Below, in pieces: positions 1 through 64,000 of a stretch of 64,000 nucleotides of DNA. A program made the translations under genes and the position numbers. The first letter of the stretch is position 1; every line of letters starts with the position of its first letter. The stretch lies in contig NW_020846086.1 of the NCBI RefSeq assembly GCF_003704095.1, forward strand, positions 372,001 to 436,000, given 5' to 3'. The DNA is from Pocillopora damicornis. Taxonomy: Eukaryota. The notes beneath the pieces were generated by a model. The model saw only the letters and a program-made list of their open reading frames with translations. It was not told where the DNA came from and searched no databases.

Positions 1-307
1 AATGGAGCTTTCAAAGCTGTTGGAACTTTCAGAAACACAGATCAAAATATGGTTTCAAAATCGCCGTACTAAATGGAAGCGGAAGCTTGCCGCTGAGATG
101 GATTACGCCATTGCTGCCCAGGGATACCTGTACCCTTCACACCCGGCGTGCCACGGGCCGAAATGCCACTTTGAAAGTAGTTCAACGCATTCCAGCCGCA
201 TGCAGCCATCATTCCTTTCAGTTTTCCATCCACCTATATTCACGAATTCATTGAAACAGTCAACAAGGGGCTATCCGCTTTCAAATTTCAGCTCAGCTTC
301 ACTTTAG
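1..307 (+). CDS. Nedx: 3' end of an ANTP/NK-like homeobox gene, most similar to the Nedx (next-to-distalless/lms) family; runs off the left edge
   Basis: Homeodomain helices 2-3 [27 protein letters not shown], followed by LAAEMDY and a Pro/His/Ser-rich tail; stop at 305-307. [18 protein letters not shown] matches the Nedx/lms signature as I recall it, and the gene lies next to Dlx. HMX and NK6 are the alternative family assignments. Confidence 0.75.
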
Positions 308-3300
308 GGACAGCTAATAATAATATTCAAGGCCGTGTCGATATTTTACAAACTCTCCTTAGCATTTCGTTTTAAATCTGGTGTTTAAGATAAATGATAA
401 CGTTCTGTACCTGCTGTAGAAATGCCAGATCATCAAAAACTTTGACAATAATACATTTTAAATTGGTATTAACTTCAGTTTCTCCAGGTGACGATTTCGG
501 TCCAGGAGAATATATCACGTGCCAGCTTCTTTCAGTGGAATATCTTTACAAACAACAATCAAATTGAAACAACAAAAAGTGTTTTCAACAGTAAATCACG
601 AAAACTGTAGATAAAGGTAAAGCGTTCGCATGTTGCATAAAAGATAAGGAACAGTTTGTAATCAAAGGGTCCTTTGTAATAATGGTGTCGTAAACTATTC
701 AAGGAAACCGTATAACTGCCATTTTAAACTTTTCCACCGAATGTGATTTAGTTTATATTGTTCACATTCGCTTTATCCTACGATAAAGTAAACTAACGAA
801 CATTTACAAGAGCATGTTAAATTTACAGATAGTTATTAAACACGCATGGGATAAGTTAATTGAGCTTCAATGATTAGTGTGTGAGCTCGTTTTCGTTTTG
901 TTAGATTTCATAATTAAAGCTTAACACAAGCCGACGATTTTTTAATTAAAAATGGGCAAAATAATTGTAGCTCATGGCAAACACACTTCAAATATTGAAT
1001 TATCTCTCCCTTATGATCGCCGAATTATGAAAAAGCAAGTATGCGTGAAATTATCTAAGTGCCATTGGCGACAAATTAAATTGGGCTGTTTATAGGATCC
1101 CTTTCTTTGTTATGACAAAACATCGGTCCAACAAAGACGGCAATTCCAATTAAGCGCTGGGTAGAGCAGTGTTGTTTTAGATTCGGTTAAACGGCAACGA
1201 AAGAAATCGGGAAGGACAGTTTTTAGTTCTCAGGTTGTTTGTGCACCATCAAAAAAGTGCGTCTTTGCCAGGGACTATAAAGGCAACAATCTGATAATTC
1301 CAATTAATTGACTAAATAAGGAAGCTATCAAGAGCAATAAGCCACATTCGGAGAACCTGCGAGGTCTCTCTGAAATACAATAACGAATACAAATGTCCAA
1401 CGATTAAATCTTTTTCCACATCATCGCCCTCTCACCAAGATTAGATCAATCTCTATACCAAAAGTAATATGTTTTCGGCAGTGAACTTTGATGTTCCGCA
1501 GGCTTGTTAAGTTTTGAAAAGCAAACAATCTCACCCATGCTGAATGGTTAACAGTGTGTGGTGCAATTAGAGGCGCTGAAAATTTGTCTTCAAAGGTTTC
1601 ATTTATTAAGTGCTTCCTTTAAAAGCTGTTAAGAGATCACAAAATGAGTCACGGCTAAAAGTAAAAACATCCGTTGGGTTTAATTGCAACAAGATGTCGA
1701 TAATCTGTAGGCAGACTTCGAAGTGTCGCTGTTAGGCTTGCAGGCGATTCACAAACCACTTTTGGACCTATTTAAAATCCACTTATTTCACTCGACAGTT
1801 GAGTGTCAGGTGAATAATTATTAAAAACTGCGAAAATTTAGACTCATTTAACGGAACCAAACAGGGCCACTGAACTTGATTCTCCTTTGCCAGGGACTTG
1901 GTGGATTAACACCTACTTTAAAACATCACGACAATGCTTGTGAGAATAAATAGCATATTCTAAAAGTTTGAATGGACATACACTGTAGGATTACCGAGTT
2001 CTCACGGATGGTTGGTTTCAAGCAAATCACGCATCACGACAGGTGAGTTTCGCATGCAAAGTCGCAGAAATCAGTTCAAGCAGCATTCTGACATAAGATA
2101 TGTCATGGATTCGTCCATTACAATAATCTTTTTTATGATTTTGGGGATGAAAAGGAGTCTTTCTCTTACGGTTGGTTCATTCTTTTTAGAGATCAGTAAT
2201 GAATTAGTGATGATTCGGCTTCGCGGCGGCTCTTTAATTTTTTTCCTTCTTCAACATAAACCACTCTTCCTCAACAAGGGGGTCCTCTTCAGTGGAGGAG
2301 TTAGTGCAGGTTAGCCAATTTAGAATTTCCGGCCAGTGAAAGCCACACAAATTCAACTGCTGCCCCAAGGTAAAAAGAGCACCACCCAGCCACAAATACA
2401 GATGATGGCTAAAAAAAAGCATGTTTCATAGAAAATGTGTACATTAACTCCCACCCTCTGTCCCCATGGCTACGGTTGCTATGGTTAATTCCAATTGCAC
2501 AAGCTTAAGCCAATGGTGAGCGATCATCGGGGTGGGGGTGCCACGTGTTCAATTTAGAAAGGAGTAGTCAAAGACTGATGCAGACTGATGCTCACAAGGG
2601 AATTTATCTGAAAATTGTTTACAATATGGTTAGAAAACTGGTGTTTCCAAATTCGGTGCCGGGCGTAAGCGTGTCGTATGCTATCCTCGTGCACAATCTT
2701 GAGATGTGTAGGTAAAGACATTGAAGCGTGGCAAAGTTAATTTTTTTTTACTCAAAAATCGAATGGTTCATATCTGTACGTTCGACGAGAAATGAAGCAC
2801 GTGGGAAGTTTTGTTTAAATAGTGCCACAAACAATGCCGTCGATCAAATAATGAACTCGAATTGACTTTGGATTGGCTTTCAACTTGAAAATCGTTTCTG
2901 GAACCAACGAGACACACAGCAGGAATAGGATGAATATCTCACAAGCCTCGTTTTTTCGTTACTAACATTGAATTTTGATTTGTTTTATGGCCCAGGCTGT
3001 TCACGCCTTGAACCAGGAATTGAAAGGGGAAAAACTCGGTCAAAAACGCATGGTACAAACGGCAATCCGTCGATTATTAAAAGGTATCGACTCGCTGATT
3101 TGGTGTTTATTCGAATACAGTTGTCAATAGGAAAGGTACTCATGCAAAAATTTGTCATTTCGTTTTCCTTACAGAGAGTGTGACATTTTGAGATCTTTGA
3201 CAGTAACAAATCGATAGTAAGGTTAAAAATCTTTAATAAATAAACTCAAGAAAAGACGCCCATGTATTTGTTTAAAATGTTTATATTCCTCCCTTATTCA

Positions 3301-4819
3301 TTATCAGATGAGATTTGACGTGGTTCTGAAACTAGATGGCTCCAAATGATCACCGCACCTCGGTTATGGAGCCTATCAGCTTATCGACGGCTACACTCTT
3401 TCCAGGATGCAGGCGAGTTGGTTGGCAATCTGGACTACTACAGTCGTTTACTTGCAAACCTTCAGTTAAAGCTCGTCACTCGAGATGAAATTTGTATTTA
3501 AGGTGACTTATCTCTGTCGATGCATATAAATATATATAAATATATGAATATATGATATATACATACTGAGCGCATCATTTTTTAACTTTTCTGCCAAAAG
3601 AGGAAAAACAAGGAAATCAGCTTTTCTTTTGAATGGCCCTGAGGAAGTTGATTGTCTGAATTTTAGCACCTTGTGTCTGTAGTTTATGTACCAAATTTAG
3701 GAATAACAATCAGCATGAGTTTCTAAAACTAATGCGTAGGCTACAAAGACAAAAAAAAACGGAAGTAACTAAAGGATATAGGAATAGAAAGCTGAAAAAG
3801 CTGGGCAGCTGTTGACTAATGTTTTTGTCTAAAATTCTCTTTTCCGTCTTTATAAATTTCCGTTTCTTATTGTTTCATTTCCATTTATCAGATTATTGTA
3901 ATGATAAATTAATTTAATGTTGAGACTTTTTTGGAGCTAGGGAGATGTTTGTGCTTTGAGGCCATGAAAAACATGATTCTATTCTATTGTCTCAGGGCTA
4001 ATGATGGCTTCAGTCTGCTCCCAATTATTCGAACAACTGGCAACAATAACTCAAGTTTCACGTTAGCTCAAGTCTTTTTCTCTCAGGCCATTTTCTATAT
4101 TTTCTATCGACTTTTATCGCGAAAAACACAAACGGAGGCCTTTAAGAGAATCTCAAAGAGGTGATGACTCTTATGGCTAACAGATACGGTTTTGGTCAAT
4201 TTACGGCTAATTGTTATTTAGAGTCCGTTGCGATTAGAAGACACATTTTTACAACTAACTTTTATTACGACTACATATTTTTCAGTTCTCGTGCTTTTCT
4301 TTTTTACAGCTTACGGTTAAACCCATTAAGGTGTAACCACGGATAAAAAATAGGAATTACGGATCCAGAGTTCCCAATAACAACTTTGGATCTTTACTAA
4401 TAACTTTGAATCGATTGTTATAGGTTTGGATCCGAAATAGGTTCCAATATCCACTTTTTTCTTTCATTTATGGGGGGCACTTACAGGCCACCGAGCGAAT
4501 CAGGTTTGTCTGTGAGTAGCAAATCAAAACGAACAACATTGAACAGCACTCTTTTTTCCTTCATATTTCTTTTTAATATTGTTCTCTTTTTTTACATTAC
4601 GCACATGCACCAGTTTAGTTCAGCGCGTGATACAATTAACACTACAATATTGCTTTACTCTTTCCACCGTATAGATGTTCCATTTCACCCAACAATATTG
4701 GTATCAAGTTTAACTGAAAGGAACACTTTGTTCTTGGTTCCAGTCTTTTCAATTGCCGAGATAACTCGAATGTTAATCAGTTTTCTGTAAAGATTTGAGT
4801 TACATTGAGACCACTGCGT

Positions 4820-5108
4820 GAAGCAATTTTCAAAGGAGTATCGAAAGTAATTCGTCTTGCATTGTTTTTACTTTACTTTGTTCCGTGATTGGTCCAGAAA
4901 ACCCGCGCCGCTTGCTAACCAAACACAGTACTGTCAGTTCAAAACTTAAATCTTATGGTGATTTGTGGTCACTCGCTCGAGGCTAGACAGTTTCCCTGTT
5001 TTTATTTTGAGTTCTGATTGGCTCAATGTGACGCTTTCATTTGGTCTTATTGACTGTTGTAATTATTGTTACTTAGGTTTAGCGAGACTCAATCAAAAAA
5101 CGCTTTAA
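4820..5108. repeat. Degenerate interspersed repeat (MITE-like); related copy at ~37625-37930
   Basis: Imperfect inverted ends AAGCAATTTTCAAAGGAGT / ACTCAATCAAAAAACGCTT and repeated TGATTGG motifs shared with 37625-37930. Confidence 0.45.
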
Positions 5109-8100
5109 TGAGATTCCATTGGATTTTTGCTCAACGTTGACACGCGCCCCAGCGTATTGTTTTTCTAGAAAATTTTTACGTGTTCGCTTTTCTATGTCAT
5201 TAAAAGCCATCAAAAGGCGACGAGAAAGGCTCGGACTATAGTTTGCTGTTGTATATATTAAAGAAAATATCTTTGTTATTAAGCTAAGGCCCCACGAAGG
5301 GAGGCGCTCGCCAGTGATAATTTGGCTTTGCCTTTGATTTTCTTCAATTTTCTTCCGTGAAATCCCTCAAAATTTTCACAGTTTGTGAAAATTGTCCTGC
5401 CAATCATTTAAAAGCCGAAAAAAAAAATAGGAGTTATAAAGGCTGTTTTCTCGCTATTTGCAGTTTTGTGTATTCTTCCTCTATCTCAAATTTGGTCTTA
5501 TGAATTTTTTTATTAACAGGCGTTAGGAAGGACACAAATATGCTTAACGGTCTAGCAAATCTAGCAAATTCCACCGAAGGAAACGCGAGAAATTCTATAG
5601 ATCCCTATTTTCTTTGTCGCCAAAAGTTATGAAATGGAATAGAAATTTGCCAAGATCGGTATATGAGCATGCGTAGACTTTCGAATCGCGGACCACGAGT
5701 ATTCGTTTGCCATGTTTGTTTCGGACTTGCAAAATTCTTGGACATCAAACACAAGCAGTACTGGGCATCAGTGGCCCTGTATTCTATGGTTTCTCCGTGC
5801 AAGATAATAAAGTATATACCTTTAAGCGACTCATTTCGAGGAATCTTTGCAAGCATCATCGAAATACTGCACTATGGCAAATAAAATTCTCATAGAGCGT
5901 GTCATTCGCTTATTATGGTTGTAAAAATGAAAAAAATTATTCATATTTACCACGCTTACAAAGTAAACATTCCTTGAGGCCTTGTGAAAATGTTTGTATA
6001 TCAACCACTAGAGTTCCTTGTAGATCTTTAGCTACCGTCTGTTGGTGGAAATCAGAACCACTTTTGAGACCTAAACTTCGCGATCGATCAAAACGATAAT
6101 TTTTATTTTCTGATGACGCAAAAAAGCAAATATCCTGAACATCGTGGGTTACTTCCCGAGATGACCGTAGAGCCTGTTTTGTAGGTGGTTCTTTTTCCAC
6201 ACAGCCATCTTCGTAATGCAGTTTTCGTTGACTAAATTTCGTAACCTTCACTTAATGATTCCTTCGTTGTTTTCTTTAATTTTAAAGTCCTCTTGAAGCG
6301 ACCGAACGCGCCACGGGTGTTGCGTTGGCCTTTTTCAGGCGTGAAAGGCCTATAAATACACTGGGTGTCGTTGCTGGAGTTCCCAGAGTCCATAATGTGG
6401 ATACATTTTTTTTTTTCACAACTCTTTTGATATGAATCGTGCGATCGTATCGAGCCGCCATATTTGTTTTGTTTAGCGACATTTTTAAAGCTCGCACCAT
6501 GTTCGGGTCCAGATCTCGCGCGGTCAAGAAACCCTATGAAACCACCTTGTAAAGAAGTACTTCATGGGTTGATTTTCGACTAGAAGCTGATCGTACAAAG
6601 ACGAGGAGGGGCTGGCAATTTAGGCTGGCACTTTAAACTACAGCTTGCCGAAACTGATTACTTCATTTTATTTGGTAGGTTTTCATGTCAACTTTTAAAA
6701 AATTCATGATCGACTCGCCTGCTCTGCTGAAAATGTAAATAAAAAGTGCGTGAAACTGCTTAAGTTGCTTTAGAAACTCATAATTTTTTGCTGTAATTTT
6801 AAACAACATAAATGCTGACATGCAATTTCGAAGACATTTTATTATCAGTGAAGCCTGTGTAAACAATCCGAGCTTAAAAATTACTATTAATTGTCATGTT
6901 AGAGATCATGATGCAATCTGACGAGAGGAGTATTGTTTTGTTTTGTTCTATTTTGTTTATTTTTGTTGTTGTTATTTCAATTCATTTTTAGACTCCACAT
7001 TGTGGATTTATCTGTCTTCAAAACTCAATTGCACCTTTTGTGAATTGAATTTCATTTTGAATCTTGATTAAATTCGACATATTCGATAAATTTCAGCTTC
7101 TTGTGTTAATACAAGTTCTTCAGAGATAATAGCCTACACGTCACTTCTCCGTGAATGTCTCCAGAATTTACCATTCATTTTCCACCAAATTTTCAAAGGA
7201 CATGACCAACTTGTGAATGAGTATCTATTGTCAATTTCATTGCCAGGCCGAACATGATCCCATACAATATATCGTGTAACAACCACGGGAAGGGAAGAGA
7301 GGGAGCGGCGTCCAACCTCTACCTTCCCTTGTACGTCCAAGCGTAAGCAAGCTCGAGGTATAATATACTGTCCGTTGAAGAGATAATCGTTTTATTCAGG
7401 CAATATCTGTTCATTTATTTATTTGAAATCTTAATAAAGAGTATTATCAGTATAGGTACAGTATGAAGTGCAGTAGGTGTTGTTTCAGAAATGACTTTAT
7501 TTATAAGTATACTCATATGTTTATGCAAGGTTCGTGCTCTTTGCGAGGAACCTTCTTTTTTCTTTGTGAAATTTAATACCCTGTTTTAGGAGTAAGACTT
7601 GAAAACCATGCCCGCCATAGAACTGTTTGGGGAAAATGTAGAAGTGCCATTCTAGAAGTGCCATTCTCTCGAAAGCAATTTTTAACGGTCAATTTGCTCT
7701 TTGAAATCCCAAAAGGTAACAAGCACTTAAATCTCTTATACGCTTTCTAACGGGAGATATAAAAATTATATCAATTGTTTCTTAAGCATTAATTTTCTTT
7801 AACACAAATGAAAAAGGATTATCTAGGCCGTGACTCTTTACGCAAGACAAGAAAATTAAAGCATCAGAAGATCTTTCTAACTTTTGTTCGTATCTTCAAA
7901 AAATGTCAAATCTTTCCATACCAAAGTCTTTGAAAGTCGAGCATAGAAAATGCTAAATACGTTAAATATCTCTATGAGTAAATAGATAACTGTTTTCACC
8001 TCAAATCAGCCTGCAGGAAAGGCGAATATACTTTTATAAAGCTCTCAGAATACCACCAGCGAAAATAAGAGTGAAATTATTTACACTCTTCGTTTTTCTT

Positions 8101-11100
8101 TTATCACCTATAATGTATTTTCTCTTAAATTATTCATTTATTTTCATTTGCGCATTTGTCTAAGAATTTTATTTATCGATTATTCCTGAAGGGACATAGA
8201 AGTTATCTCTTGGGAACATCACTGCCAAACAAACTTGTTACGTGTGAGCATACCATCGTTTATAGCTTGAAATTTTCCGAAGAAAAGGAAGAGAAAACTG
8301 TTGTTTGAGGAGAAAACATTAAGCTTACGGAAAGATGAGACATGACTGACTTCAGCTGCGCTTCACGAATTAGCCTTTGAAATTTTGAAGCACAGAAACC
8401 TCAACTGATTAAAAGAAAAAGCACTTTTGAGAGTTAGGAAAATGAGACTTAAAAAAGAAACGCTATGAGCTCTGAACCTTTCTCGTGCATAACCTGTTAA
8501 ATGCAATTATTAAAAATTTGGTCGGCTTCTTATGTGTCTCTTACCAAGTCCATGGCGATATAATTAGTTTTTTCCCATGTTTGTTTGTATCCTAAGGACA
8601 TTTTTGTGGCGTAAATCTAGCCATCAACTAATATACCTCAAGAACCCCCAAAACATCTAAGAAACCCGTCATGCACATTTACGGCTCATAGAACTTTAAC
8701 GTAGAAGGCCCATTGTTTTAGATCCTCGACACAATATCGTTTTTGAGTATGTCTATTAAAATTGTCCACTCTTTCTCGGTTAATCGAAATTGTTCAATCT
8801 CTCTTCCTTACCCCTGCGGCCCTGTTATGATCGAATCAGAGTAACGTCTATCATAACGTACTCTATCTTGCACCCATATCTACAGAAATGGACTTTAATT
8901 TTTTACTTAAGAAGGGACCGTTGCGTGCTGATGATTCTCAGCGGTTTGGTCGGCCTCGCCCAAAGTTTTTAATCAGTCTGGTATGTGTAATAGCCTGAAG
9001 CAGGGCAATTCATTTGAATGCTAAAAGGAAATTGTCATGGAAAAGAAAACATTGCGGTTGAGCCGCAAATGAATGCACCTGGTTAAGTCTTAAGGGCACA
9101 TTCTTCGTCAGCTTGACTATTGAATAGAAGGTCCAGAAATTAGCGCGAAATTACTTTTTGGAAAGTGATGTCGTAATTGATATTATTAAAAAATTAGCCC
9201 AAGCGGTAAAATCGACGCGATTTTTATCACCATTAGATAAAGCTCACTGTTCACATAGGTCAATGGATTGAGCTTGTTTTCTAGACATACACTTAAGCTT
9301 CTTGACTTGCCTTTGTTCTGACGGCTCCAACCAGTCCATTTTGCCCATGGCATGAATTTTATCAGATTACCTTTAAACTGTGTTAAGAAAACAATTATGA
9401 AAGGAACCCAAACCATACTAAAACCAAAACAAATTCTCTGGCGTTTCTCTTCTGTCAAGAGAGTTTTATTTTCATGTGTTAATCGTAAATAAAGAATTTT
9501 TGAAATTCAATTATGTATTTTGTTTGGGTTTCGTTTTATATTCGGTTTTTATCAACGCTTCACCTGTTGTTGGTTAGTGTGTTCACCTAGATGTTATAAG
9601 CGCATGAAAGAAAAGCCACTGGGAGTTAATAAGCTTAATGGTGCGTGCCCAAACACCATTACAACTCGTTAGCACTTATGGTAGTGAAATAGCGCTTACA
9701 GTAGTAAAAAAAAAAAATTAAAATAGCTCCTAATTTAAACTATATCCTTAGGACTTTTCCCACTCCACTATATCTCTGGTAAACCACCTGCAAGTAGCGG
9801 TGTCCGCTGAATGAAGACACCCGTAACTTGTAAAATAAAATTCATGTTTTCTCATTCAGACAAGGATAGAATCTTCTATGTTGCTTTTGTACGGTTGCGA
9901 ATGGGTCTTGGAATTTCACTCCAACTAGATCATGTTCATCATACGCTCATTGTCATGTTCAACAGCGTTAATCGAATTTTAGCGTTATTTAAAACGAAAT
10001 CGAGAAGCTTCATACAAAAGGTCCATACTATTAACTATTTTCCAAAGACCTCCAAATCTGAATATTTACAAAGACCTTTGTACTTAAAGGGTGTTTTAAG
10101 CCAAACTGCGCCAAAGCAAATATCACGCAAGGTGCCGCTTATGTTATTATTATCTCTCCAATGTTTTTATCGCTGAAAGCTGTGTTTCTATTAGTCTAAT
10201 CAAATTGTAGTAATGTTTGCCAACATTTTCTTAAAAAAAAAGGAAATTTATAAATGCATTCAAATTAAGCAAATATGCAACAATGGATTCCTAACTTTTC
10301 GTTAGCACCATGGTTCACTGAGCATCCAAGTCAGATGCATCATTAAAAATAAAGCGAAGTTTCTTGATCGGCCGTTCTCATGATCGGTTTTTCTCTATTT
10401 CTCAACACACAAAACAGAACAAAACTGCCGCCGTGCGCTATTGAACGTAATGATACCGAGGTAAGGCATAAAACAATTCAAAGTTAAATTAGCTCAGCGA
10501 GAGATCCTAAAACTCGACAATTATCTCAATGGTTTTGTTGGCACAAAGCTATTACCCTGTAATTAGATTGAGTACGAGTTTACGGGACACTCTTAAAGAG
10601 TCTTTAGCCCTACAAATTAATCGTTTATGGCAGAAAGAGCCGGTATTTGAAGCAATTCGGTCTCTTTTAAGTCCCTAAAAGCTCTCGCGAGGAACAGTCT
10701 TTATTATTGTACGCACGCAATGAAGAAAGAATAAAAACAATGTGCACAGTCATTCTAGTAATATTGGCAAGCTCGTAAAAACGTAGAAACGACGGAACAC
10801 GTTTTTATTTAAGCTGTGGTTAACGTCATTAATGTCTTACTTTTTTGTCTTAGAGGGCTGTGTTTGGTAGTACAATGTACAATGGAGTTTTGGGAGAGCT
10901 ATTTACAAAAAGAATTAGCAACGATACAATGACTTTTCGACAAAACAAACTTTTGAGTTTGTGCAAACGGTCGAGGCTCTTTGTTTTGTAAATACACTTC
11001 GAAGCCCTCCATTAAGGGCCATTGTTCATTAGACTAATTATCTGTGACCCGTAACTCCTGTTAATCAACTCTATTAACAAAATCGCTAAATGAACCAAAC

Positions 11101-14100
11101 TAGTTTTGTCATCGAAAGGCTATTTTGGAGATAAGATACATTTGTTAAACACACAGGAAATTGCTTAAACATCGGCAAAGTGGTTTCCAAAACGCCCAAA
11201 TTTCCCTTAAAATGTTATATGGGAGAAGTGAATGTTGCTCTTAATTAACTCCGTATATGTGTTGGAAACAAAGATTTCTGTCTTTTAAGAGCATAACACG
11301 CAGTCGCCAACTCCACCCAGGTATTATTCCATATTTGTCTGACGAAATTATCTTTAATTTTACCCTTGCCCAATTGAAACTATCAACGCGAATTAGCCCC
11401 GAATACCACTTTTGGCTAACAAAACGCCAACTCAATCGGTTCTTGCCACTTTGGAGCCATTAAAGGATATTTCAAATTATCTTTCTATCTGTATTCATGG
11501 CTAATTATATGCGAAAATTGCGTCTTGACGGCCATTTAGTAATTAGTCCATTAAGTCGACAGGCGGAACAAAGACAACATGTAGAGGGAATTAGCATTTG
11601 AACAAAACAGGCAGGCATGGCCTGTGGTCGTTTTTACATGAATACGATGGCAGCCCTTTCCCTCTGAAAGAGAGAGAGATATAATAAAAAACTTAGCTGA
11701 TCCTTCTATAGAAAGAAAGCATTCATCTCGCAACAATGAAGAACGGCTGGTTTTGTTTTGTTTTTCTTTTTAGAGTCGAGTGCAAGGAAAAGATAAGGAT
11801 AAGTTATGTGCCAATGGGTTTGAATAGAATTTTGAAGTGTCTTAAGAGTCGATATAGCCTAGAGATAAAAATATATATAACAAAGCTAAGCAAAGATTAA
11901 AAAAAAAAAATTGGCTGCAGGTGTTTTGGGGAGACATAGATTTCCAATGCTGAGTTCGTTTAAGGCTTTGTAGCTTTTCTCAAATTGTACCAAACGGAGA
12001 CGACAAAAACTCAAATTATAAACCTGAGTGTCATTTTCCAAGACTAATTAACCGCAGTGGTGTATAGTTTGTTATATTGTGAGTCTATTATTCTTTCAGC
12101 TTTTTGACGCGCAGAGTTTACACAAATCCTTTCTTTTGATGGCGAACAAAGCAAAACAGTCAGTAAGGAACTTTTCAGCGCCTTGCGTTGTATAAGTCAA
12201 CCATGTTTTATTCAGTGTGAGGTGGTAAAAGTACTGATCCAGTTCAACACAAATCAATCTCGCTCTTAACGAGCAAAAGTGCTAAAGATCCTTTTTATTG
12301 TTTCTCAGTGTTAATATGAAGTTATCTCGATACGCTCGCCTTGATATTAACAACAATTTGCCTCAATTAAACCTCTTCTCACCAAACAAGTATTCAACAT
12401 GAAACTGTACTGAGTGATATGGATAGCTGTGTCATCAATTTAATGCTGAGAAGATCCATCATATGCATTACGTGTAAACTCGAGAATTAATTATTAATAC
12501 AAAATGAGGAAGCAACTCTTTCCCCTTTAAATTTATCCTATAGATCATATATAGAACTATATTCATACCACGAACTATTTCTTGTGCATTTGCACTGAAA
12601 ACCACCAATTGGCGTTGCGTGAGTTTTTCTTTCTGTTTCCGTCTCTCTATTTCCTCCTTTTAGATAACAAAGATTAGGCTATTTTAATGAAAACTTCTTT
12701 GCGTAATCTCTTTACCAGTCAATTATAGACATTCTTGATGTACACACTCGAGCGACTCTTAATCATTTGGTATAGCCATGAAATATATATATTGCAATGG
12801 CGTCGCTATATTTAACAGGAATTTTCAATTTGAAATTGATGGAACTAAGTAAATAGCTGTGATAAAAATACCTCCCAGCAGATGAGAAGAATACTAACCT
12901 CGTAGATCTAGCCGGTATTATATTGTAGTAATGATATCATTCTCGTATTTTTGATCGGTGGAATTTTGAGTCTGAACTCCAACCTTCAATTCACGCTGAC
13001 ATTTCGGTAAAGGGAAATATAACCAGCTCGTCTACTTCCTCTGTATATTTGCATATCTAATAGCGTTTACCCTCAAGTTCACTAGTAAACATTTCCTTAA
13101 TTTACTTCCTGTTAAGATGAAAATAAATTCCATTTTCACCTAATTTAACAAGCCTTTGCTGTCTTATTCTTAAGAAGTGCAGTAAGCGACAAGATTTGTC
13201 CTCAATGTTCTAGGCTTGATGGTAATACTGAAAGTTATTCTCTACCTGCAGATATTGTGTGTTCTTTCGTTCCTTTTTTTTTTTCGACGGTATCCGAGGA
13301 CAACTTCCTTTGTGCTGAAAAATCTAGAAATTATCAAGTCTTCACACGAGATGTATAAAAATAGTTTATAAAACTGCCGCAAGGTGGCGGTCAAGTGTTT
13401 GAATGACCTAACAGGTCCAAAGAGACTTTTAGCATCTTCCGCAAAGTTTGAGTATGAGGAATATCAAATATTTATAGCCGGAATTCGGAACTAGTAGAAC
13501 CACCTCGAAACATTAGCTAGTTGGGTTCGCCCGAGAAATAGCGTTCGTCAAATGAAAAGTAATGGGGAGGTATTTTTTTTTTGTTCGAAATCATTCACAT
13601 GTAGACAAGACACATATCCAACACAAGAAACAATAACACGACACAATAGACAGTCAGTGCGTATTCAGATTATGTTGGTTTTGATAATGGTTGTACAATC
13701 AAGTCTCTCAAACCGAAATATTGTTGAATTTTTCTTCGTTAATCCATCAGAGCGATAACTGTGTTACTGAAAATTCTTGCGGTTGCAATGTGTGACGAAC
13801 CGAGCGTTAGAATTGATATAACCATCGTTCTTATTTGAGCGCACCTCGGTGACCGATATTTTACTTCTGTTTGCTTGTCGTAAATCATCGAGATCCAATC
13901 CAAATAGTAAGACAATGAAGTCATCATTGTGTGATGACGATATGTTTGTATAATAATCGAGCACAGAACAATGAAAATATCTCTTTGAAGCCCCTGACAG
14001 AAACAAGAAAAGTAAACACAAGGGCCATTTTTAGAGCCGTTTTTCTCGCACATGCTTGTCATTCAGAGGGCGTCATAGCCGTGTCGAAACGGACCAATCT

Positions 14101-14879
14101 GGTGACAAGAGTGCGAGCTACATGATAAATAACAGCACAAAGCCCCTTATAACTTGATAACGGGTCTTTTTATTCACTTAACAGATGGTGTGGTATCACT
14201 AAAATGTTATTGATACTCTTTTAAGAAATGAGAGCTTTAAAACGATCTCGTGGCGTTTCACGTTATACGTCAACGGCCGGTGGCACGCGTAGCATGCGGT
14301 TCTTTGAGGAATTGGCCCGTGGGTTGAAACGAAGTTGAAAGCGACGCGACTCAATTAAGCCAAGGGCATTTCTACAGTTTTAGTTTGAAAATTTTCCTCA
14401 CTATATTGGAAAATAAATGTCAATAATATCAACTATCGCATTTAACGTGTTCTAAGAACTGTTTTCTTGTCCTACCTTTGGGAAAACAGCATTAAACATC
14501 ACCTGTTATGCGGGCTAATTACCTATTGATGTTAAAAAGTCTTAATGCCTCAATCACGTTCGGTCTAAGCATATGTTACATGAATAATCTCAAGAACTCG
14601 ACTTCAGTGAAATAACTCCTTTTCAAGTTTACACTATGCCTGCTTAACGTATCGCACGAATAAATTATATTTACAGAATTAAAACCTCTTTAATGTTAAC
14701 ACGATTAAAATTTCATAGATTGGACCTTTCCTTGTAACATCAGAGGACTTGCAAGTACACACGTTGCTGATTTTTTGGCAACCTTATCCTTGAGTTAAAG
14801 CAAGGCTCGGTACATTATCTACGTTTTATACATATGATTATTTATCTTTACAGTTAGGTAATTCGTAAATATGAGTTAA

Positions 14880-16014
14880 TCACATTCTTTGGCATCGGTC
14901 TGCGGGGAAAGGAGACTTTAGTCCACTTGTAAGACACCATTGGCTCAAATTTGGTCCTAACTGTATCGTCTGTTTAGTGGTCGCTAAAGCGGCAAGGCTT
15001 GGACTCTCTGTGTCATGACTTCCAGATGTTGATACGTCTGTATTTGACCAAGTTCCTGAGCTGTTTGATGGGCTTGCCGTGCTCTCTGATTTACTAGTCT
15101 CTTCACCTGGACTGTCTTCGTTCACTCTGGCGCTGTGCTTCTTAAACTTAGATCTTCTGTTCTGAAACCAAATTTTCACTTGGGTCTGCGTTAGGCCGAG
15201 GCAGGCAGCCAAATCAGCGCGTTCAGGTAGAGCTAAATATTGTGTCTTGTTAAATCGCTTGGTGAGCTCCCGAAGTTGAAAGCTGGAGTAGATGGTTCGC
15301 GGCTTTCGAATCTTTTTTCCTTTGCCGTTTAGCCTGGGTTCATCACATGTTCCTTTCAAATCTGCGATGGTAATGTGTTAAAGTATGTTAAAACTCTCTT
15401 AAGAATTACAAAAATAACGGCTTCAAATGATGGATAAATTGTATCATTTTGCCTTTATACTTATCAAGCAAAGGGCTAGGAAAAAATTTTACCAGTCAAT
15501 TTTCGACTAATTTTGTTCCATTTGACAATACAGTTTAACACTTCGAGCTTATATTATAAGAATTTTGCGACTCCTTTAACTTCACTAATTTTTATTAACT
15601 TGGGCAACCACAAGCGGATTGTGCGCTAAATCACTTCCGAATCTTCTTTGAGTAACTCATGCCTATCACTAGTAAACAACGTAAATATTCCATAGTCTAC
15701 GTACCATCGTGAGGAGAATCGTGAGGGGATCCAAAGCCTTGCATAGAAGGCGATAAGTATGGATGATGCGACAGCGGATGATGGTTCAAAACCGGCGGCA
15801 TTGGAAAGGAGCTTCTGGCATTGCAGGCTAACGAGTACTCTTGGTTCGCTGGAGGGTGATGGTAGTAGCGCATCGCAGTGTACGGGTTATAATTCGGCGG
15901 CACTGGATTATAGCTGGAGTAGCTATGCGGCCCCGGTGTTGACGGCAACTCCATGAAGGCGGATTTGCAAGGCGCAGGAGGTTCAAAGTAGTCGGCTTGG
16001 AAGTTGAGGTTCAT
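14880..16014 (-). CDS. Dlx: Distal-less (Dlx) homeobox protein, 2 coding exons (16014-15705, 15361-14880), ~263 aa
   Basis: Exon 1 contains the Dlx N-terminal KSAFMEL motif and a Pro/Tyr/His-rich region. The phase-1 intron has GT at 15704 and CAG at 15364-15362. Exon 2 contains [64 protein letters not shown], a diagnostic Dlx homeodomain. Confidence 0.97.
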
Positions 16015-16169
16015 GTGGTAGCGATAACTGCAGAACGACTCAATTATAACAACTCGTGCTCGCAGATGTGACAAATTGATAACTCGCCGTGTTCGCAACC
16101 TCGATATGAGACCAAATGGCCACCTGACTGGCTGTTAAACAACAAACTTTGGGGGCACGCGTGCTGGTC

Positions 16170-16270
16170 TGGTTAATATGTATATATTGCGGAGAGGATT
16201 CTTGCAAGAATGGCTTATGCAAATCTAATTGGCTGTTATGATAATATGGTTCTAATTACATTGTATTTTA
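16170..16270 (-). promoter_or_regulatory. Candidate Dlx core promoter
   Basis: On the minus strand there is a TATATA near 16181-16186, a CCAAT (plus-strand ATTGG ~16228-16232) and TAATT motifs, 170-250 bp upstream of the Dlx ATG. Confidence 0.35.
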
Positions 16271-19200
16271 TCTTCTAATAGCCTTCACGCACAACAAAAG
16301 CAGCTGCTGTTGTCAGTATGTCTTCATCATCACTGTCTAATTTCCCATTGTTGCCAAGGCTCAGTAAACACGGCGTAAGAGCTAAAATTGATCAGCATTT
16401 TTTTTTGCGATTAAAAACAGGAATTTCTTCAGAATTTTTACGCATGAGGAGAAAAATCCCTCAATTGTCCAAAAGAGAAGCAAAGCACCTGATGTATTTG
16501 AGCCTAAACGAGAAATCCATCCTTTTTTGGCTAGGGATCATTAGCACATGTTGTTTAATTGGAGCTAAGTGTCCTTTTCATTAAACGCCCATTGAAAAAT
16601 TCGTACGTGGACTTTTCCGTGGGCCTTGCAGTTTTTTAAGAGCGGATGACGAAATTAGACCAGCTCGCCGAAATAACTTTTCTTTCCTATAAATGATGGG
16701 CGAAAGTAGTAATCGCTGACGTTAAAACATTAAAGATTTATAACAATTTGCCATATAAAGAGGCTAAAAACGGCTAAATTACTCAATATTCTAAGGCACC
16801 AAACAATGTGATTCACAAACCGTTGTCTTCCACCGAATAATTGCTTTAAACTCTGATAGAAAAAAGTGTGCAAAACAACGCCAAGTAATTTAGCGGTACC
16901 CTTTCACTCAAACCACAATGTATCATTACGACGAAATGTGTTTTGTCTCGAGTGCTTTGACACTATAACCGTTCTTACTCATTTTCACGCACCTTGGAAG
17001 ATGGCTCGCGGCCGGTTTCAATCTCATGGCAAAATAACATGAAAAACCCGATGTTTAGTTAACAACAACACAATGGGAAAAAGAAATTGTGGGAATAAGT
17101 CCCCGCCCGACGGGGTTTTACTCTGGCTGGTTAATTCGATCTTGCAGTGAAATAATTAAAACGCGAAGCTTGGCAACCCCTTGGAAAAGAATAGACCGAC
17201 GAAAAAAAAAGGAAAAGAAAAAAAAGGAAAAATAGCAAGTTGATAGTCAAGGCCAAGCATACATAAAACCATCTTGACCATCTTGAAGTCTAAATCTCAA
17301 ATGACTAGTGTTGGCAATTCGAAGTTTTTCAATCCCTATGGCAAAAACAATAATTTACAAGTATTAATCTGTTTCTTCCCTTTCTTCGGGGTTTTCTTTT
17401 AATGGAAAACATTTTCGTTTGGAATATTTCAAACATATGCGTGCGCTCAAACAAAGTTGTAATGAACAATCATAACCAAATCTATTATTTTCGAAGTAAT
17501 AACGAAGCACTTTTTTTAGTTTAAAAATGGCTGGTGGTAAAGTTACCTTTCGTTTCCTTTACGTTAAAGGTTAAAATGAAATATTATGCATTAAACTTTT
17601 AAAATGTGTTTTCCAATTCGAGAATGATCCACAAATAAAGTCGTGGCGCCCTTTTTTTTTCAAAGTTTTTCATTTTATAGCAAAAGCGGCTGGGTACACC
17701 AGGAAGTAATAAGCTTTGCTCATTCCACTTGCACAACAATGTCAACCGCACAGTGTTTACATGGCTGTCAAAGAGCAACCAAAATATTAATCTTGCGCAA
17801 AAGTTTTTAATCATCCAGGTTAACCAAATCGTGACAAACAAACCATCTGTTGAAATCAGAGACAAATTTCCCTCCTATCGCCTGAGAAAAGAGCAATGTC
17901 GCTATTGTAGAGAAAAGGCAACCCTCAAAACTGAAACTGAAAATTTTGCAAGAGCATTTTAAGAGTATGTTAAGGTGTAAAAGAATAGATCTTTTGAGAA
18001 AAGGGAAAAACTGAAGAAAGAACTACCTTTACCATGTTAATTTAGAATTTCAAGTATCTCTAGACCAATTATGCAAACTTTGGATTCAAACTTTTCTAAT
18101 CATGTTTTTTTTCGAAGTAGTTCAAGTAATTTCAAGGACAAACGAAAATTTCACTTTAAGCAGAATTCGAAGAAATATGACGAAATAGCAGGATATGTTT
18201 GAAAGCCGTTTGCTTGCATGATGCGTACACAAAGATGCTAACCCGTCTTCAGTGCCCTACCCGTGAATGACATTGAATGCGAAAAACTAACTACAGTGCA
18301 CAGCTTGAAATTTCATCGGCCCAAAACTAAACAACTGCAGGAGGTCGGTGTAAACGAATTCACCTTTCATTGAAATTTCACGAGAGCTTCTAAATGTAAC
18401 TACGCGCAGCTTTTACCTCTTAGGAAAAGCAATAAAGTTGTTTCTTCATGGTCAGTGGCTTAACATTGAAATACTCTCTCTTTTAAAATTACAATGACCT
18501 TTATATGAAATAAAAATTCGGCCCTATTTCTATAAATAAAATTTGCTCTGTTCGTTTCCGAAAATTTAAGTATCTAAGTTTTCAAAAGGAAAAAGCAACC
18601 TCCTCTTCTCTTTGATTGTTGATGGAGGGGCTCGTGATACCTATAGAACAGCAATAGAAATAAAACCAACAGAATTTCCTTAACATCTGTACATTTTAGC
18701 CTTCTCACGGTATTGTGCGTTTCGGAGCTGTGGGAAATCTGACAGTAAAGGCGATTTTTCGGTGTATTTCATTCATAAACGAACAAATAACAAAGGCAGC
18801 GGTGTCAAGATGTACATAATCGAACACAAAAGAAGCTCATTTGGGCAGGAAAATACCGTGTAGGTGAAAAAATCGTGCAAATCGATATGAGGGAGCAAGT
18901 AGCGAACTGATAAGCCAACGATTTCAGCATTGAAACATTTTCTTTGTTCAATTTTTGTGCTCCATGGTTTTATGGAACCTAAGTATGGGATGAATTTTTT
19001 TGCTGAAGATTTGTTTTGCATCTTGCGAGCAGGTCATTAAAAGAAAGTATTGTTGGTTTTTATCCAAACAGCTGGGAACCCGCTTTTTGATCTGTGATAC
19101 CGAATAGCTTAAACTGACCGGGAATAAAATTGAAAACAGGGCATAACATTTCCAAAAACCTTGGCCAAAAAAACAAATCTTTGCAAAAACTCAACAATCT

Positions 19201-22200
19201 CCTGCAAAAAAATCTGTCATTTTTAGTCAATCATACAAACAATTCTTACATTTTGAAATTTTTATTACAAGTTTTCGTTTTTTGGAGCAGAAGTTGACTG
19301 CAAAAAAAATCTCAAGCTGACATTGAATAAACTGACAATATAAGATAAACAAACCTTGTGACCTTGTTTGAGTTTCAGTGTGGATACAGATTTTAACCCA
19401 TTCGGAGCCACAGTTAGCTAGTAGCATTTCCAAACGGACGAAATCCACTGTTTCACGCCATTTATCCATCTTAACATGATCCTGTTGAACAGTTCTCAAA
19501 TTTCATCTTCAGGGTTCGTGTTAGGATACAAAGCTTGATCGTTTGATGAACCTAATGAAACTCAACCTTGCAGATCGATGATACTGTGATGCACTTTCAG
19601 TTTAGATATCAATGCGAATTATCGACTTTAAATGCTCAAACTTAGGAGGCATTTTTTAACGATAGAAAATTCTTTATTTTATGTTTTAAAGGCGAAAATT
19701 TGAGGCGTTTTTAGCTCTGAAAAGTTGCTCAAAATTGCCTTAAATCTGGCTATTTAGAGCTTTGGAGATAGCTTACGGTCGCATTACTTAAATTATCCTG
19801 TAGTTCACGCTACCCTAACTATTCAACTACTTTCAGATGGTGTTTTACCCATGAAACATCTATTACTCATTTTGTTTTCAAAAACGAAGGCGTTGAAAAG
19901 ACTCCTAGCTGCTTCTTTACATAATCAAGTGCTTCGTTCTTTAAGGATTTGCTGGCTTTGATGGTTAATTAATATGATGACACTTGCATTTGAATAGAAG
20001 TTTCAAACTTGTTAATTTTTGGATCATTTATTTTCTTACTTGCGGTGATAAGCAATTCAGCTTTGAATTCAACTCTCTCGAGGTCTCAAACCTGCCAACA
20101 TATGGTTTCAAATCAGATTTGTAAAAGTCACGAATAACCTGTGAAATTGCTCCAAAGATAGCAATAATTTTCAGCCAGAATTTTGGATGGGTCGACTTAA
20201 GGCTGTCCCTCTCAAAAAACGAAAATGAGTATCGGCTTAATCTAAATGAAAATATCTTTTCTTTTTTCTTTCCTCTTTCGAATTTCATTCTGAACATCTA
20301 ATAACTTACTTTTCGTTTTTTTTTTTTTACATCTTGAAGGCTATAAGTTCATTCTATACAGTCTGTTTTGGGCGATAACAAGTAATTAAATGCAAATTCA
20401 GCTATGATACCGCTTGATGAAAAAGCAAATGTCAATTTAACTTTGATGCTCCCGATTACTCACAATTTCCTTTCTACATACAATCTTTCTTTGGAAAAGA
20501 GAGATCTCAGTATGTGACGATTCCACCAAATTCCTTGATAAAATCTCCATGCCATATAATAGGGTTTAAAACTTTAAATTTTTTCCTAAATTCCTCCCTA
20601 CCTTCTGACAAATCGGCATCAATATAAGAAAAAATGAAATTCAATAATCCGGTTTGACTTCGATCGAAATGAACAATCTGCTCCGAGAGATGAACTTTAT
20701 TGTCCGTGGGATTTGATTTCATTGAGTCTCGGATACCTTCAATTTGGATTTTTTTCCTGATGAGTATGTCTGAACTTTAGGTGTAATTTCATACAGGGCT
20801 AGATATACGCACGATTTGTAAGCGATACTGATCGGTTTGATGCTTTTTGTGCGTAATTAGTCATTGATGCAAAAACTTTAACGCACTTTGAAGATCGTGA
20901 GGTAAGATGGTGTGTCTTAGCGCAGAACAGAAAATTAACTTTGGTTTAAAATGACATTGTGATTAAGGCGTCACTCAATTGTCTTCTTGATCAGAAGTTA
21001 CAGATCCCAACTGTTGTATTATGTTCCCAGTTTTAGGCAAGATACGAATGATACGGTTCGTAAAACTCCTGTTTTCGTGGAATATGAATGCACTTTAAGT
21101 TGCATTTTGAATGAACATCATCAGTATTTTCGGACAGATTGTAATTCAAATCGTGCCACCTTCCTTACATATTGCATTTGACAGATCTTCAAAAACACGT
21201 AGTATCTGGCGTTTTCACAGATCAGTCCCTCTACTAAAAGAAAAACGCAAGAAAGAAGGCTGAAATACAAAAATTTCCGCAAATTGGGACTAAGATTCCT
21301 TTGAACCGGTCTGAATGAACTAAAAGGTATACAATTGCTATGATATTTTGTTTCAGCTTAAAAAATGCAGCGCGTATGATATTCAAACAGCCAGCCAGTT
21401 GAACAAAAGTTTTCGAATAAGTCGGCGCTCAAAATTGGCCGAAAAATTCTAAGCAGAGTCTGTATAATCTTTTTATTTATTTTTTTATTTGCTTTGATGG
21501 CGGAGAGAGGCTTTTTCATTTACTTTTTTTCGACTTTTGACGCGTTTTTTTTGTTCCAAGAAAAAGGCCATGATTCTTGTGATGAAACCCAGTATTATAA
21601 TGCCTTCGACGCTCTTCCTTCAATAATAATTCGAAAAAATCAAATTCTCCTCAGTGGTAAGGAAAAGTAGCTTTAAAAATGTTTTGAAATTGAGCAGACA
21701 TCTTATGAATGGAAAATTTTACGTAAAGTGCAGGTGAATTGAAATTTTTAGAGCAAAAATATTGCGTTAGTTTACATGAGCGCCGCGGCCTATACAAGAT
21801 CACATGGACTAACAGTGATAGCCAGAGGCATGGGAAAGCCCAAATTGCAGGAGAGCGCAAGCAAAAGGTGTTAAATAAGATTTTTGTTCTTTTTAACGCC
21901 TTTTTTTGAGTTATTTATTTCTATTCTCTGATGTTCGGAAATATAGATTTTAAGCATGATGATTTTAATCACGCCATTAGGACAGCACTTTTCCAAAGAC
22001 GGCGCCAGATAGCTTTTCTGGAAAAAAATTTGATCTTGTCGTAAAATGACAAAATTATTGTAGCCGACGAGAAAATAATTTAACAACAATTGTTAATTGT
22101 TTGAAAGATGATAAAGAAGGTTTAAAAAAACGAACTCTCTGTAATGAATAATTTTCAATGAATTTCAGCTGAATGAGTTCTTTTGCAAAACAGAATTTTC

Positions 22201-22883
22201 CGTTATTTTTAAAAAGTTCTTGACAAAAATACTGAAAACCCGTAGAAACATTGACTCCAAATTTATGTGACTTTTTTTCTTCAATGTTCTTTTTTAAAAT
22301 GATAATACTGAGTTAATTGCTTTTTCTCTTTAGGAAGGTACTTGATTACATCACACGCTAGGCTACTGGCTGTTACTGCAATTAAAACTCTTTATTATCA
22401 AACGACAAGTACAGAAGGCGACTAATCAACTGCCTTTATTCAAGAATAAATGAATGAATAAAACTGAACCAAAATATATTAGCAATATTATAAAATAGGT
22501 TTATCCTGCGATAGCGACCTTTTGCGAGTGTTTTGTTATTCCAGAATATTTTTTTATCGAGATCTGCAAGACAAACAATTACGAACCCTTAATTTAAGCA
22601 TTTTCCGACAAATACCGGATGTTTGTCGACAAGGTAATTGTCTGAAGTCTCATTTCTTGTTAGATAGCAAATTACAGAAAGTCTGCACTCGACTTCTGTC
22701 AATTTGAGTTACGACGGAGTTAATATGGCGCCATCATCACCAGCATACCACTTGTTTCTTCCATTTTAATGACTGGTTTAATAAATTTACTAAAATTAGA
22801 GCACCTGTCGCCTTTGTTTGGCAATATGTGTTGTACAACAACTTTAATTTCTGCATTATCTAACCTCTTGGAGCGGAATACTT

Positions 22884-23079
22884 AAGCACTACGACACCCT
22901 TTCTATCGGTTTACCAGCGTAATAACCCACTTAAGATGTTGGAAAAAAAAAACACTTAAAAAGTTTGTAAACTACTTGCCTCAGGCCTCTAAAATTACAA
23001 CTTCTTGAGTGTCTTCTTAATATCCCAAGTGGGTTATTACTGACACCAGTAAACAGAAATAAGTTGTGGTCTATTGCTT
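22884..23079. mobile_element. Foldback/palindromic MITE-like element
   Basis: Perfect 14-bp inverted arms GTAATAACCCACTT (22919-22932) / AAGTGGGTTATTAC (23027-23040) inside longer imperfect inverted arms ending AAGCA.../...TGCTT. Confidence 0.7.
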
Positions 23080-24884
23080 TATAGAACAAAATTCAACTTT
23101 TTTGTGGGTTTACCCGTGCAATAATCGATAAGCTTTCGACCATCAGGGCGCTCGTAGTAAAGCTCCTTGCGCGCCCGCGTTACATTAGATGATAAGCGAT
23201 GCACTTTCAGGTGGAGGTAAACAGGGAAAGAAATACAAAGAGACGGGAGAAAACAATAACTGAACCCTTGATCTGCCAAACAAAAGAGAAGTTAGTTATC
23301 TTCAATCACGTGCGTCAAGGTTCAGTCAGAAAAAGGATAAAGAATTCAATTTCCAATTAATTTTTCAGGGAATTGTCATCGAGTAAGAGTAGTGCGATGT
23401 CGCTCTCTTTCGTGACAGAGAGAGAGCGACCAGACAGTGCTTTGCTCTAAACTCTGTTTACAAAACTCATAATTAAGTAACCTCTAAGTACTTTTTCAAC
23501 GATGACGACCTTGATTGTCTACCGAAGATGTTAAAACAACCACTAATTACTGTTCTGATGATATTCATCGTTGTCACCACGTAAAAGAAAAAATTATTTT
23601 TAAGCAATTAGTTTTCTTTAACAATAATACAACAATGCAGTTTCTCCGCACCAGTGTTCATTTGTGTGTTTTTTTTTTTCGTATGTGTGAGTAAAGGAAC
23701 AAAATTCTGCGTAACATGTGGTCAGTTGTGTAAACTACAGTTTCAAATGAGATGCTCTTTTCCGTGCCCTTTTTTTGAACCCGTGACCTACAAATCGAAT
23801 CGGAGTTTTCAGTAAATCTGACCAAACTATACCAAACGCCCCGAATAACTGCTTTTTATTATATATACAAAGTTGGTAAATATTGACACGACTAACAATT
23901 TTGATGCATGGTTTAAGTGATTTTTAAGATGCACTCTTGCTACGTAATAGGGAAGTATGCAACACCATAACGATCATGTTTAGGAAACAGTGCAGGAAAA
24001 CATTCTGTTTTGATTTAGCCGCAGCTACAATCGCTTTTAGCGGGTTTCTAAAAATACCTCGGTGCCTTCTCAGTTCACAAAAAGCTGCTAACGATGTAGA
24101 ACTATGCTCAAAATCTTAACCAACAAACATCGGACCAAAACGAAGGGAACAGTGCGATGCAAAACCATAATCAAAATTTTAACCGACAATCATTTGATTC
24201 CCAGGGAAAGGGAGGGTTTTCGATGTTTTTTTTGTTGAAAAAGGTGTTTTTAGTACCTATACAGTCTGCGGCTGGTTAAAACACGAAAATACTCTTATCC
24301 TTTCGACCGCTAAAAATCTTACACCAACTTGACTGACTAAGTTACCTACTTGTGCGTAGCAATAAACTATATCGTTAAAAATGGAAGATTGGTTGGTTGA
24401 ATTTTACATTCAGTCTTCAGCTTAATCCATATAAAATTACAGGTAACATTCGCGGGTGATCTTAAATTGTCAAAGAGAGCAGAAACGTGCCAACAATTAA
24501 ATGGCGGCGAGCAGTGAAAGGACTCAGCGTGAGATTTAAGGATGTTTCATTTGAGGAAGAATCACCTGCCATACTTTCTATGTGCATGTGTCGTCAAATT
24601 ATTTGCAATTGTTCCGTTTGTAATAAATAGGCTAAGACTGAAAGACGACACGCGTAATTCTAACTGTTAATTTTACATTTTTATGTTGAAAATGGATCTG
24701 GAAACTTAATGGGAGAAATTTTTTTGTAAACAATGACATGCAGGTTATCGTTTTTTATTGGGGAGAATTTCTTAAGACTGATGTCGCTCGATGTTTCTAT
24801 AATATTGCATGCTATCAATTATCAAAGCATTGTGATTGCTTTTTTTTCGTAAAATATTTATTTGACCGACATTTCGTTTCAGTC

Positions 24885-25107
24885 TAGTCTTTTCCAGGCG
24901 TTCAGTGCGTGTTATACAAAGCGCAGTAATAGACAGTGCTATAGTAACAGAGAGTGAAAAAACGAGGGAGGTTTGGGACGAGTCTTGTAATGACCACGAT
25001 CTTTACCCGTTCTGACCCAGATCTTGCTCGCTTTTTTAATCCCTTGCTACTGTCGTGCCGTTTGTTACTTCGCTTCATTTTACTAACTAAACGCCCGGAA
25101 CAGGTTA
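24885..25107. mobile_element. MITE-like element with ~22-bp terminal inverted repeats
   Basis: TAGTCTTTTCCAGGCGTTCAGT ... ACTAAACGCCCGGAACAGGTTA, imperfect TIRs bounded by TA. Confidence 0.6.
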
Positions 25108-25743
25108 TTTGTAGCGAAAACGGAAAGGTTGGTTTTCAGAAAATCTTGAACGAGCTCGCTTTGAAAAAATACCTTGCGTACATCAGGGAAGCTGATTGTA
25201 ACTGAGGATTTGAGTAATTTGTGCTTAATTAAGTAACATGTATTGCAAGTGTCGGAGGCGAATCCGGCATGTGTATTCCTTATAATTAAAAAAAATTCCA
25301 GGCACAGTTTAGACGGTGACCTGAGTGGCTTGAAGTCAGAAAAAAAACTGATGGATACTAAAAGAAAAATATAACGAGTTAATCTCGAATATTTATTGAT
25401 TATTGTCATCCTTTTTCCGCAGGAAAATTCCTGCTTTAATTTTGCATAATTGGGTCAATTACATTTTTTAAAAAATAACATTGTACATACATCTGCTACA
25501 AATATATCAATAGCAACAGTAGTCCAGGATGAACACGTGGATTGCATCAGTTACCACAGTGATATCCAAGTAATCCGTTAAAAAAGTCTTCATCCGCGAC
25601 AATAAATTGACATGAAAACATAAAACTTGCAGACGAATTCTCAGTAAAATGGCCAGGATTTTACGAATGGGATCTGTTCAAGTATTATCGGCCCTCCGGC
25701 TCAGAGATACATATTCTTTGTCATGTTAGCGTTTTGTCATTGG

Positions 25744-28234
25744 CTAAAATCCCACGTGAGAAACATGCGCTGTGGGGTAAGACAGCTGAGGATGGCAGAG
25801 AACCGGTGAGAATCCTGACTGACAGTAATTATATGGCATGTTATTACCAGGGTGACAGTGTTGGTTGCAATGATGAATTCCCGGATGGTGGGGACCATAC
25901 ACGTTCCCGGATGATCTGACACTAAATTCCATCTCTGCCGCTATTTTTCTTTTCCATTTGGTCCGGCGATTTTGAAACCAGATTTTAATTTGTGTTTCGG
26001 TCAGCTTGAGAGATTTTGAAAGCTCTGTTCGACGAGAAATGGTCAAATATTTGCTTCTGCGAAATTCGCCTTCAAGTTCTTTAACTTGTGTTGTGGTGAA
26101 AGCCGTTCTTTTACGCTTCTTTGACGGATCTCGGCATCTTCGTCGCTCTCTTGAGCTGCTTTCTTGTTGTATAACTGGAAGAGAAGAATGATTTTTAATT
26201 TAGCTTTCGCTGGTACCTTTTACTTGACTTGCCGTTTTGAAATATTGTCCCTAACCTTTTTTACAAGAAGCTGCCTTCTGATATCTCTTTTCTTTTTTTT
26301 TAGCTCGTTGAAAACTCTTGTACATATTGGAAAGTTCTTTTAATCCTTTCACTCCCAATTCTCCCCCCGTCTGCCATTCAATTCTTATGATGTTGGTTTG
26401 GAGAATTTGATATTGGATCAACTAGCAATCCCCTAATAGATATTTAAGTTTATTCTCACCACTTTTCTTCTTGATATTATATTGATATTGTAAGGAGAAA
26501 TTCTGTCTTGGTCGCTCAAGGGAGTTGAAGGGTTAAATATGGTTTGTTAGGATGGATTAACACCAAAGAGGCAGAGAAAAAAAAATAAACTAATAAGGTA
26601 GATGTTAAAGAAGATTAACACGAGTTATTGATTTCAGCCGAATTGCTCGAAATGGCCAAACTGAACATAGAGAATCAATATACTGATAGGCTAAGGTAAG
26701 AGAATGTCTTAAAGCTTCGTAACTCCTTAAATGGGTAGTTAATTTCGCTTAGCTATCAGAGAACATCTTCAGTATACAAGTGATGAGAATTAAGAAATAA
26801 CAGCAGGATTGTTTGATTAACACAAATCTAGAATTCTCGGTACTAAAAAATTTATTGTAAATGTAAAGGAAAATTAATACTGAGATCCTGAGATCGAAAA
26901 CGGTTGACATGATAATCAGACCATTACTTGATGCACCATGAAATTTATCGCCTCCATAAATACTTGAGGGAGATTTTACAAAGTTGAGAAAACCTTATTT
27001 CATCACCACCCCTGAGGTCTGAGGAAATTGTTATTCATTTTACACATCTGATGTGAAAGAGCTCTTACACTTTCTTTACACCAGAAGTGCCCACACCGTG
27101 AGAAAAACTGTAATACTTCACTTCCTAAAAACATAAACTTGAACAAATCACCGCTGAAAACAGAACACGTTTTAAAGAAACTGAACAAAGCTTGCTTTTA
27201 AAGACTTCTGCGAAAAGATTTGCACAGGTCTGCCAAATATTTATCTGAAATATATATTTTTTTAATTTACTAGTAAGAGACGTTTCTTGATTTCAGTCAT
27301 TTAAATTGCCTGTAGCCTTAAATGCTATTCTGCCCAAATAAAACTAGCCTACTGCATGAAAAGAAGCGGCATGCTTTGTTGGTCGAAAATCCATTGAAAA
27401 CCGAGGACCGCAATCGAACTATAACCTTCCTAGGTTTTTCTTCCCTTTTTATGAGCTTAACCGTACATTCCTTCAAAAAACCCCGCAGAATGAGAACCTC
27501 CCCGAAGTTCTGCGTTCCCAGATTACCATAAGTCCATTTCGTGCGACTTCTTAAAGATAATTGCCACGTTACACGATATTCTCTAAATAACTATTATTTT
27601 TCCATGAAAGGATAGCAATCTTATGCTTGAAAAACACCAGGTCACATATAAATTGATAAGATCAGTTTCCAGTTATGAAAAAAACTAAAACTATTTGTCG
27701 TTTTAATTCCACTTCTCAGAAGTCTTCAGGGAAAGACAGATATTGATTTAAAAAAAATAATAAACTTCAAAAGAAGCCTATCCGTCAAACGAGGTAAATC
27801 TCGTTGCTTAAGCGTTCACAATTCGAAGATAATATGACAAGCAAGGCCTCCTCAACTCACCTCCAACAGGCGTCATTTGTAATCTTCCCTTTGAGGTTGG
27901 TTGACAGAAGTATTAAATTTTGTCGTTAATAAATCAGTTATGCTTATCTAATTCGTGGCACCTAATCGGTTCATTTAAGGTATTCTGATCTCTTACCGGT
28001 TGTTTTTCGTGATCTGTCGAACGGAGGGCATGCATGTGGCTGATAGTGCTGCCATGTATTCAGGCCGCCGTAAAGGAATGGAGGACATAACTGAAAGTCT
28101 CGCTGTACACTCTCGCTTACGTTAGCTGGAAGTTCAAGTTTTAAACTTGTCGGAGCTTCTTCTCCCTTGCTACTAAGAATGTTATCTATTGAGAAACTGG
28201 AGGATCTGATGAAAGCTGTGGATTGAGCTTCCAT
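25744..28234 (-). CDS. Nedx: Second Nedx-like (NK-like ANTP) homeobox gene, 2 exons (28234-27997, 26174-25744), ~222 aa
   Basis: Exon 1 [20 protein letters not shown] carries an eh1 repressor motif (FSIDNIL). The phase-1 intron has GTAAGA at 27996 and CAG at 26177-26175. Exon 2 gives the full homeodomain [58 protein letters not shown], followed by IAAEMEF. Confidence 0.85.
26340..26536. mobile_element. TTAA-flanked (piggyBac-type) MITE in the Nedx-b intron
   Basis: TTAA-TCCTTTCACTCCC ... GGGAGTTGAAGGG-TTAA terminal inverted repeats, ~197 bp; internal similarity to the copies in RETSAT introns. Confidence 0.75.
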
Positions 28235-30044
28235 GGTATTCAGCTTGGGAAAGAGTCCGAGGTGGTGGTATCCACTTTCTTCAGAGGTTTCTTAGATCCC
28301 AAGTCAACGAGACGGAGTCAAGACGGACGTGTTTTGATAGGCAGCCTACGGTAAACGGGTTAAATACTGATCGATATCACACTGTGGAGCCTGTTATTAG
28401 CTTTAAGAGGATTTCATTGGCTAATTGATTAATTAAACTTAACCACTGTGAGTGTTTTTATCAACGGTTTGTTAATTTGATCAAATTGTGGTGACATTTT
28501 GTTTAGAAAAGCTCAACCAATTCGAAAAATTCCTCGGATGAATTTTTTATGTCTTAACCGAGCATAAAATAATTTGAAAGAATCGGGAAATTCCTGCACG
28601 CCTGCCATGTTTAGCGCTGAACAATGAAATTCACGCCGATAGTTATTATACAACAATTAAGCAGTCGCATTATCACACTATTAGCACACGGAATTATTCG
28701 TTTATTCTTGATTGTGATAAATCCCGGTACATTTTACTTAAGTAAATCAAAACTTGATTAAACTAATCTAGTATTTGTATATAAATCTCGATGCATAAAA
28801 CAAGCAACAGATGGTTAATTCAGCTTTTCTTTTTGCATTGTACTAAGTTGGCGTTTGCATCGGCTTGTTCAAAAGTTACCACGTTTAATAACTGCGCAGT
28901 AGGACATCGAGTGTTATTTCACTCCCGGTGGTGTGCCTGCTTGTTCTTTTCTCTCATAATAGACAGCAATAAAAAGAATTTGACAACAGTCTTTGTTGCG
29001 TGCGTTTAATTAACGTCTCCATCGATAGCTTGTGAAAGAACCCTTTTTGTTCTGTTTTTCTCGGATATGAAACCTTTGATTGAAACCACCTAAGGCTTGT
29101 GTCACCGGAGAGACAGAAGGCGCCTAAGTCAAAAACGGTTTACACTACGTAGAATTCCAATTGAAACTCTTCTTCGGAATTTATTTGTAGGTTAATAAGC
29201 ATTTCGTAGTTTACAATATTAAACTATTGTTTGAGCATAAAATTGCCTGAATAAACAGGGGCAAATTGGCTCCATGCTTCAGGGTAAAAGCGGCAGGTTC
29301 AAAGAACAAAAGTATTATTGCACGGTAAGTTATGGCATGGTAAATCCAAAAAGTTTCAAATTCTGTATAGGTACGAAAGAAACTCGCTTGCCTCGTGTTA
29401 AGACATGGTTTCTAAACTCGCATTTGAAAGTGAAAAATATCAAGATATAAATCAATTTGATACGGAGTAAAAAACTGTGGCTTGGAAAACAGAAGAAACA
29501 CCGCGGCCGTCACTCGATTGGACAGATATTGTGTGATGTCACATCTAAGGACAAATCATATATCATGCATTATTACAAGTGACAAATTCGACATTTGCAA
29601 TCAGAGCTGGGAATAAAAGACTTATTAAATGATTGTTAAATTGTCGCTAACTCTGCCCTGCTGTTTGATAAACTGATCGAAATAAAATGTTAGGAATGAT
29701 TTGTTCCACGCAGTCATCATGATCTCTCGTTTGTTTCTGAGTTGTTGTTTATGGAATCAAAAGAATTTTGGAAAGAAAGAATACTATGCCACATTTTGGA
29801 ATGTCCCATTGTACACGCACAAATTTGCTAATTCTTTTCGGTTCTCCTAAAATAATTATTTGGCCGTATGTGGTAGAGGTGAAACTGGTGTAACAAATTG
29901 TTCCTTACGCATGCGCGAAAGTTGGAGTTATTTGCATTAATTATTTGCATACATTTTACATAAATTATTAACATAAGGATAGGGGTTACCCGGAAGGTTA
30001 TTTTCAATATGGCAGCGAAAGCGACATAAATTGACAGTCTTTGA

Positions 30045-30113
30045 CTGAAGACAGGAGCCCATGGGCTCCTGCTGAAGATTACCAGGGGCCTATTACTGGG
30101 CTCCTGAGATTAC
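30045..30113. repeat. Two adjacent short palindromes, each flanked by an exact 7-bp direct repeat
   Basis: CTGAAGA[CAGGAGCCCATGGGCTCCTG]CTGAAGA (30045-30078) and AGATTAC[CAGGGGCCTATTACTGGGCTCCTG]AGATTAC (30076-30113). Confidence 0.85.
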
Positions 30114-30436
30114 TAAGAAGTTAGGTCGCTTCTTTTCTCGTTCACCATAGCTAAAAGTAATTTGACTTACACTGAGCGAGAAGAATTATTTTTCATACGT
30201 ATTTGTGGCGTATTTAGTTGCTTTTAAAAGCGAAACGCAATCACTGGTTTTTGAGATATAATTTGAGACCGGTTTTCGAGTAGGTCAAATTTGATGTACG
30301 TGGTAGTTTAAAGCCTAGAAAACGTTTAGATGGCTGCTTTGATCCTTCTTCTACAGCTGTGACTAAACGCTCTCAAACGCCCTCCAACGGTGCTATTGTT
30401 TTATGCACTTATTCGTGCTAGTGTTTGGGACCGATT

Positions 30437-30706
30437 ATGGCCGCCAAAAGGCCTATTGTTGAGCAAGGCGACACGCCGGGTAAGCCGGAAAACAAAAGGC
30501 AGTCGACCGAAGGGAGATCTAGGAAAAGTCTCCTCCAAGAAGGAAACATTCCAATAAAGTCCTCTGGAAGAAGGGGGTGGACAGACGCTGAATTTGCTTC
30601 TTTTGGAATGATACTAGTTGCGACAAATGGCCTATGCAGTCTGACCCCAAGTTTTGGGATAGTTGTGCCAATGTAGTCAAGAAGACTTGTAATTCTTCAA
30701 GGACAG
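30437..30706 (+). pseudogene. Frameshifted remnant of a small Trp-spaced (Myb/SANT/trihelix-like) protein, probably transposon-derived
   Basis: MAAKRPIVEQGDTPGKPENKRQ...RRGWTDAE continues after a frame change as ICFFWNDTSCDKWPMQSDPKFWDSCANVVKKTCNSSRTG and ends at an AG|GTTTGT donor. The W...W...FW spacing resembles helix-turn-helix DNA-binding ORFs of DNA transposons (inference). Confidence 0.45.
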
Positions 30707-31031
30707 GTTTGTCAAAGTTTTTTCAAGTGCATTATGTTTTTGATAACAGTGGATTGATTCTGGAACTCCATCCTTTGCTATAATTTCCATGATCCACTTT
30801 AGTTTACATTATTATACTTGTAATTATCGGTGTGTTTTAATTTCAGCAAGCTCAGTAACGCTGTAACTTTCTCGGTTCTTTTGTCTCTATGTAGGCCGGG
30901 GAGGTTACCTAGGAATAGTGGCCGCTCCTTCGCCACGCCTCAGGTTCTTCTCTGGTATCCAGGACCTCTCGAGCGTGACAAAACCATAGCCCATGATGCC
31001 TTACGCGCAATCGGAGTAATGAGAAACAAAC

Positions 31032-34000
31032 ATGGCTCTTGTGATGAAGTTTGTGGAGTTGGTTTCAACTTTTCTCCAAAATTCCTCTGGAACTTTTCTT
31101 TTCTTAACGTTACTTGTTGCAGTCCTTATACCGTTAGTTGTCTTCAGAATCCGTGCAAAGCTGAATAAAAGAGGACCAAACCCTTTCACCTTTGACTGTC
31201 GAAGGCCACCTCAACCCCTGGTCTTAGACCAGGCGGAACGGGACAAAGTGATCAAGCAAGGATTTGTTGCGCGGAAAGTGCCTGACAACCTCGATGCTAT
31301 CGTGATAGGTAGCGGAATTGGAGGGCTTACCTCTGCAGCCCTTTTGGCGAAGGCAGGAAAGAAGGTTCTGGTGTTAGAGCAGCATGATCAAGCAGGAGGA
31401 TGCTGCCATTCGTTTATAGACAAAGGTCTGTTTATGCTTTATAGTAACCTGTTGATCTGTCTGAGTTATCCGTAATCTGTAGCTTTCAGCTCTCTCTTGC
31501 ATCATCATTAATATGCTTACGGGTCGGGCAGAAGAGCCAGTGCAGCACATGACCCTAATACGGCTGGTCATTTTAAAGCGAACTTATAACAGGGTTTGGG
31601 AAGGTGGATGTGGCTTATTACGTAATGGTACATGGCAAGGGTTCTTTGTAGAAAAACGAGAGCAGGTGGATAGTAAAGTAACTCGAGATTTAGCTCAATA
31701 TTATTTGCAATGGCTGAATAGATAACAGCTTGGGTCATCGAAATTTTATCTAGAGAGCTCTATAATTGCATAGTTACAGAAAAATTATTCGATCTTCCAT
31801 GCCTGATGAAATTACTCAGATTAGCTAACGACTTTTTGGTTGATTTTATTGTTGCCTCAAAGACAGAGGCTCTTGGTACTCTTACGAGTCGACTGAAAGG
31901 CTTTTCTAGTCCATCACTTTTGAATGGTAGTGTTTTTTATTTTCTTTTCGCTACCCTAGGTTTGATAAATACTGATTTAGTAGTGTAAGCTGTTAAAACA
32001 ACAGGAAACATTTGCGTCAAGTGGAGTTATACATGGCTGTTTTTGTGTCATTCTTTAGAGATCTAGGTCAGAATGTGGAAATTTGTTGAAACTTAATCAT
32101 AATAAAACATTATGGTTGAAATTAGATACCTATGAAAAACCTGCATTCTTAGACAAGACCTATCTAGATTGGGTGATCTGAATTAGGAATAACATTCTTC
32201 TTACAATTTTCTCTTACATTTTGCCAGAAAATTATTAACTGTCAAACATTGTTACCAAATTCACAAACTTAATCAGCAAGTTGCAGAAATTGCATAGCAT
32301 TACATGATGATTTTGTAAATTACATACCTAAGAATTATCCCTTAACCTTTAAATTACAAAGATCTTATTGTTAATTCTCCCCTCCGGCTGATACCCATTT
32401 TCTTGTAAATTGGTTAGTTAAATTTGGCATTAGACCAAGATATCAACTTCTACCTGATGAATTTGAATATACTCATTACCTGTTCGTTGAATAATTTATG
32501 GGTATTGTAGGGGGGAAGTTACATCTTAATCAATTTTGGGTGTTTAAGGGTTAATTTATAATAGCAAATTTCATTTTTTTGCACCTTCTGGTTTACATTA
32601 CAGGTTATGAGTTTGATCCAGGTATTCATTACATTGGAGAAATGAACTGCACAGGGACAATGCGTCTTCTCTCAGATCAACTAACTGAAGGTCAGCTGGA
32701 TTGGGTTCCCCTTGAAAAACAATATGACACTGTAGTGATTGGCAATGGAGATAATGCAAGAAAGTACCCAATCTGTGGTGGACGGCAGAATGAATACCGC
32801 AATGCGTTGTATGAGAGTTTTCCAAAAGAAAGGAAAGCTATTGATCAATACATGAAACTGCTTAAGGTAAATATCATATTTTTGATACAGTTTTTGAGCA
32901 CTGGTTTTGTTATCCTACATGCGGCATCTCTAACAAATAAAAACCTCAACAGAATCTAGATGTACCTACAGTACTGTCCACCATGTGTCCAATGTGACAC
33001 AAAGGCAAATGAGCATGCCATCTGACTTGTCTGACTGACTGAGAAATAACCTGTCTTTGTAATTTAGAATCCTAAAGACTACTATGATTTTGTTTCATAT
33101 TGACACTGGAAAGATCACGATCAAGTCAACCCATACAAAATCTTGATTATGACATGCATTTTTCTGTTTACACGTGTTGATATGTATCTGGTAGTTCATG
33201 ATAGTACTATAACTTGCTCAAGAACTGTACTGGATATATGGGACTTCTTGTCTGTGGTCAGCTGGTGCCCATAACTGAATGAGCCCATGGGTAGCAGTTT
33301 AATGCAATGTTAGAACAAAATCACTGCTCAATTGCTTATTCTTTAACCAGTAAATGTAAACTTTGCTTTGTGAGCTTAACATTTCCATCACATGACAGGT
33401 GATGAGGACAAAACCCAAATTTGCCACCATGCATTGAAATCAAGAGTGAATTATCCAATTTTTGTCATATAAATACCTGACAGTCATTTGAAATTAAGTA
33501 AAAGATAGGTGTATATTTTAGCTTTATTTTAGCTTTATTTTATCTACAAGAGTGCACTGTCAGGCTGGTCACTTTACCCACCATTTTCATGGAATAAAAA
33601 GCAGTAATAGAAGAAGAGGCAATTAGATCATATTGTCTGTGATAGAATTCTAGTAGATTCATGCTAATTCAGTGAACAGACATTATGTGGTAGCTATTCC
33701 CAGGAATTTTTTAATGCCATTTACACTCTGTTTATGGTCCTTCATGTGCTAACTCAAGCTACAGTGTGGTGTAAAGAAGTAGGTAGATGGTAAATTCTGA
33801 AGGAGTTGTGCTATCAGGTTTTTTTTTTGTGGGATGTGAAAAATGCAAAAAATAATCATCAAAATTATTCCACAAATATAATGTGGCTTGATGGGATAAA
33901 AATGCAAGAGACTTGGCTGAAAAGGAGGATGATTAACCCTTTAACCGTTAAGAGTGACCAGCATCCAGTTTCTCCTTACAATACCACCCCTGAATCAAAC

Positions 34001-36892
34001 ATAACAGTCACAAGAATAAAGCAAATGATCAACAACTAAGGAAGCTCTTGATTGTTAAGCAGATTCTCCTTGTCAGCACCTTAGTGGAGAATATGTTTGC
34101 TGATGAAAGGGTTAAAGGTTAAGAACATAGGGGATAAAAATGGAATTGAAGTAATGAACTTGAAAACTCGGGGTAATTTTTCAGAATGTTCATGAACAGT
34201 GACTTGGTTTTATTAAGTTTGGTTTTCAAGGTCGAGAAGAATTGTTCTTAAAACTTTGTTTTTTCTTGTTAGAAAAATTTCATGTCTGAATCCTTTTTTG
34301 TAGGATGTTCGTAAATCAATGCCAGGTTATGTAGCTTTCAAACTCATGCCTGTGTGGTTGGCCAAATTCATGTTTACAACTGGAATTTCAAACTGGATGA
34401 CAAAGTTTTTCAAGTATTCTAAAAGATCAGTTGCAGAAGTGTTGGAAGAACTGACAGATGATAAGGATCTTCAAACTGTCCTGGCGTACAATTTTGGTGA
34501 CTATGGTAAGAGCTAGCAAACTTTGCGCCTTAGCCCATTCACCCTTAATCCTTTAACCCCTAAGAGTGACTGGCATCTAATTTCTCTTTACCATATCACC
34601 ACTGAATCAAACATTAAGGTCAGGAGAATAAAGGAGCCAATCACAAACTAAAGAAGTTCTTGATTGTTAGACAAATTCTCCTTGTCAGCACCTTAGGAAA
34701 TGTTTAGAGAACAGTATGGAGAATATGCATACTGATGTTAGTGTGTAAAGGGTTAAGAATGATTGGCTTCTTATTTCTCCTTAGAGTGTTACCCTTGAAT
34801 CAGATATTAAGGTTATAAGATTAAAGGAAATGATCACCAATTTTAGAAGCATCTGATTGTCAAACAAGATCTCTTTTTCAGTACTGTAGGAAATGAAAAG
34901 AGAACATTGCTGATAAGGGAGGGGAGGGAAGTGGAGGAAAAGAATGCTTCTGTTTACAAGATATTAAATGTGTTCATTTCCTATCGTTTTGTCATAAGTG
35001 TCCTACCAGTCATGTTAACCCTTTAACTCCCATGAGTAACCAAGACAGAATTTCTCCTTACAGTATCATAATTACAATATCAGCCAGATGAGTGATGAGA
35101 ATAAAGAAACATATCAATTTGGGTATAATTAGTTGATCCAATACTTAATTCTCTGAAGTAACATCATAAGAATTGTATGGTTGACAGCAGGGAGAATTAC
35201 AAATTTGATCTAGGAGTTAAATTTTATCAGCATTATGAGAAGAGCTCTTTATTCTAGTCATGAAATGTTTGAATTACCTTTCCAATAACGTTTATCTTTT
35301 ATTTGTTTATTTTCTCAAGGGACTCTTCCAGGAGAAGGCAGTTTTGCAATGCATGCCATACTTGCAAATCATTACCTATTTGGAGCATTTTATCCTCGTG
35401 GTGGGGCAAGCGAGATTGCTTTCCACATCATTCCGGTTATAGAGAAAGCGGGTGGAAAAGTTCTAGTCAGAGCAAGGGTCTCCAAAATTCTTGTTGAGGA
35501 AGCTTCTGGGAAAGTCCAAGGTAGGATGTTTGAAGAGACGCAAAGCTTTTGTTGTTGTTTCTTTTTGTGCATTACCCTCAGATTATTTTGCCTTAGAGCT
35601 AGCGTCAGCGCATCACGTCATTTTTTCATTCGTCTGTTATTAAAAATAATAAAGAACAATGCGGTAAACCTGCTATAGTACAAAAAGGGTCACAAGTACT
35701 ACAGAATAAAAGGATGATGAGTAAAAGGTGGGGAATAATTCCCTGATTTATAAATCATGAGCCGTTAAAAAAACTAAAGTGCAACTTTTCAAGGTGAAAA
35801 CCTTGTTCAAGTGATAATTGTTGAGTGTATAGAGGTAACTCAAGAGATGAACTTCCTGAACAAACATTAACCTCAGTTCAAAAGCAATAATTTGACTACA
35901 CTGTGGTTTAGTGGCAGACACAACATGACTCAACGTGATACCCAGTAACATGGCGTGACCTAACATAATTTATTGTTTTTATTTATCAAAACTGTTTTTG
36001 TTTTGTTTTGTTTTTTTCAGGTGTACGTGTTCAAAAGGGCGGTAGTGAGATGGATATTTTTGCTCCAGTTGTGATTTCGGCTGCAGGGATCTACAACACA
36101 TTTGAGACCCTTCTTCGATGTGAGGAACCCATACCCGACAAGAACCTGCTAAAATCCGAGGGTGTTCGTCATGGTTACGCGGCCATGTCGGTCTACGTCG
36201 GCCTCAAGGGGACGAAAGAGGACTTCAGACTAAAAGCTTCCAATGTATGGGCTTTCACCGACAACGAACTCGATAAAAGCACTAGGAAGTACTTACAGTC
36301 GGACGCTGCTACCGCCGGAACTGAAGATATTCCCCTTTTGTTTATCTCCTTTCCCTCGACTAAAGACCCCGAGTGGGACAGGAGACACCCCGGTAAAACG
36401 ACATGTACCGTCATCACTCTTGCCCCGTACGAGTGGTTTGAGCGTTGGGAGAACGAACGGGTTATGAAGCGGGGCGAGGAATACGAGGAATTCAAAAACC
36501 GTATCGGCAAGCGCATCTGGGAACAAACTTGCAAGCTCTTCCCGCAAGTTTGCGACCGGGTTGATTTCTTTGATGTCGGGAGTCCGTTGAGTAACAGATA
36601 CTACATCGCTGCTCCTCGTGGGGAGATATACGGGATTGATCATCACATTGACCGGTTCAGTCCCAACGCCGCGATGAAACTCCGCCCGGATACGTCCATT
36701 CCTGGGTTATACCTGACCGGACAGGATATCTTAAGCTGTGGGTTCGCTGGAGCGATGTTCAGCGGGGTGATTACTGCTTCAGCTGTCCTTAAGAGAAATT
36801 TATTCGCGGATATGAGTCGTCTTCAAACGGAGGTGAAGATAAAAGCAGCGAAGGAAAACGGAGTGGCCAGTGATGGTTTAGTCAAAGAGTGA
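31032..36892 (+). CDS. RETSAT: All-trans-retinol 13,14-reductase (retinol saturase; FAD-dependent, CrtISO/phytoene desaturase family), 5 exons (31032-31425, 32604-32866, 34304-34505, 35320-35520, 36021-36892), ~643 aa
   Basis: N-terminal hydrophobic anchor; [25 protein letters not shown]; dinucleotide-binding motif [10 protein letters not shown]; [14 protein letters not shown]; [12 protein letters not shown]; [18 protein letters not shown]; [11 protein letters not shown]; GLYLTGQDI. All introns are GT-AG and the phases add up to an open 1932-nt CDS. Confidence 0.95.
32342..32554. mobile_element. TTAA-flanked MITE, RETSAT intron 1
   Basis: TTAACCTTTAAA ... TTTAAGGGTTAA termini. Confidence 0.7.
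33933..34115. mobile_element. TTAA-flanked MITE, RETSAT intron 2
   Basis: TTAACCCTTTAACC ... AAAGGGTTAA termini; body aligns by eye with 34545-34756 (AAGAGTGAC, TGAATCAAACAT, ATTCTCCTTGTCAGCACCTTAG). Confidence 0.8.
34530..34920. mobile_element. Nested TTAA MITEs: intact copy 34545-34756 inserted in an older copy of the same family
   Basis: The inner element TTAATCCTTTAACCCC...GTAAAGGGTTAA interrupts TTAGCCCATTCACCC-TTAA-GAATGATTGGCTTCTTATTTCTCC..., which is a diverged version of the same sequence. Confidence 0.75.
35015..35220. mobile_element. Related TTAA MITE, RETSAT intron 3 (right TIR degraded)
   Basis: TTAACCCTTTAACTCC ... GGAGTTAA; shares TTTCTCCTTACA and TGAGAATAAAG motifs with the other copies. 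Confidence 0.7.
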
Positions 36893-37204
36893 TCCTAAAC
36901 TTATTTGGTCATAAACCAAACTCTACTTCTCGCAATGGAGCGTTTATCTAACTTTACTATTCCATATTACCTGATTGATTGATGAAGTTCGTAATTACTT
37001 GAGAGAGTTATAGAATCCTAAAGAAGGCTTTATTTGAAGGTGATGATGGTTCTCATTGAGTTGAATACTATTAATTAATTACGTAACGTTAATGAAAGGT
37101 GTGGAAATTATTTTTAATCAAAAACATATCTTTCGTAGAATGATAATATAAAAATAACAAAGGTTGAGAATTATGCCGATAACTCCAGCCGCCGCTTCAA
37201 ACAT

Positions 37205-37405
37205 TTAACCGTTTAAATCCTGACATCAGTAGGTAAATTTTCCATACTGTTCTTTATACACTTCCTTAGGTACTGACAAGGACAATTTGTTCAACTATCG
37301 AGAGTGATCTTAGTTGGTGATCATTTCTTTAATTCTCGTGACCATAATCTGATATTTAGGGGTGATATTGAAAGGAGAAATTAGATGCTAGTCCCTGTAA
37401 GGGAA
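37205..37405. mobile_element. Inverted, degenerate copy of the TTAA MITE family downstream of RETSAT
   Basis: Reverse-complement similarity to 34545-34756 (CCATACTGTTCT, CTGACAAGGA, GGAGAAATTAGATGC). Confidence 0.65.
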
Positions 37406-38027
37406 TAGAGACGGTAATTAAACGGAACTTTAATGTTTTGGACTGGTAAGTCCTAAAATGAGTGATTTGTATCATTCCCAGTGATTACTTAAACGTGGTT
37501 GTCTAGTATTCTTGATTACTAGTATAGGACAACTGGAACATAATTCGTGTATTTCGATAGAAGAGAAGAGTAGGGTACGAGTGGTCTATTCGTAGAAACT
37601 ATCGGCTTATTTAAGTGATTTTAAATAAAGTTCTCAATTGTGTCCGAAGATAGTCATATTGTCAGGCATTTTCAGTCGTCAGTTATTTTCAGCTCCGAAA
37701 AGTTTTCACTCCTCTCTTGGAAAAATGTTCCATCTTGAATTGGGTTGGTTGGTGATATTGGTCTACAAACCCCTCAGCTCCCTCTCAACCAATCAGATGC
37801 AGACTTTGTCGTGTGTGTTTTCTCGCGCCTGAAGCATTATCCCTGGTTAAAATCTGAACTTTGATTGGATTCATGTGCTTTCTGATAACTGATTGGCTGT
37901 AATCATTTTAGTCTAGCGAAACCCGACCGAAATATGTACATTCAGTTTCACATTACCGAGCAAATTTCACCTCTACAATCAAAATCAACAATGTCTGGGA
38001 GATTTTCACATTTCACCCTTCCCCCCC

Positions 38028-38130
38028 NNNNNNNNNNNNNNNNNNNNNNNNNNNNNNNNNNNNNNNNNNNNNNNNNNNNNNNNNNNNNNNNNNNNNNNNN
38101 NNNNNNNNNNNNNNNNNNNNNNNNNNNNNN
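38028..38130. other. Assembly gap
   Basis: Run of N. Confidence 1.
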
Positions 38131-38458
38131 CTTTTATATAAGTTTCACCAGAACAGAACAGTTTTATTGACATACAGATCAAGCGATAACAACGAGCCAG
38201 ACATACTTAATCTTAAGAAACACTTTACGATCAATGTCTTCAGTGAAACTTGGTGAAGAGAGCACCAACAGTGCAACCACAATTACTGTTTCGAAACCGT
38301 TTGCAACGCTTATTATAGCCAGAAACAATATTTTATCGCTTAAAATAACCTTACTGTGCTTTAAGAAGTACTTATAAGTTCTCAAGTAGTTTGTTTTAAA
38401 TAATGGACGAATGTTCTTCTTGTGTTTTACATTTCCCAGACGTTTTAAATTTGGCACT

Positions 38459-41400
38459 TCATTTCTTTCCAGCAGTATTCGCATGATCAACAGCCATCAA
38501 ACAAGCGAACACGGTCAGTACCATCTTGGCCTTGACCTCCACTACGTCCTCAGGCAGCGCGTACAATTTGGCGCCAATCTTTCGCCCCATGGAGACGGCG
38601 TACTTGGCATTCAACAACTTCTGGTCGTCTGACAGTGTCTCCCCTGTTGCCATTATGTTGTATTGAATAACACCTGGCTTGATGCTGTCGATTAGATCGA
38701 TCACTGACTTGCCGTTTGAGATGGTGGGGTCTTTAAAACAAGTTACTCTGCTGTCTTTCCCGCTTTTTGTCAGTTTTTCATTGACCCATGCGACAATTTC
38801 TTCATCTTTGATCTTCTTGTCGCTTCCGGTGCATTTTTGCAAGACCTGCAATGTGTAGGCGCGCATGGTCTGGTACAGGAGACCCAGGACCAGCTTCTTG
38901 TTCATGTCCAAGATGTCTTTGCCTCCGGTTCCTACCACGGAAAATTCGAGTTTCTTGGCGACGTCGACCACGTAGTTACAGTTCTCGAGTTTCTTCATAC
39001 TCTCGCTCATCTTTTTATAAGGTGGTCTGTTGACCTTGCTCCAGTCCACCACGCCTTTTTTCACCTGAAAACACGGAAAACTAATTAGCTATCAAATCAT
39101 GTATCGTTGTATTTTGACCCACACCTGTGAGAATGGTTTGACCTACTTCTTTATTCGATGACGAAGCTTAAATTTCCAATAATAATAATTGTAATAAATT
39201 TGATGTTAAATTCAAGATACTCCTCGGAAAAGCGCCCTGAATGAATTTTCGGTTAATGGCATAAAATAAACAAATGACGTTGGTTCTTTGTGCATTACCA
39301 AATCAAACAGCTGTAGAAGAACGATACCATCATCCAAATCTAGGTAGAGATGTTGCACAAACGGCTTCACTCCCATGCTGTTCATCCAGTTGCGGAAAGT
39401 TTTCTCCTCTCGTGTTTCTTCAAGGTTGGGAAGCTCTTCTTCAACTGGCTTCAGTGCAGGATAGTTATTGAACAAGTTGCAGACGAATCCTAGATTCAGC
39501 TTCGCGTTACCATTAACAATATTCTTGGCTCGCACAAACTTGCGGCATTTCATCTTGGCGGCATTGTCGAGGACGAGCCCAGCAAGTTTCGTCGGGTCGG
39601 ACATGCCAATGTGTGGTTCGCCGACCCCGAGTTCAGGAGGGGCGATCTGGAAGGGGAAAAAGGTAACCTTACTAAACAGAATAAAGAAAAATAAAAGGGG
39701 GTAACTTTCTTAAGAAACTGTAGCGCCTCGTCTTTGGGGTTATTGCAAGGTAACTTGGCTTTATCAACTGAGCCGATGATGGGAATTGGCCATCGTCGAG
39801 AGAAATACTAAGCTGAAGTTTCGAACGTCGGCTCTTCCTTATAGCGAATCCAAAATATGTTGCTATAAAAGTATCCAAATAAATTGGTCCTAAATAAATT
39901 GGAGAAGCTGTGATGGTTTTTATCCTGGGTTCTAAATTATTAATTGGTAGTTGTATGGTTTGTTTCAGATTTAACGGAAGCAGATATATAGAGAATGATC
40001 AGACCACGTCGAGAGTGAAGAAATCACAATTCAGACGATGCTCTCAGAGGACAGCTCTCATGCTACGCATCTCAGGAGTCCGAGCTTCAACTTAAAGCTA
40101 TAAAGGATTACCTGGTGAAGCAGAACACTGTAATTCTCCGCATCAGAGATATCAGCTGAAAAGTTGGCGACTCGCCGATGGTGCCCGGCATCCTGAAGAT
40201 GGTAGTTGAACCAACGGAGCAAGATGGCTTCCGGGGGAAGACGGAGAAGTTTCTCGATGGTCTCGTCCTCTTCAACCAGGCGAACAAGTCCGGGACAGTT
40301 CTGGATAGTCAGTTGCCTGAACAGACCGATCTAAGAGAAGCAATAATAAGCATTAGAATTATAATGATCCCATGAACAGCACAATTTTTTTGGAAAGAGC
40401 AGCTATGCAGTGCATCATAGACGAATCTTTTATGCTTTTTAATGGCTCTAGATCTTTCTTAAGATAGGCAGCGTTGAATCATTTAGACCCGTTACCCGTT
40501 TCATTCGCTCAGCTATGAGCTGAAAATCGACCGATAAGGTATTTTCCTTTATGTAAAAGATCTTAGATCATATAACAAGAAAGGTTTTCCACATTTGGGT
40601 TGCCTTCGGCAAGATTGCGCTGAGTCGCATTGGACTGTGTATTTACAACCCTGCACAGTTTCATACTCTGAGCCCACTACCGCCGTTAAACAGCTGTTTA
40701 ACGGCATAAAGCCGACAATCAAGCTAGCTCTTTCATCATTGTCTTCCAACGTAAACCTGGTAAATGGAGATCATCGAGTGGCTCAAAAGCTAAGAAAATT
40801 GACCCAGGGAATTTCACCCACGTTCCATTCGACATGCGAAAAATTTGGAAATTCAGATCGAAAATTTTAGTCGAATGGAGAGGGCCCTGTATCTCTGGAG
40901 GCCTACACCTGACGTTAACGGTTTTGGAGTAAGCACTTTGGTTTTTCAAATTTTTTTTTAATTTTATTTTTATCAAAGCATTTCTTACGTTTACATACAA
41001 AACAGAAATTAAGGAAGGAAAAAAAAAAGAGAAAAACACACACACTAATACGGTACAAATAGAAGATTACCAAGTTGCACACACTCACAAAGCTATTACA
41101 GCAATACGGTTACCTCGTATGTAAGTTACAATGACATCACTTTTAAACTAATAATGGAAATTAATCATGACATCACGATCACTTATTCGTAAAAACGCTT
41201 ATTAACCTTTCCCACTTTCTAAAATGATTAGTTAATTTGTCTCTTTTCCCGGCAATACGGAGTTCGATATTGTAAACACGCCTTGTCCTGGCTATAAAAC
41301 CTCGAAGAGAAGGTATACCATTTAGGTATTTCCGAGAGTAAATATAAAACTTACCCAGAAGCAAAATTTGCTTAAACAGGAGAAAATCTTCTGCAATATC

Positions 41401-43266
41401 GAACTTACCAAAAATGATATCTTCCTCTTCAAGGTTATCAACAGGGATGTTATAATCGCACAACCAGGACAAGACATGTTTCCAAAAACTAGATGATACT
41501 TTACAGGAAAAGAGTAAATGCTCTACGGATTCAACCTCCGTTTGGCAGAAAGCACAGGACGGCGAATCAGCCATGCCAAAACGAAATAGTTTTTCGTTTG
41601 TAAAGATAATACGGTTTAAAATTATAAACTGAAATTCTCTAAGTTTAGATTCTAATGTTGTGCGAAAAGATAGCGAATAAACACTTGGAGCACTTTGTGA
41701 GAAAATTCTGTTCACCATAAAGCTTCACATACCCTGATAACTTGCCACAGTAAACCCAGCACCAGATGAGGTTTGCCTTCAATTAGATCCTGCGCGCCAA
41801 TATTGACGATGTTACAGCCGATAGCCATGGCAGAGTTCAACACCAACGTTTGGTTTTCATGAATGTTGTAGACGTTCAACTTGGTCTTGTTGATAGCTCT
41901 CTCGTCCACAGTACCAGGACAGGCCCAGTTTATGAGTTTACACAGCAGAATCCCGTCTTTAACGGCTTTGAAAAGACCATCTTTATCGTCCTCATTAATT
42001 GGCACGTACTTCCCTGTGAGGATAGAAACATAATGTTAAGATTTCATCTACCATTGGATAGTGTTAACTGGTAAAGGAGAACCAACAAGCTGATCTGACT
42101 CGACTCGACTTTCAAAAGAAAACTAAGAGTCAGCTGGAGTGAATTCATATTATTTCATTCCTGCAAGACCTCGTATTACAATTCCCAAGTAGGGCGTTGC
42201 TTCTGAGAAAGAATCACCCACGGTTCCACTCCGCCCCCCAAACTTTGATCGGAGAAATAATCCTGCATGTCATTTCTCCAAATTAAATTATTAGACCCTC
42301 GCATAGAATTCTCCTATGTAAAACAAAATTTTTACTTAAGGCTCGAAAAGTTCACCGTTCCGTCACAATGTATTGCCGATGCAAAACGAAGACTGCTTCG
42401 TATGCAATAAGTCCAATAACAGTGGGGTATGTGTAATTTGAGAACCTTCCCTCTTACTCAAATTTTGAATATATACTGTGTCAAATAAATCCAAAACATA
42501 ATTATCATTAGCTTGCATAAGGTTTAGTTATTTGAGGGAACTGAACGCACGAATTTCGGACAATCTACGCAATTGTCAAGAGAAAAATTGTTATTGAGGG
42601 TGCATACCGGTGTAAATAAATTTAATGCTTTCTGTCGAACTCACTGTTTGCTGGTTACTAAGAGCAGTTTGTTCCTTCTTACAGTTAACGGACACTTTCT
42701 TTTAAAATAAACTCACTGGAAATCTTTCCATCCTCACCGAAAGTGGTTGAAAATTTCAATATCTATTTCTCCATCTATGAGTTTTACTACAACAACTCTA
42801 GTCCACGAAAACTTTTTATCGTGAAAATCTCTATTTGTATATCACATTTCTAACCTTTCAAATCGCGATCATCTTCCAGAACTGAGTTAATCCAGTTGCT
42901 AAAGCCGATCTGCTCATCATCAGAAAACGAATGTCTTGTCCCTTCGGCAGATGATGCTGAAGTCCCTCCGACAGCTTGCACTCCTTTGCGGCTGTCAACG
43001 GCCTTTTTGTATGCACCTCCAACCGCTTTCGTAGACAGTCTTGCAAATAGTTTGGTAAAATCGTCAAAGCTTAACATCCCTCGCTTTTCTTTCTGCACTT
43101 CTTCTTCGATATCTCGCAGTTTGAAGGCAGGGACGTCTTCTCCACACTCTTTCATCACTTTACCAAAGTCTTCGCCTTTCAAGGAGTTTCCCTTTGCGTG
43201 CTTGTCGAAGGCTTGTCTCAATTCTGCCATCCGAGAACTTGAAAACATGGGTGTGAGATCCGCCAT
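38459..43266 (-). CDS. PLS3: Plastin/fimbrin actin-bundling protein (EF-hand headpiece + 4 CH domains), 5 exons (43266-42855, 42013-41733, 40330-40112, 39646-39299, 39064-38459), ~621 aa
   Basis: Motifs [86 protein letters not shown] and [23 protein letters not shown]. Splice sites are canonical and the joined 1866-nt CDS is in frame. The symbol indicates the family; no 1:1 orthology to a single vertebrate paralogue is implied. Confidence 0.96.
40932..41697 (-). mobile_element. 5'-truncated non-LTR retrotransposon (L1/Tx1-like ORF2 C-terminus + 3' UTR + A-rich tail) in plastin intron 2
   Basis: The open frame ending at 41179 has a zf-RVT-like CCHC motif ([18 protein letters not shown]...FW) and [19 protein letters not shown] and an A-tail lie at ~40968-40951 on the minus strand. 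The 9-bp direct repeat AGCACTTTG occurs at 40932-40940 and 41689-41697 (candidate TSD). Confidence 0.9.
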
Positions 43267-43822
43267 GGTTGAAATTTGAAAGTCTTTTGAACTCTGTAAG
43301 TAACCAAAGATAATTTTTCAAAACAAACGAAATTCGTCAAGATGATGAGTTTGAAATTTGGTGACGTCACAGTTATGTTTTCATATAAGTGGCTTAATGT
43401 GTCAATTAGGAACACGCAATGTCAGTGAAGGAAGTTCAGAGAGAGAGAGAGCATTGGAACCGAGGTTGGCAATAAAACTTCACTTACTTCCAGCTTTTAC
43501 TTCGTTATTTTTGTCAGCCTTTTGAAAAAATAGCCAGGAAAATAAAGCATGAAAGACTTGAAAAAATAATGTATAATTCTGCTCCTTACGTTTGTCAAAA
43601 AAAAAGAAAAACTAAGGAATTATTTTCCCCTTTTTTTCACCCACCATAAAAAAAAAATCCCCGCCGTACCCTACTTTATTTTTCTCGTCGCAGTCGCTGA
43701 CGTGTCAAGGTACTTTCTGCGCATGTAAGAATGTTCCCTCTGCGCAAGCTCAGTGAAGCATAAGGTAAAATCCAAGATGGCGGATAGTCTGGTGGTATTG
43801 ATCGAATGAGATGAACTAAAAA
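43267..43822. promoter_or_regulatory. Divergent (bidirectional) promoter region between plastin and GOLGA4
   Basis: The two ATGs are head-to-head, ~556 bp apart. The region contains a palindromic CRE GTGACGTCAC (43361-43370), TGACGT (~43698), an NRF1-like TGCGCATG (~43718) and a YY1-type CAAGATGGCGG (43773-43783). Confidence 0.6.
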
Positions 43823-46800
43823 ATGTTTAAGAAACTAAAGCAGAAATTAGCGGAGGAGACGGATGGGGAACAGAGCCCCGTGAAGCAAAATGCACGTCAG
43901 GTAATGATTCAAAGTTTTGATCGACTGCACGCGTCATTTCCTCTTCTGTGATAAAAGTGTTTTAACTGTTCTCAACGAACAATGATCTTGTCAAGTTTTA
44001 TTCTGTGTGTATTCTACTGATCGTCTTGTGTTGAATAATTTAGACTCCGAAAGAGCCAGGCAATGAAAGTAGCAATGTAACCCTGGCGAAATCTGAAGAA
44101 AACCGTGTATTTCCGCCTTCAAATTCAGCTGCAAATGTAACAAGTTCTCCTTCGAGCACATCATCAACTCCTAAAACATCACAGATTAAACAAAAATCTA
44201 CGCCACGAGAGGTTCTCGACCGAGTCTACAACCTCCTTGATTCTAAGGTATATTACAAATGATTGACCTGAAGCTATCGCATGAGTGAGTTAAACCTGAT
44301 TGAAAATCAGATATTTTTTTGTTTCCAAATCAATTATACTGGATGGGAGGTGATCAGTGATCTTCGTTAATAACAGTTTTCAAAACAGCTCTATTTTTAT
44401 ATGTGATTGTATCATCCTTGGCACTTTCTTTAATTTTTCCTCTTAGTCTAGTTGTTCTTTTTTTGTTATAGGTTTCTTTTGTCAGCATAACTTTAAAATG
44501 TTGTAGATTTTAAAGGTTTCAGGCTATTGATTTGTAATAGTCAGTGTATTAAAAACAAATCAGAAATAAAAAGGAAAAAGAGATAAAATGAAATAAAAAG
44601 GAANNNNNNNNNNNNNNNNNNNNNNNNNNNNNNNNNNNNNNNNNNNNNNNNNNNNNNNNNNNNNNNNNNNNNNNNNNNNNNNNNNNNNNNNNNNNNNNNN
44701 NNNTTGTTTCATTGTCTAGGCTGTTCAGCCTGATTCCAGAAATGGAGAAAAGCCTCATTCTGGTGAGACAACTCCTCCTAAGAGTACAAGCACCCCAAGT
44801 AAAACTTTGTCACAGGACAGCATCAGTGATACTGAAACTCCCAAGAGAACTGTTGAACGTCAAGGATCAATCCCTCCTTCAAGCCCTATTTCTGTGGGAG
44901 GACGGTCTGACGCTGAGTCTGATGCAGAGCAAAGTGGCACACCCGGTACACCTGGGGCTCGCCTAGACGGAGCCACAAAGGAAGAGGTGGTGGCCATGTT
45001 TAAAAAACAAGAGAGAGTCTTGGCACGTTACAAGACCAGATTCTCAGAGGTATCGCACTTTGTAACATCTTTGTTTTTACATGATTTTAAAGGATTTCAG
45101 TTTCAATCAAATTAATAAGGAAAGCTACAATGTTAGTAGTCTCCCAACTTGTGGGAATGGCTAAAAGGGCTAGGCTATTTTCTTGTATGCATTTAGCACT
45201 GGCATAGTTCCTGTAGTTGATGTGAGTGGTTAGGAAAGCCAGGAAGAATGGAATATGAAAACAGCAGAGTTATCATTTACTTTTTGAGCTACCTTGTCAT
45301 GCACAATCTTTTGTATTTTTGCATTCACATATTATTGATTTAAGGAGAAGTCTACTTTTAGTAATCACTCAGTTCAAAATGATGGGAATTCTATTGACAG
45401 GTGTGTTTATGGCAAGGTCCAAAAAAAAAGTGTACTAACACATATTGGAAAGAAATCAGCCAGATTTCCTAGCCATTCCCTGGTTTGGTGCTTCTTTTGT
45501 CATGTTGCCTTAAGTTTTTTGTCTTTCTTTGATCTTGTTCATGGGCTGGGATTCATTCTCCTTACTGGTCTCTGTACTAAATGTGCATGTATATTGAAGG
45601 CATCAAATTAGGCCATGGCTATTTTTATAACACTGTTCATGCTAAATGAGCTTTTACCAAAATTTCCCATCCAATAATGAATTTGGTTTTTAGATATTTA
45701 ATAAATTTTGACCTCAGCATCACTGGAATAGCTATTTGTAACAAATGCTGAAATTTCTTATGTTAGTATCAATTGTCATAAACTTTGCTTTTAGTGATCA
45801 AGAGTACATTTGTAATCTGAGTGCTCATCTGTACCATTAATAACTGAAACAGCTTTAGACATTAAGCAATTCTGATCAGTGTTTTGGCAATTAAAAATCA
45901 CAAATCAGGTGAACATGAAAAAAAAAACTTCTGACAAATTGGTTTTTGTAAGATAATGGTGCAGATTTTTTTTTTTTTGTCTCAGTTTAGAACATTTTGA
46001 CCAAGTATAATTTATAAATTTACATGTATTTCTGTTGGTTTGAATGTTTATGATCAAAATATGAAATGAGAATAAATTCAATCTCAACACATAGCAATGA
46101 ACTGAATCATAGGAAATATAAGTGTAATGTAAACGAGTGTAAATTATTTTTTAAACTAGTTAGGTCGTACATTGTGATTTTATCTTGTTTCTGTAGTATG
46201 ACCACAACTCTATAACCAAGAAAAATACAAACCAATCCACAGTATAGTTTGAAATCATTTTCATTGGAAATTCATATGAAACATTACAAGTGATCAATGT
46301 CAGGCACTGTCCACCTCAGAATAAGGCAAATGAGGGCAATTTTTTTTTAGATAAAAGTAAGTTTTTAATTTTGTTTTGCTTTTGTTTTATATTTTAAGTG
46401 GAGGTATAATTTTACTTGGTAAATAAAGTAAGAAAAGAAATGAACAAATCAAGAGATGTGTTTTCAAATTGAGTTACAACTCTTTTTCTGTTGTTGTAGG
46501 CATAAAATATGTAAAGGACAGTTAGTTTTTATAGAGGTTACCTAGGTATTCAGTCATGTTGAACGGAATGCAGCTTAAATAATAAATGTCAGTTGATATG
46601 ATTGTGGTTAGAAACATTTTGCATAATTTTTCCTTTATTCAAATTAGCCTGAACAATAAAAATCTACAACAGACAATAGACTGACATGAAAGGACTAGTT
46701 TTAAACAGCACCAAATCATCTGACTATGAATTTTAGAACAAAGTTCTACTTGCAACTGCTAAGTACATGTTTCTGGGAATAATTTTCTTGTATCAAGAAC

Positions 46801-49800
46801 AAAATGTAGATGTTATTTTAATTCACAACCAGGAGCATTTCACCTGGCTTAATTATTGTAAGTCTCTTCAGTGTGCATCAACATCTCACTGGCTGATATG
46901 TTGGGAGAAACAGTAACTCATGTTGTACGTTTAAACATGAAGAAATTTATACAAACTTCACTTTTGAAGTTATTCAGCAATGTACACATAGTCTTGTATT
47001 TCAAGAAATGTTTATAATTGGGAATATTTTGGGACAATGGTCTTAAGATGTTTTCCTGTATGGGAAGCCAACTTGATACTGAAGAGAAACAGAGAAAGGC
47101 TCTTAGAAAGGTAAATTTACAATGGCCATCCTTTTACAGATACTGTACATGTAGGTTGGACAATTATTATCTTTGTTTTTAATTCTGGAGTAAGTAGAAA
47201 TGAATCCTTAGAATCAGTCATATGGGTTGCTGTAGATGTTAACAAAACATTCTAGTCAAAATGTATGGGAAAATATAAACTGATAATGTTCCAATTTGTT
47301 TTCCCGAACGTGATAGGTTGTGGAAGCTTACAAGAACCTACAGAAAGAAAATGAAAAGCTACAGGTACACATGTAAACAAATGTGTGAAAAGTTGATAGG
47401 TAAAAGATGACTTGTGTTGCTGTTTTCCTCTCTGCAGTTTTTGTTTATTTTAATGTTGACTGAAAAGAACTTACATTTATTTATTAGTTCTATTTGATCA
47501 AAAGTGTTTTTTGATCACTTGCATGCAAAACTTGAACAATAAGCTATAATGATATTAAATAAAGGGGGTATATGATACTGGATCTGATCTGAACTAGTAT
47601 GTGATACATGCATGTCAATGTACCCTCTTGCAGAATAATCTCACACAGAGTCAGGACAAAGCTCTCAGAAGAATATCAGAGATGAAAGAGGTGAATTTTA
47701 AGTTTGCAAAACACAGTGTGATACAATTATCTTGACTTTGAGGGTAGATAATTGAAATATCTTGTAATTATGGTGTACATGTTTACATGTTATGCAACTG
47801 ATAAACATTGTAATAAGAAGCATGTATTATAGGAGAGTCTCATTGCCTTGATTGTTTGATGTTGGTGTTACTTGACAAACTCTTGAATCATGCTGTGACT
47901 GGTGATGGCCTGGCTTGATGACTAAATGATTACTGAAAGTGCACAAAAGAAGGTTCATACATTTGTAGTCTTTGTCTCTTCTCAGAGGCAATGGTTTTCA
48001 GTGTTGATGTGTAACAGTTATTGGTACTTGTAGGTGTAAATGACTTTTGTAAATCTTGTGAGTTACACTCAGCCTGGTAATTCAGGAGAGTTTTGCATTG
48101 CAGGTACATCAAGCTCCCTTTGTGTGGTTTGTGTAGAAATCTGAAATATTTTGTAAAATCACAGGGCAGTTTGAGTCAGTTTTTGTAAATCAGTCTGACA
48201 AATTTATTAACTTTCCATTTGTTCACAGACCATAGAACTTGAAAAACAGGCCAAGATGCATTTGGAGGAAACACTTCAGTTGTCTCTAGATGAAAAAGAA
48301 GACATCATCAAAGCTCTACAAACACAGGTGGATAATAACTAGTACCGAACATTTGATCATTATGTTCGTGGGTAAATTCTTCAACTTTGATTCTCAAAAT
48401 AATTTAATTTTTTTTATTTTGTGATATTGGCACCCATCAGCATTTCTCATCAACCCTGCCTATTTGGATGTTTGAATGTTTATTAGGACCACTATGTATT
48501 TTAGTTTAACTAGGTGTACTTTACAACTAAACGTTAGCCTCACCTGGGAAATAAATCTGGATATGATTGCTCTATGATAGGTTCAACTGCTCAAGCAACA
48601 AGGATCACTAGCAATTCCTGGAACTGATGTTCTTGATACTGGCTTAGGTGAGCTATCTAAAAGATTTTGCCTTTGAATGTGTAATGACTCTTTTAAACTT
48701 GACCTTCATTGGTGGGATGGCATATGGGAGAAGTGATACTGCAGTGGCCATACGCTTTTGCTTTCCTTCCTTCTTTCCCTCCCACCACCCTGTGGCCTGG
48801 GTTTGATTCCTGAACTTTTTGTCACAAGTGGGTTGTTAGTTCCCATCTTTGCTTAAAGGATTTTTTTCTTTGGGTTTCCGTTCTCTACGCAAAACACCAT
48901 GCCAAATTCCAACCCTGTTTTCTAAGGGACAAACACTTTTCAATTTTCAATCAATGGTTGTTACCCTCCATAAATGTACATGGAGTGAATTTATTGGTAT
49001 TTATTTATTACAGGATCTCAAAGTGATGAACAGAAGCTTCAACAGCAGAGTCTGCAGGAGAGGGTAAGGAACAGTTTCATTATTATGTACAGTTACATAC
49101 AGTTGTGAACATGTTTACATCTACAGCTGCACCATTAAAAACATTATTTTCTGATGTAGATGTTCTGTGATCTATGGAGTATTTTTAGTATTTAACCACC
49201 AGAAAAAAAGCAGCATGCTCTTGAAAGGTGTTTTCATCTTTGACTTAATACTGCACTAACTAGAACATGTGTAAAACGTACAATTGTTTCTATCTACTGA
49301 CCATTCATGTCTGCTTCACAACACAAACTCCTGATTTTTTGTGAATGATACCCCTAATATGTCTGTGTTGCTTATTTATTAAAGATTTTATCGATACTTG
49401 AAGATGAGATCTGTATCCATGCGTGGATTATATTGTTCAGAACGAAAATAGACCATCGTATTGTATGTCAATTGACACTGGTTACATGTTGTTTACCTTC
49501 AGAACTGATTTCTTGGGATAGATTTTTCAAGATTCTTTCACAAAACAGTCCGTAGATTCCACCAGCCTTATTATTTTATGATACTGAATTGGCAACTCAT
49601 GAAGGGGGTATTTTACAAACCATCTTATGATGAAAAATTTAGGGCTCTTTCATGCAAGGATATTGCATGAATCAATATGATTTCGGCTGCACTTAAGCTC
49701 ATGAAGTTACATTTGTGCAGATTCTTGTGTGTGAAGTGTTGTTGAAGGGTAAGTTTGGTCGTTCTCTTCATAGATTGAAGGCCTTCAAGCTCTTGTGGAG

Positions 49801-52800
49801 AAACAAGCGAGGGAAATAAACGAGAATAAAGTACGACATTGATTTTCTTCACTTGCGTACATTTACTATTTTTAGATTTGTTTGATATATTGCTAATGTT
49901 GCGGTTTTTTTGGCTACACTGTTCACAGACCTTCCGTTTTGTTAAGATTAGTGGCCACAGCGCAAGCGAAACAAGGATCACGATCTCTCTGCAATCCGCG
50001 CTCACTCTTGTGTGCTTGTTTCGTGCTTTCCCACTTGATTGCAAGAAAAAAAACAAAAAGCGGTTGGGGACAGACTAGTTTTAAGCACTCTGCACACGAG
50101 GGAGGGGATGAAGGAGTTTATTTAAAGTTATCTTGTTCATTTTTTTCTTTTTTTTTTGTACGTTACTAGGAAAAGTCCATTCAACACGATCATGTAACTT
50201 CGAATCAAATGAGGGAAGCTAAAGCCTTGATACTTAGACTAGAACAAGAGAAGAAGACAGCTATTCAGGACATGATGGACAACCTACAGACTGCGCTGCG
50301 GGAAAAAGACGAGGCTGTGAACAACGCAAGTGAAATGAGGAAAGTTCTGCAGGAGCGTGAGGCTCAAAACGAAGAAATGAAAAAAGAAAAAGACGAGTTC
50401 TTTCTCAAGATGGAGAAGCAACTCGAAGAGTCAGAAAAGAGAAGAGAAATTGCCGAGTTGAAGAAGGAGCGAGAAATTCAAGAGATGACTGCAAAATACG
50501 AGGCTGCTGCAGCTGCGGAGGAAAATGAGCGTAAATCAATGATGGAGAAGTTGAAGAGAGACAAGGCGGAGGTGGTGGCAGTCATGCAAAAGGACAAGAA
50601 CGAGAAGTTAGAGGAAATGTTAGTTGCCAAGGAAATGGAGTTACAGGAGGCTCTGACTAAGAAAACAAAGGAAGTGGAGTCGATCTTACATGCTAAAGAG
50701 GAAGAGATGAAGTTGAAGTACAATGAAAAGGTATTACAGAAGTACACGTACGCTAGACAAAATCCGGTGTACAAATTGTTTGGGGGGTAGGACTCGGCGG
50801 TTTGGTGGGAGGATCCTTAAGGTGTGCTATCCACCTTTTGAACGACAGCAACTTAATGCGTGCGTAATTGTAAAAGGATGCGGGAACATTTTCTACTCAT
50901 TGTAGAGGCAGATTTAAATTCACCTTTTCGTTTTGGCTGAGCAGGTCTTAGGTTCTTGATAGATGGCCACTTTCACACACTTTCTCCTCGGAAGACAAGT
51001 TAGCTGGGCCTAAAACATTTTGGTTAAGTAAGAGGGGTCTAGAGGGTAGAGCGGATCCCCCCTTCAAGAAAAAGGACTACTTGGCATGATGAATTAACTT
51101 GGCAGTCCCCAAAATAGCGAGACACTTACGTTACGTTACATCTCTCTCGATGGAAACTCGTGCCCAAGCCCCTGATTTGGTATGGCTCGTATTGGGCATG
51201 AATGACTATTGTTTGGTTGTTTTTAGGTGAAGGAGATCGAGATAGCAGTGGACGAGAAAGAGCTACAGAAAGAAGCCGCTTTGAAGAAGAAAGAGAAAGA
51301 ACTCCAAGCCTTGAGGGAACAAATGGAATCGCTGTCAGAAAATCTACAAAGTAAAACCTCTGAAGCTTCGCGTACTGGACAGGAACAAGCCAGTAAGATG
51401 TCTAACCTCTTGGCTGAGCTGCAGAAGACATCTGTTGAAAAGAGAGGCAAGAGAAGTTTAAAAATATTCTACATGTAACGGTCTCAATGTAAGACAAACG
51501 TTCACATGTGTCTGGTACATGTACCAGGTCCAACTTTAGTTCTAGTTGGTTATTTGCTGGGTACATGTATCTAGTTTTGAAAATTTATACGAAGTTTACG
51601 TGTGATCGAGACTTCCTGTTTATTTGCTGCGTTAGTGTTTTCTAGTGGCCAGGGTGTACATGTATTTATACATTTGCACTACACGTATTGAGGCCTTAAG
51701 TAGAAAGCACATTTGAGTGCCAACTTTGGCTTTAATAAGAGTTTAAATTTAAAGGGCATTTACACTGAAGGTGAGATAACGCAGGGTTCTAATAGGGAAA
51801 AGGTCATTAATCAGATTATTTACATTTTAATACTTTACGTAACGCACGTTAACATTCACTTTTTTTTTTCGTACAGTTCTCTCTCTTTTCCCTATTGGAT
51901 GAGGTGTGAAGTTAGACTTCTCCAACATAAAAAGTTATTGGTACCTTTTCTTCTGGGAAAAGAGGAGTTCTTAGGTTGTCAGTCATCATCTTTGTCATTG
52001 CTTTTTTAGATTTGGAGCAGAAGCTATCAGAGACTCAGCAGAAACTAGAACAAGAACAAGTGAGTGCTTTCTGATCGTTTCTGATTTTCAACAATCCTTA
52101 TGGTGCATCAAAGGACGATTAGGGGTCCTCTTATTGCCGTTTAAAATTGCTTGGAATTCTTCAAAATTCAACGGGTAAAAGGATTGCTATACCGGTTTGA
52201 AAATTTATTTTACCTGTCATGCTTAAAATAAGGGAGAACACTGCATACAGACACCTGGGGTACACAGCTCCGTTATAAGACATTGTCTATGAATAAGTGG
52301 TATTGACATACATGTATCTCAAGTCTAGAAGCAGGATCCCTCACCCGACCCCCCTTTGTCGTCTCATTTTCTGCTGAATACAGCCGGTGTAAACTGATAA
52401 ACTTTGTACTGTAATGAACGCGTGGGTAACCTAACCCCCCCNNNNNNNNNNNNNNNNNNNNNNNNNNNNNNNNTGCGGAAGCATTTGCGAACGATTTTCA
52501 ATTTCCCCCGAAAGCATTTTGTATTGAATAGATCCATCAATCTTACGTTTCCTTTTTTTGGTAGGCTAAGATCGCGGAGATGATCCAGCAACACAATAAT
52601 CTCCTTCAAGAAAAACAGGAAGAACATCAAAAAATGTTGGCCAAATTCAAGAAAATGCATCAAACGAAAATGGGTGAAATATCCGAGAATTCTAAGAAAG
52701 CCGAACAAAAAGTGGCTGAACTGGAGAAACAGCGAAAAGCCGAGGCTGAGAAACATGTGAAAGACTTGGAGGAGAAAGAGAGACAATTTGAGGCTGATAA

Positions 52801-55800
52801 GCAGTCAGAACTTGCTCGCGTCTCCAAACGAATGGAAAGTAAAACCAACGAGATGAAAAAGATTGTAAAGGAACTTAGGACAAAGCTCACTGAAAAAGAA
52901 AACCAAGCGAAGGAACTTGAGGAGAAAGTAAATATCATGCAACAGGAAACTGAGTCGGAAAAAAGTACGAGTGTAAATGACTTTGAGAAGAAAGTTGCCG
53001 ATGCTAACAAAATCGCCGAAGATTTACGCAAAGAACTACTGCAAAAAGATAGTACTGTTAGTGATCTGGAGAATAAAGTTAAAGAAACTGAAAGCAAGAA
53101 AGCAAACGAGGTGGAGGAGTTGACAAAAGACCGGGATAATCGTTTGAAAGAAAAAGAGAGAGAATTAGTCGACGTAAAAGGGAAGCTTACTGAAAAGGAA
53201 TATTACTCCAAGGAACTGGAAAAGCAACTTCTCGAAATGAAAACCGAGAAGGATCATGAGATTGAGGCTGTCAAGCAAAAGGCGATGGTGACAATTAGAG
53301 AACTAGAGACAGCATTTAATAATAAAAGAGAGGAAGAACTAAAGGTTTTAAGTTCGGAGAAGGAGAAAGAAAACGTGGCAGTTAAAGAGGTGGAAAGTAA
53401 AAAGAACGAGCTTGAAAAAATGAACAAAGAGTTCGAGGAGAAGTTAAAGGCTTCCGCAGAGAACGAAAATAAACTCAAGGAAGAATTGGCCGGATTAAAC
53501 CAGAAGTATAGAACTCAATTTGAAAATTTCAAACAGAAATATCAAACTGACGTTCAAAAGTACAAAGAACAGTTGCTCCTTGCCGAAGAGAAAAGTCTTC
53601 AGAGTGCCTCAGAAAGCAAGAATAGTCACGAGAAAACGGTCTCGAGTTTGAAAGAGGAACACGAGAAAAGTATTCAGAAACTTCAAGAGGAGAAATTGCT
53701 TATTGAAGAGAAATGGAAACTTGAGTTAGAAAAGGTTCGCGGAGATTTCAGTGGCAAAGCAGCTTCGAGTGAGAAATCTCTCAACGATAAAAATTCCGAA
53801 ATTGCTGAATTGAATAACAAGATTCAGAGTTTAACTGGCCAAATGAATGAACAAAGAGAGCAATCCCAGCGAAATATTGATGAACTTAGTCAAAGTATAA
53901 CACTGCGAGATGAAAAGATTGGGAAACTGAAAGAAACTTTGAAACTTGAACAGGAGGCGCTCAAAACACAGAAGAAGCAACACGACGAGAAGATGAAACT
54001 GAAAGAAAAGGAAGTGAAGGAATTGGTCAATAAAATGGAAAAGGAATTCCACGACCAGCTACTTGAAAAAGAGAACGCTACCAGGGAGAAACTGTACGAA
54101 ATTGCTCAGCATCATGATATGGGTGTCAAAGATGTAACAGCGAATTTAGAAAATATGAGGAAAGAAGAACTAACGAAGCTCGAGGAGCGACATCAGGCGG
54201 AAATATCTGAACTGAACTTGGGCTGGGAGAACAAAGTCGTGAGTATACGCAGAGAAAACGAGGAGACTATGGAGAAATTTCTGAGCGAAGCGCGGGAAAA
54301 GGAAGAGAATATGACAAAAGAGAATATCAACTTGAGGAACGAAATTGCTAAGCGAGAGAAAATACATCAAGCGAAGACGGAAGAGTTGCAAGCCAAAGCG
54401 AACAGTGTTTCAGAAGAGAAGGAGTCCGCCATGGAGAAGGTAAGAGAATTGGCCGAAGAGAACAAACGTTTTAGACAGCAAATCGAGAATCTTAACGTGG
54501 AAATGGAAAGTAGGATAAGCGAAATGACTGAAAGTCATAAACGCGACGTCGAGGACATTAAGAATCAGTCTTTAAAGAATGTTGAGGAACTCGCTCAACA
54601 ACAGACAAACGCTTTAGCGAATCGCGAAAGTGAATTTGAAAATGCCAAGATGGAGACGGAGGGGCGGTTGAACGAAGCAATGGAAAGGCACCGATCAGAA
54701 ATCGCGGAGATGCGGGATAGTTATCAAGCGAAGCTGCAGGAAGTCACCAACACTTACCAACAGGACCTGGCGCAAATCAAGCAGATTTACGAGAAGCAGA
54801 ACGTTGAAATGGAGAAACTTAAAAAATACCACGAAATTGAACTGAACGAACTTCGGAAAGGACATTCCAAGACGATGGAGGGACTGCTGAAAACCGGCGA
54901 GGAAGATAAGAATAAATTCGCTGATCGAGAACGGGCACACCTCGAGGAAGTGGAAAGATTAAAATCCAGGATAGAAGAAGTCGAGATTGAGAAATCGAAA
55001 CAAGTGGAGGAGTTAACACGATCGGGAGAACAAAGAGCGCAGAAGTTTGCTACCGAGGAAGCAAACTTGAGAGAGCAGTTCGAGCTTCTTAAGGTTAAGA
55101 TATCCGATGCAGAGACCCAGCATTGTAGCAAAATGGAAGAGCTGCGCAAGTATGCTGAAGAGAATGAAAAGAAATTCGGCTTCGAGGAAACCAAGCTAAG
55201 AGAGCAAATCGATGCACTGAGTAAAGCTGCTGAAGAGAATAAAGCGGTCTTTGAAATTGAGGAGCGAAAGTTGAAAGAGCAAATTCAAGTGCTGGAAAAA
55301 AAGTTGGGCGAAACTGAAACAGTGAATACGATTAAAATGGACGAACTAAGATTGTCCGCAGAGCAAATAAAGACAGCGTTTGATCACGAGGAGAAAAAGC
55401 TGATCGAAGAAATTGATACCTTAAAGAGAACTTACAAACAACAGGCAGAGGAGATACGCAGGTTATCGGAGGAATATGAAGCCAAGTCTGTATTGGAGGA
55501 TAAACTTAAAAAAGAAATTGAACAAGTAAGGGAAAGTCACAAGAAAGAAATCGAGGCTTTGAAGCAGACAGCCAACGAAGCAAAGACAAAACATAGTGAT
55601 GTAGAGAGTAAATTAAACGAGGAATTGAACAACTTGAAGAAGGAGCGTGCTAAAAAAGAAAAAGAACTTCAAGAGGGTAAAGCTAAGTTGTTAGAACAAG
55701 GAAAACGAATGAAGGCCGAGTTAGAGAAAGTTGAAACAGAAGTGAAGCAAACTTCGGAGGCGACGACTACGAATTTGCAGAAGAAACTGGATCAAACGAA

Positions 55801-57738
55801 AAAGGAAAGAGAACAAGAAGTTCAGTTGTTGAATACAAAATGGAAAGGGAAATGCGATGAGATCAACCAGCGTTACTCAACTCAGATACAAAACCTGCTG
55901 AAGCAACAGGAAGAAGATAAGAAGACTTTGACTGAAGAGCATACAAAAGCGATGGAGGAATTAACAAATAAAAACAAAGAGGAACGTCTTGAATCGGAGG
56001 AAAGGGCAAAGAACCAGTTGAGCGAAGCACAGAACACTGCATCGGAGCTGCAGTTCAAGATCAAAAAAGCAAAGGAAAAAATCAAAAGTATGAATGCAAA
56101 ACATGAGCAAGAGTTAAACGAAGTGCGGGAAAGTCAAGAGAAAACTGATCAGGAGGTCAAAACTCTGCACGAGACGGTGTCCTCTTTGAAAAGAGAAATG
56201 GCCAAAAAGGAGGAAAGCTACGAAAACAAACTAAGAGAGAATGAAAAACGCCAGGAAGAGCTGCAACTAAAGATTGTGACCGGAGAAAGTAACAATAAGG
56301 CTATCGACGAGAAGTTGGCAGAACTGAGTCGCGAAAAGCAGGAGGCTCAAGATGCTGTTGCGACAAAGGAAGCCGAGTGGCGGCATCGAGTGCAGACACT
56401 TGAGGCTGAAATGGGGAAGAAGACGCACAATTTTGAATCCAAACTGAAAGCGCAAGAGAAAGAACAACACGAAAAGCTCAAGGAAATCGAAGACGCCAAG
56501 GAACAGCAGTTGGCACAGCAAGCGGAGGAACTGACTGAACAGTATAGAAACAAGTTGACTGAAATGAAGAAGAAAGCAGAGAGCAAAATTGCCGGCTTGA
56601 GGAAACAGCTCAGTGCACAAGCTGTAGAAAAAGAGACTGCCATCTCCAATGTGATGGAGTCGCTGCACTCATCAGAAAGCAAAATCAAGGATCTCGAGTT
56701 GAAGCATCAGGAGGAGATGGAGGGCTTAAAGAAACTTCATCAGGAAGAGTTAGAATCGAAACTCCAGGAATTACGCCAGGCAAAAGAAACTGAAGGTGAA
56801 AGTCGCGAAAAAGAGTTGCAAGGAAGACTTGACAAACTAGATGCCTCTAACAAAGAGCTGTCAGAAAACATTGAGAATCTTCTTGTTGAGAAAATGGATG
56901 CTCTTCAGGAGCAGGAATCGGTACTGAAGGAAGAACATGAATTGGAGATGGAGAATCTGCGGCAAGAACATGCCAGTGAGTTGGAAAAGTGCGAGAAGAA
57001 ATGCAAAGCTAAATTGAGCGAAAAAGAGTTGGACTATAATTCGAAAATCAAACAACTTTTGAGAGAGTTTCAGATTAAATATAGCGAGAAAGAAAGAGAG
57101 CAACAAGAAATGTTGGGGCAAGTGATAGAGAAAGGACAGAGAGAGGAACAGAAGTTAATCGATGAGTATAAAACTGAAATCATAGAATATCAGCGAGAAC
57201 TTAAACTGCGAGAGGAGGAAATGTTAGCTTTGAAAACAACCGTGGAGGAGCAGCTGGCGCAAAAAGACAGTGAAATTACAGAACTAAACAGAACTCATTC
57301 CGAAGCGTTGCAAAACGTCGAGAGGGAACATCATGAAACGATACAAGAGATGGTTCGAAAGAATGAAGCCGACATGGAAAAGCTTCACGAGGAGAATCGA
57401 GGCAAACTTGAAGAGTTACACAATCGCCATAAGAACGAGCTGGAAACGCACGCCAGGGATCGCAAATCTGAAGTGGCCGCCGTCGAGAAGAAGTTCAAGA
57501 CGCAAATGAAAAAAAACCAGAACGAAATGAAGAAGTTATTAAATCAAAAAGAGTCATTTATTCAAGCACAGAGTGTGAGTTTGACCGATGCTGAACCCGG
57601 ACAGCTACAGAGAGCAGGGTCATCTTCGTCCCTCAATAGTGTAAGTCAGGGGAATGCACGAAGAGATCACAGGAAGAGACCGGGAGCCTCTGATATTCAC
57701 TATTAAGTTTTTGAGCAACAAGTACTTCTGTTTACTAC

Positions 57739-57802
<64 letters not shown>

Positions 57803-60800
57803 ACTTTTCTGACGTTGCACTGTATTTTTTTGACAAGTCACCATTCAACATGACTGCATTTACAATTTCCACTGTTTCTTTAGTCCTAAGGAGTGTCATA
57901 TTTGTGGGATCATTTATGTTGTTCATAGTTGTTTTTTTTATTCATATTTGATCATTTTCTTTTGTCATATTAATCACAGCTATGAGGCATATATTATTAA
58001 CAACACTTGTCCATTTTTAATAATATTTACCGCCTAACTCTAACTTACTGAATGTCTTTTCATTTGTTCACCTCTCTCCATCTTCCACTGCTTTACTACG
58101 CCCCTTAGCTACGATACCCAAGTGACGCTACTGTGTGTTATTTTATGTACGTGACATAACTTGACATATTTTATCAAAGGCCACCCCCCATCTCACATCC
58201 ATCATCGATATTTGTTTGTGAAGCTTTTGTGACATCTCATTATCCACTTTATGTTCAACATTCGCTTAAGAACAAGCAAGACACAAACGTTATAAAAGCA
58301 TCGCACTTACAGTCGCTTTAATACAGTTGCTTTACGTATCTTAGCAATGGCCCAAACAGATTTGGCATAAATGCGATTGTCAGCTTTTTTCTCCTCCGAT
58401 TTACTCATTCTTACTATTTCCTAAATGAAATCAGGAAACGCACTTTTTCTCTCACTGATGTTTCTGTTTCCTCTAGGAACCTATTGCGGAGGATCCAAGT
58501 CAAACAGCGCTGAAGGTTTGTTTGATGTTTTGTACGCAATTTATCAGACATGTGAGCTTGATAGTTGAAAAATATAGCTGCGGTATTATTATGGAGATCT
58601 TCCCACTCATTTCGCTCGATTCTCAAAAGTAGTGAGCGCTGTGTTTCCTCAGCTGTAATAATTATTTGAAGGTTGCTATCCATGATCTAAAGTTGTATTG
58701 AGAGATTGGATTGCTTCAGATTTTTGCACGAAGTAGACTCTTATCTCGGTCTTTTTAGGAACAAATTACGCGGTTGAGAACAGAAGTCAGTGGCTTGAAG
58801 GAGAGAGAGGAATCTCTGAAATCACAGGTCAGTCCTGGAGCGTTTGTTACATAGTAATGTTTGTGCAGTAATACAACGATCGTGGACAGACACCTTATTG
58901 GTTGTTGTTGGTTTTTTTTTCGATTTAACAATAAAAAGAGTGATTATTATATTTACTGTCACAGATTGAACAACTCAGTGGATCTCCACTACAAGGCAGA
59001 AATCGTCCCGCGCAACTGAACCTGGTGTCCAATCCTCTGTTGGATAGCCCTGTTATGTTAGATCCAGGCCCTCCGCAGTCGCCCGTGGAACCCACGGAGT
59101 TCGAGGTTGGCGCACGAGGCTTTTTTTCGCTCTCTCTCTTTTTCTTCTTTGAGCATAATGTTGGTGTAACAAACTTTCTTGTTCATTTTATGTTTTCACT
59201 TCCGCAGTATCTTCGAAATATATTATACGAATACATGATGGGCCGTGAACGAAAGGTGAGANNNNNNNNNNNNNNNNNNNNNNNNNNNNNNNNNNNNNNN
59301 NNNNNNNNNNNNNNNNNNNNNNNNNNNNNNNNNNNNNNNNNNNNNNNNNNNNNNNNNNNNNGAGGTTATGTTTGCGGGCAGAAGTACACATGTAGTTTAT
59401 TAGCTTTGAAATTTCAGCTGTTACTCTAAATTTTGGTGTAGAGTTCATGAATTTCAATATGTAAAAAGTTGTCAAAGTCGTTTCCTAAACATATGTTGCC
59501 TTAAACTTAAATTGTCAAGTTATTATCGAGGCTTCTTTTCACTAGTGAATATTTAATCCGTGCAAACTGCTGGCGGTTTGCATCTGATTTAGTTTTTAAT
59601 TTGATAAAGGGAGATAACTACTTATACTACAGAAAACGTTTTCGTTCATGTCAAGTGTTTACTTCGTCGGAATTAGACAATTACTCTAAGTATTCGTCAT
59701 ATTTAAAGCAATAACCATTGCCTTTCATGTCTAAGTTTCTTCAATTAAGATTCATTTACCAAAACGTTCATGAAAAATAAAAAAAATAATACTGGATGCG
59801 CAATAAGGAAGAGTTGTTACCTACTTTTCTGTACTATTTACAAAAAAGGATGATAAATGGAGAAAACTGTATAGTGAGAAAATCGCATTTCATAGAAGTA
59901 ATCTATTCATTCCCTAAAGGCTGCATAAACGCTTTTAAATTCGAGTTGAAATTGTGATTTGTACTCTAAATCTTAGATATCAAGCTTGTCGCCGTTAAAA
60001 ATTAGTGTCAAATGGGAAGTTGTGTGTAAAGCGTTTGAACAAAAACAAAACAAACGTCCGTGAAGCATGTGTTTCGTGTGCGTCAACAAAAACACCCACT
60101 TTGTGTAACGAAGATTTTACGCATCGGTCCCGTCTTTGTGGATGTAACAAGTGTGTCACACAATGTACGTCACTAACACCCGAGTTCATGTCACATACGT
60201 TGGTTGACTTATTGTTTTGCCCTTTCCAGGGTGGCTTCCTATCGCCCTTTAGGGCGTGACGTTCAGTCTTGTCACGCAACAACATCAAGATGCCTTTGAG
60301 TAAGCATCACAAAATGTACACTTGTTATCAGAACTTGTAGCGAACAGCATGTCAATCATTTATTAATTTCCACCCTATGTTAATGTTCATTTATTTTTCT
60401 TTTCGCATTTGCCGTTGTAAGACAGAGTTTTCGAAGCAAACGTTTCGCCAGTTCTCACAGGTCATGTACAGTATAGCTAGGTTATTGTGCGGTCGGGTTT
60501 TCTATCAATCGCGTGAAAATATCTATTTACTCACTTGTGATAACAACTGGGTAGTCTTAGCTTTTTCCTTATCTCCTATGTTTAATTGAGCCGGTAGTTT
60601 TTAGTATCAGCGGTGCCGTTCATGTCGTGCGACCATGTCATGACAGTCTTTTTTTCTTGTTAGTGACTTCCCTTTTCTCGAGCTATATATGTTTGAGATA
60701 GTAGCGTGAATCTTCACATTTAGCTTCAGACTTAAGGTAATATCGACAGCAGTGACAAGAAAAGGAAACGGTATATGGAGTAGAAGAGAAGGGTTATTTT

Positions 60801-61055
60801 TAGCATTGAGGTGTTTTACTGTTTATCCAGTTTCAAGTGCAAGTTACGTTTGTAAATCTGATTAATTTTTATATGAGTGAGCTCGTTTTATGGACAGCGT
60901 GATGTAAAAGATCGTTCTCAACGTAATGAAGACTGAGTCATTCAATCATTCAGAAAACGACATTAACTGTTTGACGTTACCGCAAAATCAGACCTCTCTT
61001 TAAATTTTGTTTTTCATTTTTCTTTCAGGTGAAAACAAAGTCGTCGTGGTATTAA
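43823..61055 (+). CDS. GOLGA4: Golgin subfamily A member 4 (golgin-245/p230), long coiled coil with C-terminal GRIP domain; multi-exon
   Basis: Starts MFKKLKQKLAEE; contains conserved SQDKALRRISEMKE...QAKMHLEE...LQTQVQLLK; GRIP start EPTEFEYLRNILYEYMMGRERK. Exons read: 43823-43900, 44044-44247, 44720-45049, 47317-47364, 47634-47690, 48229-48327, 48581-48647, 49014-49063, 49774-49830, 50170-50730, 51227-51446, 52010-52059, 52565-57640 (or -57574), 58477-58515, 58759-58827, 58965-59105, 59208-59255, [one exon probably in the gap 59262-59361], 61029-61055 (VKTKSSWY*, less certain). Confidence 0.93.
44604..44703. other. Assembly gap
   Basis: Run of N. Confidence 1.
48726..48912 (+). mobile_element. 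Degenerate tRNA-derived SINE-like element in a GOLGA4 intron
   Basis: A-box-like ACTGCAGTGG and B-box-like GGGTTTGATTCC (~48799), followed by GTGGGTTG ... CCAAATTCCAA; this is the layout of tRNA-headed SINEs. Confidence 0.5.
49915..50078. mobile_element. Short TIR element in a GOLGA4 intron
   Basis: TACACTGTTCACAGACC ... GCGGTTGGGGACAGACTA, imperfect inverted ends. Confidence 0.4.
52442..52473. other. Assembly gap
   Basis: Run of N. Confidence 1.
52565..57640 (+). CDS. GOLGA4: Giant ~5.08 kb coiled-coil exon of GOLGA4
   Basis: Acceptor TAG at 52562-52564; uninterrupted E/K/Q-rich heptad ORF; phase-0 donors GTGAGT at 57575 and GTAAGT at 57641. Confidence 0.92.
57739..57801 (+). repeat. (AAC)n microsatellite with ATC interruptions
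   Basis: About 20 AAC units directly visible, just downstream of the giant GOLGA4 exon. Confidence 0.95.
59262..59361. other. Assembly gap (probably hides a GOLGA4 GRIP exon)
   Basis: Run of N directly after the YMMGRERK exon. Confidence 1.
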
Positions 61056-62926
61056 CGATAGCGAGGCTGTTAGCCTTTTAGTTAAAGTATATATTGAAGA
61101 AGCATTGCTTTCTAGTTTTATTGATTAGAAATGTTTTTAATTTTGAACAGTGAACAGGCCCTTTTCTAAAATTGCGACTGAAGCCCAAAAGTTATAATCA
61201 GAAAACACATTCTCACCGCAACAATAATGCCCACCATAATAGATTTTACAATTTTCATTTACGTACAATTCCAATTATTGAGAAAGTGTCAATATGGCGT
61301 TTTCCGTATTACAATGCGTTCGTATTGTTGGGGATGTGGTTTCTTCTTCAGGTCTATATGTTCTCGGCTTATTAAAGAGTTATCAAATGAAATGTGCAAT
61401 ATTACTGAATTCAGGGTGCTTACTTTTGGACTTAAATTCCAGAACAATAGTATTGATAGTTAGCCGCCAATTTTGAGAAGGTCTGTTCAGGTTTGGACAC
61501 AGAACTATCCTTTTCTTTCTGACGTTATTCTGTGTAACCTACAAACATGGTTTTGATTGAGCCATATTGGTATTATAAAGATTCACAAGATTTTGTGGTC
61601 TTAGTATGTAAATAATAAAGTAACTTAAATTATCTCGATGGTGAGTAATGATGTTTAACACGATTTCTTGAACTTTGTTTAAGAAGCTTGCTTGTGCAGG
61701 TACCGCTAGAAATTTAAAGCGGTAAAAGAGAAAAATTTCCTTTTGTGTTTTTCGTTTTGTTATGTTAGTTACTGACAAAAAAACCGACCGAGTAATTCAT
61801 ACTAACCATAACCTAACAAGCGCATCAGTCAATTCAACTTCCTCTTGAGAAGGGTAAAAGGGAGTAAGATTAGTAAGAAAGATTTAACGTGGCTGTTATC
61901 GTTTGACATCCTTCATTAATAAAGACTATTCTTGCCGCAATTCTGCGAGCTTATGGACTATCTGAGTGATCCCACAAGTCCATTCGCACTAAACTAGTAT
62001 TCAGTCCTCCTAGTTTCAGGAACCGGAAATTGGATAGAAAATATTTCATTGTTGATTTTAGAGAAATAGATTTTCACCAATTTCGTCAACGGAATCGGTG
62101 AACTCAAACATTGTACTTACTTTTGGGGTTTACGCCTTACTATTTCGGTTCGCCCAAATTCTTATCCGTAACTTTGATTCGTTGATAAGTAGGTGGCGTC
62201 AACTTATCCGTATTTCTCCATACCAATTTAGACTTATCTCGCCAGACCCTTTGTTGAAGGCATCAATAGGGTAGAATATAACAACTTCATTGGTTTACTC
62301 TCTATCAAGATACATGTACCGTTGGAGATTATTCTGTGTATTGTTACGCAACTACGGCAGCAGCCTTACTCTTCACGCAATGATAAACGGGTTTACGTGT
62401 TACAACTGTTCTCTTATTAGGGGGAGTGGAGGGGGGGATGGTTTGTCAGGACTTGCATCGACATCTTTGAAAAATTTTCGCATCACGAAGTAGCATAACT
62501 AGCCCTGGGTAATTATCGGTTTCCTAATCTCATGGCCTCATTTTTATCCTGTGGCAATTTTTCTGATAAGGATAATGGGTCTCAATAAAGTGAAGAAACC
62601 CTTTTTTATGTCTTGTTTGGTTGGTTATGATTACATTTTAATTTATCTTTTTATCTCTTTCTGTTCATTTATTCATTACTACCTTATTTTGATCAGACTC
62701 CGCATTAGGGTTTAGTCCTGGCAGAAACCGCATATATGAGCGTTTTTGCGCAACAAGGGCATCTGGAAGCAAGAGCAGTTGGATTTACCGACAATTTTCA
62801 CTACAAAATGTTTGGTAATTGACGAATGTGGCCACGTAAGAGGATGTTACCTAAGTGATCCTGCTCGTAGACAATTTTGCACGAAACTTTTGTTAAAGGT
62901 CTTCTTGACATGTGCGTAAATGTAGG

Positions 62927-63080
62927 TAATAGCATGATTTCCAATGCAAGTTGGTGTTAATAAGCACAAATAAATTTTTCAAAGACAACAACATTGCAGG
63001 GCAAGTGTAATTTGTAGTCAGAAAAATTTACAAGTGCATGTTAACACCAAATTGCACGACAAATCATATTTTTACTATTT
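62927..63080. repeat. Foldback/palindromic interspersed repeat
   Basis: TTGGTGTTAA (62951-62960) / TTAACACCAA (63041-63050) inside longer imperfect arms (ATGATTT...TGCAA / TTGCA...AAATCAT). Confidence 0.6.
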
Positions 63081-63833
63081 AATAATATACATCACAGAAA
63101 ATTAAAATAGACGACATTTTGACGGCGCGCTTGCTATTGTTACAACTTTGCACTCGTATTGCCACCAAATATGTATTCGTTCTCAGCCAATACGAAGCGC
63201 GTGATTTCTTCATGTAGGTTATTATACCACATAAAGACAGTTTTTGGAGACAAATCAGATTCATGTGTCCTCAATATCCTTTAGTTACTGACGTCACTTC
63301 TTTTCACAGAAATTGACCTGAAAGCATTTTCACACGCACGCCAGTATTCAAAGAAACAACCTACTAAGTATAACATGACAGTTTATTTTTAAGCAAAATC
63401 ATGGTGTCCTCTTCACTAATTTAAATATTACATTAGTCTCAAAACAGTTAAGGGGAACTTTCAAAGGATAGGATAAAGGTATCTTCTGTTATCAAGCCGA
63501 TCGATCCATGTTTTACATTACTATCGATTATCGATTTACATTAACTCATCTCTTGTATTACTTATCTCATAAATCTTTTTCTTGAATATTTTACTCTTCA
63601 TGCAGTTAAGTCCAAAGGCTTACTTTACAAAGGTGCACGGTCTAAGAGACGTAATGGACTCGAATAAGACTAACGAACTCTGTTTTCATGTCGTTCATCG
63701 TTTCTAGAGTCCTTCGAATCAAAATACGACACTTTACTCGGCCTTCTGTCGTTTTATGGCTGCTTAGCAAGCTTATTCTGGCTACTTTTTGCATTTATTA
63801 TCACTGTTAGTCCTTTTTTTTTTCAATTCACTG

Positions 63834-64000
63834 TTAGTTCTCAACGGAGGACGGTACTCCTCCATTAGCCCCGTTTGAAGGCAGTTCAGACAACTGAAAC
63901 TCGGTCCTCTGCTCATAGACGTTTCCATTTCTGGAGTTCTTTTCAACTGCCAGCTCAAACGGCGTTTTAGCTCTCATCGTGCCACTTGGCTCAAATTTTT
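63834..64000 (-). CDS. Possible terminal coding exon of a neighbouring gene entering from the right edge; product unknown
   Basis: Open frame KFEPSGTMRAKTPFELAVEKNSRNGNVYEQRTEFQLSELPSNGANGGVPSSVEN* with raised GC, and AATAAA on the minus strand ~40 bp past the stop. Confidence 0.4.
   Translation of the reverse strand, partial: KFEPSGTMRAKTPFELAVEKNSRNGNVYEQRTEFQLSELPSNGANGGVPSSVEN

What the first reader, a model, noticed from the sequence alone, without database searches (positions are those of the whole stretch)
1..28234. Nedx-Dlx-Nedx homeobox cluster: Dlx sandwiched between two inverted Nedx-like paralogues
Seen: the arrangement is Nedx-a(+) -> <- Dlx(-) <- Nedx-b(-) within 28 kb, and I could support no other gene in between. 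Known: Nedx was named for lying next to Distal-less in bilaterians and has been lost in vertebrates. Inference: if this is a cnidarian, the Dlx-Nedx linkage predates the cnidarian-bilaterian split, and an inverted duplication placed one copy on each side, possibly because the genes share enhancers.
Basis: partly seen in the sequence, partly recalled or inferred. Interest (0 to 1): 0.7.

Follow-up and report, generated by a model that had tools for sequence, protein, structure and literature searches.

The report
Coral Distal-less flanked by two Nedx
In this stony coral the developmental gene Distal-less sits between two copies of the homeobox gene Nedx; the Nedx–Distal-less pairing is already reported from a sea anemone, and the second copy likely comes from a duplication older than the coral–anemone split.

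Summary
Three intact homeobox genes lie as Nedx-a(+) → ←Dlx(−) ←Nedx-b(−), with no other gene found between them. Nedx-a starts before the window. Both flanking homeodomains group with Nematostella NVHD021 and a fly lms/CG13424-like sequence (96/98); grouping with Hmx is rejected (p-AU 0.004).

The headline inference is already in print: Ryan et al. 2007 placed Nematostella Dlx 6,988 nt from NVHD021, a CG13424 (Nedx) orthologue, and two Nedx copies are reported for Nematostella and Acropora.

Added here: Nedx-b is the NVHD021 orthologue (97/92). The duplication is therefore old and within cnidarians. A single-copy, 757-bp conserved non-coding block rich in TAATT[AG] lies 3' of Nedx-a.

Shared enhancers are not shown; Dlx and NVHD021 have largely different larval domains in Nematostella. 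Tandem duplication plus one inversion explains the layout as well as an inverted duplication. A real but largely known cluster relic.

The parts
1..307 (+). Nedx-a, 3' part of exon 2 (second half of homeodomain to stop). ATG, EH1-like motif FSIADIL and exon 1 lie about 1.0-1.2 kb before the window (L002 419-626)
   Evidence: RNA contigs cover parts of 1-349 in 3 of 4 runs
743..1499 (.). Conserved non-coding block 3' of Nedx-a, in the Nedx-a/Dlx interval; the part to about 935 may be 3' UTR; candidate enhancer (inferred)
   Evidence: 563/792 columns identical to L083; longest stop-free frame here 49 aa; 1 match in G000; TAATT[AG] 7 against 1.7 in shuffles, 1 of 1000 reach it, 0 of 37 other tiles reach it
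14166..14879 (-). Dlx 3' untranslated region as covered by RNA contigs
   Evidence: table 8
14880..15361 (-). Dlx exon 2 with homeodomain (R19/E30, Q50)
15705..16014 (-). Dlx coding exon 1
   Evidence: joint 15361/15705 in 4 of 4 runs
25744..26174 (-). Nedx-b exon 2 with homeodomain (E19/R30, Q50); orthologue of Nematostella NVHD021
26357..26537 (.). Dispersed repeat of about 180 bp in the Nedx-b intron; not part of the system
   Evidence: 1850 candidates in G000, 40 scored, 83-88% identity apart from itself
27997..28234 (-). Nedx-b coding exon 1, with EH1-like motif FSIDNIL at 28195-28175
   Evidence: joint 26174/27997 in 3 of 4 runs

Best explanation
This is a three-gene homeobox cluster, Dlx flanked by two Nedx (lms/CG13424) paralogues, and it is likely a relic of the old Nedx-Dlx neighbourhood in which Nedx was duplicated before corals and anemones split. 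Shown: identity, structure and order of the three genes in this genome, splicing of Dlx and Nedx-b, and orthology of Nedx-b with Nematostella NVHD021, the published neighbour of Dlx. Inferred: one Nedx duplication inside Cnidaria, separate from the amphioxus duplication, plus one inversion (at the duplication or later) put the second copy 3' of Dlx and facing it; stony corals kept all three together and Nematostella moved the second copy away. Inferred function: both Nedx proteins bind TAAT-core sites (Q50) and repress through an EH1/Groucho motif. Each gene likely runs mostly on its own nearby enhancers, one of them the conserved block behind Nedx-a. The cluster likely persists because anthozoan genomes rearrange slowly and conserved elements fill the intervals, not because the genes must be co-expressed.
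For: Family: the 15 Nedx candidates form one branch, 96/98, in a 43-row tree; identity of the flanks to the other candidates 41-58/60, to all other rows at most 37/60; E19/R30 in both, as published for Nedx/Lms; EH1-like motif in both. Orthology: Nedx-b with NVHD021 and the Actinia protein, 97/92 under the mixture model on 29 of 42 rows, 81/52 under LG+G4 on all 42. All cnidarian rows against bilaterian rows, 95/85 and 95/95. A Pocillopora-only duplication is rejected, p-AU 3e-36. No DNA similarity between the flanks except the homeobox (68% over 196 bp) and one 33-bp match. Dlx and Nedx-b accessions are consecutive in 4 of 4 species where both GenBank numbers were listed. Nematostella NVHD021 and Dlx share a 20.8 Mb contig; its other Nedx is on a 22.0 Mb contig. 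Different larval domains in Nematostella.
Against: Order and orientation were read from DNA only in G000; elsewhere the evidence is matching contig length and accession order. AU tests do not reject independent duplications in stony corals (p 0.0504) or anemones (p 0.134), nor the crossed pairing of coral Nedx-a with NVHD021 (p 0.141). Nematostella's second copy is not placed with coral Nedx-a at 80 or more. The octocoral types switch sides between models and an octocoral-only duplication is not rejected (p 0.41). Repressor activity and enhancer function were not tested. In juvenile polyps the Dlx domain (pharynx level) and the NVHD021 domain (ring round the mouth) are near each other, so partial co-regulation is not excluded.
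Confidence: 0.7

Rival explanations
1. Shared-enhancer block: Dlx and one or both Nedx genes are driven by common elements such as 743-1499, and this constraint holds the trio together.
For: A conserved, single-copy, TAATT[AG]-rich block lies between the convergent 3' ends of Nedx-a and Dlx; 16 of 19 TAAT cores are identical in L083 against 68 of 118 other A/T-only 4-mers. The Nedx-b/Dlx pair is kept in anemones and corals. No intervening gene found.
Against: The block lies 0.4 kb from the Nedx-a stop and 13 kb from Dlx, and L083 shows further conserved blocks upstream of Nedx-a, so it may serve Nedx-a alone. Plain TAAT counts are not clearly raised (19 against 13.8; 71 of 1000 shuffles). Nematostella expression differs and its second copy has left.
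Confidence: 0.2
2. Layout by tandem duplication and later inversion: a→ b→ Dlx→ became a→ ←Dlx ←b by one inversion of the Nedx-b/Dlx block, with no inverted duplication. This concerns only how the layout arose and fits the best explanation.
For: Geometry alone yields the observed order. One unnamed 28,850-bp contig carries both octocoral-type Nedx proteins (P0071, P0107) and no listed Dlx protein has that contig length.
Against: Only 120 of 1899 Dlx hits were listed and 7 Dlx clusters expanded, so the absence is weak. No inverted arms or breakpoints survive to tell the routes apart.
Confidence: 0.45
3. Independent Nedx duplications in stony corals, anemones and octocorals, so that the sandwich is a stony-coral novelty.
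For: Not rejected by AU tests (p 0.0504, 0.134, 0.41). Amphioxus also duplicated Nedx on its own (PMC2982225).
Against: Coral Nedx-b groups with NVHD021 at 97/92, they share the RDPSKKR lead-in, and both are the Dlx neighbour.
Confidence: 0.15
4. The flanking genes are Hmx/NK5, NK6 or NK7, suggested by the Hmx-like tail KRK(I/L)AAEM after the homeodomain.
For: The genome's Hmx-like gene ends KRQLAAEME. Database names for these proteins are scattered (MSX, CHOX-7, ceh-16, Hmx-like).
Against: Separate Hmx-, NK6-, NK7- and NK1-like genes lie on other contigs and share only 26-33/60 residues; they carry E30, not E19/R30; holding both flanks with the Hmx-like gene is rejected, p-AU 0.0045.
Confidence: 0.01

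Closest known systems
Nematostella Dlx-NVHD021 cluster (Ryan et al. 2007, PMC1779807)
   Same: Dlx next to a CG13424/Nedx orthologue; NVHD021 is the orthologue of Nedx-b; spacing 6,988 nt there, about 9.7 kb here.
   Different: No further homeodomain on that 1.6 Mb scaffold and the second Nematostella copy is on another contig; here it sits 14.6 kb beyond Dlx, facing it. Orientation in Nematostella is in a figure I could not see.
[quoted passage not shown]
   Same: Nedx adjacent to Dlx; two Nedx copies.
   Different: Amphioxus copies are described as lineage-specific duplicates. No other homeobox hit lies on the 658-kb coral contig. That preprint's Figure 6 includes Acropora digitifera; I saw only its legend.
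Drosophila lateral muscles scarcer (lms, CG13424; PMC3002276)
   Same: Same family, with a putative N-terminal eh1 motif; 42-44/60 identity to a near-identical stand-in, P0363.
   Different: Single copy, a muscle identity gene at 57A; that Dll lies well away at 60E is recalled, not checked. No coral function is known to me.
Vertebrate Dlx bigene clusters (recalled)
   Same: Convergent homeobox pair with conserved intergenic elements.
   Different: Those are Dlx-Dlx pairs with tested shared enhancers; here the convergent partner is Nedx and sharing is untested.

Membership tests
Nedx / lms / CG13424 | Homeodomain groups with CG13424 and NVHD021 | tested here: met
   96/98. Anchors compared by eye with the alignment rows in the supplement of PMC1779571: every printed letter of NVHD021 matches P0045; P0363 differs from the CG13424 row at 2 printed letters. 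No named amphioxus or Drosophila record was in the tree.
Nedx / lms / CG13424 | E19/R30 salt bridge and no proline at 26 | tested here: met
   Both are E19, L26, R30; criterion from passages.
Nedx / lms / CG13424 | N-terminal EH1 motif | tested here: met
   FSIADIL and FSIDNIL near the N-termini by pattern match; expectation. Groucho binding not tested.
Nedx / lms / CG13424 | Next to Dlx | tested here: met
Dlx / Distal-less | Homeodomain groups with Dlx/Dll; R19/E30 | tested here: met
   100/100 with Nematostella, Xenopus and Helicoverpa proteins; R19/E30; the best named hits are Dlx.
Hmx/NK5, NK6, NK7, NK1 | Homeodomain groups with these families; acidic residue 30 | tested here: not met
   The labels of the genome's own genes (L006, L028, L019, L011) are mine, from recalled motifs, not from a call. 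Only the Hmx grouping had an AU test.
Shared-enhancer gene block | Conserved non-coding elements between the genes | tested here: met
   One block against one other coral; only 3 kb of the interval could be compared.
Shared-enhancer gene block | Co-expression of the genes | tested here: inconclusive
   Bulk contigs cannot show it; published Nematostella domains differ; no coral single-cell table was read.
Shared-enhancer gene block | One enhancer acts on both promoters | not testable with these tools
   Needs reporters, deletions or chromatin contacts.
Shared-enhancer gene block | Order and orientation conserved across species | tested here: inconclusive

The most novel reading that the evidence does not exclude
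The Nedx-Dlx-Nedx trio is ancestral to all Anthozoa, kept in stony corals and octocorals and lost in Nematostella, and is held by a homeodomain-responsive enhancer between the convergent Nedx-a and Dlx ends, a cnidarian parallel to vertebrate Dlx bigene clusters.
Probability: 0.15. Interest if true: 0.6.

Novelty: new member of a known kind. Interest (0 to 1): 0.3.

Why it matters
It shows that the model anemone likely has the derived, broken state and that corals keep more of the old Nedx-Dlx neighbourhood, which bears on reconstructions of the ancestral ANTP homeobox clusters. It also gives one concrete candidate enhancer to test, and corrects three genes whose flanking members carry misleading automatic names. 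The deep-time conclusion itself has been in print since 2007.

Tried and rejected
Hmx/NK identity: rejected. A recent or Pocillopora-only duplication, or a duplicated haplotype: rejected (44/60 homeodomain identity). A first tree of 134 rows did not finish its careful search and left the Nedx rows unresolved near the drawn root; it was replaced by smaller trees. One search dropped 13 of 42 rows (4 long branches or long-branch partners and 9 close relatives) after I had seen. The homologue search with Nedx-b exon 1 gave only 5 unnamed hits. The PDB search holds no Nedx. Lack of RNA cover between the genes is not used as evidence. Supplement searches for Nedx found nothing in PMC9444052 (2 files), PMC7305137 (8 files, one more unreadable), PMC6214176 (2 files) and PMC10719294 (3 files, one more unreadable); PMC7642931 had none readable. 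Earlier scan findings: none. No structure or complex was predicted; it would not change the reading.
Full report
Observation. A six-frame motif scan finds three homeodomains in the window: one cut by the left edge (+), one near 15.2 kb (−), one near 26.0 kb (−); Pfam confirms all three. The window is G000:C2721:372,001-436,000, and these are the only 3 of 71 homeobox hits on that 657,837-bp contig. The left gene was completed from L002. Two-exon models give Nedx-a 214 aa, Dlx 263 aa and Nedx-b 222 aa, matching stored proteins P0139, P0459 and P0126; each has one phase-1 intron 13-18 codons before the homeodomain. RNA contigs join the Dlx intron in 4 of 4 runs and the Nedx-b intron in 3 of 4; the runs were chosen with Dlx, so they say nothing on levels. 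The Nedx-a intron lies outside the stretch laid. None of 33 other ORFs of 80 aa or more in 308-28,000 passes a Pfam cut-off, and Rfam finds nothing. A source labels P0126 Pocillopora damicornis, on a contig of the same length as C2721.

Identity. The two flanking homeodomains are each other's closest match (44/60) among 66 extracted from the genome; the next is 37/60 or less. The supplement of Ryan 2006 (PMC1779571; passages and two alignment rows seen) prints NVHD021 and CG13424 as differences from a reference row that I did not see. Every printed letter of NVHD021 matches P0045, and P0363 differs from CG13424 at two, so I used them as anchors. In a 43-row tree all 15 Nedx candidates form one branch (96/98), the middle gene sits with Dlx/Dll (100/100), and forcing both flanks with the Hmx-like gene is rejected (p-AU 0.0045). 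Both flanks have E19/R30 and Dlx has R19/E30, the states given for Nedx/Lms and Dlx in bioRxiv 10.1101/2023.03.14.532566 (passages and section 12 seen). Both carry an EH1-like motif. Family labels for the genome's other homeoboxes are mine, from recalled motifs.

History. With flanks (100 columns), cnidarian rows stand apart from bilaterian rows (95/85; 95/95). Coral Nedx-b groups with NVHD021 and the Actinia protein: 81/52 on 42 rows under LG+G4, 97/92 on 29 rows under the mixture model after 13 rows were dropped. A Pocillopora-only duplication is rejected; coral-only, anemone-only, octocoral-only and crossed alternatives are not (p 0.0504, 0.134, 0.41, 0.141). An a-clade that includes Nematostella's second copy costs no likelihood but has no support. 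Octocoral types move between a and b with the model. The flanks share no DNA but the homeobox and one 33-bp match.

Other genomes. I had no DNA spanning the cluster elsewhere, so I used reported contig lengths. All three genes share one length in P. verrucosa (21.5 Mb), P. meandrina (2.99 Mb), Stylophora (589 kb; the Nedx-a record shows no name) and Orbicella (2.71 Mb), and on unnamed contigs of 1,404,738 and 100,258 bp; the cluster holding their type-1 Nedx includes a Dendronephthya protein. Both Nedx share a length in A. palmata (24.5 Mb, weak at that scale) and on unnamed contigs of 1,007,185, 767,814, 207,523 and 28,850 bp. Dlx and Nedx-b have consecutive GenBank numbers in P. damicornis, P. 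meandrina, Stylophora (reversed order) and Porites harrisoni. In Nematostella, NVHD021 and Dlx share 20.8 Mb and the other copy is on 22.0 Mb; in Actinia, Nedx-b and Dlx share 252,599 bp and I found no second copy in the lists. None of this gives order or strand.

Regulation. L083, whose Nedx-a matches the Orbicella protein at 100 of 100 residues, shares a non-coding block with window 743-1499 (563/792 columns). It has one match in G000, is enriched for TAATT[AG] (7 against 1.7; 1 of 1000 shuffles; 0 of 37 tiles) but not clearly for plain TAAT (71 of 1000), and keeps 16 of 19 TAAT cores. I picked the motifs after seeing the alignment. RNA contigs reach about 935, so part may be 3' UTR. It looks like an enhancer, but it is nearest Nedx-a and only 3 kb of the interval could be compared. 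Ryan 2007 reports Dlx in a mid-body ring excluded from both poles in larvae, and NVHD021 in oral ectoderm.

How it likely works. Nedx and Dlx were neighbours in the cnidarian-bilaterian ancestor (published inference). Nedx duplicated once in early hexacorals or anthozoans (inferred). One inversion, at the duplication or afterwards, gave the sandwich (inferred; the routes cannot be told apart). Both Nedx proteins are predicted EH1 repressors binding TAAT cores, with largely separate enhancers (inferred).

What is known. PMC1779807 (passages seen): Dlx 6,988 nt from NVHD021, no other homeodomain on the scaffold. PMC1779571: two Nematostella CG13424 genes. PMC7642931 (passages, Table 7): two Nedx in Nematostella and A. 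digitifera, none in the medusozoans listed. PMC9444052 (passages): NedxL and Dlx on one Exaiptasia scaffold. PMC2982225, PMC3002276, PMC6466738 (passages): amphioxus duplicates, fly lms, synonymy. PMC7305137 and PMC10719294 (passages) and PMC6214176 (supplement search only): no mention of Nedx found. Seven literature searches gave no text describing a Nedx-Dlx-Nedx order, but the library lacks most subscription papers, and figures and unread supplements of three of these papers may show it for Acropora.

Verdict. Real, correctly named, largely known. The additions are the paralogue assignment, evidence that corals keep a trio that Nematostella lacks, and a candidate enhancer. Interest 0.3.

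Noticed in passing
window 3081-3306: One RNA contig in 1 of 4 runs skips 224 bases, with GT..AG ends if the cut is shifted by 2; a possible small non-coding transcript or a deletion allele.
   Followed up: no
window 26357-26537; also about 35015-35198 and L040: Dispersed repeat of about 180 bp, 1850 candidates in the genome, drawing very deep RNA-contig cover.
   Followed up: partly
window 13876-14224: Block conserved at 72-74% in two other Dlx records (L158, L161), reaching beyond the RNA-contig end seen here; likely a conserved Dlx 3' end.
   Followed up: no
L083 6306-9705 against 0.4-3.2 kb before the window: Further conserved blocks upstream of Nedx-a and in its intron, 71-75% identity.
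   Followed up: no
L031-L034, about 8-35 kb before the window: Exons that look like ShK-domain trypsin-type proteases (recognised by eye); one also matches the far end of L083, so the upstream neighbour seems shared.
   Followed up: partly
window 31023-36889 (+), 38462-43317 (-), 41182-41724 (-), 52565-57703 (+): FAD-dependent oxidoreductase exons, a calponin-homology gene (plastin-like, my reading), a zf-RVT retroelement fragment and a 1713-aa charged low-complexity ORF with no Pfam hit.
   Followed up: partly
G000:C3543:184050-206274 (L003, L010, L005, L004): Four related ANTP homeoboxes within 22 kb that end in TKWKKQMAP or similar and fit no family I could name; an Actinia relative is P0125.
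   Followed up: no
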